Source: a virus
Reading direction: 5' to 3' (one strand)
IMG/VR virus record: IMGVR_UViG_3300037859_000002
Location: 47,212-111,211 of that record
DNA length: 64,000 nt
Shown here: piece by piece, positions 1 through 64,000 of the stretch
Layout of the letters: each line of letters opens with the position of its first letter
Position numbering within the stretch: position 1 is the stretch's first letter
Notes under the pieces: model-generated
What the model saw: the letters and a program-made list of their open reading frames with translations, nothing else
What the model was told of the DNA's origin: nothing
The model's database searches: none
Made by a program: the position numbers and the translations under genes

Positions 1-90
1 GTAGAATCTGCTGGAGTCGGTCGAGGCGAATTTCATGGCCAGCCGCGCGTAGTTGGCGCGGATGATCAGGCGCGGTCGTGGTTCCGGCAT
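1..90 (-). CDS. small array gene, partial (runs off window)
   Basis: ATG at 90 with AAGGAGA RBS just after hammerhead HH1. Confidence 0.6.
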   Translation of the reverse strand, partial: MPEPRPRLIIRANYARLAMKFASTDSSRFY

Positions 91-104
91 GGCCGGTCTC
101 CTTT

Positions 105-167
105 GCGCTTTCGCCCGCCCATGCTGGGGCGGGCTCGTCAGTCCCCGCCACATGGCGGGGCGAGCGC
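105..167 (-). ncRNA. hammerhead ribozyme HH1, type III
   Basis: GCGCUC / stem I CCCCGCC-GGCGGGG / CUGACGA / stem II GCCCGCCC-GGGCGGGC / GAAA GCGC; triplet CUC. Confidence 0.9.
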
Positions 168-186
168 GACCGGGCGCTGGGCCCGG

Positions 187-699
187 TCACCAGTCTTCGG
201 CCAGGCTCTCATAGAGCCGGCCCGCTTCGTCGTATTCATGGACGGCGTGCCATTCGACCATCGCCAGTCGCTGGGGCAGCTCGGCGAATTTGAGATGCTT
301 GGCCCGGTCCGGCCACGAGAGCGTCGACCACCGGGCGGCAAGCCACCGGTCGACCTGCTCGCCCCAGTCCTCGCACAGACAGCCGTAGTTCTCGAGCTGC
401 TCGTGCAGCTCGAGGAGCGTGTCCATCGTGCCGTCCTGGCCCTCGTGGATGGCCAGGATTTCGATCTGTTGATCGATCTGGGGGAGGCCCAGCTCAGCGG
501 CGGTGAAGACCTTGCTGCTCGCGTTGTCGGGCCAGCCGAAGACGGAGAGCAGCATTCCCCAGTCGGCCTGGGCCCTGGGGCCATCGCTCGGGTTCCACCA
601 GCCGACGCCGAGCCAGGCCCCGAAGGGCGCGGGCAGACGGCGGCGGTCGAGCGGCGCGATCGAGCCGATGGCGATGGCGCGCATCATGTCGTTCGACAT
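187..699 (-). CDS. hypothetical protein
   Basis: 170-aa ORF bounded by HH2 and HH1, with RBS. Confidence 0.75.
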   Translation of the reverse strand: MSNDMMRAIAIGSIAPLDRRRLPAPFGAWLGVGWWNPSDGPRAQADWGMLLSVFGWPDNASSKVFTAAELGLPQIDQQIEILAIHEGQDGTMDTLLELHEQLENYGCLCEDWGEQVDRWLAARWSTLSWPDRAKHLKFAELPQRLAMVEWHAVHEYDEAGRLYESLAEDW

Positions 700-708
700 G
701 GTGTGTGT

Positions 709-765
709 TTCCCTTTCGCCGCTACTGGCGGCTCTTCAGGCCCCACACTCTGTGGGGTCGAGGAA
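709..765 (-). ncRNA. hammerhead ribozyme HH2, type III
   Basis: UUCCUC / CCCCACA-UGUGGGG / CUGAAGA / GCCGC-GCGGC / GAAA GGGAA. Confidence 0.9.
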
Positions 766-794
766 GCCCCCGCCACAGGGGCGGGGGCGCAGGT

Positions 795-1220
795 TCAGGC
801 GCGCGACTTGATCGGGATCGTGGTCACCGTGGCCGAACCCTTGTGGTCGACGGCGATGACCTGGATCGGCGGTACCGCGACGGGCCCTTCGTGCCAGGCG
901 ACGAGCGGCGCGAGCTCCTCGAGTGAGGAGCGCGCGTCGGTCCAGTCCTCGGGCGGGTCGTTGCCGACAAGGATGCCGGTGCCGACCAGGGTGCCCGTCG
1001 TCACCGACGGGATCCGGAAGGCCGGGGCCCTGGGGAACTTGAGCAGCCCTTCGTCGTCGACGAGCAGGATGTCCCCGTTGGGGAGCCTGCCGCCGACGCA
1101 GAAGAACCCGTTGAGCGTGGCGCGCGCCCAGCGGCCGAACTCGGCGATCTGGTCGCGCGCGTGGGGTGCCCGCTCTTCGCGGATCTCACGCTTGGCGGGG
1201 TCGATGATCAGGACTCTCAT
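795..1220 (-). CDS. DUF3846-like phage protein
   Basis: MRVLIIDP start after GAGGA RBS; DILLVDDEGLLK and LVGTGILVG motifs (family recalled from memory). Confidence 0.6.
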   Translation of the reverse strand: MRVLIIDPAKREIREERAPHARDQIAEFGRWARATLNGFFCVGGRLPNGDILLVDDEGLLKFPRAPAFRIPSVTTGTLVGTGILVGNDPPEDWTDARSSLEELAPLVAWHEGPVAVPPIQVIAVDHKGSATVTTIPIKSRA

Positions 1221-1229
1221 GTGGGTCGT

Positions 1230-1299
1230 GTTCCTCTTCAGTGCCACCCTGATTGGTGGCAGACCCACCCTGGCGTGGGGCCAGGGTGGTTTCGGATCA
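1230..1299 (-). ncRNA. hammerhead ribozyme HH3, type II
   Basis: UGAUCC GAAA / stem III CACCCUGGC-GCCAGGGUG / GUC / UGCCACC-GGUGGCA / CUGAAGA GGAAC. Confidence 0.9.
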
Positions 1300-1539
1300 G
1301 GCTGGTCGCAGACTGACGACCTTGCCGCCCGAGGTGTTCATGACGCGTCGGGCCAGCAGTTCCTGGCGGCGTTCGTGGGTGAGCCCCGCGAGGGGCAGGG
1401 CCACGATCAGCAGGGCCAGCATTGGCAGCGCCCCGGCCGCGGCCGCGATGGGCACGAGCCTGTCGATGGCGTAGCCGATGGCCAGGCCGATGCCGATTTC
1501 GCCGGCAAAGAGCAGCCGTTCGAGCGTCGGTTCTTCCAT
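1297..1539 (-). CDS. small membrane protein
   Basis: 80 aa with two hydrophobic segments; bounded by HH4 and HH3. Confidence 0.7.
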   Translation of the reverse strand: MEEPTLERLLFAGEIGIGLAIGYAIDRLVPIAAAAGALPMLALLIVALPLAGLTHERRQELLARRVMNTSGGKVVSLRPA

Positions 1540-1545
1540 GGGAGT

Positions 1546-1616
1546 TGATCCTCTTCAGCGCCACCTTGATTGGTGGCCGACGCGCCCCGGCCATGGGCCA
1601 GGGCGGTTTCGGATCA
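1546..1616 (-). ncRNA. hammerhead ribozyme HH4, type II (identical to HH20)
   Basis: UGAUCC GAAA...GUC G GCCACC-GGUGGC G CUGAAGA GGAUCA; perfect 6-bp stem II. Confidence 0.92.
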
Positions 1617-1973
1617 GGCGGGTCGGTCAGGATGGTAGTCGAGCGCGCGCTTCAGCCGTGCGACCAGCGTACGTGGCTTGCTCTCGAGGCCGAACAGCGA
1701 CTCGGACACCTGCTTTGTGATGCCAAAGAACACGGGTCCGATGGACTCGCTGCGGACTTCCTGTTCCCCGACAAAGGGGAACAACATGCGCCCGTCGTCG
1801 AACAGGTGGCGCAGCGTCAGTCCCTCGTTCTGCATCTCGGGCGTCATGGCCGCGTGGCCGATGATGCACCCGGGGCTGCCACAGAAGTCGGTCCAGCGGG
1901 TCATCACCAGCTGATCGGGCGGAATGCTCGCCGCCAGGTCGGTGACGAAGGCCAGCCTCTCGTAGGGTGTCAT
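1614..1973 (-). CDS. CGxxxCIxGH family protein (paralogue 1)
   Basis: CGSPGCIIGH..PEMQNEGL; similar to 2617-2997 and 62482-62865. Confidence 0.75.
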   Translation of the reverse strand: MTPYERLAFVTDLAASIPPDQLVMTRWTDFCGSPGCIIGHAAMTPEMQNEGLTLRHLFDDGRMLFPFVGEQEVRSESIGPVFFGITKQVSESLFGLESKPRTLVARLKRALDYHPDRPA

Positions 1974-1980
1974 GCGCGTG

Positions 1981-2051
1981 GTTCCTCTTCAGGCCCGCGG
2001 GATTGCGGGCAGAGCGGCCCCGCCGCGGTGCGACGGGGTGCTTTCGGATCA
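1981..2051 (-). ncRNA. hammerhead ribozyme HH5, type II
   Basis: UGAUCC GAAA GC...GCUC U GCCCGC-GCGGGC CUGAAGA GGAAC; one extra U after the cleavage triplet. Confidence 0.85.
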
Positions 2052-2252
2052 GTCTTCGGGAGGCGCCCTCACCACGGGATACGGGTAGCCCAGCGCGGTC
2101 ATGACCCGTTCGTGGATCTCGCACGCGTGGTCCCGGTCTTCCTCGTTCCAGGTGGGGCGGCCCTGCCGGCGGCGCCGGCGGTGGGCCGCGTCGGTGCCCG
2201 CCGCGTGGGCGAGCCCGAGGGCCTCCTGGTAGCTGTCAGCGCGGATGGGCAT
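2049..2252 (-). CDS. hypothetical protein
   Basis: short ORF overlapping its upstream gene and ending in HH5; start uncertain. Confidence 0.6.
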   Translation of the reverse strand: MPIRADSYQEALGLAHAAGTDAAHRRRRRQGRPTWNEEDRDHACEIHERVMTALGYPYPVVRAPPED

Positions 2253-2541
2253 CGACGCCCTCGCCGTTGACGGCGTGGCCCACCAGGGTGCCGTAGCGGC
2301 GCCTGGTCGCGTGGGCCATCATGGCCAGGGCTTCGCGCACGCGGCGGGCATCGGCCGCGATCGACAGGAGCTCCGTTTCGGGCACCTGTTCGACCCCCTC
2401 GGGAAAGCGTTGCTGGATCTGCTCGGCGATGTCCTGCACGAGCCTGCAGCAGGCTTTCATCTGGGTGGCCACGGCGTTGCCCGAGGGCATGGAGTCGAGC
2501 GCGAGCGTGAGCCAGTCGTCGGGCAGTTGGTGTTGAGGCAT
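2236..2541 (-). CDS. hypothetical protein
   Basis: 101-aa ORF; RBS lies in HH6. Confidence 0.7.
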   Translation of the reverse strand: MPQHQLPDDWLTLALDSMPSGNAVATQMKACCRLVQDIAEQIQQRFPEGVEQVPETELLSIAADARRVREALAMMAHATRRRYGTLVGHAVNGEGVDAHPR

Positions 2542-2546
2542 CTGGT

Positions 2547-2619
2547 TGATCCTCTTCAGTGCCGGCGATGGTGCCGGCCGAGCGTCCCCGCCGCGATGCG
2601 ACGGGGCGCTTTCGGATCA
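2547..2619 (-). ncRNA. hammerhead ribozyme HH6, type II
   Basis: UGAUCC GAAA GCG..CGCUC G GCCGGC-GCCGGC A CUGAAGA GGAUCA. Confidence 0.92.
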
Positions 2620-2997
2620 GGTTGTGACCGGCTCTTTCAAAAGCCGGTCGATCAGGGCCAGCTGCCGGTCCTTGGTCTGGTGCCGGGGCCGGGCATCATC
2701 GGAATAGAACAGCACGGTCCCGGCGTCGTTGCTGATGCCGAAGAACTCGGACAGGCCGATGTTGCCGACGGGGTTGCCGTTGACGGTCGGCGAAGGCCAG
2801 GGGCCATCGGTCAGCTCCAGGCCCTCGGCCTGGAGGACCGGATCCTGGGCACCGTGGCCCGCGATGCACGCGGTGGTGCCGCACTGTGAAACCCAGGCGC
2901 TCATGTGGATTGCTTGGGCCGGTGTGTTGGCGATGACCTTGCGCAGGCGGGCCAGCCGCTGTCGCGGCGTCAGGCCAACGGGTTCCGGGTCTGTCAT
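2617..2997 (-). CDS. CGxxxCIxGH family protein (paralogue 2)
   Basis: GLTPRQRLARLR..CGTTACIAGHGAQDPVLQAEGL. Confidence 0.8.
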   Translation of the reverse strand: MTDPEPVGLTPRQRLARLRKVIANTPAQAIHMSAWVSQCGTTACIAGHGAQDPVLQAEGLELTDGPWPSPTVNGNPVGNIGLSEFFGISNDAGTVLFYSDDARPRHQTKDRQLALIDRLLKEPVTT

Positions 2998-3003
2998 TGG
3001 TTT

Positions 3004-3073
3004 GCTCCTCTTCAGGCCCGCGGGATTGCGGGCGACCGCCCCGCCCCGGTGTGGGGCGGGGGGTTTCGTCAGC
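3004..3073 (-). ncRNA. hammerhead ribozyme HH7, type II (weak stem II)
   Basis: GCUGAC GAAA CC..GGUC GCCCGC-GCGGGC CUGAAGA GGAGC. Confidence 0.8.
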
Positions 3074-3248
3074 GCGTCGTGGCCGTTTGCTGGGGCGCCA
3101 TGGTGCGGACCAGTCGCTGGCGCAGGGCCTCGACCCTGTTCCAGGCCGTCCAGTCGGTGGCCTGGCTCTGGGTCGCCACCTGCTGACCGTAACTGGTCAG
3201 CGCCGTGATCAGCGTCAGCAGCTCGTCCTCGTCGAGGGCGATGTTCAT
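3069..3248 (-). CDS. hypothetical protein
   Basis: MNIALDEDELL... ORF with ATGA overlap to the upstream gene. Confidence 0.65.
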   Translation of the reverse strand: MNIALDEDELLTLITALTSYGQQVATQSQATDWTAWNRVEALRQRLVRTMAPQQTATTR

Positions 3249-3631
3249 GCGCGGGGCGCCGCCAGGTAGCGTGCGATCCGAACGGCCGACTGCTCGTCCA
3301 GCCAGTCCAGGAGCTGGGCCTTCATCAGGTCCGCCACCGGGCCATCGTTGAGTTCGGGACGCTGCTCGCGCAGGCTTTCGGCCAAGCGGCGCCACGAGCT
3401 GGGCTGCAGGGTCAGGCCCTGCTCAGCGAGCGCGGCGCGAATGTCCGCGGTGCAAAGCAGGACGTGGCCCAGCCGGACCGCGAGTTCCTCGAGCAGGGCC
3501 CGGCCCTCCTCGATGGTGGGCTCGCGACCGAAGGTCGCGCACCAGATGCGCGCGCAGATTTCGGCGATGTCGGCCGCCCGATCGCGGAGCGTGCGCTCGG
3601 GCGCGGCCTCGAAGACGGATTGTTCCTCCAT
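3245..3631 (-). CDS. hypothetical protein
   Basis: MEEQSVF... start after GAGAGGA RBS at the end of HH8. Confidence 0.7.
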   Translation of the reverse strand: MEEQSVFEAAPERTLRDRAADIAEICARIWCATFGREPTIEEGRALLEELAVRLGHVLLCTADIRAALAEQGLTLQPSSWRRLAESLREQRPELNDGPVADLMKAQLLDWLDEQSAVRIARYLAAPRA

Positions 3632-3643
3632 CGGAGTGGGTCC

Positions 3644-3708
3644 TCTCGTTTCGCGCCCACGAACCGGCGGGCGCTCGTCGGCGCCTCTCACATGAGAGGC
3701 GAACGAGA
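3644..3708 (-). ncRNA. hammerhead ribozyme HH8, type III, CCGACGA core variant
   Basis: UCUCGUU / CGCCUCUC-GAGAGGCG / CCGACGA / GCGCCCGC-GUGGGCGC / GAAA CGAGA. Confidence 0.8.
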
Positions 3709-3738
3709 TACACTTAAATGTGGTGAGCCGGGAGTCAA
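3709..3738 (-). promoter_or_regulatory. putative sigma70-type promoter overlapping a CACAT-N4-GTGTA motif
   Basis: TTGACT, 16 nt, TAAGTG; lies between a terminator-like hairpin and HH8. Confidence 0.45.
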
Positions 3739-3777
3739 ATGGAAAGGCCCCCCACCCGGAAAAGGGTAGGGGGCCTT
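3738..3777 (-). terminator. putative intrinsic terminator
   Basis: AAGGCCCCCTACCC-loop-GGGTGGGGGGCCTT followed by TCCATTT. Confidence 0.5.
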
Positions 3778-3788
3778 GCGCGCGAGGG

Positions 3789-3998
3789 TCAGGCGCGGCG
3801 CATCTGGCGCAGACCCTCGCGGGTCGACCTGGCGCCGCCGCAGATGGCCCGATGGGCCACCGCGGCTGCGGCTCTGGTGCGCCGAAGCATCTCCTGCTCG
3901 TCGAGCTTGATCTCGCCGGTCAGGCTGTCCTGCAGGTCCTGCAGGGTATCGCGGGCCGCGGCCAGCGCATCGCGCACATAATCGGGCTGCTTGGGCAT
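3789..3998 (-). CDS. hypothetical protein
   Basis: MPKQPDYVR... with AGGAG RBS. Confidence 0.7.
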   Translation of the reverse strand: MPKQPDYVRDALAAARDTLQDLQDSLTGEIKLDEQEMLRRTRAAAAVAHRAICGGARSTREGLRQMRRA

Positions 3999-4016
3999 GG
4001 TATGTGCTCCTGGCCC

Positions 4017-4117
4017 CGGCTGCCTCTTCGGCACAGGATGGGGGCCCACATCGCTGTGGATGCACGCCGCGGCTCCTTCCTCGCGGGAGGGGCGCGCGCG
4101 CGCATTTCGATCAGCCG
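4017..4117 (-). ncRNA. hammerhead ribozyme HH9, type II, CCGAAGA core variant
   Basis: CGGCUGAUC GAAA UGCGCGC..GCGUGCAUC CACAG..CUGUG CCGAAGA GGCAGCCG; triplet AUC. Confidence 0.75.
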
Positions 4118-4350
4118 CGCTCGGTGCGCGCGGTCCGGCTCGGATCATCCGGATCTGCGGCTTCGAAGGCGCGGTGGTCATAGGTCGTGGTCTCGCCCTG
4201 CTCGAGGTCCCAGTCGACGCCAAACTCATCATCGGCGGCGATCCTGACCGCCTCTTCGACGGTGCGGGCCATGACGATGCCCGTGTGACAGAGACACTGG
4301 TCGACATAGCGGTGGACCACGAATTCTCGCTCCGGTGGGTCGGCGCTCAT
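4111..4350 (-). CDS. hypothetical acidic protein
   Basis: 79-aa ORF; GGGAGG RBS in HH10. Confidence 0.7.
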   Translation of the reverse strand: MSADPPEREFVVHRYVDQCLCHTGIVMARTVEEAVRIAADDEFGVDWDLEQGETTTYDHRAFEAADPDDPSRTARTERG

Positions 4351-4362
4351 GCGCGCGTTCCT

Positions 4363-4418
4363 CCCTTTCGCCGGCGGCTGGCCGGCTCGTCAGCCCCCAC
4401 CAGGTGGTGGGGAAAGGG
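4363..4418 (-). ncRNA. hammerhead ribozyme HH10, type III
   Basis: CCCUU / UCCCCACC-GGUGGGGG / CUGACGA / GCCGGC-GCCGGC / GAAA GGG. Confidence 0.9.
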
Positions 4419-4442
4419 GCCGCCCCCCGCAGGGGGCGGTCG

Positions 4443-4685
4443 TCAGTCCCGTCGGTCGATCCAGTAGCGCGGCACCCGATGATCGGGTGGGAAGCCGAAG
4501 CTCCCATCCTGCTCGAGGGTGACCACGATGGTCTCGGGGGTCTCGATCGCGACGGTGTCGACCACGACGAGCTCGAACTGGAATGTCGTGTTCGTGCTGT
4601 CGGCGTCGGCGTAGCGGTCGCCCGCGAGGTCGATGACCGACCCCGGTGTGAGGTCGGCCACCCGAACCATTTCGGGCGCGATCAT
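4443..4685 (-). CDS. hypothetical protein
   Basis: MIAPEMVRVADL..., ATGA overlap with upstream gene. Confidence 0.65.
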   Translation of the reverse strand: MIAPEMVRVADLTPGSVIDLAGDRYADADSTNTTFQFELVVVDTVAIETPETIVVTLEQDGSFGFPPDHRVPRYWIDRRD

Positions 4686-4942
4686 CCTGTGCGATCCCAT
4701 CCTCCGGGATGGCCAGGACGTGGGGTGATCATCGTCACCCTGGGGCGTCGGCGCCGCCACTCGTGCAGCGCCAGCAGCCCGTAGAAGGTCGTGGCCGCGG
4801 CGCCTGTCGTCAGCGCCGCGGCCCACATGATCTGCTGCACCGTCGGGTCGTCCTCGAAGATGAGGAACACGCCGGTCGCGGCAAAGATCACGCCGGCGAC
4901 TCCGCTGATGCCCAGCAGGGCAAAGCCGAGAAGTCGGTACAT
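4682..4942 (-). CDS. small membrane protein
   Basis: two hydrophobic helices and a basic tail. Confidence 0.7.
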   Translation of the reverse strand: MYRLLGFALLGISGVAGVIFAATGVFLIFEDDPTVQQIMWAAALTTGAAATTFYGLLALHEWRRRRPRVTMITPRPGHPGGWDRTG

Positions 4943-4950
4943 GGGTCGTT

Positions 4951-5008
4951 CCCTTTCGCCGGCATGCTGGCCGGCTCATCAGTCCGCCCCATCAGGGAGC
5001 GGAAAGGG
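4951..5008 (-). ncRNA. hammerhead ribozyme HH11, type III
   Basis: CCCUU / UCCGC.CCC-GGGGCGGA / CUGAUGA / GCCGGC-GCCGGC / GAAA GGG. Confidence 0.92.
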
Positions 5009-5058
5009 CGACGCGCCCGCCCCAGCCTTGGGGCCAGAGCGGGCGCGCGTCGTTGGTT

Positions 5059-5286
5059 TCAGGCCGCCAGGGCTTCGTCAGAGGGCGGGGTCGCCCTGCT
5101 GGACTTGCGCCACTCGTAGACCGCACCTGCCACGCAGGTGACGGCCATCAGGGCGTTGACCGCGATGTTGAGGCCCGGTACCAACATGGTGCCCGCGCGC
5201 ATCATCGGGAGCCAGGCAATGGCCAGGCCGGTGAAGCCCACCGCCGAAGCGGCGTAGATGCGGGCGTTCATTTTGTTGCTGGTCAT
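5059..5286 (-). CDS. small membrane protein
   Basis: MTSNKMNAR..., two hydrophobic helices. Confidence 0.7.
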   Translation of the reverse strand: MTSNKMNARIYAASAVGFTGLAIAWLPMMRAGTMLVPGLNIAVNALMAVTCVAGAVYEWRKSSRATPPSDEALAA

Positions 5287-5295
5287 GATGTGTTC

Positions 5296-5350
5296 CCCTT
5301 TCGCCGCAGACTGGCGGCTCATCAGGCCCCACACGCTGTGGGGTCGAGGG
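5296..5350 (-). ncRNA. hammerhead ribozyme HH12, type III
   Basis: CCCUC / CCCCACA-UGUGGGG / CUGAUGA / GCCGC-GCGGC / GAAA GGG. Confidence 0.92.
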
Positions 5351-5386
5351 TGGGTGCCCCCACACAGGGGGCACCCAACAGGAAGA

Positions 5387-5614
5387 TCACGCGGCCTGCT
5401 CCAGGGCCTTGTCCTGGGGCTTGCCCAGGTAGCGGGCCGCCACGTTGGCGCCCACGGCGACAACGACGCCCCCGACCGCGATGGCGCCCAAAACGGGCGC
5501 CGTCATCGGAACCAGCGGCAGCAGCAGCACCGCCAACCGGTAGCCCGCCAGACCAGAGGTCAGCAGGCCCGCGGTCTCGGCCACGGCAGCGATCTTCTTC
5601 GTGTTGAAGGTCAT
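5387..5614 (-). CDS. small membrane protein
   Basis: MTFNTKK... with AGGAG RBS and a hydrophobic core. Confidence 0.7.
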   Translation of the reverse strand: MTFNTKKIAAVAETAGLLTSGLAGYRLAVLLLPLVPMTAPVLGAIAVGGVVVAVGANVAARYLGKPQDKALEQAA

Positions 5615-5626
5615 CGGATCGATCTC

Positions 5627-5703
5627 CTGAGTGATGATGCGTTCGCCCCTTGCCAAAGGGGCCTCGTCAGCCGGGCTCATTGGCTACCCGGTCGCACACT
5701 CAG
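5627..5703 (-). ncRNA. hammerhead-like RNA HH13, type III, non-canonical core
   Basis: UGCGA / CCGGG-CCCGG / CUGACGA G / GCCCCUU-AAGGGGC / GAAC GCA; the A15.1-U16.1 pair is replaced by C-G. Confidence 0.6.
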
Positions 5704-5711
5704 AATCGTCG

Positions 5712-5760
5712 TTGACATACCGTATGTGGTGATTCTCCACATATATTCAACCACTTAGGC
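5712..5760. promoter_or_regulatory. divergent promoter/operator region
   Basis: AT-rich; TTGACA (+) and TTGAAT (-); inverted repeat TATGTGG-N7-CCACATA at 5723-5743; lies between divergent modules. Confidence 0.55.
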
Positions 5761-5802
5761 GCAGAAAAGCTCCGAAAATGCACCGAAAATGGTCGATCCC
5801 AC

Positions 5803-6645
5803 ATGCCTAAGGGCCACCCGCCCTCCATCTGGGCCAGCATCCGCGCCGACTATGTCGCAGGCCTGGGCACGACCAACGACCTGGCCCGAACCTATGGCGT
5901 CGACGCCTCGGGCATCCGCAAGCGCCGCATCCTCGAGGCCTGGCCCGAACCGGGCGAACGCATCGTAGACACCGCCCTCTACAGGACCAAATCCAAGCAG
6001 GGTGTGAAACCCGCAGATCAAGCCCCGCGCTCGCCAAAGCAGCAGGCCGGAACACATTTCACACCCGAGGGTGTGAAACCCATGGAACACCCTGGAACAC
6101 CCCCCCGGACGGGCGTGCTCCAGAAGCCCCGAACGCGAGAGCAGGCGCTGCTCATGGCCGCCGAACGCGAGTTCGTCCGAGACCTCGCCATCATCGACGC
6201 CATCGCCCCCAAGGCGGCAGCCCTCATCGAAGACCACCTGGCCCGGACCGCCCAGCTCAAGCAGCACTTCACCCGGCTCCACACCCTCCTGGGCAACCTC
6301 ATCCACGACGACCCCCAGAAGCGCGCGACCGCACAGGACGTGCTCGGCCAGGTGCCGCCCGAAACGGTGCTGAACACGATGCTCAACCTGGCCTCGTCGA
6401 TCCAGCGGCTCGAGCGCCAGTCGCTGCAGCTCGACATGGGGCCCCGGCGCCTCGAGCTCACCGGCAAGGACGGGGCGCCGCTGCCCGCCACCCAGGTCAA
6501 CGTCGGTGTGGGCGTGAAGCTCGACGCCAAGACCATGACGACCGAGCAGCTGGCCGCCCTGGGCTCGGTCCTGGAGGCCGTGGACGGCCAGGCGCCGCGC
6601 ACGGCGCTGAAGCGTCCGCCCCAGGGGCCGATGATTGAGGGCTGA
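5803..6645 (+). CDS. terminase small subunit-like protein
   Basis: N-terminal HTH (WASIRADYVAG..LARTYGV..IRKR), C-terminal ELTGKDGAPL motif, upstream of TerL. Confidence 0.65.
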   Translation: MPKGHPPSIWASIRADYVAGLGTTNDLARTYGVDASGIRKRRILEAWPEPGERIVDTALYRTKSKQGVKPADQAPRSPKQQAGTHFTPEGVKPMEHPGTPPRTGVLQKPRTREQALLMAAEREFVRDLAIIDAIAPKAAALIEDHLARTAQLKQHFTRLHTLLGNLIHDDPQKRATAQDVLGQVPPETVLNTMLNLASSIQRLERQSLQLDMGPRRLELTGKDGAPLPATQVNVGVGVKLDAKTMTTEQLAALGSVLEAVDGQAPRTALKRPPQGPMIEG

Positions 6646-6649
6646 GCAG

Positions 6650-7390
6650 CGCCGGCCTTTCTTCGTGCGTCGGGCCCGTGGTAGAACGCGCGTCGCTACT
6701 GCCGAGGTCACGCTCGGCGTGAGTCCTGCGATGGCCTGGCCAGATCGGGCGGGGCGCTCCCCGCGGACATCGAGCACAGGGCGAACGGTGGAAGTAACGC
6801 CCCTCCAGTAGCCACTTGCACGGCACATCGAAGTGTGAGATACGGTGCGGGCTGCTTGGCGATCAGGCCCGTTACTTTGGAAACTGTAGGTCGTCCGTTC
6901 AAATCGGACCAGCGGTCGCAAGGCTGCTGTAGCTCAGCCTGGTAGAGCAACGGTATGAAACGGACCGCCCTAAATTCCGGCGGCAACTGCTAACCCATCC
7001 GGCCAGGGGTTGTGGCCGGGGACCGAGATGAGTGCCCCGCGAGGGGAGCCAAGCCCCCACAGGGGGCCGCCCGGTTGATCACCGGGCGCTCGGAGGAATT
7101 CAGTTCTGCGGTGGCCGGTACGAAGCGCGAGCAAAGAACCTCGTCGCCCCACGGGCAACCTTACAGTAGGGGCTGGCTACGCCCGGCACACGCAAGTGGG
7201 ATGCCGGCAACGTCGCAAAGCCAGTTCGGCCGCCCGGGACGCCGGGGCGCTCGGCCGACGTGTTGGCCATCGCAGAAGCCAGCTGATTTGGGGTGGTGTT
7301 CTCGGCCCGCATTTCGTGGGCCAAAGCCTTGATAAAACGAGCGTATGTGCTGGTGCCCTTGAGCTGGTCTGGCCATCGCGGAAGCCTTCG
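6650..7390 (+). ncRNA. large structured ncRNA candidate (possibly GOLLD-like)
   Basis: ~740 nt without a credible ORF; many hairpins with GNRA-type loops; internal 17-nt repeat; abuts tRNA-Met; ends approximate. Confidence 0.45.
6883..6954 (+). ncRNA. circularly permuted tRNA-like domain
   Basis: order is anticodon-stem 3' strand, variable loop, T arm, acceptor stem capped by GCAA, D arm, anticodon-stem 5' strand. Confidence 0.75.
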
Positions 7391-7392
7391 GA

Positions 7393-7469
7393 TGCAGGGT
7401 AGAGCAGCCCGGTAGCTCGTCTGGCTCATAACCAGAAGGTCGCCCGTTCGAATCGGGCCTCTGCAACCA
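7393..7469 (+). tRNA. tRNA-Met (CAT), initiator-like
   Basis: full cloverleaf; GAGCAGCCCGGTAGCTC D arm; CT-CAT-AA loop; TTCGAAT; encoded CCA. Confidence 0.92.
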
Positions 7470-7517
7470 CCCCGGCTCGGATTGCCACACACAAGCATAA
7501 CGTGAGCGCAAGCCGCG

Positions 7518-8006
7518 ATGCCCATCAACAAAGCCGTGCTTCATGTCTTGGAGCAAATAGAGCGGTCGCTCCGTATCAAGCTGCGGCCGCCGCCGCTCTC
7601 CGAACACGAGTTCGTCGCCGGATTGGACCGACACTATCCCGATCTGCCTGCCGCGCGCCGCGCTGCCCTCATCCAGGAATTCGCGGCCATGCAGAGGTTG
7701 GGGCCGCTCCGCAAGGAACGGGCCGCGGCCGCCCTCGAGGATATGCGGTCGGGCGCCAGCCGCGATCCCAGAGCGCAGGCCATCATCGAGATCCTGGATA
7801 TTCTCGGCCCACCCCCTGAAAACCCAGGGGCCGTACCGCTGGTCGGCGGCTTCCGTGAGCGTGTGGCCCGCAATCGCCAGGAGAAGGACCGGGAAAAGTG
7901 GCAGGACAAACTGCGGGAACGGTCCAAAGCCATGGCCAGAGCGAGATACAAGGCGCGCAAGGAGCGCCAGCTGGCCGAGTTGAATAACCTCCAGTCTGCT
8001 GGGTAG
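7518..8006 (+). CDS. hypothetical basic protein
   Basis: 162-aa ORF between the tRNAs. Confidence 0.65.
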   Translation: MPINKAVLHVLEQIERSLRIKLRPPPLSEHEFVAGLDRHYPDLPAARRAALIQEFAAMQRLGPLRKERAAAALEDMRSGASRDPRAQAIIEILDILGPPPENPGAVPLVGGFRERVARNRQEKDREKWQDKLRERSKAMARARYKARKERQLAELNNLQSAG

Positions 8007-8021
8007 CTTCCACAGGCTTTC

Positions 8022-8096
8022 GCCCCGCTAGCTCAATGGCAGAGCGCCCCCTTTGTAAGGGGATGGTTGCCGGGTCGAAACCGGCGCGGGGCTCCA
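8022..8096 (+). tRNA. tRNA-Thr (TGT)
   Basis: cloverleaf GCCCCGC...GCGGGGC T CCA; TT-TGT-AA loop; atypical T loop GTCGAAA. Confidence 0.88.
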
Positions 8097-8151
8097 CGCT
8101 TCCAAAACACATGAAAATGTGCGACAGGGGCGCCCCACCAGGAGGCTGCAC

Positions 8152-8547
8152 ATGCGCATCAAGGGCCGGCTCATCATCGACGAGTATGTGCCAGGCGAGC
8201 CGGTGGCACACCGATGGCCGCTCCGCTTCAAGATCACTGGCGAGGATCTCGATCATGAGTTCATGATCGACCGGCACATCCCCGCCGGGGGGCAGGCCGT
8301 GTTCGGCATCGACATCGAGGTCCTCACCCCGGCGCCCGATGCGGTGCCCCCGGGTGGTCTCGCCCCCACCGACTTTCCGCCGCGGCTCGGCGTCTCGAGC
8401 GTCGGAGGGATCAAGCCCGCGTCCCTTACCGATGCCTTGGTCGGAACCCTGATGAAGGTGACGCCGCTGCCCGACCCGGCGGTGATCACCGAGGCGATCG
8501 CCGCGATCGCCAAGCCCACGAGGGTGAAGCCCCGGCGCCGCCGATGA
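8152..8547 (+). CDS. hypothetical protein
   Basis: GGAGG RBS, MRIKGRL... start, ATGA overlap with next gene. Confidence 0.7.
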   Translation: MRIKGRLIIDEYVPGEPVAHRWPLRFKITGEDLDHEFMIDRHIPAGGQAVFGIDIEVLTPAPDAVPPGGLAPTDFPPRLGVSSVGGIKPASLTDALVGTLMKVTPLPDPAVITEAIAAIAKPTRVKPRRRR

Positions 8548-8813
8548 CCGCGTCAGAGCGTCGGCGCCTGGTCTCGACCGCGATCCTCGAGGCCGCGGGC
8601 GTCGTCCCCGAGGAGGCCGCGGCCCGAGACCCGGTCCCCGATGAAACCGACCTGCAGGGCCTGGGTCTCGACTCGCTCGACATGGTCGACATCCAGATCT
8701 CGCTCAACCTCGGGCTCGGCATCGACGTCCCGGACGCCGACATGGAGGGCCTCGAGACCGTCGGTCACATCTATGCCCTGGTGGAGCGCCTGTGTGATGG
8801 AACACCGGCCTGA
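8544..8813 (+). CDS. acyl carrier protein-like
   Basis: acidic, 89 aa, LGLDSLDMVD phosphopantetheine-attachment motif, GIDVPDAD..LETVG. Confidence 0.85.
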   Translation: MTASERRRLVSTAILEAAGVVPEEAAARDPVPDETDLQGLGLDSLDMVDIQISLNLGLGIDVPDADMEGLETVGHIYALVERLCDGTPA

Positions 8814-8825
8814 TCGTCGCTGACC

Positions 8826-10391
8826 GTGCCGCTCGACCTCACCCAGGTGCAGGACCTGGCGCTCGCAAACCGCATCGAGATCGAGCGCGAGCTCGGGCGC
8901 CGCAGCTTCTGGCACTTCTTCCGGATGGCATGGCGCTACATCGATCCGGCGCCCTTCGTCGATGGCTGGCACCTGCGCGCGATCTGCGACGCGCTCGAGG
9001 CCCTGGCCCGACGCGACTTCCGTGAGCTCGTGCTCTGCGTGCCCCCGCGGCACACGAAGTCGCTGCTCGTCTCGGTCTGCTTCCCCGCCTGGGTCTGGAC
9101 CTGGGATCCGGCCCACCAGTTCATCACCGCCTCATACGACCAGCGCCTGGCCGTGCGCGACGGGCTCAAGAGCCGCCGCCTGGTCAAGAGCGCCTGGTTC
9201 CAACAGCGGTGGCCCGAGGTCCAGTTCCGCAAGGACCAGGACACCAAGACCTACTACGAGACCACCGCGGGCGGGCACCGGTTTCTCACCACGCCGGGCT
9301 CGGGCGTGACGGGCCACGGCGCCGACACCATCCTGGGCGACGACCTGCACAACGCCAAGGAGGCGACCACCGAGATCAGCCGCGAGGAAGCCCGCGAATT
9401 CTGGTTCGAGAGCATCAGCTCGCGCCTCAACGACCAGATGACCGGCGCCTTCGGGGTGATCCAGCAGCGCCTGCACAACGACGACGTGGCCGGCCACTGC
9501 ATGCGCAAGGGCTACCACAAGGTGGTGCTGCCCGCGCTCTTTGAGGCCGACCACCCGGACGCATACGCGCTCGACCCTCGCGTCGAGGGCGAACCCCTGT
9601 GGCCGGCGCGCATGCCCCTCGAGGCGATCGAGCGTCAGCGCCAGACCCTCGGGGCCTATGCCTTCGCTGGTCAGCAGCAGCAGCGCCCCACGGCGCGCGA
9701 GGGCGGGCTGTTCAAGCGCGCCGACTTCATCATCGGCGAGGCCATCCCGCCCGGGGTCATCAGCTGGGTCCGCCGCTGGGACCTGGCGGGGACCGAGCCC
9801 AAGCCCGGGGGCGACCCCGACTACACCGTGGGCGTCAGGATGGGCCGCCTGCCCGACGGGCGGTTCGTCATCAGCTCGGTGATCCGGGAGCGCCTGTCGC
9901 CCCTTGGGGTGGAGAAGCTCCTTCTCGCGACCGCGCAGCTCGATGGTACGGGGGTCACGATCGGGCTGAGCCAGGATCCCGGTCAGGCGGGCAAGGCCCA
10001 GATCAGGGCGCTGACGACGATGTTGAACGGCTACATGGTCGTGTCGGAGCCCGAGACGGGATCGAAGTTCACCCGCGCCGAGATCCTGGCCCCCCAGGTG
10101 GAGGCGGGCAACCTGCTGCTGCTGCGCGCCGACTGGAACGAAGAGTTCCTGGTCGAGATGCAGATGTTCCCCAACGCCTCGCACGACGACCAGGTGGACG
10201 CCGCCACGGGCGCGCACCGGCTGCTGACCCAGAACCAGCAGGGCATGCTCGACCTGATGCGCGCCGAATTCCGCGACGCGATGTTGAAGCGCGCGCGCGA
10301 GCTGATCGCCCAGGGCCAGATGGCCGACCCAGAGATTGCGGTCGCCACGGGGTTGGCGCTCGAGGAGATCGAGGCCCTTCGGCGCGCTTGA
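8826..10391 (+). CDS. terL: terminase large subunit
   Basis: PPRHTKS Walker A, ILGDD Walker B, WDLA and HDDQVDA nuclease motifs. Confidence 0.95.
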   Translation: MPLDLTQVQDLALANRIEIERELGRRSFWHFFRMAWRYIDPAPFVDGWHLRAICDALEALARRDFRELVLCVPPRHTKSLLVSVCFPAWVWTWDPAHQFITASYDQRLAVRDGLKSRRLVKSAWFQQRWPEVQFRKDQDTKTYYETTAGGHRFLTTPGSGVTGHGADTILGDDLHNAKEATTEISREEAREFWFESISSRLNDQMTGAFGVIQQRLHNDDVAGHCMRKGYHKVVLPALFEADHPDAYALDPRVEGEPLWPARMPLEAIERQRQTLGAYAFAGQQQQRPTAREGGLFKRADFIIGEAIPPGVISWVRRWDLAGTEPKPGGDPDYTVGVRMGRLPDGRFVISSVIRERLSPLGVEKLLLATAQLDGTGVTIGLSQDPGQAGKAQIRALTTMLNGYMVVSEPETGSKFTRAEILAPQVEAGNLLLLRADWNEEFLVEMQMFPNASHDDQVDAATGAHRLLTQNQQGMLDLMRAEFRDAMLKRARELIAQGQMADPEIAVATGLALEEIEALRRA

Positions 10392-10450
10392 CCCGATAAC
10401 ACATTTTGATGTTATCATGCCCCCATTGGTGGAATCGATAAGGGGGTGGC

Positions 10451-10790
10451 GATGGTCTGGAATCTCGAGGTGCTGTGCCCGATCTCGGAGCGCGAGATCA
10501 GATCGGCGGCAAAGCTGATGCCCATCGTGGCCATGAGCCACGTGGTCAGGGTGCTCACCCCGCCCTTGGTGGCCGCCGGCATCGGTTGCGTCTGGTTCGC
10601 GGTCATGTGCGGCCTGGTCGAGGCGCCGGTCCATGTGGTCGGCCCGCTGATGGGGATCGGCCTGGGCGTCATTTTCGGTTCGCTCGTCACGGCCTCGACG
10701 GGCGTGCGGCTCACGCGCGTGTCCCGCGACTGCGAGGAGGAGTGGCGCGCGCAGCAGGGCCAGAGCAACTCGCGCCGGAGCGTGCCATGA
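10451..10790 (+). CDS. membrane protein
   Basis: two hydrophobic segments; start uncertain. Confidence 0.5.
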
Positions 10791-11116
10791 GCGCCGCTCC
10801 GCGTGTGATCGAGCTCGGGGTTCCCAGTTACTGGAACGACGACCAGGTCGAGGCCTTTCGAAGCGCCTGGGAATACATGCAGACCGGCAAAGACTCACTC
10901 GGCCTGCTCGTTTGTAACGACCCCTCAACAAGACCGATCAGCGTCGCCAACCGCGAGCGCGCCCTTCACTGGGCGAAGGATTTCATCAGCCGCGGCTCGC
11001 TCAACGTCGTCGACGACCAGTCGTTCGACGAGCTGAAAAAACTCAGTCGCTCGATCGGCTTGTTCCTCGATTATGGCCACTGGGTGATGCAGATGCCCGA
11101 AGGCGACGGCCGATGA
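10787..11116 (+). CDS. hypothetical protein
   Basis: MSAAPRVIELG..., ATGA overlaps on both sides. Confidence 0.65.
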   Translation: MSAAPRVIELGVPSYWNDDQVEAFRSAWEYMQTGKDSLGLLVCNDPSTRPISVANRERALHWAKDFISRGSLNVVDDQSFDELKKLSRSIGLFLDYGHWVMQMPEGDGR

Positions 11117-11358
11117 ACGTGCTGGTCCGCTTCTGCCTCGCCCTGGTCGCGATGCCCTTTGTGGTCGTCGTCGCCTTCTGCGCCCTGGCCGCGGCGGTCG
11201 CGACCGCCGCATGGATCTTCATCCTCATGTGCGCGCTCTCGCTCGGCCTGATCGCGCTGACCATGTGCGTGCTCGCCATGCCGGACAAAGCGGTGAGCAG
11301 CAAGGTCGTGAACATGACGATCCACCGCGGTGGCAAGGACGGAAAGCCCGCGGCGTGA
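11113..11358 (+). CDS. small membrane protein
   Basis: very long hydrophobic stretch. Confidence 0.65.
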   Translation: MNVLVRFCLALVAMPFVVVVAFCALAAAVATAAWIFILMCALSLGLIALTMCVLAMPDKAVSSKVVNMTIHRGGKDGKPAA

Positions 11359-11365
11359 TCCGCTG

Positions 11366-12061
11366 ATGCCGCGCGCACGCATCGATCCCGGTTGGCTGCG
11401 CGCGGCCCTGATGGATGAAATCCGCGCCTGCATCGCCGCCGGCCGGTCATTCCCGACCAACAGCGATCTTGGGGCGCGCTGGGACATCAACGCCGTCACC
11501 GTGGTCGAGAAGCTGAACCAGTTGAAGGCCATGAAGCTGATCAGGGTCGAGCGCTTCGGCAACAGCCGGCGAATCACCCTGGTCGAAACCGGCGGGCAGA
11601 CGAGGCTGCCCAGCGGGGTGCGCGAGACACAACACTGGTCCGAGCGAGGGGGGCGCCCCCCCCGGCGCGGGACCGGCGCCCGATCCGGGGCGCCTCCAGG
11701 GGGCGCGTCGGCCGCCCCAGCGAACCAAGGGGGCCTGACGCGCCGCCCCGGCGCCCGGACGCCCCAGGCGCCGGGTGTTTTTGAGGCCAAGGCCCCCGAG
11801 CCGACACCGGTGCCAGATCAGGCTGAAGTCCGACTGCGGGCCAACATCACCAGGGCGAAGAACCTCGCCCAGCGCTCCGTGGCCGGCACCTACAAGGCGC
11901 CGACGGTGTTGCCGGTCCCGCGACGCTGTGCGTTCCCCGTGCGTGACTGGCGCGCCCACCCGCGCGCCTGGTTCTGCGGTAGCCCCTCGGTCGAGGGGCG
12001 CCCCTATTGCGCCGCGCACTGCGAGGTCGCCTACCAGAAGCGCAAGGAAGAAACGGAATGA
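11366..12061 (+). CDS. HTH protein with GcrA-like C-terminal domain
   Basis: N-terminal winged-HTH-like segment; C-terminal RRCAFP..WFCG...GRPYCAAHCEVAY. Confidence 0.75.
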   Translation: MPRARIDPGWLRAALMDEIRACIAAGRSFPTNSDLGARWDINAVTVVEKLNQLKAMKLIRVERFGNSRRITLVETGGQTRLPSGVRETQHWSERGGRPPRRGTGARSGAPPGGASAAPANQGGLTRRPGARTPQAPGVFEAKAPEPTPVPDQAEVRLRANITRAKNLAQRSVAGTYKAPTVLPVPRRCAFPVRDWRAHPRAWFCGSPSVEGRPYCAAHCEVAYQKRKEETE

Positions 12062-12330
12062 CCAATGAGGTGCGCCAGCTTCAGTCGCCAGAGCGGCCGG
12101 GCCTGACCATGGCGCAGGCGGGTCTGGTGCTCGTCTACCCGGCTGACAAGTCGGCCCCCTTGGTCTTTGCCCTGCACGGTCGCCAGACGGACGCGCAGGG
12201 CGACCCGAAGGTGATCGTCCACTCCCAGGGAGGCCTGGTCGCTCTGGATGCCAACCAGGTTTCGGACCTGGGGCTGATCGTTCCCAACGCGCTGTTCGCC
12301 AGCCTCGCCCCGGGATATGGGCATGCCTAA
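12058..12330 (+). CDS. hypothetical protein
   Basis: ATGA-coupled ORF MTNEVRQL... Confidence 0.6.
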   Translation: MTNEVRQLQSPERPGLTMAQAGLVLVYPADKSAPLVFALHGRQTDAQGDPKVIVHSQGGLVALDANQVSDLGLIVPNALFASLAPGYGHA

Positions 12331-12742
12331 GGGGGCGAATTCACAGTGTGAACTCTGTTTGTACCCTAGGAGCTCGAGTGAGCTCCTGAAGGCCCTCGTG
12401 GGTGACAATCCAATCAAGAAGATGGCCCTGATGCTCGGCTGGGAGCATGTGCGCCAGAACCTGGGCTGGCCCGTCGAGTATGAGAAATGGCCTACGTTCC
12501 TGCAGCAGACCTACGAGGACGGCCGCCAGATGGCCGTCGAGGTCCGCGCCGCGCTCATTGGGAGCCGGTCAGGCTGGCTGGAGGCCTGGCCGAGCCTGGA
12601 TTCACTGCCCCCGGAGACCCATCGCGTGCTGGCCGAGCGCGCTTGTTGGGAACAGGTCTCGCCGTTCTCCCACCGTGCACCCGATCCCAAGCTGACCTTC
12701 GCTAGAACGCCGCTGCCGCGAGGAGGCCGACGATGCCGATAG
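12317..12742 (+). CDS. hypothetical protein
   Basis: in-operon ORF; start uncertain. Confidence 0.55.
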   Translation: MGMPKGANSQCELCLYPRSSSELLKALVGDNPIKKMALMLGWEHVRQNLGWPVEYEKWPTFLQQTYEDGRQMAVEVRAALIGSRSGWLEAWPSLDSLPPETHRVLAERACWEQVSPFSHRAPDPKLTFARTPLPRGGRRCR

Positions 12743-12987
12743 ATCCGTTCCCGATGTCGCCCGGCCCCGCTGGCCCAGCCGAGAACGCCGCGGCCGCCAC
12801 CCCCTCGGCCTCCGACATGGCGGTCACGATCAGGGGCTTCCACTGCAACGTCGCCGGTGACGTCGTCTGCCGCATGAAGAGCGGCAGCCAGTCGGTGACC
12901 TTCGCCTGCTCGGCCGGGGCCTTCTACCCCTACCGCCTGGCCGCGGTCCTGCCCGGCACGACGGCGTCGATCATCCTGCTCTGGTAA
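12733..12987 (+). CDS. small phage protein
   Basis: GGAGG RBS; beta-rich 84-aa ORF before the portal. Confidence 0.65.
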   Translation: MPIDPFPMSPGPAGPAENAAAATPSASDMAVTIRGFHCNVAGDVVCRMKSGSQSVTFACSAGAFYPYRLAAVLPGTTASIILLW

Positions 12988-12993
12988 GCCGCA

Positions 12994-14745
12994 GTGCCAG
13001 ACGAGAACACGGGACTGCCGCCGGGATCGGCCCGCGGCATCCTTAGGCTCATCGCGCCCGAGTTCATCCGTCGCGTCGTCGCCGGCATCGGCTTCCCCCT
13101 GCGCGGAGAGGCGCGCCCCCCGATCCAGGGCGCCGACCTCGGCAGCCTCGGGACCGAGACCAATCAGCCCATGCCCAGGGTGCGGCGCGAGCCCTTCTTC
13201 GGGCCGGGCCAGCCGCTCACCCCGGTGGTGGCCGATCGCACCGAGGTCGAGGGCCGCGCCACCGACTACCCCTTCGCGCTCAACCAGAATTACCGGCCCC
13301 GCTCGTCCGAGCCGATCTCGTTCGAGATCCTGCGCCGGATGGCCGACCCGACCACGGGCTACGACCTGATGCGGCTCGCGATCGAAACCCGCAAGGACCA
13401 GATGGCCAAGCTCGAGTGGTCGATCCTGCCCCGCCAGGAGGGGGCGAAGAAGCGCTTCCGTAAGGCGACCCCGCGGTGCGCCGAGATCGAACGCTGCCTG
13501 CGCAGCCCCGACCGGCGCCTGCCCTGGGAAAGCTGGATGCGCGAGCTCATCGAGGACCAGCTGGTGATCGACGCGCCCGCGGTGTTCGTGCGCAAGACCG
13601 TCGGCGGCGACCTCTACTCGCTCGACGTGGTCGACGGCGCGACCATCAAGGTCCTGGTCGATGGCACGGGCCGGGCGCCGATGCCGCCCGAGCCGGCCTA
13701 CCAGCAGGTGCTCAAGGGCGTCGTGGTCGCCAACTACACGGCGGACGAGCTGATCTACATGCCGCGCAATCCGCGCAGCAGCCGCTTCTACGGCATGTCC
13801 CCGGTCGAGCAGGTGCTGATGACCGTGAACATCGGGCTTCGTCGCCAGCTCAGCCAGCTCGACTACTACACGGCGGGCAATATGCCCGACTCGATCATCT
13901 CGGTGCCCGAGACCTGGACGCCCGCGCAGATCAAGGAATTCCAGACCTACTGGGATGCGATGATCGAGGGCAACCCGAGCCTGCGCCGCCGCGCCAAATT
14001 CGTGCCCGCGGGGATCAACCCCGTGATGACCGGCGCCAGCGCAGGCACGGGCCTGATGGACCAGTATGACGAGTGGCTGGCCCGGGTGATCATGTACGCC
14101 TTCAGCCTGCCGGCACTGCCGTTCATCCGGATGCAGAACCGCGCGACGGCCGAGACCGCGAACGCTTCGGCCCTCGAAGAGGGGCTGCTGCCGATGATGG
14201 CCTGGCTCAAGGGCCTCATGGATCGCATCATCGAGGTCGCCTTTAACGAGCCGGGCCTCGAATTCGTCTTCGACAGCATCCGCAAGCTCGACCAGGCCGA
14301 GCAGCTGTCCATGGACCTGCAGATGATGGAGCGGGGCATCAAGTCGCTCGACGAGGTGCGCGAGGAGCTCGGCCTCGAGCCCCTGGGGCTGCCGCACATC
14401 CGCATTGGCATCGGCCCCCTGGGCTTCATGACCGTCGAGGACATGAAGAAGGCGATCGCCCAGGGTCTGACCATGCCCCAGGCCCCGCCAGCGGTGGATG
14501 CGATGGGCAATCCGATCCCAGGGGGTGCGCCCGGGGCCGGCATCTCTGGCCAGACCGCCGCCCAGGTGCTGGAGCAGCTGCCGCCCGGGTTGCGCAACTT
14601 CGTCGACGGGGCGCTGACGCCCAGGGCGATGATCCGCGCCGAGGCCCTGGTCGATGAGGAGGAGTCCGACCCTCCGTCTGGTACGATGGCGGCGTTCATG
14701 CACCAGGCGATCGACGAGGCCTCGCAGCTCGCCCGTGGTTCATGA
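12994..14745 (+). CDS. portal protein
   Basis: YGMSPVE, YYTAGNMP and LDEVREELGLEP motifs; position. Confidence 0.92.
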   Translation: MPDENTGLPPGSARGILRLIAPEFIRRVVAGIGFPLRGEARPPIQGADLGSLGTETNQPMPRVRREPFFGPGQPLTPVVADRTEVEGRATDYPFALNQNYRPRSSEPISFEILRRMADPTTGYDLMRLAIETRKDQMAKLEWSILPRQEGAKKRFRKATPRCAEIERCLRSPDRRLPWESWMRELIEDQLVIDAPAVFVRKTVGGDLYSLDVVDGATIKVLVDGTGRAPMPPEPAYQQVLKGVVVANYTADELIYMPRNPRSSRFYGMSPVEQVLMTVNIGLRRQLSQLDYYTAGNMPDSIISVPETWTPAQIKEFQTYWDAMIEGNPSLRRRAKFVPAGINPVMTGASAGTGLMDQYDEWLARVIMYAFSLPALPFIRMQNRATAETANASALEEGLLPMMAWLKGLMDRIIEVAFNEPGLEFVFDSIRKLDQAEQLSMDLQMMERGIKSLDEVREELGLEPLGLPHIRIGIGPLGFMTVEDMKKAIAQGLTMPQAPPAVDAMGNPIPGGAPGAGISGQTAAQVLEQLPPGLRNFVDGALTPRAMIRAEALVDEEESDPPSGTMAAFMHQAIDEASQLARGS

Positions 14746-14972
14746 GCTGGCGGCATCCGAAGTTCTGCGGGCGTTCGCAGGGTGACCATCGGACCAAGGA
14801 TTTTGGAACCAGGGAAGGGGCGGCCATCCTGGCCTGCCGGATCGCTGCCGCCTGGGCAGAAGTGGGGGTGACCGTGATTCCGGAGATCGAGCGCATCAAG
14901 GCGACCGACCATCGGGTGCCGCGCTACCGCGTCGTGCTGCCCGGCTTCGTGAACGGCATACCCCCCCGATGA
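14742..14972 (+). CDS. hypothetical protein
   Basis: ATGA-coupled ORF. Confidence 0.6.
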   Translation: MSWRHPKFCGRSQGDHRTKDFGTREGAAILACRIAAAWAEVGVTVIPEIERIKATDHRVPRYRVVLPGFVNGIPPR

Positions 14973-15286
14973 TCAGGGCGCTCGCGCTTCTTCTCCTGGT
15001 GGTGCCCGCCTGGGCGCACCAGGCGCCCTCAGGTTGGGAGTATCCCAACGAGTGCTGCGCCGCGCACAACGACTGCGCGATGATCGAGGCGCGCTTCGTC
15101 AGCATCACGCCCCAGGGTTATCGGGTGGTGCTGCCCCTGGGGGCGCACCCTCGGCCCTATGCGGTGGACGACCTGTTTGTGCCCGCGGATCCGCGGATCC
15201 GGCGCAGCGGCGACGGCGACTGGCATCTGTGCATTCGACCCAACGGGCAAGTCCTCTGTCTGTACGTCGCTCCTGGTTCAACGTGA
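14969..15286 (+). CDS. secreted Cys-containing protein
   Basis: signal peptide, WEYPNECCAAHNDC, C-terminal HLC..LCLY. Confidence 0.7.
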   Translation: MIRALALLLLVVPAWAHQAPSGWEYPNECCAAHNDCAMIEARFVSITPQGYRVVLPLGAHPRPYAVDDLFVPADPRIRRSGDGDWHLCIRPNGQVLCLYVAPGST

Positions 15287-15297
15287 GGAACGCCCCG

Positions 15298-15471
15298 ATG
15301 GAAGAGCGTCTGGCGCCCAACCCGTATATCGGTTTTCAGGGTCCCCACTGGTCCGACATCTACCGACCCGACAGCGCGCTGACCTCGGCGGCCCTCGCGG
15401 CCGCGGCGCCGCAGCTGATGCTCGAGGTCGAGCGCCTGAAGCGCGAACTCCAGGCATGCCTCGCGAAGTGA
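15298..15471 (+). CDS. hypothetical protein
   Basis: GAGGA RBS, MEERLAPNP... Confidence 0.5.
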   Translation: MEERLAPNPYIGFQGPHWSDIYRPDSALTSAALAAAAPQLMLEVERLKRELQACLAK

Positions 15472-15508
15472 GGCGGCACCTGTTTCCACATCGATATGTG
15501 AGGCCATC

Positions 15509-15892
15509 ATGGAACTGACCGATCGCGACCGCCTGCGTATGCAGGGCCTGCACTCCCAGCTGGTGGCGGTGCTCGAGCTCGCGGCCAGCGAGTTCACGGG
15601 CGCCGAGGGCTGGTTCATCAGCGAGGGCCGGCGCAGTCTCGAGCGCCAGAAGGAGCTCTATGCGGCCGGGCGGACCAAGACGCTGCAGAGCCGGCATCTG
15701 ACCGGCCACGCGGTGGACATCTACCCGATCTCGGAGAGGCCGATCCCTGAGATGGCGCCCGAGGATTTCGACTTCATCAACCTGGCTGTGCGCAGCGCGG
15801 CGCTGAAGCTGCAGGTGCCGATGAAGCACGGGATCGACTGGGGCTGGGACGCGCCCCACCACGAGCTCGACGCCGCCGTTTTCCCGGCCTGA
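15509..15892 (+). CDS. endolysin, M15-family peptidase
   Basis: EGRRSLERQKELY, SRHLTGHAVD, DAPHHEL Zn-peptidase motifs. Confidence 0.88.
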   Translation: MELTDRDRLRMQGLHSQLVAVLELAASEFTGAEGWFISEGRRSLERQKELYAAGRTKTLQSRHLTGHAVDIYPISERPIPEMAPEDFDFINLAVRSAALKLQVPMKHGIDWGWDAPHHELDAAVFPA

Positions 15893-15897
15893 CGCGC

Positions 15898-17226
15898 GTG
15901 CGCCTTGACCTGATCAAGAGCGATCTGGCCGAGGTCGGGGCGCTGCTGAAGATGTTCGACGAGGCGCGGGTTCGCCGCGACCGGGCCGGTCGCTTCGCCG
16001 ACCAGGGGGGCGGCCCCAGCCAGCGCCAGCCCGGCCAGGTCCCATCTGCGGCGCCGGTGCGCACCCGCTACGCCTCGTCCAAGGTGTTCCGCATGGCCTC
16101 GGCGACCGAGGCCCCGACCAGCACCTTCGGTGAGGTCGATCACCTGCCGCAGCGGCCGCGCAAGATGGCCGCCGCGGAATACGCGGGGCTGCGCCAGGCG
16201 GCCCAGGCCATCGCGCGCGATCGCCGGCCAGCATACCTCGAGCGCGCGGCCGAGCGGGGTCTGATCCCCGAGGGCGCCACCCCCAGGGCCGTGCGCCTTG
16301 CCTATGCGCACGCGGTTTCCCTGGCCCAGCACGACGCTGGCCTGCACCGCTATGACTACAAGCTCTCGGCTGAGACCAAGGTCGAGCTGACGCCGCTGCT
16401 GCCGTTCATGCGGTATGCGCGCAAGCGCATGGCCAACGAGCTCGGGGCCGAGCAGGGTCCGGCCCTGGCGAGCATCCGTGCCGCCTTCGGCACCCCCTTC
16501 GCGGACGGGCGGACCGACGTGAAGATCAAGGCCGTCGGCGCGGCCCGCGCCCGGCGCGATGGGCTGATCGAGGCCGCGCGCGCCAAGGGCCTCATCGGCG
16601 AGACCGATGATCCAGGCGACGTGCGCGCCGCCTATGACTACGCGGTGCGCCAGACCATGCTCGACCAGGGCACGCGCACCTATCGGGGTGCCCGCCTGGG
16701 CCAGCCCCGGCTCCTGCCCTTCGTCGAGATGGCCAGCGCCGATCTCAAGGAGGTGCTGCCGACCGAGGGTCAGGCGCGCGTCAGGATGGCGCCGCGGAGC
16801 GAGCTCGCCGACTACGCGGTGCGGGCGCCCGACCCGGTCAAGGTCGCGGACATCATGCGCGAGTTCAAGCGCGGCCGGCTCCGCTCGGGTCGCAACGGCC
16901 CCGTGGTCAAGGACCGCCAGCAGGCCATGGCGATCGCCCTGTCGATGGGGCGGCGCGCCTCGCCGGAGGAGCGGGTGGCCAAGGCCTTCGCCGACCTGGT
17001 GCTGCGCAAGGGCCTGGCCACACTGGTGGCGATCGACACGACCACCGTGGCCCGCCGCGCCCGCTGGGCCGGCGCGGCCCTGAACAACCAGCCGCAGATG
17101 CGCCCGCCCACCACCCTGGCCCAGAAGGCCCTGGCCGATCGGCGTTCGGAGATCGCGCAGCGCGCGCGATACCAGCGCACACGCCTCAGCCAGAACATCG
17201 CGACCTCGCCGATCTGGCGGCGCTGA
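15898..17226 (+). CDS. head-associated protein (RDxxGRF motif, DUF6496-like segment)
   Basis: RRDRAGRFA; KVADIMREFKRGRLRSG...QQAMAIALS. Confidence 0.65.
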   Translation: MRLDLIKSDLAEVGALLKMFDEARVRRDRAGRFADQGGGPSQRQPGQVPSAAPVRTRYASSKVFRMASATEAPTSTFGEVDHLPQRPRKMAAAEYAGLRQAAQAIARDRRPAYLERAAERGLIPEGATPRAVRLAYAHAVSLAQHDAGLHRYDYKLSAETKVELTPLLPFMRYARKRMANELGAEQGPALASIRAAFGTPFADGRTDVKIKAVGAARARRDGLIEAARAKGLIGETDDPGDVRAAYDYAVRQTMLDQGTRTYRGARLGQPRLLPFVEMASADLKEVLPTEGQARVRMAPRSELADYAVRAPDPVKVADIMREFKRGRLRSGRNGPVVKDRQQAMAIALSMGRRASPEERVAKAFADLVLRKGLATLVAIDTTTVARRARWAGAALNNQPQMRPPTTLAQKALADRRSEIAQRARYQRTRLSQNIATSPIWRR

Positions 17227-19259
17227 TGCTCGAGAAGCGTACCGCGGGCGCCCCGCTCTCCGAGGCCGAGATCCAGCAGCGCCGGGACGCGGCCCGCGCG
17301 CGCTGGGCCGCCGCGGGCGTCGGTGCCCTGGCCGGGGCCGGGGCCGCCGCCCTGGTCGCCCACGAGGTCGCCGACCGGACGTTCAAACGCCGGGTGCTCG
17401 ACGCGGCCCAGCGCCGGGCCGTCGATGCCCAGACCGCGGTGGACCGCGCGCGCACCCAGGTGCGTGGCTGGGCCAACCTGCTGCAGAACGACTTCGCCGA
17501 GCGCGAGAAGTGGATACGGGGTTCGGGCGCGCCCGTGCGCGGCGCCGTGGCCAACGAGCTCAACCGCGAGCGCACGCGCCGCGCCATGCCCGGCATGGGG
17601 TTGCAGGAGCGTCCCCTCTCCGCAGCCGCCCGGCGTGTGCAGCGCTTCGGCCACCTTCCGACGATCGGCACGGTCAACAACAACCAGGTGCTCAAGCTCA
17701 TCGAGCAGCGGCTCGCCCGGCGGGTCCAGAGCATCAAGAGCATGCGTGCCGACCTCTACGTTGATCCAGCCGCCGACTTCCCTGAGTTCAAGGACGCGCA
17801 GGGCGGCCACCGTCAGGAGCGGGCTCTCAACGTCTACCTCAAGGAGGCCGAGAACGAGCTGCAGGCGTTCCGGAACCGTAAGACCCCGGGCGCGGCCCTC
17901 GTCGCCCCAGGGAAGCGGAAGGCCAAGGGCAACGCCGGGATCGAGCTGGATGCGCCGAAGGCGCGTGGAGCGCCCGCGGAGTCCGACGTCAGGGCGCACA
18001 CCAAGTCTGTGTTCAGGGGCGGCTGGACCAAGAAACAGATCGCCACCGCGATCGCGGTCGAGCGCAAGGCCATCGCGGCGAAGACCGCGCGGGCGATCGG
18101 CAGGATCGAGCGTGTCGCCCGCGCCCGAACCGTCCGGGCCGAGGCCGCGGCGCGGGCCAAGCTGCGCCAGGACGTGGGGCGTCTCTCGGCCTGGGCGCTG
18201 TCGCGGGCCAGGCGGCTGCGCAACCGCACGGCCCTGGTCGGCGCCCTGGTCGGCGCTGGGGTGGGGGCGCTCGCGGTCAAGCGCAAAGATTTGCAGGAAT
18301 CGCTCGGGAAAAGCGCGCCACTCGCGAAGGCCGACCTCGAGGGCGCCCTGGCCGAGGCCCTGCTGCGGATGTTTCAGCGCTGGCGCAGTGCGCGCGAGAC
18401 CGCGGCCGCCACACCCGCTCAGGCGGCCGACGACATTGACCGCTCCACCGAAGTGTTGGACGATCTCTTCTCGGGCGGGGCGGGTGAGGCCATTGGCCAG
18501 CTTGATCCGTCGGGTGGACCAGATCGGGAGCGGCGCCTCGCCGTGTCGTTCGACCTGCGGAATCCGTTGGTCGAGCGCGAACTCCGGCGATACCGCCTCG
18601 ATCTGGTTCGCGAGATCTCGGGCGAGCAGACCCAGGCGATCCGCACGATCCTGCTCCGCGGCACCGCCGAGGGCCGCCCGACCCAGGACATGGCCCGCGA
18701 CATCCGTGAGACCGTGGGGCTGACCGCCTGGCAGGCCGAGCAGGTGCAGCGCTATCGCCGGCAGCTCGAGACCCTCGATCCGTCGGCGCTGCGGCGCGAG
18801 TTGCGCGACCGTCGCTTCGACCGGACCTTCCAGGCCGCGATCGACCGTAACCAAAATCTGACGCCCGAGCGCGTGGACCGCATGGTCGACGGCTACTACC
18901 GCCGTTTCCTGGCCTTCCGGGCGACGACGATCTCCCGGACCGAGGCGCTGCGGGCCACCAATCTGGGCAACGTCGCGGCCGCCCGCGCCTGGCTGACGGA
19001 GAACCCGTCGATGACCCTGGTGAAGACCTGGGTGGCCACGCGGGACGCCCGCACGCGCGACCTGCACGTCGAGCTCAATGGCCGCTCGGTCGTGGGGATC
19101 GACACGCCCTTCGTCTGTTCGGACGGGAGCACGATCCGGCATCCGCATGATCCGGAGGCGGCGGCCAAGCATACCGTGAATTGTCGGTGCACCATCTCCT
19201 GGGCGCCGGTTGCGAAAGCGCGCGCCGTGGAGCGCGCGGTCCAGGAGGCTTCGTCATGA
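17226..19259 (+). CDS. head morphogenesis protein (SPP1 gp7/MuF) with long N-terminal extension
   Basis: ISRTE, KTWVATRDARTRDLH, HPHDP...NCRCT. Confidence 0.85.
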   Translation: MLEKRTAGAPLSEAEIQQRRDAARARWAAAGVGALAGAGAAALVAHEVADRTFKRRVLDAAQRRAVDAQTAVDRARTQVRGWANLLQNDFAEREKWIRGSGAPVRGAVANELNRERTRRAMPGMGLQERPLSAAARRVQRFGHLPTIGTVNNNQVLKLIEQRLARRVQSIKSMRADLYVDPAADFPEFKDAQGGHRQERALNVYLKEAENELQAFRNRKTPGAALVAPGKRKAKGNAGIELDAPKARGAPAESDVRAHTKSVFRGGWTKKQIATAIAVERKAIAAKTARAIGRIERVARARTVRAEAAARAKLRQDVGRLSAWALSRARRLRNRTALVGALVGAGVGALAVKRKDLQESLGKSAPLAKADLEGALAEALLRMFQRWRSARETAAATPAQAADDIDRSTEVLDDLFSGGAGEAIGQLDPSGGPDRERRLAVSFDLRNPLVERELRRYRLDLVREISGEQTQAIRTILLRGTAEGRPTQDMARDIRETVGLTAWQAEQVQRYRRQLETLDPSALRRELRDRRFDRTFQAAIDRNQNLTPERVDRMVDGYYRRFLAFRATTISRTEALRATNLGNVAAARAWLTENPSMTLVKTWVATRDARTRDLHVELNGRSVVGIDTPFVCSDGSTIRHPHDPEAAAKHTVNCRCTISWAPVAKARAVERAVQEASS

Positions 19260-20545
19260 GCGCCAAGGTCAGGGTCTTCCGCGCGATCGGCCGAGTCAGG
19301 AACGCGAAGCTGCGCGCCAGCGCCGTCGGTCGGGTCAAGGCCGGGGCCGGACACATCGGTCGCCTGGGCCTCAAGGTCAGCCTGCCCACCGTTGCTGCCG
19401 CGGCCGGCGCCGTCGGCGGCATCGGCATCGTCCGCGCCATCGAGGGCCGCCTTTCACCCAGGAAAGATCAGAGCATGAACCGCGTTGGCGTCGAGAAGAT
19501 CGAGGATCCGAACCTGATGCCCGAGGTGGGGGCCCTGCTCGCCCTGGTGCCCGAGCATGAGCGCCAGGGCCAGGCGCTGCTGGCGCATCGATATGCAATC
19601 GAGGTCGGCCGCCTGCTGGAGAAGAACGGCACGCGCCCCGATGAAGAGGTCGAGCTCGCGAAGTGGGCTGGCGACAGCCTGTTGCGCAAGGCCAGCATGG
19701 CAGGTGTCATGAGCGTCCTGGGGCGTGCTCAGGGCGCGGTGAAGGCTGGCGTCGCCCGCTACCGCGTTGGGGCCAACCGTGCCGGTGCCACCGGTGCGCT
19801 GGCCATGGGTGACTTCCAGGGCAGGCGGACGCCCACCAATCCGAGGAAGATCATGGGCGCGATGAAGCTCGGTCGGAGGTTGGGTGTCGGCGCTTTCCAC
19901 GGCGGCGTTGCCGCCGGCGCGGGCGCTGCGGGCTATGGCGCCTACCGGGCCACGCGCTCCAACAAGGCCGACGCCACCACCGACCTGAACAAGGAGACCA
20001 CGATGAACGACCTCGAAACCCAGCTCGAGAAGATCGCCCAGGCCATGGCAGAGCTTCCGGAAGCGGACCGCCAGCGCGAGATGATCCGTCTCGCCCAGTC
20101 GGCCAACATCGGTGCCCAGCTGAGCAAGCTCGCCGGTGATGCCGACGCCCAGGGCCAGTTGCTCGACGCCTGGGCCGCCGATGATCCGATGAAGAAAATG
20201 CTCGGCGGCATGCTCCGCTCGGTCAATCCGCTGATCGGCACCCACAAGAGCCAGGCGGGCGCCAAACTGAAGCCCGCGACCGAGGGCGTGATTCCCGCCG
20301 CGGCGGGCAAGGGTGTGGGCTCGCAGAACGCGGGCCTGCACGCCAGCAACGGCGGCCGCATCCGGGCCAAGAAGGTCGCGGTCAAGGGCAGCATCCGTGA
20401 AAACGCGAACGCGGCGGCCAAGGCGGCGATCCGCATCGGCGGCTCGGTGTACAACCAGCGCACTGGCGGCATGGGTCGTGCCCACAAGGCCGACACCGCG
20501 GTCGACCTGCGCAAGGCCGCCCAGGACCGTTGGGCCAACCGCTGA
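19256..20545 (+). CDS. Gly/Ala/Arg-rich head-region protein
   Basis: ATGA-coupled 429-aa ORF. Confidence 0.65.
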   Translation: MSAKVRVFRAIGRVRNAKLRASAVGRVKAGAGHIGRLGLKVSLPTVAAAAGAVGGIGIVRAIEGRLSPRKDQSMNRVGVEKIEDPNLMPEVGALLALVPEHERQGQALLAHRYAIEVGRLLEKNGTRPDEEVELAKWAGDSLLRKASMAGVMSVLGRAQGAVKAGVARYRVGANRAGATGALAMGDFQGRRTPTNPRKIMGAMKLGRRLGVGAFHGGVAAGAGAAGYGAYRATRSNKADATTDLNKETTMNDLETQLEKIAQAMAELPEADRQREMIRLAQSANIGAQLSKLAGDADAQGQLLDAWAADDPMKKMLGGMLRSVNPLIGTHKSQAGAKLKPATEGVIPAAAGKGVGSQNAGLHASNGGRIRAKKVAVKGSIRENANAAAKAAIRIGGSVYNQRTGGMGRAHKADTAVDLRKAAQDRWANR

Positions 20546-20554
20546 GGCCCTGAC

Positions 20555-21301
20555 GTGGACCTTGCTCATCTGCCCCCTGCGAGCGGCATCTATCAGGTTT
20601 GCCACGCTGGATCTGGCAAGGTCTACATCGGCAGCAGCCGCAACATGCGCGCCCGATTGTTCAAGCACGTCACCGACCTTAACCAAGGTCTTCACCATAG
20701 CCTGTTGCTCCAACGTGCGTGGGTGAAGCACGGGCCTTCGGCGTTCGCGGTCACTGTCATCGAGCTCTGTGATGTCGATCAGATGCTGGTGCGCGAGCAG
20801 GCACATCTAGATCTGCACAAATCGTGGGATCCATCTGTCGGTTACAATGTGTCGCCGACGGCTGCGAACTGCTTGGGTGTGAAGCACACCGAGGCCACAA
20901 AGCAGAAGCTATCGGTGCAGCGTCGTGGACGGCCGAAAAGCGAGGAGTGGAAGCGGAAGATCTCTGCGATCCACAAGGGACGGATCATCCCTGAGGCACA
21001 GCGTGAGGCCATTCGGGCGAAACTCACAGGTCGTAAGCTTTCGCCCGAGCGCATCGCAAATGCAGTTGCTGGGAAGCTCGCCCTCATCGCGTCCGGCTGG
21101 AAACGGCCGCCGCTTTCTCCTGAGGTTCAGGCGCGGCAGGCCGCAAAGCTGCGTGGGCGAAAGATGTCCGATGAAACGAGGACGCGCATGAGCGCGGCCC
21201 GAAAAGGCAAAGCGGTGCCTGAGGAACAACGGGTGGCGATCGCCGCTCGGATGCGTGAAATCTGGCGCCAGCGCCGCGCTGCGAAAGAGGTCGGCACATG
21301 A
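20555..21301 (+). CDS. GIY-YIG homing endonuclease with NUMOD3-like repeats
   Basis: SGIY...VYIGSS..R..H; repeats HTEATKQKLS, SEEWKRKIS, MSDETRTRMS. Confidence 0.92.
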   Translation: MDLAHLPPASGIYQVCHAGSGKVYIGSSRNMRARLFKHVTDLNQGLHHSLLLQRAWVKHGPSAFAVTVIELCDVDQMLVREQAHLDLHKSWDPSVGYNVSPTAANCLGVKHTEATKQKLSVQRRGRPKSEEWKRKISAIHKGRIIPEAQREAIRAKLTGRKLSPERIANAVAGKLALIASGWKRPPLSPEVQARQAAKLRGRKMSDETRTRMSAARKGKAVPEEQRVAIAARMREIWRQRRAAKEVGT

Positions 21302-22110
21302 ACATCACGATCCCCCTCACCAAAATCGACGTTGAACGCCGATTGATCTTCGGGCGTGCGGTGCAAGAGGTGCCGGACAAGTCTGGCGAGATTCTCGACT
21401 ACGCGACGGCCAAGCCAGCGTTCCAGGCGTGGTCGAAGGGCTTCGAGGATGCCACCGGAGGCCTGAGTAAGGGCAACCTGCGCGTCATGCACAAGAAAGA
21501 TGGCGTCGCCGGTAAGCTTGTCGATCTAACCTACAACGACGGCGAGAAGGCGATCGATATCTGCGCCAAGGTCGTTGACGATGTGGAATGGGCTAAGTGC
21601 CTTGAGGGGGTCTATACAGGTCTTTCCGTCGGCGGCTCCTACGCGCATCGCTGGAAGGACGGCGAGCACACGCGCTACACGCCCCGGGTCGCCGAGGTCT
21701 CGCTCGTGGACAGTCCGTGCATCCCGACCTGCCGGATCATCGACCTGGTGAAGGCCGACGGCATGACCGGACAGCTGGAGCTCAGGGGCCGCGCCCGGAC
21801 CTATGCAGAGCTGGCGCCCCCGGCGCCCCCGCCGAGCTACAGCGCGCTGGTGAAGGCCGCGCCTCGAACCTACGGTGAGATGGAGAAGGGCGCGCTCGGT
21901 TCCGGGCTGCGCGCGGCCCGCATCGCCTATGACAACGGCCGCGCCCTGGGCGCATCGCGCGCCGCGAGCGCCGTTGGTGGGGCCTACCATGGGGTTCGTG
22001 GCTTCAAGCGCGCCGGGGGAAAGATCCGCAGTCTCGCTGGTGCTGCCGTGGGTGCCGCTGCGATCGGCGGCGGCCTGCTGGCTTGGCGCCGCCGGCGCAA
22101 GAGCGCCTGA
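21298..22110 (+). CDS. prohead maturation protease
   Basis: LRVMH, YTGLSVGG and EVSLVDSP motifs. Confidence 0.8.
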   Translation: MNITIPLTKIDVERRLIFGRAVQEVPDKSGEILDYATAKPAFQAWSKGFEDATGGLSKGNLRVMHKKDGVAGKLVDLTYNDGEKAIDICAKVVDDVEWAKCLEGVYTGLSVGGSYAHRWKDGEHTRYTPRVAEVSLVDSPCIPTCRIIDLVKADGMTGQLELRGRARTYAELAPPAPPPSYSALVKAAPRTYGEMEKGALGSGLRAARIAYDNGRALGASRAASAVGGAYHGVRGFKRAGGKIRSLAGAAVGAAAIGGGLLAWRRRRKSA

Positions 22111-22116
22111 GCCGCT

Positions 22117-25100
22117 GTGACCAAGCCGGTCTATGACGCCTGGGTCATCAAAGCCCTGAACAAGCGCGTCATCGCCCACAACGAAGCCGAGACCGACCCG
22201 CGCAGACGCCTGCGCCTGGCCGACGTCAAGACCGTTCACGGCCGCGGCTGGCGCGACAAGGAGAGCGCCATGGCCAAGGTCGATGCCTTCGTCGACCACC
22301 TGGCCAAGGCCGAGGATTTCGAGGAGTGGAAGCACCGCCGCGACAACGGCGGCCGCTTCGCACCCAAGGGCGGGGGCAAGTCGCCCGAGCGTCACCGGGC
22401 CGACATGGAGCGCGACGACCAGTACCGGGCGGCCCACACCCAGGTCATTCCCGAGACGCGCTTCACCACCCTGGGCGCCCCCTTGGCTGGCCTTGCGGGC
22501 GTCGGCCTTGGTGCCGCCTCCTGGGGATCTGGCCTGGCGAACCGCGCCTTCAGCGGCACGGGCCGCAGGGTCGCGGGCGCCGTGGCCGGCAACGCCGCCA
22601 AGGTCGCGGTCGGCGTGCCCGTGCTGCTGGCCACGACGGCGACGCGCCCCCTGCTGGGGCGGGCCGCGCTGGCCTTCGGGCTGCGGCCGCCATCGCGTGA
22701 GGCCTATCGCCGGTTTGTCCGCGGCTCTGCCAACGGCGCCGACCATGGTGCGCGCGTGGCCGCCGACCTGGGCATGCGCGCCTGGACCGCGGCGCGGACC
22801 CGTGTGCTGGCCGCGGCCCGCAAGACAGGGGGGCCCAAGGCTGTGTGGCTTGCCGGTGCCGCCGTTCCGGGCGTTGCGTATGGCACCGGTCTGTACCACG
22901 CCGCGGGCGCCGTGGGCCCGGTGCTCGACAGCCTGTTTCCGCGCCGGGTGGACAAGGTCGACGCGGGGGCCGCGCTGGTCAAGCGCATGGCCCAGGGCGA
23001 GGACCTGTTGGCTGCCGTTGCCGGCTCCGAGGAGCTGGCGCTGGTCAAGGCCGCCTATCTGCAAGACCTGGCAAAGGCGACGGTGCCGAGCGCGGCCTCG
23101 ATGGCCCGCATCGCCAACCAAGCAATTTCCCGGTTTCAGCGCCGAATCGGCCCGGCCGTGGTGCGCTACGGCACGGGCAAGGTGCGCCGGGCCATCGTCG
23201 GCGCCTCGGGCCGCGCCATCGCGGGCGCCACGGCCGCCGCCGCCGGGGGCCTCGCCGCGGGTGGTGCCACCTATGCCGCGGGCAACCCCTATCGCGACGC
23301 CGAGGGCCGCTTCACCAGCCGCGAGAAGGCGGCCTTCATGGTCGGCGTCGCCGGCGGCCTCGCCTCGGGCACGGCCGTCGTGCTCGGCCTGCGCCGCGGC
23401 AACATGAAGGCCGCCTCGGCCGTGATCCGCGATGTCGCGGACAAGGCGCGCGGCAACCTCGACCAGTTCCAGGCCCGGGTCGAACGCGAGCTGACCGCTC
23501 GGGCGCAGAAGACGGGCATCAGTGTCGGCGGCAACATCGACCTGACCAGGGAATTCCCCGAGGTGGGCCGCAAGGCGCGGATCGCACTGCCCACCAAGAG
23601 CATGACCCTGGCCGAGACCCGCAATCGTGTGGGCAAGCAGTTCGACGACGACATCGCAGCCGCCGCGGGCTCGCCCGCGAATTGGATGCGCCTGCAGATC
23701 GACGAGGCGCACGCGCGCCAGGTCGCGGCCGTGACCAAGGAGGCGATGACCCTCTCGGGACCCAACAAGGGGGCCTTCAAGGCCGGCTGGGACCAGAAGC
23801 GGCTCGATCGCGCGGTCAAGACGCTCGGCGACGTGCGCGACAAGGCCAAGCTCGAGGCCGAGAAGAGCCTGTCGGACCACACTGCCGTGGGGCAGGCCCT
23901 GAAGACCGACCTGGGTGAGCTGAAGGACTTTCTCGGGCGCGCTAACCTCGCGCGGGGCACGGCGGGCACCGAAGCGCTGGCCGTGCCCACGGCGGTGCTG
24001 AAGCTCGACGGCAAGGCCCAGAAGAAGGTCGACCGGTTCCTGGAACTCGGGCGGGAGTATGCTGCGGCCCACAAGGCCTCGATCGAGACGATCAAGACCG
24101 GCGATCCCGACGAACTGGCGCTGCACCGCGCGCGCGATGCCGCGGCCAAGGCGGTGCCCGAGATCGAGAAGAAGCTCAAGCAGGCGACCAAGGCCTTCGA
24201 CGATCTGGTGGAGGAGATGAAGCACCAGACCCAGGCGAGTGGGCACACGACCCTGGCCCAGGCCGCGGCCGATCACGCGAAGATCCCGATGCCCAAGATC
24301 GTCGACGAGGTCACCACCAGCGGGCTTCGCCTGGCGGGTCAGCCGCCGAAGGGTGAGGCTATCTTCCTGAAGCCGCCACCCGATGAGGCGGCGTTGCGCC
24401 AGGTGCGCGCGCGCATCCTGGACGAGGTTGATACCAGGTTTGCCCAGACCGCGAAGATCGAGGCGCTGCAGGTGCGCAAGATCGCCGAGGCCGAGGTGAG
24501 CCGTGCTCTGGGCCAGCTGCGTGAGCTGGCGCCCGCGACGCTGCCCGAGGGCGCGGGCGCCGCTCTGATGCGCGCGGCCGAGGCCGCGGGGCGCTACAAG
24601 GCCGAGGTGCTGAAGGACCTGAAGAAGGTTCCCAAATTGCTCGACCGCGGTCTCCATCACCAGGCCAGCGCCTGGCTTACCTCGATCTCCAACAGCGCCG
24701 TCAAGCTTCGCGGTCGAGCCCGCGAGCTGCTGAGCGGCATCGCCTACGACAAGCAGTCCGACGGAACCTGGAAATTTTCGCCCAAGAAGGCGAGCCTGAA
24801 GACCCTGGGCCTGCTCAGCGCCACCGGGGTGATCAAGATCACCGACGATGCGCTGCTGCCCCAGTGGGGCGACCGTTGGAAGCGTCCGGGCAAGGAGCTG
24901 AAGCCCGTCTCCGAGATCCAGTCGAACGGCGACGGCCGGATCGGCGTCACCTTCGTGGATGCGAACGACGGCCAGCGCAAGTGGGCCTCGGGCTACGAGA
25001 TCAAGGGCGGGGTCGAGACCCCACTTCGCTTCGGCACCCTGTACGAAAGGCCGGGCCAGCAGCAGGGGCAGCAGCGCGACCAGGGTAGGCGCGAGAACGC

Positions 25101-26637
25101 CTTCCAGCCTGAGAATGACGCCTCGAGGCAGACCATCGGCAAGGCCATCTCGGCGGCCTTCCAGGCGAAGAAGATCGAGAACGGTGACGCCGACGATGCT
25201 GGCCGATTCCAGTTCCTGGGCAAGGGTGGCGTGCCCAACGAGGTGAGGGCCGGCAACGCCGAGGCCCTCTCGGTTCGTCGTCGGGCCATCGCGAGGATGC
25301 GGCGGCAGGAGCGCGACTCGCTCGGGCAGAACGACTACTTCAAGGCGCTCTCGAGCCTGTTTGACAAAGACGCGCGGCTGCTGACCCTGGACGATCGCGT
25401 CGACCTGTTCTTCGGCAAGGGCGGCATCGCCGCCGGCGCCGACGCCAATACGGGGATCAAGCAGCGCGTGCGCAACGAGCTCGATCGCTGGCGCGACTTC
25501 GCCAACCAGGACCAGCGCAACGACATGCGCCGCCTGGTCGGCACCCTGCATCTGCGCGGCGACCTCAACGACAGCGAGGCCAAGAGTGCCTACGGCATCA
25601 TCTCGTCCAGGCCGATCCGGGGTGCCACGGCCGACACGCCGGTGGTGACGCCGACCGCACCCAAGGTGCCGGTGCTCTCTGCCCGCGCAGCGAGTGCGCC
25701 TGAGGTGAAAATCCGGCTGGACAAGTTCGGTTCGGAGATCCTGAGCGCCGTCAATTCCTACAGCTTCGACGAACAGCAGAGCGCCCAGTGGCAGCGCACC
25801 CTCAGGGGTTTCGGCGCCTCCGATGATCCGCAGAAGCAGCGGCAGAGTTTCTCAAACCAGATCGCCGAGCTGGCGGGCGATCTCTACGAGATCGAACGCG
25901 CCCGCAACCAGGCGCTCGACGAAACCGAGCTGCTGGGCCTCGTGCGCCGACGCATGCTGAACTCGATCAAGTCCACGGGCCGGATCTTGATCGAAAAGCT
26001 CGATGCCGGAGCCGGCCTGGCCAAGGCCTGGGATGAGTCGAAGTTCGTGCGTCACGCCAAGGGCAGCATCGCGGGCGGCGAGTTCGCTCCCAAGGGCGGC
26101 CACGGCGAGCGGGCGGGTCGTGTCGCCGAAGGCCTCGCCGCGAGCAGGGCGCACACGGGCGAGGAGCGCTCGCCCTTCGAGCCCGTGCGTGCGCTGGGCA
26201 ACCTGGGCAGCATCGCCTCGAGCACCGCCGCCTGGCAGGCGGCCGAGCGGTTCCTGCCCGCTGGTGGCAGGATCGTCGCCCGGGCCGGCCGGTTCGGGGT
26301 CAAGCTCGCGGCCTCGGGCGTCGCAGGCTCGGCCGGCAAGGTCGGCGGCGAAGCGGTGGCCAACGCTGGCTACAAGGTGGCGGGCAAGCCCTCCCCCGGC
26401 ACCTACGAAGAGCCGCTGCGCCCCGCCATAGAGGAGAGCATGCGCCTGGCGGGCAACATCCTGGGCACACTCGGAGGCGCCGCCGCCGGCGCCGCGGGCG
26501 GCCCGGCCGGCTCGTTCGCCGGGGGTGTCGCTGGCGCCGTCGCCGGCGAGGAGGCCGGGGGCGCGGTCTACCGCTTCGTCACCAGCCGCCACGGCGAAGA
26601 GGCCGCGGCGCGGATCCAGCGCTTCTTCCAGCCCTGA
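22117..26637 (+). CDS. giant (1506 aa) head-region protein
   Basis: long ORF with typical codon usage, three RDxxGRF-like motifs and glycine-zipper segments. Confidence 0.8.
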   Translation: MTKPVYDAWVIKALNKRVIAHNEAETDPRRRLRLADVKTVHGRGWRDKESAMAKVDAFVDHLAKAEDFEEWKHRRDNGGRFAPKGGGKSPERHRADMERDDQYRAAHTQVIPETRFTTLGAPLAGLAGVGLGAASWGSGLANRAFSGTGRRVAGAVAGNAAKVAVGVPVLLATTATRPLLGRAALAFGLRPPSREAYRRFVRGSANGADHGARVAADLGMRAWTAARTRVLAAARKTGGPKAVWLAGAAVPGVAYGTGLYHAAGAVGPVLDSLFPRRVDKVDAGAALVKRMAQGEDLLAAVAGSEELALVKAAYLQDLAKATVPSAASMARIANQAISRFQRRIGPAVVRYGTGKVRRAIVGASGRAIAGATAAAAGGLAAGGATYAAGNPYRDAEGRFTSREKAAFMVGVAGGLASGTAVVLGLRRGNMKAASAVIRDVADKARGNLDQFQARVERELTARAQKTGISVGGNIDLTREFPEVGRKARIALPTKSMTLAETRNRVGKQFDDDIAAAAGSPANWMRLQIDEAHARQVAAVTKEAMTLSGPNKGAFKAGWDQKRLDRAVKTLGDVRDKAKLEAEKSLSDHTAVGQALKTDLGELKDFLGRANLARGTAGTEALAVPTAVLKLDGKAQKKVDRFLELGREYAAAHKASIETIKTGDPDELALHRARDAAAKAVPEIEKKLKQATKAFDDLVEEMKHQTQASGHTTLAQAAADHAKIPMPKIVDEVTTSGLRLAGQPPKGEAIFLKPPPDEAALRQVRARILDEVDTRFAQTAKIEALQVRKIAEAEVSRALGQLRELAPATLPEGAGAALMRAAEAAGRYKAEVLKDLKKVPKLLDRGLHHQASAWLTSISNSAVKLRGRARELLSGIAYDKQSDGTWKFSPKKASLKTLGLLSATGVIKITDDALLPQWGDRWKRPGKELKPVSEIQSNGDGRIGVTFVDANDGQRKWASGYEIKGGVETPLRFGTLYERPGQQQGQQRDQGRRENAFQPENDASRQTIGKAISAAFQAKKIENGDADDAGRFQFLGKGGVPNEVRAGNAEALSVRRRAIARMRRQERDSLGQNDYFKALSSLFDKDARLLTLDDRVDLFFGKGGIAAGADANTGIKQRVRNELDRWRDFANQDQRNDMRRLVGTLHLRGDLNDSEAKSAYGIISSRPIRGATADTPVVTPTAPKVPVLSARAASAPEVKIRLDKFGSEILSAVNSYSFDEQQSAQWQRTLRGFGASDDPQKQRQSFSNQIAELAGDLYEIERARNQALDETELLGLVRRRMLNSIKSTGRILIEKLDAGAGLAKAWDESKFVRHAKGSIAGGEFAPKGGHGERAGRVAEGLAASRAHTGEERSPFEPVRALGNLGSIASSTAAWQAAERFLPAGGRIVARAGRFGVKLAASGVAGSAGKVGGEAVANAGYKVAGKPSPGTYEEPLRPAIEESMRLAGNILGTLGGAAAGAAGGPAGSFAGGVAGAVAGEEAGGAVYRFVTSRHGEEAAARIQRFFQP

Positions 26638-26819
26638 TCATGGAATGCGGGGCAGGGTGGACCCAGTCGTCGTCACCGACGACGGGGATGACCGCCATTG
26701 ATCTCGCGATGCGCCGTCGGCGTGTCGGACGTTCCCGGGGAGCCGCCACGGGAACTCAGTTTGGTCGGCTCGGCCGGCGCCTGTTTTTTGGCGGTTCCAT
26801 GCAGAAAGGAGCTCTCACG

Positions 26820-28331
26820 ATGACACGTGAGGAGATGATCGCGCGTGCCCGTGAGAGCGTCACCGGCATCCTGGCCAGTGGCGCTCCCGACGCGGAAGCG
26901 TTGCTGACCAAGTCGCTGGGCGAGTTCGCCGACCACGTGGCGAACACGGTCGAGGACCTGGCCAAGGCGGAGGCGGAGCACGAGATCGAGGCCCCGCACG
27001 TCGTTCGTTTCGCCCAGGCGCTGGCTCAGGCCCAGGACCGGGTGAACAGCCTGTGTGAGGGCAACGAGTTCGTGCCCGGCACGGATGAGGCGCCGGTGAA
27101 CGAGGCCACGGGCGAGATGCTCCAGGGCTGGATCGACCACGGCGAGCTGCTGCTGCGTGCCATGGTCAATGACCGGGCGACCCTGGCCACCGACCAGGAT
27201 CCCAAGGATGACCCGCGCGCGCTGATCATGGTGCCCGCCGCGGGTACAGAGGGGACCGACGCGGCCGTGGCGCTGAAGGTCGATGCGCCCGAGGAGCTGG
27301 CCAAGATGGCCACCGATCCGGCCGATCTGAAGGCGAGCTTCGCCCGACTGGGGAGCCACATGCTTTCGCTGGCCGGCGTCGATACCGAGCCGCTGGCGAA
27401 GGCCTGGGATGAAGCGCAGGGCGCCGAGCCGGCCGGTGAGGGCGCCGAGTCTGGCGGCGAGATGGGCGGCGAGATCAATCCACTCGAGGTGCTGGGCAAG
27501 CTCGCGGCCTCGATCATGCTCGTGGTCGACAGCCTGCAGAAGGCCGGTGGCGACATGGGTGGCGACCCCGAGGGTGGGAACGCGCCGCCGCCGATGGCGG
27601 CCCGGCCCGAGCCGGGCGCGAAGGTTCCGGCCGACGGAGCGCCCGACGAGAGCGGTGAGGGCGGTGAGGGCGGTGAGGGCGGTGAGGGCGAGAAGAAGCG
27701 GCCCCCGTTTGCCAAGGCGGTGCGGCGCCTGACGCTGACCAAGGCGGATGTCGAGGCCCTGACCGTGTTCCAGGATCCCGTGTCGGGCGAGGATCTGGGC
27801 CTGACCGACGACGGCCTGGTCGTTGACCTGGAGGACGGCGAGATCCTGGGCGTGGCCAACGAGGCCGCGGACGGGTCGGTCGTGATCGATCCGCCGACGG
27901 ACGAGGTGCTGGCCGCGGCGGGCATCGAGCTCGAGCCGGTCGGCGAGGATGATCCTGCGCCCGAGGAGATCGAGGAAAAGGCTGGCGCGGAGGCTGAGCC
28001 TGAGGCTGAGAAGGCGGCCGGCGCGAGTGCGCTGGTCAAGGCCGAGCCCTCGCCCGAGGTGGTCGAGGCCCTGAACGCCGCGGCCCAGGCGTTGACCACG
28101 ATGAGCGCCCGCCTGGAGAAGTCCGAGGCGGAGATCAAGTTGCTGAAGACCCAGCCGGCGGCGCCCAAGGGCTTCGTCCGGGCGGTCGACAAGGGCGGCG
28201 AGGGCGTCACCATCGAGGGCCGCACCGAGACCGTGAACATCGAGGAGCTGCGCAAGCGCGACCCGCAGGCGGCGACGCTCCTCGAGATCAAGAACATCCA
28301 CAGCGCCGGCGGCCGTCCCTTCATGGGCTGA
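26820..28331 (+). CDS. putative scaffolding protein
   Basis: very acidic, directly upstream of the capsid gene, AAGGAG RBS. Confidence 0.65.
   Translation: MTREEMIARARESVTGILASGAPDAEALLTKSLGEFADHVANTVEDLAKAEAEHEIEAPHVVRFAQALAQAQDRVNSLCEGNEFVPGTDEAPVNEATGEMLQGWIDHGELLLRAMVNDRATLATDQDPKDDPRALIMVPAAGTEGTDAAVALKVDAPEELAKMATDPADLKASFARLGSHMLSLAGVDTEPLAKAWDEAQGAEPAGEGAESGGEMGGEINPLEVLGKLAASIMLVVDSLQKAGGDMGGDPEGGNAPPPMAARPEPGAKVPADGAPDESGEGGEGGEGGEGEKKRPPFAKAVRRLTLTKADVEALTVFQDPVSGEDLGLTDDGLVVDLEDGEILGVANEAADGSVVIDPPTDEVLAAAGIELEPVGEDDPAPEEIEEKAGAEAEPEAEKAAGASALVKAEPSPEVVEALNAAAQALTTMSARLEKSEAEIKLLKTQPAAPKGFVRAVDKGGEGVTIEGRTETVNIEELRKRDPQAATLLEIKNIHSAGGRPFMG
27652..27687 (+). repeat. 9-bp tandem repeat (GCGGTGAGG x4)
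   Basis: encodes (GEG)n. Confidence 0.85.
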
Positions 28332-28502
28332 CCGGCCGCGACTGACCTTGCCTGCCCGGCCCGCGTTCCGCGGCCGGGGCTACGCGTATTTGCCTATCAC
28401 ACACTGATGGGATCGGCCCCCGCTCGTCACCTCCGCTTGAGCACCGGACCCGCCCGTACCCGCCGCATGGGCAGCGGTCTTCCGACACAGGGATGTGTTC
28501 CG

Positions 28503-30011
28503 GTGATCAATCCTTCAATCGCGACCGTTCTGGCGATGATCCAGAAGTCTGTCGAGGGCAACCTCGGCGTGGGCAATGGCAACGAGCTGGCCAAGGCCTT
28601 CACCCAGTCGAACAACCAGCTCACGGGTCTGACCGCCTTCGATCTCGAAGGGCCGGCCAAGACCTTCACCCCGATCATCACGCCGCTGCGCAACATGCTG
28701 CCGCGCGTCAGCGGCGGCATGGGCATCCAGGCCAACTGGAGGGCCATCACTGCCATCGGTTCGGCCGGCATGTCGGTCGGTGTCAGCGAGGGCGCCCGCG
28801 GCGGCCTGGTGACCACCACTGTCAAGGAATACCTGGCCGCGTATCGCACGCTGGGCATCGAAGACAGCGCGACCTTCGAGGCGGATCAGGCCTCGCAGGG
28901 CTTCGACGACGTGAAGGCCCGTGCTGTGCAGGGCGTGCTCAAGCACCTGATGCAGTATGAGGAGACGGTGATCATCGGCGGCGCCGGCACCCAGGCGCTG
29001 GGTGTGACCCCGACGCCGACCCTGTCGACCGCCACGACCGGCGGTACGATCGCGGCGACCACCACGGTGTCGGTCATCTGCGTGGCGCTCACGCTCGAGG
29101 GCTGGGCCTTCACCCAGCAGAACGGCGGCATCGGCGGCCAGATCACCCGCACGAACGCCGACGGAACGACCACGCAGTATGGGTCTGGCTCGGCGCAGAA
29201 GTCGGCCAACGCCACCGTGGTCACGGGTGGCACCACGACCAACACGGTCAGCGCGAGCGTGACGCCCGTGCGCGGTGCCGTGGGCTACGCCTGGTATGTC
29301 GGGCCGGCGGCCTCGGAGCGCTACGCCGGGGTGACGACCATCAACTCGATCCTGGTGACCGCGCTGCCTTCTGGCACGGCGCTGATGATCGGTGGCGGCT
29401 CCACCGACTACTCGACGAACGCCACAATCCACGATGGCTTCCTGGGGCTGGCGACGCCGGTTGCCTCGGGCGCCTACTGGGCGACCCAGCCCACAGGCAC
29501 CGCCGGCACGGGCACGCCGCTGACGGCTGACGGTGCGGGCGGCATCGTCGAGATCGACACGATGCTCGAGTCCTACTGGACGAACTACCGCATGAGCCCG
29601 ACCGAGATCTGGGTGAACCAGCAGGAGATGGCCGGGCTGCGCAAGAAGGTGCTGACCGGCACCTCGACGGCGGCGCAGCGGTTCACTTTCCAGACCGCGC
29701 AGGGGAACATCGTCGCCTCCGGCCTGGTCCGGGGCTACCTGAACCCGTTCGGGATGGGGATGGCCATGGAGGTGCCGATCAAGCTGCACCCGAGCGTGCC
29801 GCCCGGCACGATCCTGGCCCTGGCCCACGAGCTGCCCTACCAGTTGAGTGGTGTGCAGAACGTGAACCAGATCAAGTGCCGCAGGGACTACTACCAATTG
29901 GAATGGCCGTTGCGCACCCGGAAATATGAGTACGGCGTGTACACCGATCAGGTCCTGCAGTGCTACTTCCCGCCCTCGATTGGTGTGATCACCAACATCG
30001 CGCGCGGCTGA
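28503..30011 (+). CDS. major capsid protein
   Basis: ITPLRNMLPRV; size and position between scaffold and head-tail genes; start uncertain. Confidence 0.8.
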   Translation: MINPSIATVLAMIQKSVEGNLGVGNGNELAKAFTQSNNQLTGLTAFDLEGPAKTFTPIITPLRNMLPRVSGGMGIQANWRAITAIGSAGMSVGVSEGARGGLVTTTVKEYLAAYRTLGIEDSATFEADQASQGFDDVKARAVQGVLKHLMQYEETVIIGGAGTQALGVTPTPTLSTATTGGTIAATTTVSVICVALTLEGWAFTQQNGGIGGQITRTNADGTTTQYGSGSAQKSANATVVTGGTTTNTVSASVTPVRGAVGYAWYVGPAASERYAGVTTINSILVTALPSGTALMIGGGSTDYSTNATIHDGFLGLATPVASGAYWATQPTGTAGTGTPLTADGAGGIVEIDTMLESYWTNYRMSPTEIWVNQQEMAGLRKKVLTGTSTAAQRFTFQTAQGNIVASGLVRGYLNPFGMGMAMEVPIKLHPSVPPGTILALAHELPYQLSGVQNVNQIKCRRDYYQLEWPLRTRKYEYGVYTDQVLQCYFPPSIGVITNIARG

Positions 30012-30072
30012 ACTGAACAAGGCCGGGTGGATACTCTCCACCCGGCCTATTCTATTTGGAGGATGCTTCGTA

Positions 30073-30471
30073 ATGCAACTCTACCGGGTCACCCCCTCGG
30101 ATGTTTCCTGCGTCAGCGTCGACGGCATGATGATCCCCATCGCCGACGGCATGTTCGAGCACGAGGGCCTGCCGACCGCTGCGATCAACGCGCTCGCCGA
30201 ACACGGCGTCAGGGTCGAGCTCGTGCCCACCCCGCCGGCTCCCGCGCCCCAGCCACCGGCGGACGTGCCGGACCAGCCGGCTCCCGCGCCCCAGCCACCG
30301 GCGGACGTGCCCACCCCGCCGGCTCCCGCGCCCCAGCCCACCGAGGCCGAGGAAAAGGCCGCCCTGCTCACCCAGCTGCACGCCCTGGGCGTCGATCCCG
30401 ACAAGCGCCGCTCGGTGAAGCAGCTGCGCACCATCCTGCAGGAACTCACGGCCACCAAGGCCGAGAACTGA
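30073..30471 (+). CDS. Pro-rich protein with tandem repeats
   Basis: three PAPAPQP units; helical C-terminus. Confidence 0.7.
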   Translation: MQLYRVTPSDVSCVSVDGMMIPIADGMFEHEGLPTAAINALAEHGVRVELVPTPPAPAPQPPADVPDQPAPAPQPPADVPTPPAPAPQPTEAEEKAALLTQLHALGVDPDKRRSVKQLRTILQELTATKAEN

Positions 30472-30474
30472 TCC

Positions 30475-31020
30475 GTGGTCGCGCTCGTCACGCTCAACGA
30501 GGCCAAGGCCTGGATGAGCATCACCGACAGCGCCCAGGACACACAGATCACCGACCTGATCACCAAGGCCTCGGCCGCCGTCGAAGACTACCTCGACCGA
30601 CCAGCGACCTCCCAGGCGAGCACCGAGCTCTATGACGGCCTGGGCGGGCGCCGGCTGTTCACCAGTCGCTGGCCGATCACGGCCGTTTCCTCGATCCTGA
30701 TCGACGGCCAGGCAGTCGCGTCCGGCACCTTCGTGTTCCAGGGACGGATGATCCAACTGCGCTCCGGGACCTTCACCCTGGGCGAGCTCAACGTCGAGGT
30801 CACATACACGGCCGGCTGGACGACCCTGCCCGATGAGGTGCGGACCGCGACGCTGATGACCCTGCAGGCCATGCTGTTCGGCACCGCCGCCGATCCAAAC
30901 CTGGTCTCGGAGAGCGCGGGCGGCGTCTTCGGCGGCTCTTTCATCAGCACCGGTCCGGGATCGATCCCGCCGGCGGCGCGCTCCTATCTCGATTCCCATC
31001 TCCCGACGTTCATGCCCTGA
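30475..31020 (+). CDS. head-tail connector protein
   Basis: LVTLNEAKAW..DTQI..LI..AS..VEDYL; VEVTYTAGW. Confidence 0.85.
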   Translation: MVALVTLNEAKAWMSITDSAQDTQITDLITKASAAVEDYLDRPATSQASTELYDGLGGRRLFTSRWPITAVSSILIDGQAVASGTFVFQGRMIQLRSGTFTLGELNVEVTYTAGWTTLPDEVRTATLMTLQAMLFGTAADPNLVSESAGGVFGGSFISTGPGSIPPAARSYLDSHLPTFMP

Positions 31021-31604
31021 TGCGCCGCAGCGATTACGTCGCCCACCGCATCGGGGTCCGGACCCGCCAGCGCGGGGGCACCGCGACCCTCAGGCACGTC
31101 ACAAGCTCCGGCGGCCCGCAGGCGGCGATGAACCCCCCCAGGGTCGTGAGCGCGGTCGTCAACGGCGCCTTCGCTGGCGGCGCCACGAGCATGAGCCTGC
31201 GCGCCACCACCGCGGTGGGGCGCCTGCTCGCCGGCGATCGCATCCTGGTCGGGCCCCAGACCATCCTGGTCACCGGAACGGCGCTCGCGGTCGCCAACGT
31301 CTGGACCGCGATCCCGGTCCAGGCACTGCTCGTCGGCCTCTCGGATGGCCAGGCTGCGACCTTTTCGTGGGCGGCGGATGAGACGGTTGCGGCCGAGGGC
31401 ATGCAGCTGGACCAGCGCTGGTTCCCCGGCACAGAGATCAGCGGCAGCGACAGCCAGGTCCTGGTGCCAGCCCAGGGGCTGAGCCAACCGCCGCGTCTGG
31501 GCGACCTCCTGATCTGGGCCGGGGCCGACCACAAGGTTCTGGGTGTCGCCTCCAAGCTCGTGCAGGGGCAGGTCGTGCAATGGGTTCTGTTGCTCAGGAA
31601 GTAG
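31020..31604 (+). CDS. putative head-closure/virion protein
   Basis: position in the operon. Confidence 0.55.
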   Translation: MRRSDYVAHRIGVRTRQRGGTATLRHVTSSGGPQAAMNPPRVVSAVVNGAFAGGATSMSLRATTAVGRLLAGDRILVGPQTILVTGTALAVANVWTAIPVQALLVGLSDGQAATFSWAADETVAAEGMQLDQRWFPGTEISGSDSQVLVPAQGLSQPPRLGDLLIWAGADHKVLGVASKLVQGQVVQWVLLLRK

Positions 31605-31607
31605 CGC

Positions 31608-32009
31608 ATGCCGATCTCCGAAGAAGCCAATTCGCGCATCAGCGTCCTGGAAAGCAACCAACGCGAGTCCAGTGAAGATGTCAGACAACTAACGACTGAC
31701 GTGCGCGAACTTACCAAGGCGGTCTCCGGTCTCTCACAGTCTGTCGCGGTACTGGCCGAGCGCGTCTCGATCGTCGGGCCCGCCTACCAGAAGGTGCTCC
31801 TCGATCTCGAGACGATGACCAGGAACAACGCGACCCTGAATTTGCAGGTCGCGACCCTGACCGAGAAACTGCTCGCGATCTCGGCCCAGGTGTCGAGTTC
31901 GACATCCGGCAGCTCGGTGAAGTATGGCGCCGCTGGCGCCGGCGGCGGCAGCGTCGCCTTCGGCATCTACGAGCTGGCCAAACTTTTCTTCGGTCGCGGC
32001 GGTGGCTGA
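31608..32009 (+). CDS. coiled-coil protein with C-terminal hydrophobic tail
   Basis: heptad pattern. Confidence 0.6.
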   Translation: MPISEEANSRISVLESNQRESSEDVRQLTTDVRELTKAVSGLSQSVAVLAERVSIVGPAYQKVLLDLETMTRNNATLNLQVATLTEKLLAISAQVSSSTSGSSVKYGAAGAGGGSVAFGIYELAKLFFGRGGG

Positions 32010-32739
32010 GGATTTTTCGGTCTCGGTCGCCCGCTGGTGCGAAAAGGCCAAGGGCAGGGCCGACGAGGCCTTCCGCGGTATCGCCCAGGCGGCCCTGGTG
32101 CGGGTGCAGCAGCTCACGCCCGTCGATACGGGCTACCTGCGCGCCAACTGGGTCGCCATGAAGGAAGGTGACCCGGTGCCCAAGGCGGCGCCCCGATCCG
32201 CTCCGGGAGGCATCGCCAGCACCATCGGCGGCGCCGGCGGCGGCATCGCCGGCAAGGCCGTGGCCGTGCGCGCTCTGGGCGGTGCCCTGGGCCCGGTGGG
32301 CAGCATCGGTGGCGCCATCGTTGGCACCGTGGGAGGGCAGGTCGCCGAGGGTGGTGAGATCAACGTCGCCGGCGCCCTGGGCTCGGCCGCGGGCACCGCG
32401 GTCGGCGCCACCCTGGGATCGGCGGTGCCAATCGCGGGCACCATCATCGGCGGCGCCGTCGGTGGCGTCGTCGGCGGCATCGCTGGCGAAGCCCTGGCCA
32501 CGGCCGTTTCCAGTCCTGATGGCGGGCGCGGCGGCGGCATCGCCAGCGCCAGGGTGGGCGACAAGATCATCCTGCTGAACCCCGTGGCCTACGCCAGGCG
32601 CATTGAATACGGCTTCGTCGGCCAGGACAGCCTGGGCCGGCGCTTCAACCAGCCGGGGCGCGGCATGGCCCAGCAGACCATGGCCGAGATCCCATCGATC
32701 GCCGAGCGCGTGCTCGCCGACATGAAGGGCCAGGGATGA
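32002..32739 (+). CDS. HK97 gp10-like neck protein with glycine-zipper insertion
   Basis: TPVDTGYLRANW and NPVAYARRIEYG motifs. Confidence 0.8.
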   Translation: MAEDFSVSVARWCEKAKGRADEAFRGIAQAALVRVQQLTPVDTGYLRANWVAMKEGDPVPKAAPRSAPGGIASTIGGAGGGIAGKAVAVRALGGALGPVGSIGGAIVGTVGGQVAEGGEINVAGALGSAAGTAVGATLGSAVPIAGTIIGGAVGGVVGGIAGEALATAVSSPDGGRGGGIASARVGDKIILLNPVAYARRIEYGFVGQDSLGRRFNQPGRGMAQQTMAEIPSIAERVLADMKGQG

Positions 32740-33143
32740 GCATCGCGGCCATCGAAGCGGTCCTGCACGATCGACTGGCGCTGCTCACGGGCATCGATAT
32801 CGCCTGGCCCGACCAGCCGTATGTACCGACGGTGGGACGCCCCTACCTGGCGCCCACCCTGGTGGCCAGGCAGCGCCGCAGCATGGGCGCCGGCCCGTCG
32901 GCCGCGCACCAGTGGATCGGCACCTACCAGGTCTCGGTCTACTGGCCGGCAGGCGAAGGGCCAGGCGCCTACAACGCCCAGATCGACGCCCTGATCGCGC
33001 ACTTCCCACGGGCGCTGACGCTGCCCACCAGTGCGGGCCGCCCGGTGATCATCGAGGAGGCGACGCCCCAGCCGAAATACGATGCAGGCGACTGGGTCAA
33101 CGCCCCGGTGGTCATGCAGTGGTTCCTCAACATCGGAGACTGA
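32736..33143 (+). CDS. tail terminator-like protein
   Basis: IAWP..Y.P..GRPYL; GTYQVSVYWPAGEG. Confidence 0.75.
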   Translation: MSIAAIEAVLHDRLALLTGIDIAWPDQPYVPTVGRPYLAPTLVARQRRSMGAGPSAAHQWIGTYQVSVYWPAGEGPGAYNAQIDALIAHFPRALTLPTSAGRPVIIEEATPQPKYDAGDWVNAPVVMQWFLNIGD

Positions 33144-33145
33144 GC

Positions 33146-33334
33146 ATGTACCGGGTCCTCGCCTACGAGCTGAAGCGTCACGATCGCATCTACTTCCGCG
33201 GCGAGGTCCACGACTTCGCCGAGTGGCCGGACGAAGCGCGCGCCAAGGATCTGCAGGAGGCGCTCGGCGCCGGCCTGATCGAAGCGCTCGAGCCGGGCGC
33301 CGCCGACGAGGCCGAAGCAACGCCGGCTGATTGA
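33146..33334 (+). CDS. small hypothetical protein
   Basis: GGAGA RBS, MYRVLAY... Confidence 0.55.
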   Translation: MYRVLAYELKRHDRIYFRGEVHDFAEWPDEARAKDLQEALGAGLIEALEPGAADEAEATPAD

Positions 33335-33437
33335 TCTGCTGATCCAGAGATAAGGCGGCCCGCGCCCTCGCGGCGGCCGCCAACCCGTGCCCGCAGATCA
33401 CATCAGAATGTGATTACCAGCAGAAAGGACCATCGCA

Positions 33438-34655
33438 ATGGCGTTCGCAAAGGGCATCCAGAAGGAACTGGTGCTGGCGCGGGAAACCACGTTCGGGGTA
33501 CCCGCCTCCGGAGCCGGGACGGTGCTGCGGCGCGTCAGCGGTGGCATGCAGTTCTCCAAGGACATCTACCAGTCCAACGAGATCCTGCCCTCCCAGATGG
33601 TGCGTGACCTGCGCCACGGCGTCCGTCGCGTGCAGGGCAGCCTGTCGGGCCAGTTGAGCCCCGGCGCCTACGTCGATTTCTTCGAGGGCGTCGCGCGCCG
33701 GGCCTTCACCACGGGCATCAACACCGGGGCCCTCACCAACGTGACCGCCGCGGCCGGCCCGCCAGGCACGTTCACCCGCGCCGCGGGCGACTACCTGACC
33801 GACGGCTTCAAGGTCGGCGACGTCGTGCGCTGGACCGGCTTCACCACCGGCGGCGTGGCGAACAACGCGCGCAACTACCGGATCACGGCCCTCACATCCA
33901 CGGTCATGACCGTCACCGGCATCGGCAACGAGGTCGTGGCCGCCAAGGCCTCGGGCGACAGCGTCACCTGCACGGTCGTGGGCAAGAAGACCTGGATGCC
34001 CTTCACCAGTCAGCAGTACTACAGCTACACGGTCGAGCAGTGGTTCGGCGACGTGCCGTCGAGCGAGCGCTACCTGGGCTGCCGCGTGCAGTCGGTTGGG
34101 CTCAACCTGCCCGCCACCGGCCTCGTGACCTTCGATGCCCAGATGGTGGGTCGCGACATCGTCACGCCCATCAGTAGCAGCCGACTGTTCGCCTCGCCCA
34201 ACGGGCCGACGACCGACAACAGCCTCGCGGCCGTCAACGGGGCCCTGCGCTTCGGCGGCGTCGACATCGCCACCGTCGTGGCCGGCCAGGTGTCGTTCGC
34301 GACCGAACTCGAGGCCAATCCAGTGGTGGGCTCCAACATCGTCCCCGAGATCTTCCAGGCGCGCGTGCGCTGCGAGGGCAGCCTCACGGTCTACGTCACC
34401 GACCAGGCGCTGATGAACCAGCTGATCGACGAGACCGAGACGTCGCTGCACCTCTACCTGACCTCGGACAACTCGATCAACGCGCCCTTCGTGTCGATCG
34501 TGCTGCCCAGGATCAAGACGACCTCGGCGGCCAAGGGCGACAGCGACCGCTCGATCACGCAGCAGGTCAGCTTCGTCAGCCTGGAGAACATCGCCGGCGG
34601 CGCGGGCTTCAACTCGGAGCGCACGATCTTCTCGATCCAGGACAGCGCCGCCTGA
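33438..34655 (+). CDS. major tail tube protein
   Basis: ETTFGV, SNEI..RHGVRRVQG, YTVEQWFGD; position. Confidence 0.85.
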   Translation: MAFAKGIQKELVLARETTFGVPASGAGTVLRRVSGGMQFSKDIYQSNEILPSQMVRDLRHGVRRVQGSLSGQLSPGAYVDFFEGVARRAFTTGINTGALTNVTAAAGPPGTFTRAAGDYLTDGFKVGDVVRWTGFTTGGVANNARNYRITALTSTVMTVTGIGNEVVAAKASGDSVTCTVVGKKTWMPFTSQQYYSYTVEQWFGDVPSSERYLGCRVQSVGLNLPATGLVTFDAQMVGRDIVTPISSSRLFASPNGPTTDNSLAAVNGALRFGGVDIATVVAGQVSFATELEANPVVGSNIVPEIFQARVRCEGSLTVYVTDQALMNQLIDETETSLHLYLTSDNSINAPFVSIVLPRIKTTSAAKGDSDRSITQQVSFVSLENIAGGAGFNSERTIFSIQDSAA

Positions 34656-34695
34656 GCGCCGTCGTCTGCTGAGTGAACCCCACACCGGAGGACCA

Positions 34696-35109
34696 ATGTT
34701 CGATATCGCCAAGCTCGACACATTCACCCGTGCCGAGGAGGGGGTGGCCATGGAAGTGGTCAACCCCCGCACCAACAAGGCCGTGCTCGACGAGGAAGGC
34801 CGGCCGGTCACGATCACCCTGCTGGGCCGCAACAGCACCACGGCGCGCCAGACCTACACCAGGATCCGCGACCGGCAGATGGAGCGCGCCAACAAGGGCA
34901 TCATCGCCAACGACGCCGAGAAGGATCGCGACGACGTCGAATATCTCTCGGCCTGCACGCTCGGCTGGTCCATGACCAGCATGGACGACCAGCCCTTCGG
35001 CTTCAGCCCCGAAAATGCCAAGCGCCTCTGGGGCGACCCGCGCATGCGAACCGTGCGCGAGCAGGCCATGGCCTTCGTCCAGAACGACGGGAACTTCCTG
35101 CGGGACTGA
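34696..35109 (+). CDS. tail assembly chaperone
   Basis: between tube and tape measure genes; ends GNFLRD. Confidence 0.8.
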   Translation: MFDIAKLDTFTRAEEGVAMEVVNPRTNKAVLDEEGRPVTITLLGRNSTTARQTYTRIRDRQMERANKGIIANDAEKDRDDVEYLSACTLGWSMTSMDDQPFGFSPENAKRLWGDPRMRTVREQAMAFVQNDGNFLRD

Positions 35110-35483
35110 CGGGGCGGCTCCTCGAATTCGCCGAGCACCAGTTCAAGCTCGACGTGCCCCTGCGTGACGGGGGCAGCCTGCGCGAGGCCCTGTTGAGCGT
35201 GCAGCGCCAGCTCAACAGGACTCCACCCGAGCTCGAGGGTCCGCCGCTGCCCGCCGCGGCCCAGGACATCTGGGCCGTCTTCCACCAAATCGCCGCGGGC
35301 CGTGGCCTGTCGGCTCAGGGCTTCCCCGTGGCGCTCACCAACACCGAGATCCTGTCGTGGTCGATCCTGCGGGAGCGACGCCTCACCGAATGGGGACTCG
35401 AGACCATCCGCCGCCTGGACGGACTTTACGTGGGCACCATGGCCAGGGGCCTGCGCGAGCTCATGCAGATCAAGGAGGGCTGA
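35103..35483 (+). CDS. second tail chaperone ORF (possible -1 frameshift extension)
   Basis: open -1 frame overlapping the end of the upstream chaperone. Confidence 0.65.
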   Translation, partial: GLTGRLLEFAEHQFKLDVPLRDGGSLREALLSVQRQLNRTPPELEGPPLPAAAQDIWAVFHQIAAGRGLSAQGFPVALTNTEILSWSILRERRLTEWGLETIRRLDGLYVGTMARGLRELMQIKEG

Positions 35484-35486
35484 CCT

Positions 35487-38400
35487 ATGGACGTGGCCAG
35501 CCTCTCCTTCTCGATCGACAGCGGCCCGGCGGAACGGGCCATCACCTCGCTCGACCGGCTTCGCTCCTCGGCCGACAGCATGGGCCGCTCAAGCGCCCAG
35601 CTGAACCAGCAGTTCAGCCAGGGGGTGCGCTCGCTCACCGACTACCAGCGCGCGACCCTGCTGTTGGGCGAGACCGCGAGCAAGACGGCCAAGAGCCTGG
35701 ACGACCTGGTGGGCAAGATGGATACCCTGACCAGGGGCAGCGTCTTCTCCGGCGGCTCGGGCATGATGGAGCTGCAGAAGCAGCTCGAGAGCATGAGCCG
35801 CCTGTATGGCCAGTCGGCCGCCTCGGCCGAGAACTTCGTGCGCGCGACCCGCGCGATCGGGCTCTCCGCGGGCGAAACCTCGACGGCGCTCCAACGCATC
35901 ACCCTCGCACTCGAGAACGTCACGGCCGAGGGCCGCCAGGCGCGCTCGGTCCTAGAGCAGTATGGCGTGACCCTGAACGGGCTGGGCCTGCGTGACGCCG
36001 AGAGCGTGCTCCGCAATTTCACCAGCAGCGTTCGGGGTTCGCGCGACAGCCTGCAGCGCACCCGCGACATCCAGATGGTCTTCGGCCCCCTGTCGAGCGA
36101 GAGCGCAGACGCGCTCAGTCGCCAGCGGTTTCTCACCGAGGACCAAAGGCGCCGCGATCTCGAGAGCAACGACGCGAGCCGCCGGGCCGCCGCGGCCCGT
36201 GAGCTGGCTTCTGGGGGCGCCTCCTTGGCCGAGCGCAACCGCGCGAGCCTCGAGGCGCTGCGCTCCGACTTCGGCATGCAGGGCCCCGACCTCGGCCGCA
36301 TGTTCCGCTTCGGCCAGAGCGAGCGCGACGTGCTGCTCTCGCGGCGCAACCAGTACGAGGCCTTCCGGCGCGGCGAGGGCCCGGCCCCGGATGGGCTGCT
36401 CAACATCTACGCCAACCAGGCCACGGACCGGATGTTCGGTGGCATCCGGCGCTGGTACGACAATTTCGCCACCGGGGGCTTCGCCGCCCGCCAGGGTGTG
36501 GCCGGGGCCGCCAGCGACTTCTTCAGCGGTGACGTGGGACCCATCACGGGCGCCTATGCGTATGCGTCGATCACGGCGCGAAATCTGCTGAACATGGGGC
36601 CCAGCGACTATGAGGGCCGGCTGCAGCGCGCGATCGAGGAAAATCGCCTGCCCGAGAGTGCCCGCGACCGCCAGATGCGCCGGCTCAGCCAGGCCCAGTC
36701 CCTTCAGCTGATGGGCGACACCGGCATGGCCGGTCTGGTGGCGGCTGAGAGCGCCAACGAGGAACTGGTCCGCAACTACATCCCCACCGCGACGGGCGCG
36801 GGCATCGCCCTGCCCGACGCCCAGCGGCGCTTCAACCGGATCTACGGCAGCAACGCCTTCCGCGGCTCGGTCGCGGCCGATCCGTCCATCGGTTTCGACT
36901 ACCAGGCGCGCCTGCAGGGCGGCAACCTCGACAGCGTCGGGGCCTTCCAGCGCCGGCTGTTCGCCGCGCAGTACGCCCAGAGCCTGGGCATCAGCCCATC
37001 GGACTTCGATCTCGGCGGCGAGAACCTGTTTACCCAGGGGGAATCCGACGTCTTTGGACGGCTCTTCGCGAGCCAGACCTCGGCGCCGATCCTGCGCCAG
37101 TCCAACACCCAGCGTCGGCTCTCTGAGAATGTCGGGGGTGCCGTGCGCGGCGGCTTTAACCGCGGTGAGCGGGGCGCCGCGATCGAGGACCTACAGACCT
37201 CGGAACTCGCCTACCAGCAGGTGCTCGAGCAGACGGGCGATCGCGTGCGCGCCCTGGCCGTGGCCGAGAACGAACTGGCCCAGGCGCGGGATCGGCGCCG
37301 CACCGCCGCGGTCGCCACGATCGCCCAGATGAAGGACGAGGCCGAGGCCGCCGAGACGCTGGCTCGCGCCCTGGGCGGCTTCCCCGGTTCGCAGGCGGAC
37401 GTTGCGCGCGGCTACCGCGCCCAGCTGGGCATCGAGACCCGCCGGCGCTTCGAGGCCAACCCTCTCGAGGGGACAGAGGACGAGATTCGCCAGCGCCTGG
37501 CGCGTCGGGACACCGGGCAGTTTCTCATCCAGGGCCAGGGCCGGATCTCGGATCTGCGTGGCCAGGCCGAGATCAGTCGCGCCCTGCTCGCGGCCGTGCC
37601 GCGAGGGAGCCTCGCGGTCGAGGACGCCCAGCGCAACGCGAGCATCGACCGGGAAGAGGCCCAGGGCCTGGCCCGGGCTCGCGCCGCCGGCGACGTCGAG
37701 GCCGAGCAGGCCATCCGGTCGTACATCGCCTCGCTGCGCGAGCAGTCTCAAGCCACCGCCGAGGCCGGTCGCGCGGTCGCGACCCTGACGTCCCAGATGC
37801 GCGTCCTCGCCTCGATCGAGACCTCCAACGAGCTCGCGGGCATGAACCAGGGCCAGCAGCAGCGCGAGCAGTTCGTGCTCAACCAGGCGCGCGGCCGCGC
37901 CGGATTGGAGAACGCCACGCCCTCCACGGTGCCGCCCGAAGTGCGCGCCGAGCTCGAGGCCCTCTACGAGGCCCAGAGGCGGCCCGGGAACCGTGTCGCC
38001 ATCGACAACGCGCGTCAGCGTGAGGCCCTGGCCCGCGCCGGGGTCGCCCCCACGGGCGCGGGCGCCGCAGCCGCCAGGGCGCGTGTGGCGCGCCAGTTCG
38101 CGATCGGCACCCAGGGCGAGGATCCGGCCGTTGCCGACGCCAACTACCGGGCCGCCCTGTCCGAAATCGGCTCGGGCGTCGCCGGCTCGGGCGTCCAGGG
38201 GATCTTCCAGACAGAGCAGGACACGCTGGCGCGCGCGCGGCGCACCAATGCGCTGCTCACGCGCGGGCGCGCGGGTGCCGCGATCGAGGGCATCGACGCC
38301 CAGGTGGCCCAGCGCATCGCCCTGGGCGGGGCCGCCGCGGGGCAGGGGCCGGCCCTGCGGGGCGCCCTGCTCGGGAACCTGGTCGAAAGCGAGCGCGGCG

Positions 38401-39548
38401 GCATGGCCGAGCGCACGGCCGGTCTGCGCGAGGAGCTGGAAAACCGCCGGGCGCTCACCGAGGCCGAGAAGCAGGGTGCCGCCGCGGTCGAGGACCTGGC
38501 GCGCGCCCAGCAGGTGGCCCGCGAGGCCGCGGTGCTGCGTGCCGCGGCCGAAGCCACGGGCAACGCCCAGATCCGACAGACCGTCGAGGCCCTGATCGCC
38601 GAATACACGCGCCTGGGCAACGAGAATGCCCGGGCCGGCCGCAGCCAGGGCGCCGTCCGCGAGGAGCGGGCCGAAAACAACGAACTCGAGGTGCTGCAGT
38701 TCCAGCGCGCCAACCAGTACCGATACTCGCGCTCCGGCCTGGCCGGCGAGGTCGGAGCCCTGCGCGCGAGGCAGCGTTCGGAAAACGCGGGCCGGACCCC
38801 GGAGGAGACCGCGGCATCGGAGGGTCGGGCCCGCCAGATCGAAACCGCCCGCGAAGAACTGCGCCTCACCCAGGAAATCCGCGACAGCTACCTCCAGGTT
38901 GGCCAGGCCATCAGCCAGTCGGCCGAGATCGCGATCATCAGGGGGCGCAACGCGCGCGACATCTGGCAGGGCCTGGGCGAGACGATCCAGCAGATCATCC
39001 TGCGCTCGACCTTCACCAAGCCGCTCGAGCGCGGCATCGAGAGCATCACCGGCGCGGGCTTCGATTTCATCAGCCGGCAGTTCTCCGGCGGGTCCGGCAG
39101 CAGCGGGGGCGGCATCTTCCAGAGCATCGCCAGCGCCGCGCTCTCGCTCTTCGGGTCGGCCGAGGGCAACGCCTTCGCCTCGGGTCGGATGATCCGCATC
39201 CACCCCTTCGAAAAGGGCGGCCTGCCGACCAACAGCGTGATTCGCGAACCCATGACCTTCGACATCGGTGCCGCCGGCGAAGGGGGAAAGCCCGAGGCGG
39301 TGATGCCCCTGGTGCGTATGCCCAGCGGCATGCTGGGTGTCCGCGCCGGCGGCGGCGGCGGTGGCATTGTCGTGGCGCCGACCATCAACGTCACCGCGCC
39401 GGCCGGTCAGAGCGACGCGATGAACGAACGCCAGAGCCAGACCATGGGCCGAGAGATCGCGAAGTCGATGAAATCGCTGGTCCTGGACGTGATGCGCGAA
39501 GAGGGTCGGCCCGGGGGCATGCTCTACGATAACGGGGCGCGCCGCTGA
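35487..39548 (+). CDS. tape measure protein
   Basis: 1353 aa, helical and Ala/Arg-rich; C-terminal AGEGGKPEAVMPL...LGV. Confidence 0.92.
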   Translation: MDVASLSFSIDSGPAERAITSLDRLRSSADSMGRSSAQLNQQFSQGVRSLTDYQRATLLLGETASKTAKSLDDLVGKMDTLTRGSVFSGGSGMMELQKQLESMSRLYGQSAASAENFVRATRAIGLSAGETSTALQRITLALENVTAEGRQARSVLEQYGVTLNGLGLRDAESVLRNFTSSVRGSRDSLQRTRDIQMVFGPLSSESADALSRQRFLTEDQRRRDLESNDASRRAAAARELASGGASLAERNRASLEALRSDFGMQGPDLGRMFRFGQSERDVLLSRRNQYEAFRRGEGPAPDGLLNIYANQATDRMFGGIRRWYDNFATGGFAARQGVAGAASDFFSGDVGPITGAYAYASITARNLLNMGPSDYEGRLQRAIEENRLPESARDRQMRRLSQAQSLQLMGDTGMAGLVAAESANEELVRNYIPTATGAGIALPDAQRRFNRIYGSNAFRGSVAADPSIGFDYQARLQGGNLDSVGAFQRRLFAAQYAQSLGISPSDFDLGGENLFTQGESDVFGRLFASQTSAPILRQSNTQRRLSENVGGAVRGGFNRGERGAAIEDLQTSELAYQQVLEQTGDRVRALAVAENELAQARDRRRTAAVATIAQMKDEAEAAETLARALGGFPGSQADVARGYRAQLGIETRRRFEANPLEGTEDEIRQRLARRDTGQFLIQGQGRISDLRGQAEISRALLAAVPRGSLAVEDAQRNASIDREEAQGLARARAAGDVEAEQAIRSYIASLREQSQATAEAGRAVATLTSQMRVLASIETSNELAGMNQGQQQREQFVLNQARGRAGLENATPSTVPPEVRAELEALYEAQRRPGNRVAIDNARQREALARAGVAPTGAGAAAARARVARQFAIGTQGEDPAVADANYRAALSEIGSGVAGSGVQGIFQTEQDTLARARRTNALLTRGRAGAAIEGIDAQVAQRIALGGAAAGQGPALRGALLGNLVESERGGMAERTAGLREELENRRALTEAEKQGAAAVEDLARAQQVAREAAVLRAAAEATGNAQIRQTVEALIAEYTRLGNENARAGRSQGAVREERAENNELEVLQFQRANQYRYSRSGLAGEVGALRARQRSENAGRTPEETAASEGRARQIETAREELRLTQEIRDSYLQVGQAISQSAEIAIIRGRNARDIWQGLGETIQQIILRSTFTKPLERGIESITGAGFDFISRQFSGGSGSSGGGIFQSIASAALSLFGSAEGNAFASGRMIRIHPFEKGGLPTNSVIREPMTFDIGAAGEGGKPEAVMPLVRMPSGMLGVRAGGGGGGIVVAPTINVTAPAGQSDAMNERQSQTMGREIAKSMKSLVLDVMREEGRPGGMLYDNGARR

Positions 39549-40258
39549 TGGCGCTCGCCGCCGGATGGCTCGACATCAACGTCGGGGCCGTGATCGAACT
39601 GTTCACGCTCGACGACAGTGAGATCGGTGGCTCCCTGCTGTTCCACTGGGCGCCGGGCCCGATCGATGGCCAGCCCGTGATCTTCGACGCCGTGACCTAC
39701 AACCCGGTGCCGATCGAAACCGATGGCTTCGACTACAACGGGCGCGGCAAGCAGCCGATGCCGCGCCTGCGGATCAACAACCTGGGCGGCGTCGTCGTCA
39801 GCCTCCTCCCCGATATCGACGGTCTGCTGGGCGCCAAGATCACCCGCAAGGTCACGCTCGACCGCTATCTCGACGGCCGGCCCGGGGCAGACCCGACGGT
39901 CTTCGCGATCGATGTCTTCCGGATCGAACGCCTGGCCAAGCAGAACCGTACGATCGTCGAGTGGGAGCTCACGGCCGCCACGGACCAGGAGGGCCGACGT
40001 CTGCCCGGGCGCCAGATGCTGCGCGACACCTGCGGGCGACGCTACCGGCGCTGGAACGGCAGCGCCTTCGACTACACGAAGGTCAGCTGCCCCTACAACG
40101 GGGCCAGTTACTTCAACGCCAAGGGCGAGAGCACCGTCGATCCCGCGGCAGACAAGTGCGGCAAGTTGCTCGCCGACTGTGCGAAGCGATTCCCGAACGA
40201 GCCGCTGCCGACCTGGGCCTTCCCGGGCATGGCGCGCGTGGACCTCAAGAGCCAATGA
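39548..40258 (+). CDS. lambda gpL-like minor tail protein
   Basis: IELFTLD, PMPRLRI, C-terminal Cys cluster DKCGKLLADCAKRF. Confidence 0.9.
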   Translation: MALAAGWLDINVGAVIELFTLDDSEIGGSLLFHWAPGPIDGQPVIFDAVTYNPVPIETDGFDYNGRGKQPMPRLRINNLGGVVVSLLPDIDGLLGAKITRKVTLDRYLDGRPGADPTVFAIDVFRIERLAKQNRTIVEWELTAATDQEGRRLPGRQMLRDTCGRRYRRWNGSAFDYTKVSCPYNGASYFNAKGESTVDPAADKCGKLLADCAKRFPNEPLPTWAFPGMARVDLKSQ

Positions 40259-40962
40259 TCATTGACGCCGGGACGCTCGATGCCATCCGCGAGCACGCGA
40301 TGTCGAGCTATCCAAACGAGGCCTGCGGCATCGTCACCAGCGTGGGCTTCGAGCCCAAGACCAACGTGGCGGCCGATCCGCTCAAGGCCTGGGCCATGGA
40401 TCCGGCCGAGGTCGACTACGATAGCGTGCTGGGCGTCGTCCACAGCCATCCCGACGGGCCGGACTGGCCGAGCGCGCTCGACATGCGCGGCCAGATCGCC
40501 ATGGACGTGCCCTACGGCCTGATCTGCTGCACCGCAGAGGCGACGACCCCGCTCTGGTGGTGGGGCGCCTCGATCGAGCGGCCCCCGCTGCTGGGTCGCC
40601 CCTTCCGGCACGGCCCCTCTGGCTCCGATGGGCGCGGTGACTGCTATGCCCTGATCCGTGACTACTATCTGGCCGAGCGGGGCGCCCACCTGCCGGAGTT
40701 TCCGCGCGACCAGGACTGGTGGCTGGACGGTGGCAACCTCTATGTCGACGGCTTCGGGCAGGCGGGCTTCACCGAAGTGGGAGGCGATCCCGCGCCTGGC
40801 GACGTCCTGCTGTTCAAGATCCGCTCCGAGGTCTCCAACCACGGGGCCGTCTACCTGGGCAACGGCCTGATCCTCCACCACACGTTCCAGCGGCTCTCAC
40901 GACGGGAGCCGCTGGGCAACTGGCGTTTCCTGGTCCAGAAGATCCTGAGGTACGGCGAATGA
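40255..40962 (+). CDS. lambda gpK-like protein (JAB + NlpC/P60)
   Basis: YPNEACG, HSHPDG..PS..D, DCYALIRD, NHGAVYLG. Confidence 0.92.
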   Translation: MIIDAGTLDAIREHAMSSYPNEACGIVTSVGFEPKTNVAADPLKAWAMDPAEVDYDSVLGVVHSHPDGPDWPSALDMRGQIAMDVPYGLICCTAEATTPLWWWGASIERPPLLGRPFRHGPSGSDGRGDCYALIRDYYLAERGAHLPEFPRDQDWWLDGGNLYVDGFGQAGFTEVGGDPAPGDVLLFKIRSEVSNHGAVYLGNGLILHHTFQRLSRREPLGNWRFLVQKILRYGE

Positions 40963-41669
40963 TGCGGACGGTCCATCTCTACGGTGCCGCGGGTCGTCGT
41001 TTCGGGCGCCAGCATCGCTTCGACGTCGAAAGCCCGGCCGAGGCCACGCGCGCCCTGATCGCCAACTTCCCCGAGATCCGGCTGCTGATCGCCGACCTCA
41101 GCTGGCAGGTCATCCGAGGACCCCGTCGCCGCGGCGACGTGATCGACGAAACGCGCCTCGGCTGGCGCGGACAGGGCGACTACCACTTCGTGCCCATGCT
41201 GGCCGGCGCCGGTGGCCGTGGAGGCACGGGCAAGATAATCCTCGGCTCCGTGCTGCTCGCGGCCGCCCTGATTCTGGCCCCGCCCGTCGTGGGTGCCCTG
41301 GGTCCGACCCTGGGCATGGCTACGTCGATCGTCTCGGTCGCGGGCCTGACCCTGACCTATGGCGGCGTCGCGACCTTCGGGCTCGGCCTGATCCTCACCG
41401 GGGTCGTTCAGATGATGACGCCCCAGCCCAAGCGCCGTGAGACCCAGACGGCGGCGGCGAACCAGAGCTTCGGTTTCTCCGGGCCGGTCAACATCAACGA
41501 AGAGGGCACGCCCGTGCCCTTGGCCTATGGCAAGTGCCTGACCGGCTCGGTCGTGGGCGCCGCCTCGATCAAGTCCGAGGACTTCGTCTCCGGCCAGCAC
41601 GTCACGACCCCGGCGTTCAAGTACGGGAAGGTGGGCCTGCTCTTCGGCACCGCCGTGGATCGCGAGTGA
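40959..41669 (+). CDS. lambda gpI-like tail assembly protein
   Basis: VHLYG..GRRFGR, SPAEA, FSGPVN..G.PVP..YG. Confidence 0.9.
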   Translation: MMRTVHLYGAAGRRFGRQHRFDVESPAEATRALIANFPEIRLLIADLSWQVIRGPRRRGDVIDETRLGWRGQGDYHFVPMLAGAGGRGGTGKIILGSVLLAAALILAPPVVGALGPTLGMATSIVSVAGLTLTYGGVATFGLGLILTGVVQMMTPQPKRRETQTAAANQSFGFSGPVNINEEGTPVPLAYGKCLTGSVVGAASIKSEDFVSGQHVTTPAFKYGKVGLLFGTAVDRE

Positions 41670-44600
41670 CCAAGCCGTTCGTGCTTGCCGGCGCCGGCGG
41701 TGGTGGCAAGGGCGGCGGCGGCGGCTACGTCGCGCGCGAGGACCCCAACACGCTGCGCTCGAAGTCGACGGCAAAGATCATTGACGTCATCAGCGAGGGC
41801 CCCATCAGGGGCTTCGTCAACGCCGAGCAGAGCATCTACTTCAACGGCGCGCAGCTGAAGGACAGCACCGCGCACTACAACTTCCGCGGCGTCAGCCTGG
41901 CGCTCATGCAGGGCCTGCCCGACCAGGATCCGTGCCCTGGCTTCGAGGCCGTCGAATCAGAGGTTTCGGTCGGTCAGAAGGTCGTGGTCGCGACCCCGGT
42001 CATTCGCAGCTTCACCAAGCCCGAGGCGACGGCCGTGCGGGTGACCGTCAGGATCCCGTCGCTCTACTACAGCACCGACAAGGGCGACCTGATCGGCAAC
42101 GCCGTGAAGTTCGCGATCGAGGTGCGCCGCACCGGCTCGGGCACCTGGTTGCGCCCGGTCGAGGAGACGATCTCCGGCAAGTGTACGAGCGCCTATGACC
42201 GAAACTACCGGATCGAGCTTCCCATGCCTGGTCCCAACTGGGACCTGCGGGTCGTTCGCATCTCGGCCGACAGCGACACCACGCGCTCGCAGACCGACCT
42301 GGTCTTTGCCAGCTACACGCTGATCGTCGATCAGCTGGTTGCCTATGCGGACACCGCCTACGTGGCCCTGGCCGCCGACGCCGAGATCTTCGGCAATCAG
42401 ATCCCCAGCCGCTGGTACGAGATCTACGGGCGCATCATCCAGGTGCCCAACAACTACTACCCAGAGAATTATGACCTGACGTGCCCGCTGCTGGGCACCG
42501 CCGACCTGAGCCCGATGGCCACCTCGGGTGGCGCGGGCGTCTGGGTCCGCTCGACCGAGACGCGCTTCATCGGCGCGGTCACCGATGCCAACGCGCCCTG
42601 GGGCCTGGCCCTGGGCATCGGCGCCCAGCCGGCCGCGGTCGGCACCGCCTGGACCATCGAACAGAAGACCGGGGCCGCCCCCGCGGCGGGCGAAAGCTGG
42701 ACCGCGACCATGTGGGTCAAGCGCCAGGCCGACTGCGGGTTCTACGCCTACCTCTGGCTCGCCGCCGGGATCGGCAACTGCGTGGTCGCCAAATTCAACC
42801 TCAACACCGGGGTCGTCGATACACCGGTGACGAACGGCACGCCCAACCAGACGCTGGTGGCCTCCCAGGTGACCGCGCTGGGCAATGGCTGGTATCGCTG
42901 CAGCGCCCGTTGGCAGTTCTCGGCAACACATACGGATGTGAAGCTGGGGATCTACGGCAGCTTCGGCACCGCCGGGTCGGTCACCGGGGAGTTTCGCTAC
43001 GGGGGCGTCGTCTTCGGCAAGACCTCCCTGCCGGTGCACAACTTCTTCTCGAGCCCGGCGGCCAACACCGTGGGCAAGGGCCTGCCCAGCGCGCGCTACT
43101 ACGACGGCGTCTGGGACGGCGGCTTCAAGAGCGAGTGGACCGATAATCCGGCCTGGGTGCTGCACGACATCCTGACCAACACGCGCTTCGGCCTCGGTGA
43201 CCGGATCGTGCCCAGCCAGGTCGACAAATGGGTGCTCTACGAGGCGGCCAAGCGCAACGACCAGCTGGTGCCAGACGGCTTCGGCGGCTGGGAGCCGCGC
43301 TACACCTTCAACGGCTGGATCACCGACGACGATGACGCCTATCGGGTGGTCGTCGCCATCGCGGCGGCGATGCACGCCATGGTCTTCTGGACCCGCGGCA
43401 CGATCAGCCTTTCCCAGGACGCGCCGCGCGATCCGGTGATGCTGGTCACCAACGCCAACGTGGTGGAGGGCGACTTCCAGTATGAGAGCAGCGCGCTCAA
43501 GGCGCGCCACTCGGCCATCTACACGCAGTGGAACGACCCGACGCTGAACTACCGGGTCGGCACCGACGTCTACGAGGAAGACGGCCTGATCCAGAAATTC
43601 GGTCTGCGCAAGGCCGACATCCGGCCCCTGGGGGTGACCCAACGGGGCCTGGCCCGGCGGCACGGTCGCTACATCGCCTTCACCGAAGCCAATGAGAGCA
43701 AGGTCATCGCCTACAGGGCCGGGCTCGACCACATTGCGATCATGCCCGGCGACGTGGTCTCGGTGCTCGACCGCGACCTGGTGGGCGTGCGCAACGGCGG
43801 TCGCCTCGTGGCCGCGACCACGGGCAGCGTGACCCTCGACGCGCCCACCGAACTCGAGGTCGGTCGCAACTACACCATCAGGGTCGTGATGCCCGACGGT
43901 ACGCTCCAGGAGCGGCCGGTGGTGAACCCGCCGAACATCTACACGGTACTGAGCGTCTCCCCCACCTTTTCGGTGGCACCGGCGCCCAACGCGATCTGGC
44001 AACTGGTCGGCACCGACCTGAAGCCCAAGTCATTCCGGGTGATCTCGAAGGTCCAGGTCGAGCCCCACCTGTTCGAGATCTCGGCCATCAACTACGTGCC
44101 CGAGAAGTGGGACACCATCGAGAACGATGTGGCCTTCGCGCCCGACAGTTGGACCGGGCTGCCGACCGGCTCGCTCAAGCCGCCCACGAATGTCAGCTAC
44201 CTCGACTACATCGGCAGCCGCGGCCTGGCCCCGCTTGCGGGCGTGGCGATCAGCTGGTCGCCCTCGCCGGATCCGCGCACCGCGCTCTACGAAGTCGAGA
44301 TCAGCCGGCCCGAGAACGGTGACATCTACGAGACGCTCGAGAAGACCGCCGGGGTCACATCCGTGGTCGAGAACATCACGGACGTGATCGGCCCATGGCG
44401 CGCCCGGGTGCGGGCCTCCGACGTGCTGGGTCGAAAGAGCAGCTGGGCCGAGCTGGTTTTCGTGCCAGCGGGCTTCAACTTCCTGCCCGACGACGTGCTG
44501 AACTTCCGGGCGGCGCTCAACCGTGGCCGCATCGATCTCTCGTGGGACCCGATCGCGCAGCACGCGGCCGTGCGCTATGACATTCGCTACTCGCCCGTGT

Positions 44601-45472
44601 TCATCGGCGCCACCTGGACCGGCAGTGCCGTGCTGGCCGAGCAGATCGACGGCACCTTCCTGAACGTGCCGGCCGTCGCCGGCACCTTCCTGATCAAGGC
44701 AATTTCGTCGGTCGGTCGCGCCAGCGCCGTCGCCGGAACCGCGGTATTCTCGGGCGACATCAACGTGCTGAACACCGTGCAGGTGTTCACCGAGGAGCCG
44801 GCCTTCGCTGGCACCAAGACGGGCCTGACGGTCTCGGCCAGCCAGTTGCGCCGGACCAGCCTGGCCACGGGTGTCAGCAGCAGCGGCACCTACGACTTCG
44901 GTCTGCTCGACCTGGGCGCAAAGTTCCGCTCCCGCATCACCTACAAGACCCAGACGTCCGGCACGCTTCCCGGCTCGGTGATGGCAAACTGGCAGCCCCT
45001 GGCGGTGGCCGAGCCACTGGCGGGCAACGTCAGTGACCAGTGGGATGGCGTGCTGCTGGTGCGCACCACCGACGACAATCCATCGGGATCGCCCACCTGG
45101 TCGGCCTACCGGCCTGTCGGCATCGAGGAAATCGAGTGCCGGGCCATGAGCTTCCGTTGGGTTCTGACGGATCTCGATGGCTACACCAACGTCGCGACCT
45201 CGAATCTCGAGGTCACCGTCGACATGGATGACCGGGTGATCGGCGCCAGGAACGTCAGCATCGGCGTCAGCGGCGAGACCCTGGTGTTCGATCCGGCGTT
45301 CAAGGCGGTGCCCGCGATCGTCGTCACCCCATACGGCCTCGGCAGCACCGATCGCTATGTCGTCGACAACCAGACGGCCAGCAGCTTCCGCGTCCGGCTC
45401 TTCGACAACGGCGGCACCGGCATCGCCGGCACCATCGACTGGGTCGCCAAGGGCTACGGCATCGAGATCTGA
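41666..45472 (+). CDS. lambda gpJ-like tail tip protein
   Basis: DVISEGPI, WTDNPAW, EPRYTFNG, FN3-like C-terminal part. Confidence 0.92.
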   Translation: MTKPFVLAGAGGGGKGGGGGYVAREDPNTLRSKSTAKIIDVISEGPIRGFVNAEQSIYFNGAQLKDSTAHYNFRGVSLALMQGLPDQDPCPGFEAVESEVSVGQKVVVATPVIRSFTKPEATAVRVTVRIPSLYYSTDKGDLIGNAVKFAIEVRRTGSGTWLRPVEETISGKCTSAYDRNYRIELPMPGPNWDLRVVRISADSDTTRSQTDLVFASYTLIVDQLVAYADTAYVALAADAEIFGNQIPSRWYEIYGRIIQVPNNYYPENYDLTCPLLGTADLSPMATSGGAGVWVRSTETRFIGAVTDANAPWGLALGIGAQPAAVGTAWTIEQKTGAAPAAGESWTATMWVKRQADCGFYAYLWLAAGIGNCVVAKFNLNTGVVDTPVTNGTPNQTLVASQVTALGNGWYRCSARWQFSATHTDVKLGIYGSFGTAGSVTGEFRYGGVVFGKTSLPVHNFFSSPAANTVGKGLPSARYYDGVWDGGFKSEWTDNPAWVLHDILTNTRFGLGDRIVPSQVDKWVLYEAAKRNDQLVPDGFGGWEPRYTFNGWITDDDDAYRVVVAIAAAMHAMVFWTRGTISLSQDAPRDPVMLVTNANVVEGDFQYESSALKARHSAIYTQWNDPTLNYRVGTDVYEEDGLIQKFGLRKADIRPLGVTQRGLARRHGRYIAFTEANESKVIAYRAGLDHIAIMPGDVVSVLDRDLVGVRNGGRLVAATTGSVTLDAPTELEVGRNYTIRVVMPDGTLQERPVVNPPNIYTVLSVSPTFSVAPAPNAIWQLVGTDLKPKSFRVISKVQVEPHLFEISAINYVPEKWDTIENDVAFAPDSWTGLPTGSLKPPTNVSYLDYIGSRGLAPLAGVAISWSPSPDPRTALYEVEISRPENGDIYETLEKTAGVTSVVENITDVIGPWRARVRASDVLGRKSSWAELVFVPAGFNFLPDDVLNFRAALNRGRIDLSWDPIAQHAAVRYDIRYSPVFIGATWTGSAVLAEQIDGTFLNVPAVAGTFLIKAISSVGRASAVAGTAVFSGDINVLNTVQVFTEEPAFAGTKTGLTVSASQLRRTSLATGVSSSGTYDFGLLDLGAKFRSRITYKTQTSGTLPGSVMANWQPLAVAEPLAGNVSDQWDGVLLVRTTDDNPSGSPTWSAYRPVGIEEIECRAMSFRWVLTDLDGYTNVATSNLEVTVDMDDRVIGARNVSIGVSGETLVFDPAFKAVPAIVVTPYGLGSTDRYVVDNQTASSFRVRLFDNGGTGIAGTIDWVAKGYGIEI

Positions 45473-45478
45473 GGTTCC

Positions 45479-46789
45479 ATGACGCAGTACACGTTCCCGA
45501 CCATCAACGCGGCCGTCGATGACGGTACCGACCTGGCGGGCTTTCTCAACGGGCTCTGGTCGGCGCTGCGGACCATGAATTCGGGGACCGCGCGCCCGAC
45601 CTATCTGACCGAGGGCGTGTTCCTCAAGAAGCCGAGCGGTAGTCTCAGCCAGCTCGTCTTCTGGGATGGCGCGGTCGAGACCGTCTGGATGCAGGGCGAC
45701 CCGGGCACGGGCACCTACACCGTGCAGCTGGGCTCCAACTCGGTCGGCAGCGCCCAGCTGCAGGCCGGGTGTGTCACGACCGCGAAGTACGCGACCGGGA
45801 GCATCCCGAACGCTGCGGTGCCCAACAACGAGATCGACGGCGGCAAGCTCAAGGACGGGACCATCGTGGCCGCCAAGTATGGAGCCGCGAGCATCCCGAC
45901 CGCGGCCTACCAGAACCTGTCGATCACGGCGGGCAAGCTCGCGGCCGGCGTCGCTGGAGAGGTCAACACCGCCAGCAATGTCGGTGTCGGCACCGGTAAG
46001 TTCGTGCGTGACAAGACCGGCACCAACATCAACGTCCGCAGCCTGCGTATCGTCACCAGTCTGACGCCGCCGCCGCCAGTCGCCGGGGGCCAGATGGTGA
46101 TCAGCGGGCTGACCGTCGTGCCCAGCGTTTCAGGTGATGACGTGGTCCTGACTTTCGGCACCACATGGGCAGAGATTACGGTCGCGCCTCCGCCCGGCGG
46201 CGGTGGTGGCGGCGGCGGCGGCGGCACCTGCTTCCCACCCGGCACGCTGGTGCTGCGCGCCGATGGCGCATGGGTGCCGATCGAGACGATCAGGCCAGGC
46301 GACTTCATGGTCGGCGCCCATGGCGAGATCAACGAGGTGCTCGCCATCGACGTTCCCAAGCTTGCGGGCCGCGCGCTCTGGCGCATCAACGGTTACCATC
46401 TGACGACCGCCGAGCATCGGCACGTCACCGAGAGGGGGTGGGCGTCGATCAGCCCAGATGATTGCTGGGCCGAGCACATGAAATGGTACCCGGTGATGAT
46501 GGCCGGTGGTGAGATCGTCGATCGCCAGCTGGTGAAATTCACGCGGACCCCAATCGAGACCATGGTGGTCGGCGACCGCCTGCTTCGGCATGACGGCACG
46601 CACGAGGCGATCTCGACGATGTGGGCCGAGCATGGGCACGCCTCCGACATGAACGTCCATACGCTGGTCATGGGGGGGAGCCACACCTTCGTCGCCAATG
46701 GCTTCGTCGTCTCGGGCTGGGCTCGGGATGACGACTATGACTACGAGACCTGGACGCCGATCGGCGGCGATATCAAGGGCAGTCCGTGA
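45479..46789 (+). CDS. tail fibre-like protein with C-terminal Hint domain
   Basis: short fibre repeats, Pro/Gly linker, CFPPGTLV, TAEH, HTFVANGFVV. Confidence 0.8.
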   Translation: MTQYTFPTINAAVDDGTDLAGFLNGLWSALRTMNSGTARPTYLTEGVFLKKPSGSLSQLVFWDGAVETVWMQGDPGTGTYTVQLGSNSVGSAQLQAGCVTTAKYATGSIPNAAVPNNEIDGGKLKDGTIVAAKYGAASIPTAAYQNLSITAGKLAAGVAGEVNTASNVGVGTGKFVRDKTGTNINVRSLRIVTSLTPPPPVAGGQMVISGLTVVPSVSGDDVVLTFGTTWAEITVAPPPGGGGGGGGGGTCFPPGTLVLRADGAWVPIETIRPGDFMVGAHGEINEVLAIDVPKLAGRALWRINGYHLTTAEHRHVTERGWASISPDDCWAEHMKWYPVMMAGGEIVDRQLVKFTRTPIETMVVGDRLLRHDGTHEAISTMWAEHGHASDMNVHTLVMGGSHTFVANGFVVSGWARDDDYDYETWTPIGGDIKGSP

Positions 46790-46897
46790 CGTCACGAGAT
46801 CGTGGCTTCGGTTTTTGCGCCCCCGGCGCGGACGGGCGCTCCGCCCCTCGGCTATGAGGGCGGATCACATCGATATGGGTTCTGATCGGGGGGCGGG

Positions 46898-47341
46898 ATG
46901 GCGCTGCTGACGTTCAACCCGCAGGTCAATCCGAGCTACCCGGCTGAGCGATCGACCCAGGCGAAGGTCAACATCGTTCAGTTCGGTGACGGCTACAACC
47001 AGCGCAGCACCGATGGCCTGAACTACCTCACCGACCGCTGGATGCTCACCTGGGAGACGATCACCGCGGCCCAGGCGCGCACTCTCGATGCCTTTTTCCG
47101 GGCGCACGTGGCCACGGCCTTCCTGTGGACGCCCTTCGACGAAACCGTGGCTCGCAAATTCATCGTCGACGGCTCCTGGCGCTTTGGCTTCACCGGACCG
47201 ACGACGCGCTCGCTGAGCGTCACCTTCATCGAGGTCTTCGACGCCACCGACCCGGTCCCGACCACCGATACTTTCCTGGTGAACGTCGCCAACGATCGGC
47301 TGCTGGTGAATAGCGGCGGCGACCGCCTGCTCTGGAGCTGA
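46898..47341 (+). CDS. lambda gpM-like distal tail protein
   Basis: VQFGDGYNQRSTDGLN, AFLWTP. Confidence 0.88.
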   Translation: MALLTFNPQVNPSYPAERSTQAKVNIVQFGDGYNQRSTDGLNYLTDRWMLTWETITAAQARTLDAFFRAHVATAFLWTPFDETVARKFIVDGSWRFGFTGPTTRSLSVTFIEVFDATDPVPTTDTFLVNVANDRLLVNSGGDRLLWS

Positions 47342-47344
47342 AAC

Positions 47345-48304
47345 ATGGCCGACAAGCGCGCCGACGAACTGAACCCCCTGGCGACGGTGGTGCCCACCAC
47401 GCACGACATGCTGGTGCGCGTGGGCACCGAGACCCAGCGCGCGTCGATCGCCTCGTTCCTTGCATCGGCCGCCTTGGCCGGTACGGGTCTGATCAGGACG
47501 GTCGGCGGCACCGGCAACCTGACGTTCTCGATCGACACGCAGGATCCGGCTACGCTGGCGGCGCTCTCCACCATCTCGTTCTCGACCACGATGCTCGGGG
47601 TCGACACGGGCGAGATGAAGCTCGTGGACGTGCAGTTGCTGGCGAACAAGGCGCGTGAGACCCAGACGGTCGACATCACGGCCGCTACCAACCTCACCAG
47701 CACCCACCACGGCCGCACCCTGCTGGTGAAGAGCAACCAGACACTGCAGGGGATGCTCGCCCTCGCCGACGGCTTCTCATGCCGGATCGTGCATGACGGC
47801 GGTGTCGGCACCGTCTCCGTCGAGGCGGGGGTAACGCTGGTGGCCCCGGCGGGCGCCGCGACCGCCGCCAGCCGCGGTTCGTCGATCAACGTGATGAAGC
47901 TCACCATCGCCTCGGTGCCGACGCTGTTCGTGCTCGGCGTCCCCGGCACGGCCGTCGCGGGCATGAACATCGCGGTCGTGGGCACGACCATCAGCTCGGT
48001 CGGCACCGCCGATGCGATCAACACCCAGTCGGGCACGACATACACCATCGTCGCCGGCGACAACGGCAAGACCCTGGTGTTCACCAATGCTGCCTCGGTC
48101 ACGGTCACCCTACCAACGGGGCTCGGCGCGGGCTTCGTCTGCGCCGTCATCCAGGCCGGCACGGGTCAGGTCACGATCAGCCCCTCGAGCACGACGCTGA
48201 ACAACCGCAGCGGCCACACCAAGACCGCGGGCCAGCACGCGGCCATGCGGCTGCACGCCACGGCCGCGAACGTGTTCAACCTCGCGGGCGACACGGGCGC
48301 CTGA
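47345..48304 (+). CDS. virion/fibre-associated protein
   Basis: NTQSGTTYT..DNGK..VTLP..QAGTGQV module. Confidence 0.7.
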   Translation: MADKRADELNPLATVVPTTHDMLVRVGTETQRASIASFLASAALAGTGLIRTVGGTGNLTFSIDTQDPATLAALSTISFSTTMLGVDTGEMKLVDVQLLANKARETQTVDITAATNLTSTHHGRTLLVKSNQTLQGMLALADGFSCRIVHDGGVGTVSVEAGVTLVAPAGAATAASRGSSINVMKLTIASVPTLFVLGVPGTAVAGMNIAVVGTTISSVGTADAINTQSGTTYTIVAGDNGKTLVFTNAASVTVTLPTGLGAGFVCAVIQAGTGQVTISPSSTTLNNRSGHTKTAGQHAAMRLHATAANVFNLAGDTGA

Positions 48305-49200
48305 TGTCGGTCCTGCCGAGCCTGATGGCGATCTTCAAGCCCCTGGGGGGCGCGCCGCCGCCGCCGAGTGGGCTGGGCAAGCAGTTGCGCGGCACGGGCT
48401 TCCTGAAGGCGACGGTGACGCTGGGCGTGCCCGTGGGCATCACGCTGCCGAACGTCACGTCCGGCACGCTCCTGGCCTTCTACGACTTCACGCACGCGAG
48501 CTTCGAGACCGGCCGGGCCGCAGACGCGCTGACCGTCTTGGATCGTGGCACCAACGGCTATCACATCACCCTCGATGATGCGGCCGCGTATGTGCCGACG
48601 GAGGATCTGACCGCGATCGGCGGCGGGCGCCGCAGCCTGGTCTGGAACACCGCGACGGGGAACCTGCCGCTGCGCAACATCGTGTTCTCCAACACGATCG
48701 CGACCAACGCCACGGGCTTCACCGAGGTGACGGCCGTGCGCTGGGAGAACGTTGGCAACAACATCAACCCGGGCAGTCTGGGACGCGCCCAGCGCAACGG
48801 CGACACCGGCACGTTCAATCGGACCGGCCTCGTGGTCGGCTACTCGGCCGGCTTGAACGTCACCGGCACATGGGCCGGCTCGAGCCAGTCGAGTGCCGCG
48901 ACCCAGAACAACGTTGGTACGGGCACCCACGTGCTCTCGACCCGCACGGGCAAGGGCGTGGCCAGCGAGCTGCGCACCAACGGCACGATCACCACCGCGG
49001 GCTCGACCACGACGCAGAACATCTCGACCACCGGGGGGCTGAACATCGTGCTCGGCGGGGCCTGGCGGAACACCGGGTCGGTGACACCGCGCCAGTACCT
49101 TGTGGCCAGCGCGATCTTCGCGGGCCGCCTGAGCGACGGCGACCTGGCGGCCGTTCGAGGCGTCATGGCCACGGCCGCCAACGTCACCATCACGGTCTGA
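48304..49200 (+). CDS. putative lectin-like virion protein
   Basis: Thr/Gly-rich beta-type sequence; position. Confidence 0.55.
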   Translation: MSVLPSLMAIFKPLGGAPPPPSGLGKQLRGTGFLKATVTLGVPVGITLPNVTSGTLLAFYDFTHASFETGRAADALTVLDRGTNGYHITLDDAAAYVPTEDLTAIGGGRRSLVWNTATGNLPLRNIVFSNTIATNATGFTEVTAVRWENVGNNINPGSLGRAQRNGDTGTFNRTGLVVGYSAGLNVTGTWAGSSQSSAATQNNVGTGTHVLSTRTGKGVASELRTNGTITTAGSTTTQNISTTGGLNIVLGGAWRNTGSVTPRQYLVASAIFAGRLSDGDLAAVRGVMATAANVTITV

Positions 49201-49209
49201 GGCGCAGGC

Positions 49210-50814
49210 ATGCCCAAGCTTCTCGTTCTGAACCACGGCCAGAGCCAGCTCCGCTTCTTCTACCTGGGCAACGAGACCGTCGAGATCGGCCAGGCGGCCT
49301 CGCCCCCGACGGGCAACACCAAGATGTATGACGCGCTGGTCGCCCGCATGACCGGCTGGTCGGTCGTGGTCGGCAACAGCGGCGCGGCCAACACGAGCTT
49401 CCTCGACGACTGGGTGGTGCCTGAGACGGCCGGCGACGCGGGCTTCACGGTCAACGCCACGGACTTCTTCACCGTGGTCAGCAACCTCGTCTCTGCCAAC
49501 CCGGACACGACCAAGGTGGCGGTCAACCACGTCGTTCAGACCCAGGACTGGAAAAACAACCTCCTGACCCCGACCTACGGCGCCCGATACATCGCGGCGA
49601 TGAAGAAGTTCGAGACCAAGATGACCGCGCTGCTGGGGGCGCTCCCCTGGATGTGGGGCTACTGCCATATCGGGGAGCGCAACGCCTCGGTCGATCCCGA
49701 CAACATCACCGACGCGCGCCGGTTCATCAACGCCATCGCCGGGGTCGAGAAGCACCCACTGGTCAGCGCCTCGGACCGGATCAACCGCTTCCGCATCCTG
49801 ACCCAGCCTGGCATCTGGCGCAGCAGCCGCACGACCGCCAACGCCGCCTCCAACAACCCGCTGGGAACCCCTGGGGACTTCACCCACCAGGGGGTCTCGG
49901 GCTCGCGCCGGCTGGGCAAGGAGATGGGCCACGAGATCGCGCGCTGGGCCGGCGGCACGGTCGAGAGCACCATGGGCCACCCACGCTGCACCGCGGCCTG
50001 GAAGATCAACGACACGAGCTTCAAGGCCCGCTTCTTCATCACGCCCGGCTCGGTGCTGAAGACCGAGACGCCGCTCGCGATTCCCGTGCAGATCAGCGCC
50101 AACATCATCGGTCAGAACGCGGGTGAAACCCTGGGGCCGGTGGTGCTGACGCCGACGGCGCTCAGCATCGACAACACCAGGGCCGCACAGGGGATCGCCG
50201 AGATCACGTGTACGATGTCGGCGCCCATGCCGCCGGAGGCATACCTCTATTTCGATGCCGAGCTGCTGGATTATGTGCGCGTCGGCGAGCTCGGCACCAC
50301 CCCGGCCGAGCGCAAGCTCTGCCTGCTCTACGAAGACGCCAGCCCCGGCGCCGTGCTGAGCGTGGCCGCCGATTTCGCGGACATCGCCAGCCCCTATGTG
50401 CCGATGCCGGTGATGGCCACGCACGCAATCCCATTGCGCGACGGAGATCCTGACGTGTCAGCCCTATCCGACTACGCCGAAGCCCTGTGCATGAGCACCC
50501 TGATGACCGGCACCCGCTACGCGGCGCTGGGCACCGGCAGCTCAGACACCGGGTTCACCGAATTCACGGGCGGCGGATATGCTCGCGCCTCGGGCAGCTT
50601 CACCCTGGTCGGCAGCCAGGCGAGCAACACCGCAGCCCTGGTGTTTCCGAGCCCGACGGCCGACTGGGGGATCGCGACCCACATCGCCGTGTTCGATGCC
50701 TCTTCGGGCGGCAACATGATCTGGCACGGCCCGACCGAGGCTCCGCTGCAGATCAACAATGCCGACCCGGCGCCGCAGCTGGCGGCCGGCCAGCTCATCC
50801 TGAGCATCAACTGA
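49210..50814 (+). CDS. putative SGNH-like virion protein fused to a structural module
   Basis: HGQS near N-terminus, DFTH, C-terminal EFTGGGYAR module. Confidence 0.5.
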   Translation: MPKLLVLNHGQSQLRFFYLGNETVEIGQAASPPTGNTKMYDALVARMTGWSVVVGNSGAANTSFLDDWVVPETAGDAGFTVNATDFFTVVSNLVSANPDTTKVAVNHVVQTQDWKNNLLTPTYGARYIAAMKKFETKMTALLGALPWMWGYCHIGERNASVDPDNITDARRFINAIAGVEKHPLVSASDRINRFRILTQPGIWRSSRTTANAASNNPLGTPGDFTHQGVSGSRRLGKEMGHEIARWAGGTVESTMGHPRCTAAWKINDTSFKARFFITPGSVLKTETPLAIPVQISANIIGQNAGETLGPVVLTPTALSIDNTRAAQGIAEITCTMSAPMPPEAYLYFDAELLDYVRVGELGTTPAERKLCLLYEDASPGAVLSVAADFADIASPYVPMPVMATHAIPLRDGDPDVSALSDYAEALCMSTLMTGTRYAALGTGSSDTGFTEFTGGGYARASGSFTLVGSQASNTAALVFPSPTADWGIATHIAVFDASSGGNMIWHGPTEAPLQINNADPAPQLAAGQLILSIN

Positions 50815-50815
50815 G

Positions 50816-52147
50816 GTGCCCTACGACGCACCCCAGTGGAAGCCCGGATTCCTGGGCATCCAGTTCGACCGCGAGAAGCTCTGGTCGCGCGGCTATGCGT
50901 CCGATGCCTGGTCGCTCCTGAAGGCCCAGGGCGTCGACTTCGTCCGGGGCACCCACTACCTGTGGTCGCCCGAAAGCACTGGCCTCTATGACGCCTACAA
51001 GACCTCGGTGAACTTCTGCGAGTGGAAGGTCGTCTCGGTCCGGCGCAGCACCAACGTCTCGACGCCAGAGCGGATCGTGCTGCAGCTCGATGGCGGCAGC
51101 TACATCCACAAGGCCGGCGAGGTGATCAGGCTGAACCAGCCGATCTCGTATGACGGGTACACGCTACCAGCGAACACGGACATCACGCTCACGATCGACA
51201 GCTCGGTCAACGACGTGATCATCATCAACACGGGGTCGGCGCGCGCTGACCTGGGGGTGCTGAGCGTCACGGCCGGCACCTGGATGCTGCACCGAAACTT
51301 CTGGCGCCAGGGCACGTCGATCGCGCGCTATCCGTTTGGCACGATGGTCGGCCAGGTCGATGCCATGCTTGCCGCCGGCCTGGCCTTCTACTGGGGGGGG
51401 CAGCATTCCAACCTCCGCGACCGGGTGGTGCGCTGGGGCGAATCCATCGTCCACGAGATCGAGAACGCCGGCTACGCCTACCTGGCGGCCAAGGCCTGGC
51501 CGGCGAGTAAGGTCGCCTTCAGCACCGAGAACGAGCCCGTGTGGCTCTACACCGACAACAATCCGACAGAGCAGGCGCAGCGCTGGCTCGACTACCTGCC
51601 GTTCGTGCGCACCCAACACGCGGCGCTCCGGGCGCTCATGCCCGATCACACGCTGATCTACGGCTACCCGGCCTACAACGCCGCCTATGGGCTGCGCGAC
51701 TTCGCCCACCCGTTGAGCGGCGATCGCAACACGATGGCGACCGCACACTTCTACCCCTCGAACCAGGGATCATGGAATTTCGGGCTCACCGTCGAGAGCG
51801 AGTATCAGACGGTGATCTCGCGCATCAACGAGCAGCAGCTGCGGCACGGTGTGCGGGTCATCATCGGCGAGCACGGCTGGATCCTGGCCGACGTGGTGCT
51901 CAAGGCCCAGCGCCTGGGCTGGGCCGCCAAGGCGGCGCGACAGAAGGGCATCCCGATCTGCTTCTGGGCCTTCGACGAGTCGGGCTACTCGCTGGGCGCG
52001 CTCGCGAACAGCGGCACCGGATGGCGGGCCACGGTGAGCCAGCAGATCATCGATGCCGTGCGGGTGCCGACCAAGACGGGCAAGGCAATGACCAAGGTTT
52101 CCGGTGGCAAGGTCCTGTTCTTCGAGGGCCGGCCCGTCTCGGTTTAG
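50816..52147 (+). CDS. GH5-like glycoside hydrolase
   Basis: ENEP, HFY, IGEHG and FWAF clan GH-A motifs. Confidence 0.75.
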   Translation: MPYDAPQWKPGFLGIQFDREKLWSRGYASDAWSLLKAQGVDFVRGTHYLWSPESTGLYDAYKTSVNFCEWKVVSVRRSTNVSTPERIVLQLDGGSYIHKAGEVIRLNQPISYDGYTLPANTDITLTIDSSVNDVIIINTGSARADLGVLSVTAGTWMLHRNFWRQGTSIARYPFGTMVGQVDAMLAAGLAFYWGGQHSNLRDRVVRWGESIVHEIENAGYAYLAAKAWPASKVAFSTENEPVWLYTDNNPTEQAQRWLDYLPFVRTQHAALRALMPDHTLIYGYPAYNAAYGLRDFAHPLSGDRNTMATAHFYPSNQGSWNFGLTVESEYQTVISRINEQQLRHGVRVIIGEHGWILADVVLKAQRLGWAAKAARQKGIPICFWAFDESGYSLGALANSGTGWRATVSQQIIDAVRVPTKTGKAMTKVSGGKVLFFEGRPVSV

Positions 52148-52161
52148 GTGGAGATCACACA

Positions 52162-52302
52162 ATGATGGGATTGCAGCTCAGCCTGGTCACGGCGGGCAAG
52201 CCCGGGGCGCCGCCGCCACCGCCGGCGGTCGACCTGCTCGTGACCAGGGCGGGCGACAACCTGACCACGCGCGGGGGCGACCAGATGGTCGAGAGGAGCT
52301 GA
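52162..52302 (+). CDS. small virion protein
   Basis: GGAGA RBS; C-terminus resembles the tail of the gpM-like ORF. Confidence 0.5.
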   Translation: MMGLQLSLVTAGKPGAPPPPPAVDLLVTRAGDNLTTRGGDQMVERS

Positions 52303-52305
52303 TCC

Positions 52306-54087
52306 ATGGCCAACAAGACGATTCCGCTTCTCGATCCTGTTGTCCTGACCCGCGCTTCCGAATTCTGGGGCGACAACGGCACCGCGGACGGGCGCGAGAG
52401 CATCGCCGACATCCTGGCGCTCGCGCTACAGGCCGACATCACGGGGCTGAAGACGACCGACAGCCCGCAGTTCGCGGCCATCAACATCGGCGCCGCCACG
52501 GACACGACGATCGCGCGCGTGAGTGCGGGCGTCATCTCGGTCGAGGGCGATACGGTCGTGACCCTGACGGCGACGCAGACGCTGACGAACAAGACCTTCA
52601 CGGCCCCGGTGCTGGGGACCCCCGGGTCTGGCAACCTGTCGAACTGCACGGCGCTGCCTGTGGGGTCGCTCACGGGTGACCTGCCGTTCTCGAGTTTCGT
52701 GCAGGCCGGTTCCGCCGGCTTCGTCGGCGCCACCGGCGCGGGTGACTACGCGCACCGCACGATCGTGCAGACCAAGGCCGACCTCTCAATCGACGATCTG
52801 GTGACGCTCTCTGGTGTCGCCGACGGCGCGGTCAACCTGGGCACCTTCACGGGCACGACCATCGCGGACAACGTGACGATCAAGGCGGCGCTCCAGTCGC
52901 TGGAGACTTCGCTCGAGGTCCTCTCCCTGGATGCGGAGATCACGGCGATCGCGGGCCTGACCAGCGCGGCCGACCGCCTTCCCTACTTCACCGGGAGCGG
53001 CACCGCGGCGCTCGCGACCTTCACCGCCGCGGCGCGCGCGCTGGTCGACGACGCCGACGCGGCGGCCCAGCGAACCACCCTGGGACTGGGGACTGCCGAC
53101 AATCCGCAGTTCGCGACCATCGAGCTGGGCGCCGCCACGGACACGACCCTGGCGCGGTCAAGCGCGGGCAACGTGTCCGTCGAGGGCAACGTGCTCTACC
53201 GGGCCGGTGGCACCGACGTGCCTGTCTCCGATGGCGGCACCGGCCTTTCGGCGACGACGGCCTATGCCGTGCTGTGCGGTGGCACCACAACCACGGGCGC
53301 GCTGCAGAGCGTCGCCGGCCTGGGCACCAGCGGCCAGGTCCTGACCTCGAACGGCGCGGGCGCGCTGCCGACCTTCCAGGCTGCCAGCGGCGGTGGCGCC
53401 GCGGGCTTCGCCAGCCTGCGGGTGGTGACCGCCACGGGCAACATCACCAACAGCGACAGGAACGGCGTGGTCTACCTGAACACCGCCAGCGCTGGCCAGA
53501 CCGCGACGTTGGTGCGTACGAGCTTCACGGCGCTCGACCGCCTGCTGGTCGAGAACATCGGCAGCGCCGCCTGGACCGTCAGTGCCGGCACGGATGGGTT
53601 CAACACCGCGGGCAACGACAGCTTCGTGCTCTACCCCGGTGAGGGCTGCTGGATCACCTATGAGGGCACGGCCGATCCCTACTGGCGCACGGCCATCCCC
53701 GGCAGCCTGACTCTTGCGGCCAACCAGGTGATGGTGCTGAACAACGCCGGCACGGCCTTCGAGGCCCGCACACAGAAGCCCGAGTGGCGCCTGACCCTGC
53801 CGATCACGGCGAACGGTACCTATGCGCTGGGCCTGGAGGGCGACCTCCCGGTCAACTGGGTGAACTGGAAGTGCCGCACCGTCGGCGGCACCGCCAGCAT
53901 CCAGGTGCGCAAGAACGGCACGGCCGTGAACGGCTTCGGCTCGGCGGTGGCACTGACCAGCACGGCTGGCGACACGGCCTCCACGGGCACCAGCGGCGAT
54001 GGCGCCTACTGGGATGTTGTGGTGACCTCGGCGTCATCGCTGACGGGCATCGCGCTCGTCGCCGAGGGTGTCAGGACCGGTAACTGA
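52306..54087 (+). CDS. tail fibre protein
   Basis: duplicated PQFA.I..GAATDTT.AR module; QTLTNKT; GQVLTSNGAGALP. Confidence 0.8.
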   Translation: MANKTIPLLDPVVLTRASEFWGDNGTADGRESIADILALALQADITGLKTTDSPQFAAINIGAATDTTIARVSAGVISVEGDTVVTLTATQTLTNKTFTAPVLGTPGSGNLSNCTALPVGSLTGDLPFSSFVQAGSAGFVGATGAGDYAHRTIVQTKADLSIDDLVTLSGVADGAVNLGTFTGTTIADNVTIKAALQSLETSLEVLSLDAEITAIAGLTSAADRLPYFTGSGTAALATFTAAARALVDDADAAAQRTTLGLGTADNPQFATIELGAATDTTLARSSAGNVSVEGNVLYRAGGTDVPVSDGGTGLSATTAYAVLCGGTTTTGALQSVAGLGTSGQVLTSNGAGALPTFQAASGGGAAGFASLRVVTATGNITNSDRNGVVYLNTASAGQTATLVRTSFTALDRLLVENIGSAAWTVSAGTDGFNTAGNDSFVLYPGEGCWITYEGTADPYWRTAIPGSLTLAANQVMVLNNAGTAFEARTQKPEWRLTLPITANGTYALGLEGDLPVNWVNWKCRTVGGTASIQVRKNGTAVNGFGSAVALTSTAGDTASTGTSGDGAYWDVVVTSASSLTGIALVAEGVRTGN

Positions 54088-54088
54088 G

Positions 54089-56737
54089 ATGCCGGTCGCG
54101 CGCACCTACGGGACCAGGCTTCGCACGCGGGGAGCGGGCGCGGCCCGACAGGCGGTGCCCGACTTCGGTGGCGCGGGCGGCCTGATCGCGACGCTGCAGC
54201 TGGTGAACACCAGCGGCAGCACCCAGGCTGCGGCGCCCACGCACATGGCCGGCATCTGGCTGCGCGAGGGCGACCTGCCCAGCGGCCAGCACCCGCAGTG
54301 GAAGATCGACGGCACCACGCGCAAGGCCACCTGGCGCGTGAATGCGCGCTGGCCCGATGGCAGCGCCCAGCACATCAGCTTCATCCTGATCGCCCCCAGC
54401 ATCGCGGGCAGCGCCACCAAGGACGTGGAGGTCTGGGGCGGCGGCGCGGCGCCAGTGACCTCTGGGCTGGACCTGACCACCATCACCGGCCGCGATTTCA
54501 AGACCGAGATCACCGGAATCACGAACCTGACCGGCACATGGACCGCGAGCGTCGACCGGGGGATCAGCGACAACGACAGCGTCCTGCTGATCATGAACGG
54601 CGAGGCGGGGCCGGTGTACCGCGTGCGGACGCAGCTGCGCGACAGCGGCAACGTCGCGCACGGCCAGCTGCACTCGTATGACTACGTGCAGGTGCTGGCC
54701 AACGACAGCGGCACGCTGGCGCATTTCCGCCTGCTGTCGCGCATCGTTCCGCCGTTTCTCAACGTGGACAGCCCGTCGAAGGTCAAGCGCAGCTTCGCCT
54801 CGCTGGTGGTGAAGGACGGCGCCTCGACGATCGCGACGCTCACCTCCGGCAGCGCCAAGACTTTCACCGCCAGCGGCGGCAGCGTTACGGTCACCATGAC
54901 CGGCCACGGCCTCGAGACTGGCATGGCCGGCCGCATGACCACGACGGGCACCCTGCCTGGCGGGCTGAGCACAGGCACCGACTATTACCTGCGCGTGACC
55001 GGCACCAACACGGTCCAACTCTATCCCATTGCAAGCGATTCAGTCGGCGACTTCAACGTCATCACACCCTCCTCGGCCGGGTCGGGCACCCACACCTTCA
55101 CCCCGCACATCGAAGTCGTGCACTTCGCCAGCGTCTTCACCGCCACTGGCGAGGGCAAGTACCAGTTCGCCCAGGGCGGCGGGTCGGTCTCGACCGAGAA
55201 CACCTGCCGCTGGGTGTTCCCGAAGGCCTACCTGAAATCGACGAAGTGCATCCCGACCTGGCGGGTGGACCACACGCCCACGGCGTTCGCCACCCACAGC
55301 TACGTCCCGAACGGCAAGGGCCCGCTGCGCTCCCGATTCGGCGACACGGGGGCGCACCCCCAGATCGCTGTGCAGCCGCAATGGGCGGCCACGCACTTCC
55401 AGCTGCAGACCGCGACGCAGGAGCAGACCGTGCGCGTCGCGGGCCTGAGCCTGGGGCACGCGACGATCTGCGTGCGCAACAGCGGCACCGGCACGGTCCC
55501 GGTGCTGAACGCTGCCAGCGGTACGCCCTACACGGGCATGGGAACCGCGGTGGCGACCTCGATCCGCTGGAACGGCTCCCCGGGCCAGAGCACGGGCTTC
55601 ACCATGCCTACTGGCGACTCCACCGGGGTCATCCTCGCCGAGGGCTTCAATCACTGGGGCGGCGGGCCGGTGATGTATGCGGCCGGCATCACGGGCGAGC
55701 CGCAGTACTTCGACCTGCTGGTCGAGACCGCCAACTACACGATCCTGTCGCGCGAGCTGAACAGCAGCAGGAACAACGCCAGCGCCAGCCGCTACGGCTA
55801 CCAGATCTTCGATCCCTACCAGGTGCGCGAGGATGCCTGGGCGATGGCCAACATGGGCCACGCCGCCGGCATGATCAGCGTCGCGCACTGGGATGCCGCG
55901 GGGCTGCACACCTATCTGCAGGACTGCCTGAAGGTCACCTACGACGAGGCGAACGCGCGCGTCACCGCGCTGCCGACCTTCCAGCAGAACAACGGCCTGA
56001 TGCCCTACATCATCGAGCAGGGGGGCGCGAACGCCGGCAACATCAAGACCTATCTGGCGCCGTGGAACACCGACTACATGATCGAGGCGGTGTCCGCGAC
56101 GTACGGGCTGACCAAGTACGCGGGCGCCAAAACCTTCGGCGAGTTCCTGGGCAAGCTGCCGGCGGCGGTGCATGCCGACGTGGGGCTGTTCCACTGGTTC
56201 GTCTACCAGGTCCTGATCTCGACGGCGGAGATCTACGCGCTGGTCACCAACATCAACCAGGTGCACTACCTGCTGGACCTGCTGTCGGTCGATGTGAGCG
56301 GCAACACGATCACGGTGGACCCGCCGGCACAGTTCAACATGGCCGACGGCGATCGGATCCTGATCACGGGATCCGGCGCGGGTCCGACCGCCTTCCAAAG
56401 CCTGTATGCGCGCGATGTCAGTGATCCTGGGGTGGGGTCGAACAAAACGTTTCGCGTGGCGACCACGGCGGGCGGCACGGCGATCGACATCACCAGCACC
56501 AGCGTCGGCTTCGTCAACGCTCGGCTGCTGGGGTCGCAGCCGAACACTTACGGCCTGACCTACGCTGGCGATAACCAGTATCAGCAGGTGGGCTTCTCGG
56601 CCTACTCGATGGCCGTGGCCATGGGCCTGTCGGGGTTCAGTACGATCCAGACCGAGGCGGCGAGGCTGATCGCCCTGGATTCGTTTTCAACGTTTGCCAA
56701 CCCAATGAACGACCGGACATCGAGCGTGCTGACATGA
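54089..56737 (+). CDS. large receptor-binding or depolymerase-like virion protein
   Basis: 882 aa; RWPDGS N-terminal module; TLPGGL..GTDYY module. Confidence 0.6.
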   Translation: MPVARTYGTRLRTRGAGAARQAVPDFGGAGGLIATLQLVNTSGSTQAAAPTHMAGIWLREGDLPSGQHPQWKIDGTTRKATWRVNARWPDGSAQHISFILIAPSIAGSATKDVEVWGGGAAPVTSGLDLTTITGRDFKTEITGITNLTGTWTASVDRGISDNDSVLLIMNGEAGPVYRVRTQLRDSGNVAHGQLHSYDYVQVLANDSGTLAHFRLLSRIVPPFLNVDSPSKVKRSFASLVVKDGASTIATLTSGSAKTFTASGGSVTVTMTGHGLETGMAGRMTTTGTLPGGLSTGTDYYLRVTGTNTVQLYPIASDSVGDFNVITPSSAGSGTHTFTPHIEVVHFASVFTATGEGKYQFAQGGGSVSTENTCRWVFPKAYLKSTKCIPTWRVDHTPTAFATHSYVPNGKGPLRSRFGDTGAHPQIAVQPQWAATHFQLQTATQEQTVRVAGLSLGHATICVRNSGTGTVPVLNAASGTPYTGMGTAVATSIRWNGSPGQSTGFTMPTGDSTGVILAEGFNHWGGGPVMYAAGITGEPQYFDLLVETANYTILSRELNSSRNNASASRYGYQIFDPYQVREDAWAMANMGHAAGMISVAHWDAAGLHTYLQDCLKVTYDEANARVTALPTFQQNNGLMPYIIEQGGANAGNIKTYLAPWNTDYMIEAVSATYGLTKYAGAKTFGEFLGKLPAAVHADVGLFHWFVYQVLISTAEIYALVTNINQVHYLLDLLSVDVSGNTITVDPPAQFNMADGDRILITGSGAGPTAFQSLYARDVSDPGVGSNKTFRVATTAGGTAIDITSTSVGFVNARLLGSQPNTYGLTYAGDNQYQQVGFSAYSMAVAMGLSGFSTIQTEAARLIALDSFSTFANPMNDRTSSVLT

Positions 56738-57144
56738 GCCGAGAGCTTCTCAGGACCTTCACGCGCGGCGGCTTCCACGCGCACGAAAACCATCTGCCGA
56801 ACGTGGGCGATGGCGTGCCGCTGCATCCGCACGAGTATGCCCACGTCATCTTCAGCACCGTGCCGCTGCGCCTGCTGGTGAAGGACGACCGCGGCGAGAT
56901 CATTGATCGCATCGTGGCCGCCGGCTCGCTCCCCGTTGTCGAGGCGCACGTCTGGCACGGCGTCGTCGCGGTCGAGCCCGACACGAGGTTCACCTGCGCG
57001 TTCCCCTGCTGGCAGCCCGGCGCGGACGGTCGCCCCATGTGGCTTGCCGATCCCAAGATCGAATCTTCCATGGTCAAGGGCGGGCCCGTTCCCGACTGGC
57101 TGGCACGGGCGATGGCGAAGGCGCGGGAGACCTTCGGTGGCTAA
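56734..57144 (+). CDS. cupin-like protein
   Basis: HPHEYAH...WH motif. Confidence 0.6.
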   Translation: MSRELLRTFTRGGFHAHENHLPNVGDGVPLHPHEYAHVIFSTVPLRLLVKDDRGEIIDRIVAAGSLPVVEAHVWHGVVAVEPDTRFTCAFPCWQPGADGRPMWLADPKIESSMVKGGPVPDWLARAMAKARETFGG

Positions 57145-57508
57145 GCTGCTGGTGCGCGGTCCCGCGCCGTTCAAGGTCGGCAGCCCGACGGCGCTGCGTC
57201 CCGGCGACCTGCTGGACGCACTCGACGATGCGCACGCATTCAGCCAGGCCGAGCTGGGCAGCAACCTGTTCGTCTGCCTTCATGTGTCGGGCGTCTCGGC
57301 CCGCGAACTGACGCCCTACTGCGCCAGCATCGGCGCCGACGAGAGGGGCGGCGCCCTGGCGCTGAAGCGCGCCTGGTCCATCGATCTGGGCCGCCTCGGC
57401 CTGCGCGGCACCGACGGCCTGTTCCACCGCACCTGGGACCAGCTGAGGCACGCCCTGGTGCGCAAGGAAGCGCCGGTCGATCCGCTGCACTTCACGGGGC
57501 GAAGCTGA
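57137..57508 (+). CDS. hypothetical protein
   Basis: coupled ORF with GTG start. Confidence 0.55.
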   Translation: MAKLLVRGPAPFKVGSPTALRPGDLLDALDDAHAFSQAELGSNLFVCLHVSGVSARELTPYCASIGADERGGALALKRAWSIDLGRLGLRGTDGLFHRTWDQLRHALVRKEAPVDPLHFTGRS

Positions 57509-58473
57509 TGGCGACCAAGACGATCGGCAGTGGCGGAGGCCGCGACTATTCGACGGTTGCCGCGTGGATCACCTATTTGGAGGCACTGACCTTCAGCGGC
57601 GACGAGATCGGCGAGTGCTACAACGACTCCGAGTTCGTCACCTCGGCCGAGCTGGTGTTCGACAGCGACATCGACAACACGGGCAGCCAGAAGGTCATCC
57701 TGCGTCCCGCCTCGGGCCAGGGCTTTGCCGACCACGCGAGCGCCGCGACCAATGCGCTGCGGTACAACGCATCGAATGGTGTCGGCATCCGGATCACCTC
57801 CGGCGTCGACTCGGTGATCAAGGCGAGCATCCCGCGCTTCGAGATCTATGGGATGCAGCTGAAGAAGGACACCGCGTACCTGTCGGTGCTCTGGACCAAC
57901 GGTGACGGCAGCTCCAACACGGGCGTCATCGTCGAGCGCTGTATCATCCAGGGGGTCGGGGGGCGCGGGGTCAGCTGGAACGCGACGGGCGAAATCCGGT
58001 CCACGCTGATCCTGCACAACGGCGCGAACCCTGGCGTCGATTCCAGCCTGGGCTCGCTGACGATGAAGAACTGCACGATCGTCAGGTCGGCAGCGGCCGC
58101 GACCACGGGCATCAATCGCGTGTATGCGACGACGGTGATCAAGAACTGCGCGGTCTTTGGGTTCTCCACAAACTTCGCCGGCACCATCAGCGGCAACAAC
58201 AACGCCAGCGACGGGTCGATCAGCTTCGGCAGCGGCAACCAGGCGAGCCTGACCTACGCAAGCCAGTTCCAGGTCATCACCAGCGGCTCGGAAGATTTCC
58301 GGGCCGTGACCAGCGGCAGCCTGGACGGCAACGGCGCCAACGCCGATGCGCCCACGACCGACATTATCAACCAGACTCGACCGAACCCGCCGGCGATTGG
58401 CGCCTGGGACTTTCCAAGCGGTGGTGGCGGTGGCGGAGAATCCTACCTGATCTCCGCCATGGTTTTTGGCTGA
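57508..58473 (+). CDS. beta-helix (pectin-lyase-like) virion protein
   Basis: DYSTVAAW N-terminus, KNCTI/KNCAV repeats, C-terminal IGAWD. Confidence 0.65.
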   Translation: MATKTIGSGGGRDYSTVAAWITYLEALTFSGDEIGECYNDSEFVTSAELVFDSDIDNTGSQKVILRPASGQGFADHASAATNALRYNASNGVGIRITSGVDSVIKASIPRFEIYGMQLKKDTAYLSVLWTNGDGSSNTGVIVERCIIQGVGGRGVSWNATGEIRSTLILHNGANPGVDSSLGSLTMKNCTIVRSAAAATTGINRVYATTVIKNCAVFGFSTNFAGTISGNNNASDGSISFGSGNQASLTYASQFQVITSGSEDFRAVTSGSLDGNGANADAPTTDIINQTRPNPPAIGAWDFPSGGGGGGESYLISAMVFG

Positions 58474-58497
58474 CACAAACTCCTGAGGAGAAATGAA

Positions 58498-58737
58498 ATG
58501 CGTGTACCACTCGCCGCCGCGGCGGCGCTGAGCCTATCGGCGTGTACGACGGTGCCAAAGGATGCGAGCGAGGCCGAGCGCGCGGTCACCCTGCTCGCCG
58601 ATGGTGCGCGGGCCTTCTGCGCGGCGACGCTCGCCACCAGGGCGCTGATCACCGACCGGGCGCGCCAGGCCGAGCATCTGGGCAAGATGAGCGCCCTCTG
58701 CTGGGAGAGCGACCAGCCCGTGCAGGTGACGCCATGA
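58498..58737 (+). CDS. lipoprotein (possible spanin component)
   Basis: lipobox LSAC. Confidence 0.6.
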   Translation: MRVPLAAAAALSLSACTTVPKDASEAERAVTLLADGARAFCAATLATRALITDRARQAEHLGKMSALCWESDQPVQVTP

Positions 58738-58937
58738 ACCGCGGGATCTCCTACATCCTGGCCCGCCTGGCCGAGAAGAACACCTGGGCCGGGCTGGCCG
58801 CGGCCGCTGCCGGCCTGGGCATCCTGATCAAGCCCGAGCTCTGGGAATCGCTGACGGCGCTCGGCATGGCCGCCGCAGGCCTTGGCCTGGCCTTGTCGAA
58901 GGACGCGCCGCCCACACCTCCGCCGCCAAAGCCGTGA
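58734..58937 (+). CDS. putative holin
   Basis: 67 aa, RLAEKNTWAGL, two hydrophobic helices. Confidence 0.65.
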   Translation: MNRGISYILARLAEKNTWAGLAAAAAGLGILIKPELWESLTALGMAAAGLGLALSKDAPPTPPPPKP

Positions 58938-59173
58938 GCGAACAGGGGGGCGAGCCCCCGGCCCCAACCTGGGAGAGCGATCCGGCCATTCCTGGTGTGC
59001 GTGTTCGCGAGGGCTACCTCTTCTGGACGGTGGGCGATCAGGCTTTCCACGTGCACCACGCGGATCCGCGTGTGCGGGTGCTGGGCGGCACCGACGGGCT
59101 GATCCACGGCATGGTCGAGGGCGACACTCTGGTGCGGCTCTGGGTGCCCAAGGAGCTGATGGACGCAGCCTGA
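58934..59173 (+). CDS. hypothetical protein
   Basis: GTGA-coupled last gene of the operon. Confidence 0.55.
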   Translation: MSEQGGEPPAPTWESDPAIPGVRVREGYLFWTVGDQAFHVHHADPRVRVLGGTDGLIHGMVEGDTLVRLWVPKELMDAA

Positions 59174-59180
59174 GCCACAG

Positions 59181-59230
59181 ACGCACGAAAGGCCCCCGGG
59201 GGAGTGATCCCTCGGGGGCCTTTTTTGCGT
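59181..59230. terminator. intrinsic terminator between convergent modules (probably bidirectional)
   Basis: AAAGGCCCCCGGGGGA-loop-TCCCTCGGGGGCCTTTTTT. Confidence 0.88.
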
Positions 59231-59231
59231 T

Positions 59232-59786
59232 TCAGGAGCTGCTGTTGATCGCGGCATTGCACAGCACATTGGCGATGGTCGGCGCCGTATGTTCGGTCCG
59301 GACGGTCGGCTCTCCCGGGTGCCATGAGCCGGGGCGGCTGATCCGATAACGGTGATTGTGAACCACCAGGGTCGGAACATGCACCATATCCGGGTGGGGC
59401 TCTTCGACGAGCGTGTCGAAAACCCAGCTGTCGCCAATGTACCGCGCAACCAGCAGACGTCCCACCCTGTCTGGTAAGATCGCCCTGGCGCCAATGGCGA
59501 CGGGATGTAACAGGTCGAAACCTCCGTTCCACCCGTATCGCAGCGCCTCGTTGATCAAGAGCAGTCCGCTGATGATCCATTCTGCATCGTCGTGGTCCCA
59601 CGGTGTGGGCGCTTGCCACGGCTGATCGATGAGCCGCGCGACCACCGCTTGAGTTTCCTCGAAGCGATGGCGTCGGGCGTTATCCATGCCTGGAGCATGC
59701 CCGCGTCTGGCGGCCATTTCACTGTGGATATGGGCATCGAGGTCGAGCAGGCGCTTCGTCAGCAGGATGACGGGCTCTGTGTTCAT
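59232..59786 (-). CDS. hypothetical protein
   Basis: MNTEPVILL... after GAGGAG RBS. Confidence 0.7.
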   Translation of the reverse strand: MNTEPVILLTKRLLDLDAHIHSEMAARRGHAPGMDNARRHRFEETQAVVARLIDQPWQAPTPWDHDDAEWIISGLLLINEALRYGWNGGFDLLHPVAIGARAILPDRVGRLLVARYIGDSWVFDTLVEEPHPDMVHVPTLVVHNHRYRISRPGSWHPGEPTVRTEHTAPTIANVLCNAAINSSS

Positions 59787-59792
59787 CGGTTT

Positions 59793-59858
59793 CTCCTCAG
59801 CGCCGGTCGATGATGGCCGGCAGAGCCGCACCGGGATCTTCCCGGTGGGCTTTCGTCA
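59793..59858 (-). ncRNA. hammerhead ribozyme HH14, type II (stem II reduced to ~1 bp)
   Basis: UGAC GAAA GCC..GGCUC UGCCGG-CCGGCG CUGAGGA G. Confidence 0.7.
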
Positions 59859-60206
59859 TTCCTTCAGGGGCAGCACGCCGAGTTGCTTCAAAGACTCATA
59901 GGTCGCAAGCCCCCGCGTTGAGCCGTACATGGTCAGGCCCATGGCATCGAGTTTCTCGACGATGGCAAGCACGTGCTGGGCGGCCATCTGTTCTCCCAAT
60001 TTTTTTGTGCTGACGTGGAGCGAGTGCTGCGCGACTCTTTGCCACACGGTGTCACCTGTGTGATCGGTGGGAAAATAGCGCCAACCCTCGCAGACGGTTC
60101 TCAGGGTTTCCTGATCGGCTGCGGCGCGTGGGACCTGGACAGACCAGGTGCCGGAAAAGGGTTCGAAACTGACGTAGTAGGCTCGACTTAGATCAAGTAC
60201 TGTCAT
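59856..60206 (-). CDS. hypothetical protein
   Basis: MTVLDLSR... after GAGGAG RBS. Confidence 0.7.
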   Translation of the reverse strand: MTVLDLSRAYYVSFEPFSGTWSVQVPRAAADQETLRTVCEGWRYFPTDHTGDTVWQRVAQHSLHVSTKKLGEQMAAQHVLAIVEKLDAMGLTMYGSTRGLATYESLKQLGVLPLKE

Positions 60207-60214
60207 CGGATAGC

Positions 60215-60283
60215 TCCTCTTCATGGGGATGATTCCCCGACCGTTCCCCCTGAGTCAAAGCTCAGGGGGCCGGTTTCGGATCA
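60215..60283 (-). ncRNA. hammerhead-like RNA HH15, type II, AUGAAGA core variant
   Basis: UGAUCC GAAA CCG..CGGUC GGGGA-UCCCC AUGAAGA GGA. Confidence 0.7.
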
Positions 60284-60793
60284 GTCGAGGCAGTGGCCGC
60301 GCACGCGATCATAGACCTCGCCCGTGTCCTGTCTGAGCATGTCTCCATACTCGAGCAGGGCCAGGCACGCGGGCGCGCTCGACTGGCGCAGGATATAGAT
60401 CCGGCTCCGGGGGTCGGAGCCGTTCCAGAAATCCTGGCACTGGAGGTGCTCGCGCTCGGTGTAGTCGGGCTCATCGAGCACCGGGTAGTCGTGGTAGCGC
60501 TCCACGATCGCGTCGGCCCGTTCCAGCAGCTCATGGGCGTCGGCCTTGATCATGATGACCTCGACCCAACCGCACAGCGCGTGCGTGCAGTGGGTGACGA
60601 CCACGCCGTCGCTCTCGCCTCCGATGGCGCTGAGTGCGGCATCGAAGTTGGAGAGCTCGAGCGGGCCGCTGTCGCGGTTGCGACCGAAGAAGCGGTACCA
60701 GCCGTCCCATTGGGTGCCCACGTAACGGGCGGGCCACTCCTGGTCATAATCCTCCCAGCGCTGCAGGTGCAGCGGCGTGTAGGGGTCGTCCAT
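60281..60793 (-). CDS. phage hypothetical protein
   Basis: MDDPYTPLH..., RDS..LELSNF, GWVE, DYPVLDE. Confidence 0.75.
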   Translation of the reverse strand: MDDPYTPLHLQRWEDYDQEWPARYVGTQWDGWYRFFGRNRDSGPLELSNFDAALSAIGGESDGVVVTHCTHALCGWVEVIMIKADAHELLERADAIVERYHDYPVLDEPDYTEREHLQCQDFWNGSDPRSRIYILRQSSAPACLALLEYGDMLRQDTGEVYDRVRGHCLD

Positions 60794-60799
60794 TGTGGT

Positions 60800-60870
60800 T
60801 GACCTCGTCAGCGCCGGCGATGGTGCCGGCCGAGCGTCCCCGCCGCGATGCGACGGGGCGCTTTCGGTCA
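60800..60870 (-). ncRNA. hammerhead ribozyme HH16, type II (near copy of HH6)
   Basis: UGACC GAAA...CUC G GCCGGC-GCCGGC G CUGACGA GGUCA; compensatory one-pair indel in stem II relative to HH6. Confidence 0.92.
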
Positions 60871-61263
60871 GGCGGACACGGGCACCGGGCCGGTGATCCA
60901 TTCGCTCTCGTCGTGACGGATCACGATCGACTGGTGCCGGTCGTTGTAGACCACCGGGGCCTGCATGCCTGCGTCGGCCCAGCTTCGGAGCCGATTACCG
61001 TTTTCGACGGCGAAGGCCCAGGCGACTGCCGCAGGATCGTCGGACTGGTAGTAGGCCCGGACCTCGTAGTAGGTGCCGAACTCGTGCGGGTTGCCGCGGA
61101 TCTTCATGGTCAGGCCCACGGGCGGCGCGCCATAGACGCGCTCGATGGCCAGCATGAAGGCGCGGCATTCCAGGCGATTGCAATCGCCTGCGTTCTCGGT
61201 GATGCCGGTGGCGGCGCCCTCCTCATACGAAGGACCGCTCCCGAAGTCGGTGAAGGTGGACAT
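60868..61263 (-). CDS. phage hypothetical protein
   Basis: MSTFTDFGSGP..., NPHEFGTYYEV. Confidence 0.75.
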   Translation of the reverse strand: MSTFTDFGSGPSYEEGAATGITENAGDCNRLECRAFMLAIERVYGAPPVGLTMKIRGNPHEFGTYYEVRAYYQSDDPAAVAWAFAVENGNRLRSWADAGMQAPVVYNDRHQSIVIRHDESEWITGPVPVSA

Positions 61264-61268
61264 GTGGT

Positions 61269-61339
61269 TGACTTCTTCAGGCCGGCGACGATGCCGGCAG
61301 ACACGCCCTGCCCGACGATGGGCAGGGGTGTTTCGGTCA
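61269..61339 (-). ncRNA. hammerhead ribozyme HH17, type II
   Basis: UGACC GAAA CAC..GUGUC U GCCGGC-GCCGGC CUGAAGA AGUCA. Confidence 0.8.
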
Positions 61340-61612
61340 GGCTGATTTCGGGATCGAGCCGGGTGCCGCCAGCACGAAGCCATGAACATAGGCTCGATCG
61401 CACTGGCCGACGACTTCGGTGATCGCGTCGTCGCTCATGGAGGACTCAGGTTCCTTCATGAACTCGCCCTCTGGCAGGTAGTTGGAGCAAATGGCCACCG
61501 CTTCGCGCACGGCGACTTCCCAGTCGCTGTCGAGCAGGAACCAGGCAAAGGCCTCGGTGTGGTCGACGCCTTTGCCGAGCGGCTGAGTCTGCAATCCGAA
61601 GATCCAGCTCAT
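61337..61612 (-). CDS. hypothetical protein
   Basis: 91-aa ORF between HH18 and HH17. Confidence 0.7.
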   Translation of the reverse strand: MSWIFGLQTQPLGKGVDHTEAFAWFLLDSDWEVAVREAVAICSNYLPEGEFMKEPESSMSDDAITEVVGQCDRAYVHGFVLAAPGSIPKSA

Positions 61613-61618
61613 GGCTTT

Positions 61619-61673
61619 CCCTTTCGCCGGCGTGCTGGCCGGCTCTTCAGCCCCGCCGATGGGCGGGGAAGGG
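61619..61673 (-). ncRNA. hammerhead ribozyme HH18, type III
   Basis: CCCUU / CCCCGCC-GGCGGGG / CUGAAGA / GCCGGC-GCCGGC / GAAA GGG. Confidence 0.92.
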
Positions 61674-61682
61674 CGCCCGCGG

Positions 61683-61916
61683 CTACGGGGCGGGCGGCAG
61701 GACGCGGATGGTTTCGCCCGTCGTCTGCGATGAGCAGGCGAAGCTCGCGCCCCTGGACTGGGTTTGGTAAATCAGCCGCCGCGTGGCTTCGCCAGCGGTC
61801 TGGCATGCCTCCAATGAGGCATAGACCGCGGTCATGACCGTCGGCGGAACCGTCGGTGGATTGGCAACCACGCCCGGGCTGCTCCAGATCCAGAATATCA
61901 GCACCCATCCGGACAT
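61683..61916 (-). CDS. small hypothetical protein
   Basis: GGAGG RBS; hydrophobic N-terminus; SLEACQ...FACS. Confidence 0.65.
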   Translation of the reverse strand: MSGWVLIFWIWSSPGVVANPPTVPPTVMTAVYASLEACQTAGEATRRLIYQTQSRGASFACSSQTTGETIRVLPPAP

Positions 61917-61961
61917 GCTTGGCCCTCCCCCTGTGAGGGGTCGCAGCCTATCAGAGCCGGG

Positions 61962-62027
61962 TGTCGCTCGTCAGTGCCCATTGGGCAGACGCACCGCCCG
62001 GACAACCCGGACGGGCGTTTCGGATCA
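61962..62027 (-). ncRNA. hammerhead ribozyme HH19, type II (irregular stem II)
   Basis: UGAUCC GAAA CGC..GCGUC UGCCC-GGGCA CUGACGA GCGACA. Confidence 0.8.
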
Positions 62028-62408
62028 GGGACTGTTCGGCTCATAGGTCAGGCTGGGCTTCACGTTCTTGACGTGGAGCACGCCGTGGCCATCGGTGCGG
62101 CCCAGAAATTCATAGGCGCGATCCGCCAGCTTCTGGATCTCGGCGGCCTGATGGCCGAAGGCAAGGGCCTGCATGTAGATCGCGACCAGGCCGCGGTTGC
62201 TGCCCCCCAGCGCGAATGGTTCGGGAGAGACCTCCCCGATCCAGATTTCGGTGGAGAGGCGGCGGATGTTCAGATCGAAGCTGCCATCTGGGTTTTCCCA
62301 GAGCGCGGCGCGGTAGTGCCTGTGCACGGCCTCCTTCAGGATGTGCTGGTTGATTTTCTCGGGCGTGGCATCGCGAATGAGCTGGAACAGTTCGAAAGCT
62401 GTGCTCAT
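62025..62408 (-). CDS. hypothetical protein
   Basis: MSTAFELFQL... after HH20. Confidence 0.7.
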   Translation of the reverse strand: MSTAFELFQLIRDATPEKINQHILKEAVHRHYRAALWENPDGSFDLNIRRLSTEIWIGEVSPEPFALGGSNRGLVAIYMQALAFGHQAAEIQKLADRAYEFLGRTDGHGVLHVKNVKPSLTYEPNSP

Positions 62409-62413
62409 CAGGT

Positions 62414-62484
62414 TGATCCTCTTCAGCGCCACCTTGATTGGTGGCCGACGCGCCCCGGCCATGGGCCAGGGCGGTTTCGGATCA
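62414..62484 (-). ncRNA. hammerhead ribozyme HH20, type II (identical to HH4)
   Basis: same 71 nt as 1546-1616. Confidence 0.92.
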
Positions 62485-62865
62485 GGCTTCGACACGCTCT
62501 TCCAGGAGCTGGTCCATCAGGGCCAGCTGCCGAGCCTTGGTTTCTTCCCCTGCCGGAGCAATGAGGTCGTAAAACAAAGCAGTCACCATCCTGGGATCAT
62601 TGATACCGAAGAACTTGGCCAGTTCCTGCGGTCTGTTGTGGAACAGCCCATGGATGCTGAGGCTCCCCGTGAGCGGCAATAGATTCAGTCCCTCGGCCTG
62701 GAGGACGGGATCCATGGCACCGTGTCCTGCGATGCACGCGGTGGTGCCGCACACGGACCTCCATTTGGCCATCTCGATCGTCTCGGCCGGGGTATCGGCG
62801 ATGACCTCGCGGAGGCGGGCGAGCCGCTGCCGCGGGGTCAGGCCGACGCGTTTTTGGAACTTCAT
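62482..62865 (-). CDS. CGxxxCIxGH family protein (paralogue 3)
   Basis: GLTPRQRLARLR..CGTTACIAGHGAMDPVLQAEGL. Confidence 0.8.
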   Translation of the reverse strand: MKFQKRVGLTPRQRLARLREVIADTPAETIEMAKWRSVCGTTACIAGHGAMDPVLQAEGLNLLPLTGSLSIHGLFHNRPQELAKFFGINDPRMVTALFYDLIAPAGEETKARQLALMDQLLEERVEA

Positions 62866-62873
62866 CGGATAGC

Positions 62874-62942
62874 TCCTCTTCATGGGGATGATTCCCCGAC
62901 CGCTCCCCCCGAGTCAAAACCCAGGGGGGCGGTTTCGGATCA
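62874..62942 (-). ncRNA. hammerhead-like RNA HH21, type II, AUGAAGA core variant
   Basis: near copy of HH15. Confidence 0.7.
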
Positions 62943-63269
62943 GAAATCTGGGCTCTCGCCCAGGTCGTCGCGGTCCATGCCGTCGACGCGGTCGGCCTTG
63001 GCCTTCCGCGCGTTCAGTTCATCCCGATTGCGCGGGTTGAACTGGCTGCGACGCCAAGCCGCCCGGGCGAGCTTGCGATCGAAGAACACGCGATCGCGCT
63101 TGATCACCGTGGTTCTTGCGGACCACTTGTTCTTGATCCCCTGGGTGAGGATGTTGATGTGCTCCTCGCCGTTGCTGCCCAGCGCCAGGCCTAGCTTGGT
63201 GCCGCCCGGGGCGAGGTACCAGATCTTGGTTTCTGCGTAGAGGCGATAGTCATCGGCGGTGATGATCAT
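62940..63269 (-). CDS. hypothetical protein
   Basis: 109-aa ORF with ATGA overlap. Confidence 0.7.
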   Translation of the reverse strand: MIITADDYRLYAETKIWYLAPGGTKLGLALGSNGEEHINILTQGIKNKWSARTTVIKRDRVFFDRKLARAAWRRSQFNPRNRDELNARKAKADRVDGMDRDDLGESPDF

Positions 63270-63469
63270 TGACCGACCCCTTTCTCAGCCGAGGCGGGGA
63301 TGATCATCACGCACTCGAGGTGCTTGCCCCGGTCGAACAGATCGATCTGGATACCCTTGCTGGCGCGGGCGGCGCGCGCGAGGGAGGCCCTCGCAGCATC
63401 CAGGTTGCGATGCCGAGACAGGACGTTCCCTCCTCGGACGACGCTCAAAGGATACTGGTTCGTGTACAT
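63266..63469 (-). CDS. hypothetical protein
   Basis: 67-aa ORF after HH22. Confidence 0.7.
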   Translation of the reverse strand: MYTNQYPLSVVRGGNVLSRHRNLDAARASLARAARASKGIQIDLFDRGKHLECVMIIPASAEKGVGQ

Positions 63470-63477
63470 GGGGTGTT

Positions 63478-63535
63478 TCCCTTTCGCCGGCGTCTGGCCG
63501 GCTCGTCAGGCCCCACGCGGTGTGGGGTCGAGGGA
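63478..63535 (-). ncRNA. hammerhead ribozyme HH22, type III (related to HH2)
   Basis: UCCCUC / CCCCAC-GUGGGG / CUGACGA / GCCGGC-GCCGGC / GAAA GGGA. Confidence 0.92.
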
Positions 63536-63577
63536 GCCCCCGCCACAGGGGCGGGGGCGCAGGTTCAGAAGATGCGG

Positions 63578-64000
63578 TCAGCCGGAAATCAGGATGATTC
63601 CGGAGCCTGGACCGCCGAGCTTCACCTTCTTGCGGGCCGCCATGTCCGGCCAGGTGCAGCGCACCAGGTCGGCGGGGCCGCGCTCGAGCATGACCTCGCG
63701 CTCATTGTTGTCGCTGAGCGCCGAGAACCAGTAACCGGCGTACTCCTCGAACACCGCGTTGGTGTCGAAGGCGTACGCGCAATCGGTGAGTTCGCTCGTA
63801 TCCCACGGCCAGGGCCAGCCCTCGGCCGGCCAGGTCGCATCGTCTCGGGTCTTGAGGAAGGCGTCGACCTGCAGGCGGAAATCCGCTTCGGTCTGGGCCT
63901 CTCGGAGCGCCAGTGGGACGTCGTAGCCGTCCCAGGCGATGCTTCCCAGCCATTCGGCTTCGGGGCCGCGCCCGACGTAGAAATCAGCTCTGGTGCCCAT
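63578..64000 (-). CDS. phage hypothetical protein
   Basis: MGTRADFYVGRG..AEWLGSIAWDGY, WPWPW. Confidence 0.75.
   Translation of the reverse strand: MGTRADFYVGRGPEAEWLGSIAWDGYDVPLALREAQTEADFRLQVDAFLKTRDDATWPAEGWPWPWDTSELTDCAYAFDTNAVFEEYAGYWFSALSDNNEREVMLERGPADLVRCTWPDMAARKKVKLGGPGSGIILISG

Follow-up and report, generated by a model that had tools for sequence, protein, structure and literature searches.

This study found 13 hammerhead-shaped elements at the gene junctions of an operon of small genes in an uncultivated phage. The spacers probably carry working hammerhead ribozymes of types II and III that would cut a minus-strand polycistronic RNA at each junction; judged from the sequence, self-processing of this RNA into one- or two-gene mRNAs would be the most economical reading. 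The window, meaning the whole 64,000-nt stretch analysed, is part of a 111-kb record that IMG/VR classes as a provirus, and portal, head-morphogenesis, tail and terminase genes identify it as phage DNA.

Results

Genes and elements of the array

The features are listed below in the direction of transcription; all cuts are predicted ones.

5628-5702, minus strand: HH1, type III variant, 5' leader before G1; cut 5692/5691
5614-5387, minus strand: ORF G1
5351-5377, minus strand: GC-rich hairpin ending 5 nt before the HH2 cut
5296-5350, minus strand: HH2, type III, canonical core CUGAUGA, junction G1/G2; cut 5346/5345
5286-5059, minus strand: ORF G2
5009-5049, minus strand: similar GC hairpin, before HH3
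4951-5008, minus strand: HH3, type III, canonical, junction G2/G3; cut 5004/5003
4942-4682, minus strand: ORF G3
4685-4443, minus strand: ORF G4
4420-4439, minus strand: similar GC hairpin, before HH4
4363-4418, minus strand: HH4, type III, canonical, junction G4/G5; cut 4414/4413
4350-4111, minus strand: ORF G5
4019-4114, minus strand: HH5, type II, U4C core (CCGAAGA), long stem III, junction G5/G6; cut 4059/4058
3998-3789, minus strand: ORF G6
3748-3766, minus strand: terminator-like hairpin with U-rich tail, between G6 and G7
3700-3745, minus strand: promoter-like motif (TTGACT ... TCACCACAT ... AAGTGTAT)
3644-3708, minus strand: HH6, type III, U4C core (CCGACGA), leader of G7; cut 3702/3701
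3631-3245, minus strand: ORF G7
3248-3069, minus strand: ORF G8
3003-3073, minus strand: HH7, type II, canonical core, weak stem II, junction G8/G9; cut 3034/3033
2997-2617, minus strand: ORF G9
2547-2619, minus strand: HH8, type II, canonical, junction G9/G10; cut 2580/2579
2541-2236, minus strand: ORF G10
2252-2049, minus strand: ORF G11
1980-2051, minus strand: HH9, type II, canonical core, junction G11/G12; cut 2012/2011
1973-1614, minus strand: ORF G12
1546-1616, minus strand: HH10, type II, canonical, junction G12/G13; cut 1579/1578
1539-1297, minus strand: ORF G13
1229-1299, minus strand: HH11, type II, canonical, junction G13/G14; cut 1262/1261
1220-795, minus strand: ORF G14
766-788, minus strand: similar GC hairpin, before HH12
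710-765, minus strand: HH12, type III, canonical, junction G14/G15; cut 760/759
699-187, minus strand: ORF G15
168-188, minus strand: similar GC hairpin, before HH13
105-167, minus strand: HH13, type III, canonical, junction G15/G16; cut 162/161
start at 90, minus strand: ORF G16, continuing beyond the window

The 15 complete ORFs (G1-G15; 187-5614, minus strand) encode 59-170 aa, have 81-92% G+C at codon position 3 and belong to no confident Pfam or PHROG family. This array and a second one flank a primase-helicase module and are oriented opposite to the structural genes; the other adjoining genes encode an HTH protein and proteins without known function. The position beside the primase-helicase genes and the orientation would fit an early transcript.

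Reading the minus strand directly between 105 and 5702 gave seven type III and six type II elements. The canonical core (CUGANGA...GAAA...NUH, with C3 U4 G5 A6 N7 G8 A9 and G12 A13 A14) is complete in 10 of the 13, and the same 10 have the A15.1-U16.1 pair and an H17 that is not G. The remaining three are variants that differ at normally conserved positions: U4C in HH5 and HH6, and in HH1 a C15.1-G16.1 pair with a cleavage-site A, so that the cleavage triplet is GGA-like and not NUH. Every non-overlapping junction of the operon carries one element, and the only element-free junctions are three overlapping gene pairs (4685-4682 and 3248-3245, both ATGA, and 2252-2236). The original prediction of 13 minus-strand hammerheads (six type II, seven type III), missing only at overlapping pairs, was thus confirmed in number, type and position. 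The cuts that it placed at 162/161, 1262/1261 and 1579/1578 would lie exactly 3' of C17 of CUC, GUC and GUC, respectively, and the stems that it described as different in sequence with pairing kept do covary (see below). The structural part of its interpretation also stands: the elements are true hammerhead folds, in two topologies, and each non-overlapping junction has one on the coding strand.

HH6 is preceded by the terminator-like hairpin and the promoter-like motif at 3700-3745. Only one other stretch of the record resembles this motif, at about 5715-5770, upstream of HH1. Because a scan with the sigma-70 consensus gave no promoter match, the assignment of the 3700-3745 motif as a promoter is tentative. 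The hairpin and this second promoter-like motif, at about 3715-3766, suggest that the operon probably comprises two transcription units.

Detection across the record

When the entire 111-kb record was scanned with a strict descriptor, 18 minus-strand matches and one weak plus-strand match came up, against a chance expectation of 1.25 over both strands (mean of 20 block-wise dinucleotide shuffles). All of the matches fell within intergenic spacers of minus-strand gene runs. The models built here (R1 and R2) found about 27-28 copies in the record. R2, a covariance model made from only four type III copies, recovered five further copies outside its seed with E values from 9e-12 to 7e-5, including HH3 (47.4 bits, E 3e-10) and HH13 (38.2 bits, E 9e-8); the seed member HH2 scored 77.9 bits. 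With R1, HH8 scored 84 bits, HH9, which has one additional U between C17 and stem I, 79.7 bits, and HH7 54.2 bits. HH5 was missed by R1, and HH1 by both the strict descriptor and R2.

A scan with the Rfam hammerhead models had been proposed as a check. Hammerhead_II gave 10 matches in the record with E < 0.05, all on the minus strand: nine from the window's two arrays and one from a cluster at record 34-38 kb. These matches are sub-threshold, and no window copy reached the gathering score of 37 bits; the best, HH11, scored 31.0 bits (E 0.0035), HH7 22.7 bits and HH10 19 bits. The Rfam type III model matched none of the type III copies of the window.

The second array contains nine copies.

59788-63534, minus strand: second array, seven type II and two type III copies
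59788-59860, minus strand: type II
60212-60283, minus strand: type II
60799-60871, minus strand: type II
61268-61340, minus strand: type II
61619-61673, minus strand: type III
61962-62027, minus strand: type II
62414-62484, minus strand: type II
62871-62942, minus strand: type II
63479-63534, minus strand: type III

HH10 is identical to the copy at 62414-62484, and HH8 is nearly the same as that at 60799-60871; the identical and near-identical spacers adjoin the paralogous genes G9, G12 and R4.

Stems and covariation

Minimum-free-energy folds of the spacers yielded a three-way junction with the hammerhead core, including the unconstrained fold of HH1 and the fold of HH7; for HH6 the z was -3.5. 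The three helices show compensatory changes. An alignment of type II copies (n = 32, two phages), which had been fitted to the model, has double-sided changes in 19 of 26 pairs and pairing in 79.6% of its cells; slid alignments gave 34-51% paired, and none of 500 shuffles matched the observed values. In stem II, UGAUCC/GGAUCA (the 6-bp stem of HH8), UGACC/GGUCA, UUCUCC/GGAGAA and UCUCUC/GAGAGA replace one another. In several copies stem II or III has only 1-4 bp, which counts against working ribozymes. An AUC motif is frequent in loop I, as is a CAG motif in loop II of type III copies; a search of stems I and II for the loop-loop or pseudoknot contact that permits fast cleavage at cellular Mg2+ gave no pairing partner consistent across copies.

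Translation signals and product ends

A single helix connects the two cleavage products: stem II in type II copies, stem III in type III copies. In most copies it holds the Shine-Dalgarno sequence of the next gene (GAGGA, or AGGG paired to CCCU), as in HH2, where the 3' strand of stem III (AGGG) serves G2. In every type II copy it also holds the UGA stop of the upstream gene; HH5, for example, has the stop of G5 inside the 5' strand of stem II, and G6 has its own Shine-Dalgarno sequence farther downstream. GAAA is preceded by a stop codon, 1-3 nt away, in every type II copy of the record and in many copies of the related phage G001, and a start codon follows the core by 7-14 nt in 14 of 16 type II copies. 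Mere genome compaction could account for this overlap of translation signals and ribozyme.

In both topologies the upstream RNA terminates in a strong GC hairpin 0-6 nt from the predicted cut, and the downstream RNA begins directly at the stem I hairpin. The terminal hairpin is stem III itself in type II copies and a separate hairpin just before the ribozyme in type III copies. Folds of the 55 nt ending at H17 placed such a hairpin before each intercistronic type III copy, and it is absent from the leader copies HH1 and HH6. We propose that these hairpins may be protective 3' ends of the upstream product.

A related phage

As the original prediction had proposed, the same search was made in a relative, and the array layout was found at syntenic positions in G001 (93 kb), whose structural and replication genes are syntenic and 26-61% identical. 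G001 has at least 23 hammerhead copies, all on the minus strand (17 matched by R1, two by R2 and four more by Rfam), and two score above the Rfam gathering cut-off (42.7 and 41.4 bits). By tblastn, none of the 26 array ORFs matched G001. Position 3 of the core in its 21 type II copies is C in four, A in 11 and U in six. By analogy with classical mutagenesis, A3 or U3 should slow or abolish cleavage; one U3 copy carries the known compensating A8.

Discussion

Two transcripts, probably starting near 5760 and 3735, may be cut 3' of H17 at every junction to yield one- or two-gene mRNAs. The upstream product would then end in a 2',3'-cyclic phosphate beside a GC hairpin, and in the downstream product the stem I hairpin would directly follow the 5'-OH end. 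After cleavage the short product-joining helix (3-6 bp) would melt and free the ribosome-binding site. The effect of a 5'-OH on RNA stability depends on the host; Bacillus RNase J1, for instance, degrades the 5'-OH product of glmS.

The elements could instead act mainly as DNA, as repeated boundaries that promote the shuffling or exchange of cassettes, with ribozyme activity secondary or vestigial. PeSL of T4-type phages, which are mobile promoter and stem-loop cassettes without catalytic RNA, are comparable as repeated structured regulatory spacers that separate variable small genes where phage genomes are hyperplastic; the likeness to integron attC sites is looser. The persistence of the spacers in G001 beside wholly different cargo genes agrees with a role in exchange, as do the identical and near-identical copies in the two arrays, with their paralogous neighbours. 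However, most of the sequence conservation falls in the catalytic core blocks and the stems vary by compensatory substitutions, which indicates that RNA structure, and not DNA identity, is under selection. Moreover, the elements lie strictly on the coding strand, and neither an attC-type single bulged hairpin with R/L boxes nor an integron integrase adjoining the arrays was found. We consider a mainly DNA-level role unlikely; it is compatible with self-cleavage and could be true in addition. An integron attC cassette array as such was rejected, given the three-way-junction folds of the spacers and their primase-helicase, HTH and functionally unassigned neighbours.

If cleavage has been lost or is slow, the spacers may serve as stabilisers, translational couplers, or sites for RNases or RNA-binding proteins of the host or the phage. 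Core variants are indeed frequent (3/13 here, 17/21 type II copies in G001), many helices beside the core are very short, and every window copy falls below the Rfam threshold. Yet such a loss or slowing is doubtful: a full canonical core combined with A15.1-U16.1 and an allowed H17 in 10 of 13 copies is unexpected without selection for catalysis, one G001 copy combines U3 with the compensating A8, and natural phage hammerheads with variant cores and stems II of 1-2 bp do cleave (PMC3088659). Less probable still is that units cut at both ends are re-joined, by hammerhead self-ligation or an RtcB-type ligase, into circular single-gene RNAs or mobile RNA cassettes. An excised type II unit would have stem I and core at its 5' end and GAAA, stem III and UH>p at its 3' end, and interchangeable UGAUCC/GGAUCA strands would bring these ends together; within the record, stem II strands can be swapped between neighbours (mean 2.9 bp chimeric, 3.6 bp native). 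In G001, however, stems II that are natively 6-7 bp long form only 1-2 bp with the neighbouring copy, and mixed type II and type III flanks are unable to re-form one ribozyme. Perreault et al. sought circular or spliced products and found none (PMC3088659). G001 lacks RtcB, and the RtcB-like ORF at the record's left end (90 bits), which could be taken as support, adjoins a Ro60/Y-RNA module. RtcB is commonly associated with such modules anyway. Re-joining, if true, would give circular, exonuclease-resistant mRNAs, and the circles could serve as exchangeable RNA cassettes.

Self-cleavage at the junctions, the reading favoured here, has parallels elsewhere. In the early polycistronic mRNA of T7, RNase III, a host protein enzyme, cuts structured intercistronic sites to give stable mRNAs with hairpin ends, leaving 5'-phosphate and 3'-OH; here, by contrast, cleavage would be by the RNA itself and would produce 5'-OH and cyclic-phosphate ends. 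Engineered insulators and aptazymes (RiboJ-type parts, hammerhead aptazymes) are synthetic single parts in which a hammerhead upstream of the ribosome-binding site, by cleaving, strips off the upstream context or releases a Shine-Dalgarno sequence from pairing, whereas the phage arrays would be a natural, operon-wide use, if the ribozymes work as proposed. The window copies share core blocks, three-way junction and topology with Rfam Hammerhead_II (RF02276) and Hammerhead_3 (RF00008), but they score only 19-31 bits, have long, GC-rich stems and show no evident loop I pseudoknot. In Desulfovibrio, cleavage by type II hammerheads takes place in vivo (PMC8782182). Fungal and plant RNA viruses have self-cleaving ribozymes in their UTRs that are needed for translation initiation (PMC13725137); there too cleavage just upstream of an ORF is tied to its translation, although those systems are eukaryotic, cap-independent and encoded by RNA genomes, and ours is a DNA-phage operon.

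The closest precedent is that of Perreault et al. 2011 (PLoS Comput Biol, PMC3088659), who described multiple hammerheads flanking single genes in prophages and proposed the same processing; three prophage arrays of three ribozymes each cleave co-transcriptionally in vitro, and one cleaves in E. coli. The claim that no comparable system was known is therefore too strong, and the window array is a very large and clean instance of an arrangement on record since 2011 and no new type of system. As in that layout, several coding-strand hammerheads of types II and III flank same-direction phage genes of varying identity, and weak stems II and core variants occur there too (PMC3088659). Whereas the arrays tested in 2011 had three ribozymes, 13 occur here in 5.6 kb, with a 14th just beyond the window, and every non-overlapping junction has one, unlike in those arrays. 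The overlap with Shine-Dalgarno sequences and stop codons and the uniform hairpin-capped ends are not mentioned in that paper (PMC3088659).

In sum, each cistron would acquire defined, hairpin-protected ends, and the expression of the small accessory genes may be insulated from that of their neighbours, much as with engineered ribozyme insulators. Considering that the punctuation is kept in G001 while the cargo genes are all different, the ribozyme spacer looks like an expression frame that can be used again as the genes of this accessory region rapidly change.

Distribution of the hammerhead elements

The provirus record (IMG/VR; 111,211 bp, 68% G+C), of which the window covers bases 47212-111211, probably derives from an algae-associated metagenome. 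Genes for portal, head-morphogenesis, minor-tail and terminase proteins mark it as a tailed phage, and the portal shares 43% identity with its counterpart in Brevundimonas phages. At window 1-5800, 16 consecutive small ORFs (G1-G16) all lie on the minus strand. Direct reading of this strand revealed 13 hammerhead-shaped elements, seven of type III and six of type II, at every non-overlapping junction and in the leaders of G1 and G7. Three junctions have none, and at each of these the two genes overlap (by ATGA at 4685-4682 and at 3248-3245, and by 17 nt at 2252-2236), as the original prediction had held. The three cut sites that it had named each fall exactly 3' of C17.

Hammerhead elements of the left array (window coordinates unless stated)
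5628-5702, minus strand, type III, stem III open
5296-5350, minus strand, type III, stem III open
4951-5008, minus strand, type III, stem III open
4363-4418, minus strand, type III, stem III open
4019-4114, minus strand, type II, stem II open
3644-3708, minus strand, type III, stem III open
3003-3073, minus strand, type II, stem II open
2547-2619, minus strand, type II, stem II open
1980-2051, minus strand, type II, stem II open
1546-1616, minus strand, type II, stem II open
1229-1299, minus strand, type II, stem II open
710-765, minus strand, type III, stem III open
105-167, minus strand, type III, stem III open
Record 46459-46522, just left of the window, after the G16 stop codon, fourteenth copy, type III with U3

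The whole record holds about 27-28 copies (about 16 type II and about 12 type III), clustered at three places: the left array, the right array (window 59788-63534), and record 34-38 kb. Left of the window, a non-coding RNA-like stretch of about 450 nt (record 45990-46460, minus strand) separates the fourteenth hammerhead from a strong intrinsic terminator, which consists of a G/C stem and a U run after it. This stretch might be a ribozyme-released non-coding RNA.

Chance tests and model searches

A strict descriptor (core heptamer, GAAA, U16.1, an H17 other than G, a pair of closed hairpins and a single open helix) matched, in the whole record, 18 minus-strand elements and one weak plus-strand element, against a mean of 1.25 matches, both strands summed, in 20 block-wise dinucleotide shuffles. 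Every match is in a spacer between genes that run on the minus strand; the 53-kb structural module on the plus strand is free of them. The Rfam scan suggested by the original prediction gave a divided answer: the Hammerhead_II model had 10 matches in the record at E < 0.05, all on the minus strand (nine in the window's two arrays and one in the record 34-38 kb cluster), but none of them reached the gathering score (best 31.0 bits, cut-off 37), no hammerhead was called at that score in the window, and the type III model had zero matches in the record. Our own type III covariance model (R2), seeded with four type III copies only, recovered five non-seed copies at E-values, which are rough for both of our models, of 9e-12 to 7e-5. 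The type II model (R1), seeded with 14 type II copies, found one additional copy at record 36036-36107; the copies it scores best are its own seed. The shuffles, the strand bias and the cross-validation reject chance or artefact as the origin of the elements.

Related phages and gene cargo

A related record, G001 (IMG/VR 3300012974_000540, 93 kb), was reached via the capsid-region protein phrog_13692 (59% identity). Its structural and primase-helicase genes, and some others, are syntenic with those of the present record and 26-61% identical to them. In the search of related phages that the original prediction had called for, G001 gave 17 matches to R1, two to R2, and four further Rfam Hammerhead_II matches. 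Every one is on the minus strand, within 22.4-36.7 kb or 44.5-46.6 kb, positions corresponding to the arrays that flank the primase-helicase module here. Two of the four further matches exceed the Hammerhead_II gathering score (42.7 and 41.4 bits). In a third record, 3300010885_052266 (100.9 kb, with terminal repeats), no fewer than four type II and two type III copies are present. Among GenBank phages, the one with the closest portal, Brevundimonas phage Strzyga, gave no descriptor match in its first 50 kb, and an exact-pattern scan of viral contigs for TGATCCGAAA...CTGANGAGGA returned mostly chance matches and no arrays.

The genes between the hammerheads behave differently from the hammerheads themselves. 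None of the window's 26 array ORFs matched G001 (tblastn, E <= 0.01); between these two phages the cargo is fully turned over while the punctuation is kept. Megablast of window 1-6000 against GenBank phages gave zero matches, a related-locus search found no relatives of the single small proteins G15 and G9, and G1-G16 have no confident family, with only weak matches to DUF6332, DUF3846 and a sliding-clamp domain. A paralogous G9-type family of about 120 aa, without a Pfam family and with an invariant C-G-x-x-x-C-x-x-G motif, has at least four copies in the record, each with hammerheads on its flanks. Of 1.8 billion representative proteins, 168 are distantly related to the family. Its copies lie at:

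Window 2617-2997, minus strand, G9-type gene
Window 1614-1973, minus strand, G9-type gene
Window 62482-62865, minus strand, G9-type gene
L026 (a piece of this record), about 4260-4700, minus strand, G9-type gene

At 33 viral loci with G9 homologues, only chance-level matches and no arrays were found, and a tie between the array and this family was therefore rejected. In a plus-strand island between hammerhead clusters, a 318-aa protein is encoded (L026:12230-13186, record 42230-43186) that has no Pfam match at E <= 0.001. Beyond the promoter end of the left array, a sub-threshold YrlA (Y RNA-like) match of 34.6 bits with a tRNA-like module adjoins two tRNA genes; the G001 match is stronger (56 bits, L082:12060-12179, in a piece of G001). 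Both phages encode a Ro60/TROVE protein, here at record 5904-7277.

Window 6865-6970, 7393-7466 and 8022-8093, plus strand, YrlA match, tRNA-like module and tRNA neighbourhood
G000:C1:1-1407 (very left edge of this record), plus strand, RtcB-like RNA ligase ORF, 90 bits
G000:C1:4631-4828 (left of the window), minus strand, short second RtcB C-terminal fragment

Core and helix conservation

In the left array, 10 of the 13 copies have a fully canonical core. The variants are U4C in HH5 (4019-4114) and HH6 (3644-3708) and a C15.1-G16.1 pair in HH1 (5628-5702); of these, HH1 and HH6 stand in the leaders. When folded without constraints, the odd copies retain the three-way junction. Since MAFFT alignments of the copies were out of structural register, pairs were counted on a model-fitted alignment (A6) of 32 type II copies from this phage and its relative. 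Both sides had changed in 19 of 26 stem pairs (78 cells) and 79.6% of cells were paired, counts that lean towards structure, given that the model had shaped the alignment. None of 500 shuffles reached the observed pairing values, and shifting the partner by 1-3 columns lowered pairing to 34-51%. Single cases that the eye can pick out are G-C to A-U in stem III (1546-1616 versus 1229-1299), GCCGGC/GCCGGC to GCCCGC/GCGGGC in stem I, and UGAUCC/GGAUCA to UGACC/GGUCA in stem II. A search by eye found no consistent partner for a loop I pseudoknot with either stem II flank.

Changes at C3 strongly lower cleavage in classical mutagenesis. Among the type II copies of G001 (n=21), C3 is present in four, A3 in 11 and U3 in six; in this record, A3 occurs in three (window 62871-62942 and 60212-60283, and L026:6036-6107). 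Two copies with C3 replaced (AUGANGA or UUGANGA) still exceed the Rfam Hammerhead_II threshold. The C3-variant copies may be slow, have different ion needs, or be inactive, and in the A3 variant, which recurs naturally, kinetics or metal dependence may be altered. One G001 U3 copy bears a compensating A8, a covariation already known in nature (Perreault et al. 2011, PMC3088659). The natural core variants named in the available text of that study do not include A3 opposite G8. A natural A6C phage variant favours Mn2+ (PMC7151607). Stem II of G001 is frequently 1-2 bp, within the range reported for natural type II hammerheads that are active (PMC3088659).

Translation signals and predicted RNA ends

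Ribozyme helices and translation signals overlap in most copies. In all type II copies of the record, the upstream gene ends at an in-frame UGA located 1-3 nt ahead of GAAA, and therefore within the 5' strand of stem II. The start codon follows 7-14 nt past the core in 14 of 16 type II copies, with G8-A9 and the first stem II bases (GAGGA) forming the Shine-Dalgarno sequence. Of 11 type III copies, 8 use the 3' strand of stem III for this purpose (AGGG, pairing with CCCU). The helix bearing these signals is the sole helix joining the two cleavage products. All intercistronic type III copies are preceded by a GC hairpin of 9-17 bp ending 0-6 nt before the cut, which is absent from the two leader copies, while in type II copies stem III (10-13 bp) itself ends one nucleotide before the cut. 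The placement of these hairpins therefore indicates the same product end design in both topologies. After cleavage, the upstream mRNA of either topology would end in a strong hairpin and a cyclic phosphate, and the 5'-OH at the start of the downstream mRNA would abut the stem I hairpin. The layout of signals and hairpins is plain in the sequence; these features may stabilise the products, and cleavage may release the ribosome-binding site.

The variant-core leader hammerheads each lie immediately downstream of a promoter-like motif, and no other such motif occurs in the record:

Window about 5715-5770, minus strand, promoter look-alike (TTGAnT ... TCACCACAT ...)
Window about 3700-3745, minus strand, promoter look-alike of the same form

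A sigma-70 consensus scan called no promoter, including at these two motifs. Both right-array A3 copies (window 62883-62863 and 60224-60204, minus strand) have their core AUG (A3-U4-G5) in frame with the start codon of the downstream gene, 18 nt upstream of it; the two copies share the same 24 nt, and the in-frame AUG therefore counts as a single event. In the one G001 copy checked, the corresponding AUG is out of frame.

Discussion

The elements are best read as hammerhead ribozymes that punctuate an operon. In addition to being ribozymes, they could possibly serve as DNA-level cassette-boundary repeats of the PeSL-like kind, but the conserved core and the covarying stems point to selection on RNA. 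That they are structured spacers without catalytic function is unlikely, as ten fully canonical cores are hard to reconcile with such a role. An integron attC array fits neither the folds nor the neighbouring genes.

Circularisation of the excised units would be a different fate for the cleaved RNA. RtcB joins exactly the ends that hammerheads make, and an RtcB-like ORF lies at the record's left end; Ro60/TROVE and Y-RNA-like genes are present in both phages. We nevertheless consider circles very improbable: RtcB is absent from G001, the native stem II pairs of G001 do not fit neighbouring copies, and a chimeric stem II test gave nothing beyond the effect of the shared stop and Shine-Dalgarno sequences. 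Moreover, no circles were found in earlier work (Perreault et al. 2011, PMC3088659).

Ribozyme punctuation itself has precedents. According to that study, individual genes or short gene blocks in prophages are often flanked by multiple hammerheads, and three 3-ribozyme arrays were shown to cleave in vitro and one in E. coli. The overlap with Shine-Dalgarno sequences and stop codons, present here, is unmentioned in its text. The role of bacterial and phage hammerheads is still considered largely elusive (2019 review, PMC6765202). Large arrays are not confined to this record, as G001 shows. The present array is thus a large, clean example of a known layout and no new class of system. Added here are one uniform end design for both topologies, translation signals embedded in the ribozymes, variant cores in the leaders, and conserved punctuation set against a cargo that has turned over.

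With both topologies side by side, canonical and variant cores in one operon, and a relative that retains the punctuation without the same genes, this provirus of about 27 copies is a compact test bed for asking whether ribozyme cleavage sets mRNA ends and stability, whether it releases a sequestered ribosome-binding site, and whether it insulates genes acquired by horizontal transfer from their surroundings. Natural templates for ribozyme insulators also come from this layout.

Follow-up and report, generated by a model that had tools for sequence, protein, structure and literature searches.

In the provirus studied here, predicted type II hammerhead ribozymes occupy the junctions between small genes in such a way that each of them begins with the UGA that terminates the gene upstream. 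As a whole, the arrangement is probably explained by a cassette, in which the upstream UGA would serve as the outer part of the 5' strand of stem II, the Shine-Dalgarno (SD) sequence of the downstream gene would form the end of the cassette, and predicted self-cleavage would take place between the two.

The window analysed, a stretch of 64,000 nucleotides, corresponds to bases 47212-111211 of the 111,211-bp IMG/VR provirus record IMGVR_UViG_3300037859_000002, which has a GC content of 67.7%. A structural module, located between about 5.8 and 59.2 kb of the window on the plus strand, includes genes for the large terminase (TerL), portal, minor tail protein, tape measure and J-like tail fibre. 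The presence of the TerL, portal, tape-measure and J-like tail genes indicates that the element belongs to a phage. This module is flanked at both window ends by runs of small ORFs on the minus strand. For 10 of the flanking small proteins no Pfam family was found, no DNA matches to the flanking genes were present among GenBank phages, and no relatives were obtained in IMG/VR through the flanking proteins. A search of 5.8 billion proteins with the flanking proteins returned only paralogues on the provirus's own 382,506-bp contig. The setting is likely to be that of polycistronic small-gene operons of a siphovirus-like prophage, with the junctions occupied by type II hammerhead cassettes.

The first-pass annotation had listed 13 UGA stop codons situated 1-3 nt before the GAAA box of a hammerhead. 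All 13 were verified and all are on the minus strand, each of them reading TCA on the plus strand. The UGA is followed by UCC-GAAA at eight sites (1297, 1614, 2049, 2617, 60281, 62025, 62482 and 62940), by CC-GAAA at 60868 and 61337, by UC-GAAA at 4111, and by C-GAAA at 3069 and 59856. The open frames ended by these stop codons are 85-237 codons long with a GC3 of 0.68-0.91, and their codon-position GC pattern is coding-like (GC1>GC2<GC3); the predicted products of the upstream ORFs have lengths of 59-206 aa. A descriptor scan of the whole record, together with a covariance model (R1), revealed three further copies to the left of the window, at record positions 35653, 36101 and 37655, with TGA at the same place. 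The stop-codon rule is thus kept in all 16 copies of the 111-kb provirus.

Downstream of the GAAA box follow a GC-rich hairpin (stem III), a GUC, CUC or AUC triplet, a second hairpin (stem I), the CUGANGA box and a strand complementary to the bases preceding GAAA. This order of elements identifies the type II permutation of the hammerhead. The descriptor scan, MFE folds and covariation all show a three-way junction in which loops close stems I and III and stem II opens towards the flanks. Among the 13 window copies all core boxes are present in 10, and the NUH triplet is GUC in eight, CUC in four and AUC in one. Model R1, built from six copies, found 15 copies in the record at E < 1e-4, of which 12 are in the window and three to its left; the only window copy missed was the one at 4111. 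The alignment was made with the covariance model, since MAFFT applied to 12 copies had put the GAAA box out of register. In this model-fitted alignment, which leans towards R1, 93.9% of the cells are standard pairs versus 35-45% with slid partners, a large margin over these controls. Compensatory changes were observed in 13 of 19 pairs, and all three stems are supported. With Rfam at the gathering threshold, only two tRNAs were detected. The gathering score of RF02276 (37 bits) was reached by no copy, the best one scoring 31 bits (E 0.0027 on 6.5 kb), while sub-threshold matches to the Rfam Hammerhead_II model (17.5-31 bits) were present in nine of the 13 window copies and absent from the other four.

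Six of the window copies, all on the minus strand, are located at the left end. HH1297 (1229..1299) reads UGA (1299-1297)-UCC-GAAA, with a GUC triplet, loop I AAUCA, the core box CUGAAGA and the 3' strand GGAACA; it scored 31 bits with RF02276 and 87.5 bits with R1, and its SD, GAGGA, lies 11 nt before the ATG at 1220. HH1614 (1546..1616; R1 94 bits) has a perfect stem II of 6 bp (UGAUCC/GGAUCA), and its MFE structure is the hammerhead junction. HH2049 (1980..2051; R1 88.9 bits) has the flanks UGAUCC and GGAACC, a CUC site and an extra U at 1.1. HH2617 (2547..2619; R1 99.2 bits) also has the 6-bp stem II UGAUCC/GGAUCA. In HH3069 (3003..3071; Rfam 22.7 bits, R1 38.1 bits) the sequence is UGAC-GAAA and stem II amounts essentially to 1 bp (C-G). 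The sixth is a hammerhead-like variant at 4111 (4018..4113) with UGAUC-GAAA, a long stem III, an AUC site, stem I CACAG/CUGUG and the core CCGAAGA. In this variant GGCUG/CAGCC would be able to form an outer stem II and the SD (AGGAG) lies outside the ribozyme; it matched the relaxed descriptor only, and both R1 and Rfam missed it.

The remaining seven, also on the minus strand, are at the right end. HH59856 (59788..59858; Rfam 19 bits, R1 32.3 bits) has UGAC-GAAA, the core CUGAGGA and a weak stem II. HH60281 (60212..60283; R1 29.3 bits) and its sister HH62940 (62871..62942; Rfam 17.5 bits, R1 28.4 bits) are type II hammerhead-like, with the core AUGAAGA (C3A). HH60868 (60800..60870; Rfam 21.4 bits, R1 84.5 bits) has a 5-bp stem II, UGACC/GGUCA, and in HH61337 (61269..61339; Rfam 23.8 bits, R1 50.2 bits) the corresponding strands UGACC/AGUCA carry an A10.1.C11.1 mismatch. 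HH62025 (61962..62027; Rfam 28 bits, R1 28.7 bits) has a short stem I, and the next gene starts 51 nt past its core with an SD of its own. HH62482 (62414..62484; R1 94 bits) is identical to HH1614.

Deviations from the hammerhead consensus were located at a few positions. The C3A core is found in 60281, 62940 and record 36101, a U4C core (CCGANGA) in 4111 and record 37655, and A10.1 in 61337, the core boxes of which are otherwise intact; four window copies are therefore non-consensus (C3A twice, U4C once, A10.1 once). The 15.1-16.1 pair is A-U in all copies and 10.1-11.1 is G-C except in 61337, while a mismatch at 1.1-2.1 occurs in 1614, 62482, 60868 and 2617 and a displacement in 2049. By the acceptance criteria of Perreault et al. 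(PMC3088659), under which deviant copies are rejected unless activity is shown, the four window copies with a non-consensus core or 10.1 and the four with 1.1-2.1 mismatches would be rejected absent an activity test. The copies lack the canonical pseudoknot of loop I with the 3' tail; loop I (AAUCA and similar) shares its letters with the 3' strand AUCA and is not its complement, and both are complementary to UGAU of the 5' strand. From the conserved boxes and the covarying stems, the assignment as predicted ribozymes is well supported for most copies.

It had also been proposed in the first-pass annotation that the UGA belongs to the 5' strand of stem II. This applies fully to eight of the 16 copies, in which UGA pairs with UCA in the unconstrained MFE fold, and only in part to the remainder. 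The full three-way-junction MFE with UGA(U)CC:GG(A)UCA was obtained for 1614, 2617, 60868, 61337, 62482 and record 35653, 36101 and 37655. The other eight have a stem II of 1-3 bp plus outer U-A and G-C pairs across an A.A or A.G mismatch. Over 14 distinct aligned copies (the 4111 variant being left out) the G of the UGA forms a G-C pair in 13, the U a U-A pair in nine and the A an A-U pair in six. HH2617 and HH60868 have stems I and III in common, and stem II of HH60868 is one base shorter on each strand (UGAUCC/GGAUCA versus UGACC/GGUCA), which represents a compensated indel of stem II. On the other side of the helix, the SD GAGGA consists of G8 and A9 of the catalytic core and the three bases at the start of the stem II 3' strand, of which G10.1, G10.2 and A10.3 pair with the 5' strand. 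In the predicted structure of this subfamily, the stop codon and the SD are held within one helix.

Repeats among the copies show what is carried along with the ribozyme. HH1614 and HH62482 are 100% identical over 76 nt, from 3 nt before the UGA to just past GGAUCAAC, with unrelated flanking genes, and HH60281 resembles HH62940 from 1 nt before the UGA as far as the next AUG. Since the repeat boundaries lie 1-3 nt 5' of the UGA, the stop codon is supplied by the cassette itself. The idea of a portable junction that combines stop and ribosome binding site in one unit, put forward in the initial reading, is supported by these boundaries at the stop and at the SD or start codon. Most of the positional regularity is explained by the copies being cassettes with their own stop and SD.

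Type III hammerheads are also present in the same operons, and here the stop codon is located 12-83 nt away, in several cases with a spacer hairpin between stop and ribozyme. One such comparator (132..195, minus strand) has its UGA (187-189) 22 nt before stem III, with a spacer hairpin between them. After cleavage by a type III ribozyme, no terminal hairpin would remain on the upstream RNA, so the spacer hairpins support a logic of end protection. A type II ribozyme brings its own 3' hairpin and may therefore start at the stop codon without a spacer.

For comparison, IMG/VR was scanned with the canonical type II pattern, the upstream flank being unconstrained, followed by a structural descriptor filter. 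This gave 170 unique ribozymes; a clearly dominant ORF was present upstream of 132 of them, which come from 84 contigs. In 87 of these 132 (66%) the stop codon starts 4-12 nt before GAAA, with the mode at -5 or -6, and the commonest gaps between stop and stem II are 0 nt (21 cases) and -1 nt (13 cases). Stop usage was TAA 39, TGA 28 and TAG 21. In 134 of 165 cases an A lies immediately 5' of stem II, often derived from UAA or UGA, in agreement with position 1 of the Rfam consensus. As 66% of unrelated type II ribozymes lie near a stop, flush placement is a general habit of phage type II hammerheads. It has apparently not been described before: neither the main text of PMC3088659 nor PMC6765202 mentions stop codons or Shine-Dalgarno sequences in this context. 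A gap of -3, at which the whole stop is paired, occurred in two of 132 cases elsewhere versus eight of 16 here. The distance from core to start codon in the IMG/VR sample has a median of 22.5 nt, with 13% at or below 14 nt, whereas 13 of 16 copies in the provirus have about 7-14 nt, a shortness that results from the fusion of the SD to G8, A9 and stem II. Full pairing of the stop together with SD-core fusion appears, as judged from the predicted folds, to be peculiar to this subfamily, of which pattern scans of IMG/VR, GTDB genomes and JGI metagenomes gave no other member.

Relatives of the subfamily were searched with exact patterns, which near relatives with one mismatch would escape. The pattern CCGAAA..GTC..CTGAAGAGGA gave 72 loci in IMG/VR, essentially all due to chance, among which only one (L066) had two other hammerheads. 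With TCCGAAA..GTC..CTGANGAGGATCA, 25 matches in GTDB genomes and 32 in JGI metagenomes were obtained, all of them chance matches in coding sequence. As zero subfamily relatives or flanking-protein homologues were found elsewhere, evidence from independent lineages is absent. Too few type I and type III hammerheads turned up in the IMG/VR loci for a useful comparison.

Several other explanations of these junctions were considered. The elements could be GC-rich intergenic hairpin repeats (REP-like or mRNA-stabilising) with a chance resemblance to hammerheads, or decayed inactive copies. The sub-threshold level of every Rfam score and the deviations at C3, U4 and 10.1, with the mismatches at 1.1-2.1, agree with such a reading, which is nevertheless very unlikely, because 12 of 16 copies retain GAAA, CUGANGA and NUH with correct order and spacing, all three helices covary, and type III hammerheads with consensus cores occur at other junctions of the same operons. 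The layout moreover matches published prophage hammerhead clusters, which flank single genes and cleave in vitro (PMC3088659, Perreault et al. 2011). If they are ribozymes, the UGA might still be a coincidence of composition, UGA being the usual stop in a genome of 68% GC with a ribozyme nearby by chance. In a crude GC3-based gene call, TGA accounts for 96 of 121 stops (about 79%), so that UGA identity is weak evidence and 13 out of 13 has a p of about 0.05. This accounts for the identity of the stop codon but not for its position: the distance to GAAA is always 1-3 nt (16 of 16 copies), the UGA varies no more than the catalytic core does, in contrast to completely changed stems I and III, and the repeats take in the UGA while the flanks are unrelated. 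An offset of -4 to -6 from GAAA was observed in 39 of the 132 unrelated type II hammerheads; 13 out of 13 at that offset would have a probability of about 1e-7 if the copies were independent, and as they are paralogous cassettes the effective number is nearer 10. The fixed stop position is not explained by base composition, and coincidence is highly improbable. A recoding signal, through which the UGA and a stable hairpin would favour readthrough or the insertion of selenocysteine, is the least credible explanation and practically dismissed. A stable hairpin (stem III) does begin 5-7 nt past the UGA, as such a signal would have it, but the downstream ATG lies in frame 0, 1 or 2 relative to the UGA without pattern, and in eight of 16 copies the next in-frame stop comes 19 codons on, inside the ribozyme core. 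Recoding was rejected by this frame analysis, and the UGA is taken as an ordinary stop.

A further explanation concerns why the stop is placed where it is. A ribosome protects about 10 nt 3' of its A site. On the UGA, this footprint would cover the stem II 5' strand, the GAAA box and the first bases of stem III, so that the ribozyme would be unable to be folded at that moment. Under translation gating, the stop placement would have been selected: ribosomes would hold the ribozyme unfolded, delay cleavage and unmask the SD, coupling processing and downstream initiation to translation of the upstream gene. In its favour, the strand that would be covered by the ribosome is the pairing partner of the SD bases G10.1, G10.2 and A10.3, and the stop is within footprint distance in the same 66% of 132 unrelated type II hammerheads. 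The time spent by a ribosome at a stop codon is short compared to typical hammerhead cleavage times, and this was counted against gating. Other points against it are that stem II has only 1-3 bp in half of the copies, and that compaction, topology and cassette inheritance predict flush placement equally. The type III junctions of the same operons, which keep their stops 12-83 nt off, also speak against it and imply that coupling is not a general requirement of these operons. A precedent exists for translation blocking a fold close to a stop: in E. coli, moving the stop to 5 bp before a terminator hairpin lowered termination efficiency from about 90% to under 10%, and the effect was relieved without translation (PMC4824070). 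The premise of the earlier reading, that a terminating ribosome would melt stem II and the core, is physically supported by the footprint together with this precedent. SD exposure was calculated by partition function for the intact, ribosome-blocked and cleaved states, with a result that varied with the flanks included. Selection of the stop placement for gating is regarded as rather unlikely, and translation-gated cleavage in this provirus, physically plausible as it is, remains doubtful. With similar reservation, phage type II hammerheads in general might be translation-sensing switches, in which the stop is kept within the footprint and stem II brings the terminating ribosome beside the downstream SD; the present copies, with stop and SD paired, would then be the extreme case.

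Under the cassette explanation, which is preferred here, each junction would be a point at which a long minus-strand transcript is cleaved after the NUH site. The upstream product would then close with UGA-UCC-GAAA, followed by the GC-rich stem III hairpin and a cyclic phosphate. The downstream product would start with a 5'-OH and the stem I hairpin, and CUGAAGAGGAUCA would come next, separated from the AUG by about 5-9 nt. As stem II is the sole helix between the two products, the SD would lose its partner after cleavage. In the type II topology stem II is open to both flanks, which would let the stop sit in the ribozyme, and the cassette with its own stop and SD would be inherited and exchanged as a unit. 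A terminating ribosome on the UGA and a folded ribozyme would be mutually exclusive at any instant.

The copies share the GAAA, NUH and CUGANGA boxes with the prophage type II hammerheads of RF02276, as well as the flanking of single genes in prophage operons with type III ribozymes intermixed (PMC3088659). In the RF02276 consensus an A lies just 5' of a short stem II, a position that is filled here by the A of the UGA, and in half of the copies pairing between stop and UCA extends stem II to 5-6 bp. The copies further differ from RF02276 in their sub-threshold scores, the long GC-rich stem III and the loop I/3'-tail pseudoknot, which most type II members form by pairing loop I with the tail 3' of stem II (PMC3088659) and which is absent here. 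Pairing of the SD within a ribozyme, with release on cleavage or rearrangement, is known from synthetic aptazyme riboswitches (PMC12192606). Those are artificial constructs for a 5' UTR, in which the SD is part of an extended stem of a type I or type III ribozyme, whereas the present elements are natural and intercistronic, and their anti-SD strand also carries the upstream stop. The situation described by Li et al. 2015 (PMC4824070) is similar in that a stop lies a few nt before an RNA fold and the terminating ribosome prevents folding; there the fold is an intrinsic terminator acting during transcription, while here it is a predicted self-cleaving ribozyme.

The results also indicate that the Rfam type II model misses GC-rich variants, and the cassette, with a length of about 70 nt, may serve synthetic operons as a compact natural part that combines stop, insulator and ribosome binding site. 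In the literature, the biological role of hammerheads in bacteria and phages still counts as unsettled (PMC6765202). To this question a checkable architectural rule is added, namely that type II copies are flush with the upstream stop. The general notion of mRNA processing could thereby be replaced by a three-part model, in which the ribozymes would yield end-protected monocistronic mRNAs, cleavage would unmask the SD, and ribosome and ribozyme may possibly compete for the same RNA.

Other junctions of the same operons carry type III hammerheads (window positions 141-195, 4393-4448, 4982-5040 and 61650-61703, among others). At several of these a GC-rich spacer hairpin of 17-22 nt separates the upstream stop codon from stem III, and the Shine-Dalgarno sequence (AAAGGG/AGGA) is located inside or after the 3' strand of stem III. 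Ribozyme-free junctions, where the genes overlap, also occur in the arrays. An ATGA start/stop overlap was found at 3245-3248 and an overlap of 17 nt at 2236-2252; both are classical translational coupling adjoining ribozyme junctions. Two tRNA genes on the plus strand, at 7393-7466 (Rfam, 61.9 bits) and 8022-8093 (56.5 bits), lie immediately upstream of the terminase region.

A type II array is also present in an unrelated viral contig, L148 (IMGVR_UViG_3300017605_000570), where 11 or more type II hammerheads, all canonical, fall within approximately 7 kb. Many of them contain UAG-C or UGA-GC, the stop codon touching or overlapping a stem II of 2 bp.

Within loop I, AUC is found in 15 of the 16 type II copies of the provirus (e.g. 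1254-1258 and 1571-1576), the loop forms including AAUCA, AAUCAA and AAUCCC. The same letters make up the 3' strand of stem II (AUCA), and UGAU is complementary to both. This complementarity could allow an alternative or tertiary pairing to take over from the canonical pseudoknot that joins loop I to the 3' tail.

Three copies carry AUGAAGA, a non-consensus core (C3A), at 60218-60224 and 62877-62883 of the window and at L193:6034-6110 (record positions 36034-36110), a locus of the same record to the left of the window. All three share the stem I GGGGA-AUCA-UCCCC, while the differences in stem III from copy to copy preserve the structure; the variant therefore looks maintained and not newly broken. 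A second core variant, CCGANGA (U4C), is recurrent in both topologies, with three otherwise well-formed copies: 4025-4031 (type II-like), 3675-3681 (type III) and L193:7605-7664. At L193:7375-7447 (record 37375-37447) a weak match of 20.7 bits was obtained with R1, the covariance model built from six type II copies of this provirus. Here GAAA and stems I and III are present, with UGACAA where CUGANGA is expected, and this is probably a decayed hammerhead copy.

The ribozyme copies at 1544-1619 and 62412-62487 are 100% identical over 76 nt; they are 61 kb apart and their neighbouring genes are unrelated. This suggests that the junction cassette has recently been copied or gene-converted.

Follow-up and report, generated by a model that had tools for sequence, protein, structure and literature searches.

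Predicted hammerhead ribozymes with a built-in Shine-Dalgarno sequence at the gene junctions of a phage genome

Here we describe a phage genome in which the ends of predicted hammerhead ribozymes coincide with the signals that stop and start translation. On sequence evidence, the element at positions 1546-1616, on the minus strand, is a genuine hammerhead ribozyme of type II, and the 111-kb genome has at least 29 hammerheads in all. Its predicted cleavage site lies within a gap that the ribozyme occupies entirely, from the stop codon of one gene to the Shine-Dalgarno (SD) sequence of the next. Such an overlap between SD and ribozyme is seen in 25 of 29 copies on the contig and in 17 of the 22 copies in the window, by which we mean the whole 64,000-nucleotide stretch analysed. 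The explanation we lean towards is that the ribozymes process transcripts and have the SD incorporated in them, and that the unmasking of the SD by their predicted cleavage would be brief and modest.

What bacterial and phage hammerheads do has been debated ever since their discovery in 2011, and a 2019 review still called their role undefined (PMC6765202). A helix closed by a stop codon and an SD makes the question simply testable, and the present genome offers a rich natural test set, with at least 29 copies, two topologies that place the SD in the open helix, and variants with a weak helix or an external SD. It also provides an internal control, namely a bias at core position N7 that appears only where N7 falls in the SD. 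If cleavage gates translation, the arrays would be the natural equivalent of ribozyme switches and insulators that have been engineered; otherwise they would represent extreme dual coding in a compact phage operon.

The genome is that of a phage, with terminase, portal, head and tail genes on the plus strand, and derives from an IMG/VR provirus record estimated to be 93% complete. Among the sequencing runs listed, one algae metagenome, probably the source sample, contains this DNA, and no RNA run does. No DNA relatives were found in a phage collection by blastn with positions 1-6000 or by megablast with positions 20000-44000, and no function could be assigned to ten array proteins from Pfam or PHROGs. 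Five paralogues of 119-127 aa, belonging to no known family and sharing the motif CG..C..GH, are each encoded directly after a hammerhead. A single-sequence search with a paralogous array protein found no relatives, and a profile built from the five sequences found one distant viral locus (L002), which is without a hammerhead. A Y RNA-like element (YrlA) was matched at 6865-6970 on the plus strand with 34.6 bits, below its gathering score.

Hammerhead copies and the evidence for their identity

Copies were sought with a pattern combining the core and GAAA, followed by reading of every other junction by eye. The window holds 22 hammerhead-like folds, 13 of type II and nine of type III, all on the minus strand and all at gene junctions (Table 1). 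At least seven further copies lie elsewhere on the same 111-kb contig, at 32.4-37.7 kb, which brings the contig-wide count to at least 29. A strict scan found no type I hammerhead, in agreement with the first-pass annotation of this DNA.

Table 1. Positions of the hammerhead copies, of the parts of the target copy and of associated features (window coordinates unless stated otherwise)
Feature	Position	Strand	Remarks
Left array, 13 hammerheads	105-5699	(-)	
Type III	105-167	(-)	SD outside ribozyme; core at 141
Type III	710-765	(-)	junction 739
Type II	1229-1299	(-)	left array
Type II (target)	1546-1616	(-)	whole stop-to-SD/start gap occupied
Target: stem II 5' strand UGAUCC	1611-1616	(-)	UGA 1616-1614 = stop codon of gene 1973-1614
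Target: GAAA and stem III hairpin	1580-1610	(-)	GAAA 1610-1607; stem III 1607-1580, 12-bp hairpin with one bulge
Target: C17	1579	(-)	read from GUC followed by stem I; predicted cut 1579/1578
Target: stem I hairpin	1559-1578	(-)	6 bp, loop AAUCAA; G-G mismatch at 1.1-2.1
Target: catalytic core CUGAAGA	1552-1558	(-)	C3 to A9, N7 = A
Target: stem II 3' strand GGAUCA	1546-1551	(-)	open helix; pairs with UGAUCC
Target: SD AGAGGA	1549-1554	(-)	core A7-G8-A9 and stem II G10.1-G10.2-A10.3; 9 nt before AUG
Downstream gene of target	1297-1539	(-)	80 aa, hydrophobic, without family match; AUG 1539-1537
Type II	1981-2050	(-)	left array
Type II	2547-2619	(-)	left array
Type II	3003-3073	(-)	copy 3015; SD mostly in core, poor open helix
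Type III	3644-3708	(-)	core CCGACGA
Type II	4019-4114	(-)	copy 4031; core CCGAAGA; SD outside ribozyme
Type III	4363-4418	(-)	junction 4393
Type III	4951-5008	(-)	junction 4982
Type III	5296-5350	(-)	junction 5325
Type III-like, GAAC	5637-5699	(-)	copy 5670; SD outside ribozyme
Right array, 9 hammerheads	59788-63535	(-)	
Type II	59788-59860	(-)	copy 59800; SD mostly in core, poor open helix
Type II	60213-60282	(-)	core AUGAAGA
Type II	60800-60870	(-)	right array
Type II	61269-61339	(-)	copy 61280; no convincing SD
Type III	61619-61673	(-)	right array
Type II	61962-62027	(-)	copy 61974; SD outside ribozyme
Type II	62414-62484	(-)	identical to 1546-1616
Type II	62872-62941	(-)	core AUGAAGA
Type III	63478-63535	(-)	junction 63509
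GC hairpins preceding type III copies, examples	63536-63560, 5352-5376		
CG..C..GH paralogues	1614-1973, 2617-2997, 62482-62865; in locus L001: 2826-3194, 4658-5032		
Loop I/start-codon complementarity	59784-59823, 60791-60832, 2539-2580, 62406-62447, 60204-60239, 62863-62898		

A hammerhead core consists of C3 U4 G5 A6 N7 G8 A9, G12 A13 A14, an A15.1-U16.1 pair, and H17 at the cleavage site. The canonical core is present in 17 of the 22 window copies, and each of the other five departs from it at a single point (AUGAAGA in two, CCGANGA in two, GAAC in one). The core motif was matched 14 times against 1.4 expected, a count reached in none of 100 shuffles, and stems I, II and III could be parsed for every copy. 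Pairs of the open helix were counted in a fixed register from the invariant core, leaving no alignment freedom; this register was preferred to a MAFFT alignment of the type II copies, in which stem III was aligned too unevenly for pairs to be counted. In the register set by the core, 85 of 108 type II cells and 49 of 55 type III cells are paired, as against 15-43 and 20-27, respectively, when the register is slid. When partners were permuted among the distinct versions of the helix, none of 5000 permutations for type II and one of 5000 for type III reached the observed pairing. Two copies, at 2547-2619 and 60800-60870, illustrate the pattern: their stems I and III are identical, and UGAUCC/GGAUCA in stem II of the former becomes UGACC/GGUCA in the latter with pairing preserved, a difference that reads as a compensatory double deletion of one base per strand.

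Covariance models gave weak scores. Rfam RF02276 matches the target at 1542-1614 with 19 bits, its best score in the window is 31 bits (1225-1297), and every Rfam match falls under the gathering score of 37; the type III copies had no Rfam match, even when a 1-kb stretch was searched with E values of up to 10 allowed. Because the type II matches are weak and the type III copies have none, the identification leans on motif enrichment, parsed helices and covariation. In energy-based folding the unconstrained minimum-energy structure contains the open helix in 7 of 29 copies, and the hammerhead fold lies 0-2.6 kcal/mol above the minimum in 17 of 29 (0.8 kcal/mol for the target); the hammerhead fold is predicted to be competitive with the minimum-energy structure.

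Contig-wide, folds with kept stems carry the non-consensus cores AUGAAGA (three copies), CCGANGA (three), CAGAGGA (one) and GUGAUCA (one), and these could be slow or tuned ribozymes. The GUGAUCA core, at contig position 32470 (locus L001, G000:C1:31000-38500), has the C3-G8 pair swapped to G3-C8 and a stem II of GUGGAG/CUCCAC.

The target is identical over its 71 nt to the copy at 62414-62484, while the neighbouring genes differ or are distant paralogues, which suggests that the junctions were recently copied or recombined and that hammerheads form the borders of cassettes. The same identity despite different flanking genes could be expected if the copies were inactive, decayed modules derived from hammerheads, for example recombination sites for the shuffling of cassettes, in which the SD-like tract is an ordinary SD. 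Several copies with a non-consensus core or a weak stem II would suit this explanation, as would Rfam scores that are all below threshold, but the catalytic positions are kept in more than 20 copies while the stems covary, and the swap at contig position 32470 maintains the known C3-G8 pair. Comparable prophage arrays, moreover, cleave in vitro (PMC3088659). We therefore regard decay as very improbable.

The target has the topology of a type II hammerhead in which stem II is the open helix, and CUGAAGA, GAAA, the A-U pair and GUC are all present in its core. The pair adjoining the core at 10.1-11.1 is G-C, and at 1.1-2.1 there is a G-G mismatch; the screen of Perreault et al. 2011 required both of these core-adjacent pairs, and the exceptions to it that occurred in a prophage context were often tested (PMC3088659). 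A scan for a pseudoknot between loop I and the 3' tail of the target found complementarity of just 2 nt at best. Given the G-G mismatch and the absence of a detectable loop I pseudoknot, cleavage of this copy is possibly slow, and masking of its SD would then be weightier than we assume below.

The Shine-Dalgarno sequence as part of the ribozyme

At the target, AGAGGA forms the best anti-SD duplex upstream of the AUG at 1539-1537 (-5.8 kcal/mol with ACCUCCUUA). Its GGA base-pairs with the UCC that adjoins the upstream stop codon, and six bases separate GGAUCA (1551-1546) from the AUG at 1539. The first-pass annotation had read the type II ribosome binding site as the end of the core plus the 3' strand of stem II, a description that is exact here (AGAGGA, 1554-1549). 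It had also placed the binding-site strand in the open helix in both topologies, and at least 3 nt of the SD do lie in the 3' strand of that helix in 15 of the 22 window copies. In type II and type III alike, the geometry makes this the sole helix that joins the 5' and 3' products, as had been proposed. Across copies the spacing from SD to AUG is 4-10 nt, and an SD duplex at least as stable as -5.3 kcal/mol precedes 27 of 29 downstream genes, compared with 22% of random positions.

The arrangement varies among copies. In four of the 22 window copies (141, 4031, 5670 and 61974) the SD lies downstream of the ribozyme; three of these had been named earlier as exceptions (HH1, HH9 and HH19, with cores at 141, 4031 and 61974) and all three stand, the copy at 5670 being a fourth that the earlier list omitted. 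Two or three copies are nearly without an open helix. Copies with a stronger SD (GGAGC) have a mismatch at the fourth pair of stem II, so that SD strength is gained at the expense of the helix. The gene that follows the hammerhead at 61962-62027 has a strong SD of its own, GGGGGAGGG, placed in a local hairpin with CCCCUC (61914-61945, minus strand). The predicted cost of opening this SD is 11.6-13.3 kcal/mol, and in this folding model its masking is independent of the ribozyme.

For comparison, two samples of viral contigs were drawn by patterns that fix nothing on the SD side of the ribozyme. The first covers the common type II subfamily and contains about 100 distinct sequences. The start codon in this general viral sample follows A9 by a median of 24 nt (IQR 19-34.5) and has a separate SD; SD and ribozyme overlap in 8 of 93, stem II usually measures 2-4 bp, and GGA occupies 10.1-10.3 in 1 of 108. 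An upstream stop codon set against stem II is common in this sample also. The form found here is more compact, with the start 7-14 nt after A9, a stem II of 5-6 bp, and the SD in core and stem II.

The contig's 18 type II copies differ from the general sample as follows. GG is found at 10.1-10.2 in 13 of 18 as against 23 of 108, and stem II reaches at least 5 bp in 9 of 18 as against 3 of 100. The start codon follows A9 at a distance of at most 14 nt in 16 of 18 as against 9 of 93 (P = 3e-11), and N7, which here falls inside the SD, is a purine in 13 of 18 as against 8 of 100 (P = 2e-8) and as against 2 of 11 in the phage's own type III copies, whose core is far from the SD (P = 0.008); the copies being paralogues, these Fisher P values overstate independence, although the direction is consistent. 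The pattern suggests that the SD shapes the sequence of the ribozyme at N7, at 10.1-10.2 and in the length of stem II, and to judge from these biases the overlap looks like selected dual coding.

The second sample consisted of viral hammerheads that have the GCCG...CGGC stem II of this phage; 63 of the sequences parsed as type I and 24 as type III, and 12 could not be parsed. Within the type III group, about five of 24 hold the SD inside stem III, including those at loci L220, where CUCCUUGU pairs with ACAAGGAG, and L231. The exact family pattern, UGAUCC-GAAA ... CUGANGA-GGAUC, had no match in viral contigs. The idea that hammerheads of type II or type III generally mask the SD was rejected, as masking occurs in about 9% and about 20% of the respective viral samples. 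To judge from these samples, an SD within the ribozyme is sporadic in other phages and systematic in this one, which carries a compact variant.

Transcript processing and access to the Shine-Dalgarno sequence

Under the processing explanation, long transcripts covering small accessory genes would be cut by the ribozymes into insulated messages of one gene each, with protected ends. At its 5' end such a message would have a 5'-OH followed by a hairpin, namely stem I after a type II copy and stems I and II after a type III copy. At its 3' end would be a hairpin followed by a 2',3'-cyclic phosphate; the hairpin is stem III before a type II cut, a role that stem III cannot play in type III copies, where an extra GC hairpin would serve. 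Processing of this kind may affect the stability of the messages as well as their translation. A GC-rich hairpin without a U tract does lie directly 5' of stem III at the junctions 141, 739, 4393, 4982, 5325 and 63509; it would become the 3' end of the upstream product, as an equivalent of type II stem III. Junctions free of hammerheads had been proposed to be overlapping gene pairs, and the only such junction in the fully read stretch of the right array, an overlapping ATGA stop/start at 63266-63269 on the minus strand, fits that proposal. The hammerheads at 5637-5699 and 3644-3708 stand at the heads of transcription units, where they would be able only to trim a short leader. Around the second of them, the minus strand at 3700-3770 carries a terminator-like hairpin (3766-3748) and then a TTGACT box, with the type III hammerhead a few bases further on; a sigma-70 scan of 3550-5850 found no promoter and did not confirm the box as a promoter element.

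With the stop codon of the upstream gene on one strand of the open helix and the SD of the next gene on the other, folding of the ribozyme and contact with the ribosome would be mutually exclusive. The 3' product retains stem I in type II, or stems I and II in type III, and the open helix alone links the two products. As a helix of 4-6 bp cannot hold two separate molecules together, cleavage would free the SD strand irreversibly, and cutting followed by loss of the 5' fragment would leave the SD permanently free.

Control could also run in the opposite direction, with a ribosome at the UGA or a 30S subunit on the SD blocking the open helix, so that translation gates the ribozyme and ribosome-free junctions are the ones mainly cut. 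Both strands of the open helix are indeed translation signals, and viral type II hammerheads often have a stop codon set against the 5' strand of stem II. The helix could nevertheless form within milliseconds between ribosomes, and cleavage is irreversible after departure of the fragment, so that ribosomes could impose a delay only; we consider such gating quite improbable.

The first-pass annotation took the opposite view, that cleavage unmasks the SD as in engineered ribozyme ON-switches. The topology agrees with this, but no consistent gain in SD access appears on unconstrained folding, nor any aptamer or sensor domain. In unconstrained ViennaRNA ensembles the median cost of opening the SD is 4.6 kcal/mol in the precursor and 3.9 kcal/mol in the 3' product, with a median change of 0.2 kcal/mol, and some 3' products are predicted to re-pair the SD locally with the first codons, for example the copy at 2547-2619. 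The gain in SD access linked to cleavage looks small in these ensembles and inconsistent between copies, and masking may be underestimated, because nearest-neighbour folding ignores the tertiary structure of the core. Aptamer or sensor domains were not seen: the closed stems are plain GC-rich hairpins of 13-46 nt, and no riboswitch or aptamer family matched in the arrays. With no such domain, masking would persist no longer than the half-time of cleavage.

A one-shot translational ON-switch, in which the uncleaved fold blocks the 30S subunit, cleavage and release are required, and the speed of the ribozyme sets timing or level, would account for the presence of the SD in the sole product-joining helix of both topologies. 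It would also account for a helix longer than that of ordinary type II hammerheads and for the skew of N7 and 10.1-10.3 towards SD-like bases, and the recurrent AUGAAGA and CCGANGA cores in well-kept folds could tune its rate. Yet the helix is weaker where the SD is stronger, it is almost missing from two or three copies, and in four the SD lies outside. Engineered hammerheads with a masked SD turn translation on in E. coli (PMC5367253), which makes SD unmasking physically plausible in bacteria, and at L220 and L231 of other phages stem III is stretched to 8-9 bp and covers a complete AAGGAG or GGAG. Most viral hammerheads, however, have a separate SD, and masking is thus not needed for the function of an array; in the present copies, the lack of a consistent gain in SD access after cleavage and the re-pairing of some SDs with the first codons argue against a switch. 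So does the position of the upstream stop codon, since it lies inside the partner strand of the SD, where ribosomes terminating at the UGA would open the helix without any cutting. The one-shot switch strikes us as doubtful, and we do not think that the copies are regulated ON-switches; in view of the folding results, the SD overlap probably imposes a brief, modest delay on translation or couples it to processing.

That each accessory gene stays silent until its own ribozyme cuts, with core and helix variants setting gene-specific delays or levels, is in our opinion unlikely. If it were true, the kinetics of cleavage would constitute a programme for early gene expression, and a phage RtcB-type ligase might reseal the junctions and re-mask the SDs. 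The genome does encode an RtcB-family RNA ligase (L234, G000:C1:1-1407, plus strand; 90 bits, above the Pfam cut-off). RtcB ligates 2',3'-cyclic phosphate to 5'-OH ends, which are the ends left by hammerhead cleavage, and religation or circularisation of messages is conceivable because these ends match.

Loop I and the region of the start codon are complementary over 4-6 nt in 6 of the 16 compact type II copies, as in the copy at 59800, where UCAUCG faces CGAUGA. Complementarity of at least 4 bp was found in 1.7 copies on average with shuffled loops (P about 0.003, uncorrected for paralogy). This pairing may be the loop I/3'-tail pseudoknot of type II hammerheads relocated to the AUG, and it would remain inside the 3' product after cleavage.

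Relation to known ribozyme systems

In full-text literature searches we found no description of a natural phage hammerhead that contains the SD of the next gene. RiboJ insulators, synthetic elements ascribed to Lou et al. 2012, reportedly cleave themselves to give a defined 5'-OH, followed by a hairpin and the SD, whatever lies upstream. Their SD is outside the ribozyme, whereas here it is part of it. Classical type II hammerheads of the RF02276 family share with the present copies the core, the topology with an open stem II, and the upstream stop codon beside stem II. They have a stem II of 2-4 bp, a pseudoknot tail and a separate SD, with the start a median of 24 nt after A9, whereas the compact form combines a stem II of 5-6 bp with an internal SD, scores below the gathering score and, at the target, no clear pseudoknot. 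One copy in the window, at 4019-4114, keeps the classical layout; its loop I and tail are complementary over 5 nt by scan and over 6 bp by eye (GGCCCC/GGGGCC).

Engineered aptazymes and thermozymes (PMC5367253, PMC12192606) also have the SD paired inside the ribozyme, and there cleavage frees the SD and permits translation. Their cleavage is controlled by an aptamer or a thermosensor and their stems are extended, whereas the phage copies show no visible sensor and a helix of 4-6 bp. The published idea closest to this one concerns fungal and plant RNA viruses, in which self-cleaving ribozymes are needed for the initiation of translation (PMC13725137), and cleavage of a ribozyme in a viral UTR is likewise tied to translation of the downstream reading frame. 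That system differs in being eukaryotic and cap-independent, with type I hammerheads in 5' UTRs and no masking of an SD.

Arrays of hammerheads flanking prophage genes have been published and cleaved in vitro (Perreault et al. 2011, PMC3088659). They resemble the present arrays in that several hammerheads of types II and III lie on the coding strand among small phage genes, most of them unknown, and in the proposal that polycistronic RNA is processed into gene-length messages. A term search of the main text of that paper returned no occurrence of 'Shine-Dalgarno' or 'translation'. What sets the present genome apart from the Perreault arrays is the number of copies, at least 29 in a single genome, and the fusion of the ribozyme ends to the stop codon of one gene and the SD of the next.

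Follow-up and report, generated by a model that had tools for sequence, protein, structure and literature searches.

Our analysis shows that predicted hammerhead ribozyme sequences have been exchanged between gene junctions that serve unrelated genes of a bacteriophage. The explanation that we consider probable is that these junctions are modules for cutting transcripts which are also exchanged among each other as patches of homology, likely by the Erf/RecE functions of the phage itself. The window, i.e. the whole 64-kb stretch of DNA that was analysed, is part of a provirus record of ~110-111 kb that has a tRNA-Arg gene of its Hyphomicrobiales host as integration site and contains an integrase, the tRNA-Arg site, a terminase and a portal gene. 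The host is a soil-type alphaproteobacterium. The phage is probably temperate, with two of its three leftward early-gene arrays in the window, and the third small-gene array lies outside of it.

Hammerhead elements in the small-gene arrays

We identified 19 well-formed hammerheads in the window (12 of type II and 7 of type III) plus 3-4 core variants or weak elements (Table 1). All are encoded on the minus strand and confined to two arrays of small genes, and a hammerhead is present at nearly every junction between non-overlapping array genes. The three arrays of the whole phage together contain ~25-30 hammerhead modules in a single orientation. PHROGs and Pfam searches with 21 array proteins gave no functions, save for weak matches below threshold.

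Table 1. Hammerhead elements and P-family genes of both arrays in window coordinates. HH numbers are those of the original prediction, matched through coordinates.
Feature	Class	Array	Position	Strand	Remarks
HH1	type III	left	104..167	-	core CUGACGA, stem III GCGC/GCGC; ATG at 90 is 18 nt downstream
HH2	type III	left	709..765	-	~91% identity to HH22, 92% to HH12; preceded by GC hairpin
HH3	type II	left	1229..1299	-	Rfam 31 bits; 85% identity to HH4/HH20
HH4	type II	left	1546..1616	-	between P-like gene 1614-1973 and unrelated gene 1297-1539
HH5	type II mosaic	left	1980..2051	-	stem III HH6/HH16-like, stem I HH7-like
HH6	type II	left	2547..2619	-	stem II GGAUCA/UGAUCC; 95% identity to HH16
HH7	type II	left	3003..3073	-	stem II weak; upstream of P_A
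HH8	type II-like variant	left	4033..4113	-	core CCGAAGA (U4 to C); activity doubtful
HH9	type III	left	4361..4419	-	cleavage triplet CUU
HH10	type III	left	4949..5008	-	top Rfam type III score, 23.5 bits
HH11	weak hammerhead-like candidate	left	5058..5098	-	Rfam 10.9 bits; unconvincing
HH12	type III	left	5294..5351	-	similar to HH2/HH22
HH13	type III-like variant	left	5636..5698	-	C-G replaces A15.1-U16.1; start of left array transcript
HH14	type II	right	59788..59860	-	stem II weak; precedes final gene of right array
HH15	type II fold	right	60212..60283	-	core AUGAAGA (C3 to A); 94% identity to HH21, 95% to copy at genome 36029-36109; contains promoter-like hexamers TTGACT-18-AATCAT
HH16	type II	right	60799..60871	-	stem II GGUCA/UGACC; 95% identity to HH6
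HH17	type II	right	61268..61340	-	
HH18	type III	right	61617..61676	-	
HH19	type II	right	61962..62027	-	Rfam 28 bits; ATG 51 nt downstream
HH20	type II	right	62414..62484	-	same as HH4; downstream junction of P_B cassette
HH21	type II fold	right	62871..62942	-	core AUGAAGA; upstream junction of P_B cassette
HH22	type III	right	63477..63535	-	similar to HH2/HH12
P_A	gene, 126 aa	left	2617..2997	-	one of five P-family copies; flanked by HH7, HH6
P_B	gene, 127 aa	right	62482..62865	-	53% aa identity to P_A; flanked by HH21, HH20
gA10	gene, 119 aa, distant P paralogue	left	1614..1973	-	34% to P_A; flanked by HH5, HH4

Each of the 19 well-formed copies combines three helices and an NUH site with a hammerhead core. 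The consensus core CUGANGA...GAAA is found in 17 of them, the other two (HH15 and HH21) having AUGAAGA, and other changes of the core occur in three additional elements. An RNA search model built from five copies gave 16 matches at E<0.001, namely 15 type II copies and, over part of its length, the type III element HH1; every match was on the minus strand and inside the arrays. In the type II covariation alignment, which was fitted to this RNA model, 93% of cells pair and compensatory changes occur at 14 of 19 pairs; none of 500 shuffles was as good, and slid controls paired in only 35-46% of cells. For type III, the minimum-energy fold of most copies is a three-way junction, with stems II and III that vary yet pair. 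The cleavage triplet is GUC or CUC in 12 of 12 type II copies and was read as CUC or CUU in type III. The Rfam gathering score was reached by no copy (best 31 vs 37 bits for RF02276 and 23.5 vs 48.5 bits for RF00008), which we attribute to the long stems, the mismatches at 1.1-2.1 and the short stem II. In several copies stem II is weak, position 1.1-2.1 is mismatched or bulged, or the core is altered (A3, C4, or C-G at 15.1-16.1); such core changes usually cripple activity and count against the predicted cleavage. Judged by modelled pairing, the elements are real hammerhead folds.

The order of parts in the junction module is upstream stop codon, stable 3' hairpin, cleavage site, stem I 5' hairpin, core, Shine-Dalgarno and start codon, with the stop codon placed within the 5' end and the Shine-Dalgarno within the 3' end in the same register in every copy. 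A UGA occurs within 6 nt ahead of GAAA in all 12 type II copies, the ATG follows the core end or GAAA at a distance of 7-18 nt in all but one of the 19 copies, and most type III copies are preceded by a GC hairpin (-20 to -37 kcal/mol). This layout suggests that long transcripts would be cut into messages of a single gene or a few genes with a hairpin at each end, and that the ribosome-binding site would sit in the sole helix that opens on cleavage.

Near-identical junctions between unrelated genes

The original prediction had described particular junctions as being reused between different genes, and we found the same resemblances. HH4 (1544-1619) and HH20 (62412-62487) lie 60,868 bp apart and agree at every one of 76 nt (100% identity); the genes downstream of them (1297-1539, 80 aa, and 62025-62408, 127 aa) are without similarity, and the flanking sequences are unrelated. 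HH6 resembles HH16 (94.9% over 79 nt), HH15 resembles HH21 (93.9% over 82 nt), and HH2 resembles both HH22 (90.6% over 96 nt) and HH12 (91.8% over 61 nt). The stem II indel between HH6 and HH16 is indeed compensatory, since GGAUCA/UGAUCC in the one corresponds to GGUCA/UGACC in the other, with one base fewer per strand and pairing kept. HH5, which had been called a mosaic, is 90% identical on its stem III side to HH6/HH16, whose stem I matches only 61%, and 94% identical on its stem I side to HH7 (the same 18 nt and one extra U), where stem III matches only 70%. For comparison, hammerhead pairs of the same type average 68% identity, and the near-identical pairs gave BLAST E values of 1e-18 to 1e-34. 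Their similarity is far above chance. An excess of near-identical pairs between the arrays was not significant (5/6, p=0.37). The distances of stem I and stem III are positively correlated (Mantel r=0.51), and reassortment of stems is therefore occasional rather than free.

The P gene family provides an internal test. The distant paralogue gA10 shows 46% identity to a family copy at genome 33825-34193 that follows a type III hammerhead; the alignment of gA10 with this nearest paralogue begins at the ATG, and the junctions ahead of the two genes are of type II and type III, respectively. Altogether the five P paralogues follow junctions of four kinds: type II occurs in its ordinary form, as the A3 variant and as the mosaic, and the fourth kind is type III. 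P_B and P_C, which share 63% aa identity, have the upstream junction kind in common and differ in the downstream kind, and P_A and P_C have the downstream kind in common and differ in the upstream kind. In the three closest P cassettes homology runs from the 5' edge of the upstream hammerhead to the ATG past the downstream one. The junction kinds are at odds with the gene tree, and, since homology also ends at the hammerheads, junctions have been exchanged without regard to the genes.

Extent and possible engine of the exchange

The idea of a cassette-like shuffling of genes at ribozymes holds in part. Junctions have moved between unrelated gene contexts with breakpoints that fall within the ribozymes or on their margins, as indicated by the identical pair and by HH5. 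The extent that was borne out is exchange of short junction tracts plus one family of hammerhead-bounded paralogous cassettes; as to the proposed addition, deletion and reordering of genes, no such event at a ribozyme was observed in the sequences searched, and cassette duplication was seen in one gene family only. The further claim that no integrase is needed agrees with the gene content. The sole tyrosine recombinase (a single Phage_integrase match in the record, at genome 1920-2390) is adjacent to the tRNA-Arg attachment site and tens of kb away from the arrays. For recombination the phage encodes a module of its own, with a RecE-like exonuclease (E 9e-30), an Erf-like annealase (E 6e-28) and an SSB (E 9e-45).

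The module copies, all in one orientation, double as homology patches of 60-80 bp and have traded sequence, probably via homologous recombination or gene conversion, in tracts that match the junction and with some breakpoints inside it. Junctions would in this way evolve in concert and apart from the genes they serve, and hammerhead-bounded genes could be duplicated or replaced as cassettes. The presence of the RecE-like exonuclease, the Erf-like annealase and the SSB makes them the likely engine. A more far-reaching reading seems possible but rather doubtful to us, namely that the junctions are a selected, integrase-free cassette system. Each gene would come with one and the same portable module for processing and translation, Erf/RecE could thus duplicate, replace or delete individual accessory genes among the three arrays and with co-infecting relatives while expression is kept, and host RtcB might in addition circularise units that lie between hammerheads of one type.

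Alternative explanations

Duplication followed by divergence might produce similar junctions without any exchange, if the genes had diverged beyond recognition and purifying selection had kept the ribozymes alike. The P cassettes do show that units of junction, gene and junction duplicate, and hammerhead core and pairing are constrained. However, stems and loops vary freely, subtypes differ throughout with pairs kept, and some P-cassette junctions have diverged about as much as the genes (78% between HH6 and the copy at genome 35600, ~70% for the genes), so that a match of 76 out of 76 positions, loops included, beside dissimilar genes cannot be old. Because the HH5 mosaic and the mismatch between P tree and junctions also require exchange, we regard duplication without exchange as unlikely. 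Exchange could also have occurred on the RNA level, if units cleaved at both ends (5'-OH and 2',3'-cyclic phosphate) were joined by RtcB or by the reverse reaction and the chimeras re-entered DNA. The helices that open (stem II GGAUCA/UGAUCC or stem III GGG/CCC) are near-constant in most copies of a type, so that a hammerhead could form again from the ends of a unit that has one hammerhead type on both sides. The gene for host RtcB adjoins the attachment site, and if the P_A unit were circularised, HH6 would contribute stem III and HH7 stem I to the joint, the same combination as in HH5. Unequal crossover or conversion of DNA would yield the same HH5-like chimera, though, and the conservation of the open helix is more simply due to its stop codon and Shine-Dalgarno. 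Moreover, the record has no reverse transcriptase (no RVT_1 match), and when Perreault et al. looked for circles or spliced RNAs made by arrays of this kind, the outcome was negative (PMC3088659). An RNA route is thus quite improbable, and the circularisation of cleaved units by RtcB is speculative. RtcB was also considered as a phage gene and rejected, as it lies outside the integrase/tRNA-Arg boundary and matches the RtcB encoded on the chromosomes of several genera at 67-72% identity.

Near-identical copies at unrelated sites would likewise be expected from selfish elements of the MITE or REP kind that insert themselves into intergenic DNA. Such elements are hard to reconcile with a single orientation and one exact register relative to stop codon, Shine-Dalgarno and ATG, with no copies on the other strand or beyond the arrays, and neither target duplications nor terminal inverted repeats nor a nearby transposase were found; we give this origin a very small chance. 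The record derives from a metagenome contig of 382.5 kb, and exact repeats of 76 nt can mislead short-read assemblers, which might have collapsed or mis-joined them. Yet many pairs are 85-95% identical, which is not a product of collapsing, and reading frames enter and leave every junction cleanly, so that an assembly artefact is hardly conceivable.

Search for relatives

Searches of phage, IMG/VR, GTDB, Hyphomicrobiales and metagenome sequences revealed no hammerhead-bearing relative of this phage. Both arrays were without blastn match in 50,697 phage records, and the nearest cultured phage shows 41% identity. The terminase gave at most 41% identity in IMG/VR, at loci without hammerheads, nothing in GTDB contigs, and best matches of 40-49% in 401 Hyphomicrobiales genomes, in six of which the upstream 20 kb contained no hammerhead. 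Junction DNA patterns returned no matches, or chance and isolated weak ones, from IMG/VR and metagenomes, a DUF932-anchored search found no relatives, and a P-family profile hit seven distant loci in IMG/VR, again without hammerheads. The RNA model and RF02276 gave nothing among the 31 candidates scored per genome in 151 Hyphomicrobiales genomes, a result that says little.

Comparison with known systems

Clustered hammerheads in prophages have been described to flank single genes or short gene blocks and to cleave in vitro; for the A. tumefaciens set, cleavage was also seen in vivo, with E. coli as the expression host (Perreault et al. 2011, PMC3088659). That study likewise found type II and III hammerheads among small genes of variable identity in polycistronic prophage regions, tested hosts from the same order as ours (Azorhizobium, Agrobacterium), proposed the same role in cutting transcripts to gene length, and considered circular products too. 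The arrays studied here show the same arrangement, i.e. several coding-strand hammerheads that flank genes or short blocks of a prophage operon. They differ in having ~25-30 copies in three arrays, where triple arrangements were tested by Perreault et al. (PMC3088659), in a stop codon and ribosome-binding site that are built into the ribozyme, and in the sequence evidence for junction exchange between genes, of which we found no discussion in the cited literature. The layout of hammerheads and small genes was thus already described in 2011, and what is new is solely the evidence that junctions are swapped.

The modular theory of phage evolution is reportedly that of Susskind and Botstein. Erf-type recombinases act on diverged sequences and in this way drive the mosaicism of phages (De Paepe et al. 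2014, PMC3945230). Our case resembles modular evolution in that crossovers are placed on short, conserved stretches between genes and that the phage encodes a Rad52-like (Erf-type) recombinase, a class that tolerates divergence (PMC3945230). In contrast, the border sequence here is a predicted ribozyme found at almost every junction of one genome, and exchange is documented between arrays within this genome and not between phages. Integron cassettes are similar in that single genes without promoters are lined up, each bordered by a structured repeat, and that the content varies. However, the arrays have no IntI-type integrase and are not integrons; their repeats are RNA ribozymes with a task on the transcript level, and any exchange would be general homologous rather than site-specific recombination. 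Retrozymes and viroid-like hammerhead circular RNAs are also units bounded by direct hammerhead repeats, with ends that could be ligated by an enzyme of the tRNA ligase type (PMC4918200, PMC7761336). Retrozymes are eukaryotic non-coding retroelements that spread via RNA circles and a reverse transcriptase in trans (PMC4918200, PMC7761336), whereas the units described here are protein-coding phage genes without reverse transcriptase, and circles of them are hypothetical.

What hammerheads do for bacteria and phages is still an open question (PMC6765202). A junction module that served in transcript processing and at the same time hosted crossovers would explain the fast-changing sets of orphan accessory genes in the arrays, and also how a gene can be expressed correctly as soon as it is acquired. 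The arrays would then represent an RNA-defined counterpart of integron cassettes that is run by general recombination, and they would provide a testable rule for the position of mosaic breakpoints in phages.

Hammerhead elements and junction layout

At the gathering score, Rfam returned no hammerheads in the window, and a permissive threshold gave five minus-strand matches of type II, at either end of the window. Many further copies emerged when the surroundings of each CUGANGA on that strand were read. Twelve copies are of type II, with stem II open and the order UGAUCC-GAAA, stem III hairpin, U-C, stem I hairpin and CUGANGA-GGAUCA, and seven are of type III, with stem III open and stems I and II closed. 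Three or four additional elements have changed cores. Five copies were used to build a covariance model, which yielded 16 matches at E<0.001, namely 15 type II copies and a partial match to HH1, a type III copy (elements HH1 to HH22 are numbered by window coordinate). All 16 are on the minus strand and fall within arrays of small genes; a third array, beyond the window at genome 34-38 kb, accounts for four of them. In the resulting alignment, which is fitted to the model, 93% of cells are paired and both partners have changed in 14 of 19 pairs; the same statistic was reached in none of 500 shuffles, and slid controls gave 35-46% pairing. In several copies the predicted cleavage would probably be impaired by features of the element.

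With one exception the elements end 7-18 nt upstream of a start codon. Stem II of type II copies carries the UGA stop of the upstream gene in its 5′ strand and a GAGGA in its 3′ strand; in type III copies the likely ribosome-binding site is the AAAGGG of stem III. A strong GC hairpin (-20 to -37 kcal/mol) directly adjoins the 5′ side of most type III copies, a position that would place it at the 3′ terminus of the product cut off upstream. When a type II copy is cleaved, the hairpin left on the upstream product would be the stem III of that copy, so that with either design each cut message would be hairpin-ended at both ends. Such an arrangement would fit the processing role that was proposed in 2011 (Perreault et al.).

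The three copies with an AUGAAGA core (C3 to A), of which the two in the window lie 2.66 kb apart, contain TTGACT in the loop of stem III and AATCAT in that of stem I with 18 nt between them, a sigma-70-like promoter match. These copies may have become defective as ribozymes and been co-opted as internal promoters, or may serve in both roles. The left array contains a terminator-like hairpin with promoter-like TTGACT ... TTTAAG hexamers after it, suggesting that this array comprises two transcription units; the word CACCACAT of this region is found again near a presumed promoter.

Features of the window and of the remainder of the record (genome coordinates refer to the whole record)
Feature	Window	Genome
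Identical tract around HH4	1544-1619	
Identical tract around HH20	62412-62487	
P_A gene	2617-2997	
P_B gene	62482-62865	
P_C gene		35657-36031
Distant P-family pair, gA10	1614-1973	
Distant P-family pair, other member		33825-34193
AUGAAGA-core copies	60212-60283, 62871-62942	36036-36107
GC hairpins at type III hammerheads	770-795, 4425-4446, 5012-5050, 5355-5380, 63540-63563	
Terminator-like hairpin and promoter-like hexamers	3700-3790	
Second occurrence of the word CACCACAT	~5730	
YrlA-like match	6865-6970	
tRNA-Met	7393	
tRNA-Thr	8022	
Left prophage boundary (host RtcB, two tRNA-Arg genes, prophage integrase)		1-2888
83-aa ORF		4631-4828
Ro60-like TROVE-VWA protein gene		5904-7445
tRNA-like gene, CUA anticodon		7984-8059
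SSB, Erf-like and RecE-like genes		29419-31726
Arrays with 36-nt period		41500-43561

Exchange of junctions between genes

The original prediction held that ribozyme junctions are reused between different genes in a cassette-like shuffling. HH4 and HH20 are indeed identical, over a tract of 76 nt that starts three bases before the upstream stop codon and ends eight bases past the core, and the genes downstream of them are unrelated. The other resemblances that had been noted between junctions were borne out, at 91-95% identity, compared with 68% on average between copies of the same type. HH5 is a mosaic as proposed, with a stem III 90% like that of HH6 and HH16 and the stem I of HH7, and the stem II indel between HH6 and HH16 is compensatory, one base being lost per strand with pairing retained.

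Self-comparison of the three arrays served as an internal test and revealed one gene family (P family) with five members across them. Alignment of the three close cassettes, those of P_A, P_B and P_C, showed that similarity (about 70% within the gene) runs from the 5′ edge of the upstream hammerhead to the start codon after the downstream hammerhead. P_B and P_C, the closest genes, have the kind of upstream junction in common (the AUGAAGA variant, about 92% alike) and differ in their downstream junctions; P_A and P_C have the downstream kind in common but not the upstream one. In the distant pair the alignment starts at the ATG, one gene standing behind a type II and the other behind a type III hammerhead. 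HH4 and HH20 each follow a P-family gene, and these two genes are without detectable DNA similarity while their junctions are identical. Since the kind of junction does not follow the P gene tree, we conclude that junctions have been replaced. Copies of a hammerhead-bounded gene have moreover entered all three arrays.

P_A, P_B and gA10 had no Pfam match and no clear PHROG match. A profile of the family matched 2,777 cluster representatives at E<=0.001, 92 of them at E<=1e-10, which points to an unnamed but widespread family of proteins of 110-150 aa. Conserved motifs are CG-x-x-x-C-I-x-GH, Q-x-EGL and FFG.

A plausible engine for the exchange is encoded by the phage itself: genes for SSB, an Erf-like annealase and a RecE-like exonuclease form a consecutive run immediately downstream of the third hammerhead array and a DUF932 gene. 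Recombinases of the Erf type are drivers of phage mosaicism and promote exchange even where sequences have diverged (PMC3945230). The sole tyrosine recombinase in the record is the one at the tRNA site, and no reverse transcriptase was found in the record. Relatives with these arrays were not found in phage records, IMG/VR, GTDB contigs, metagenomes or Hyphomicrobiales genomes, sets from which the nearest kin of this genome may be absent. The predicted shuffling is thus partly supported: the exchange of junctions and one cassette family stand; gain, loss or reordering of genes at the ribozymes is what we infer, not what we observed, and shuffling between phages is hypothetical.

Prophage context and the question of RNA circles

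The record is a single-contig IMG/VR provirus of 111,211 bp with an estimated completeness of 93%, of which the window is the last 64 kb; its parent contig measures 382 kb. Its left end reads, in order, an RtcB ligase gene, two tRNA-Arg genes and a tyrosine integrase, and plus-strand structural genes including terminase and portal occupy the middle of the window. The prophage is integrated at a tRNA-Arg gene, with RtcB as host flank. The RtcB protein shares 67-72% identity with its chromosomal counterparts in Microvirga, Bradyrhizobium, Labrys, Chelatococcus and Methylobacterium, which places the host within the Hyphomicrobiales. No second copy of the tRNA end is present in the record; the right end, which is also the window end, is therefore cut inside the prophage.

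The RtcB gene beside the prophage bears on the earlier suggestion that hammerhead-flanked units could be closed into RNA circles, here by the host ligase. The similarity among the open helices could suffice for a unit between same-type hammerheads to rebuild a hammerhead from its two ends, but the conservation of these helices is accounted for by the stop codon and ribosome-binding site that they contain. Likewise, a circle of the P_A unit would match the composition of HH5, yet a DNA crossover predicts the same chimera. As Perreault et al. also sought circles and found none, we regard circularisation by RtcB as very improbable.

An 83-aa ORF matches the RtcB C-terminal region just below threshold (26 bits versus 27) and shows no similarity by BLAST to the RtcB of the host. 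Next to tRNA-Met and tRNA-Thr genes lies a sub-threshold Rfam match to the Y RNA-like YrlA family (34.6 bits versus a gathering score of 69), and other phage genes include one for a Ro60-like TROVE-VWA protein and a tRNA-like gene with a CUA anticodon. Outside the window, a 396-aa ORF without Pfam match is surrounded by three arrays whose units have a 36-nt period and two alternating conserved words.

Relation to known hammerhead arrays

Perreault et al. (2011) described prophages in which multiple hammerheads border individual genes or small gene blocks, the identities of these genes not being constant, and showed cleavage for arrays of Azorhizobium, Agrobacterium and Clostridium. A 2019 review listed hammerhead function as still open, and in the literature covered here nothing was found on hammerheads as recombination joints. 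The arrays described here have this same arrangement and represent a large and well-organised example of it. While the arrangement itself is already known, the evolutionary evidence, that is the exchange of junctions and one cassette family, is new.
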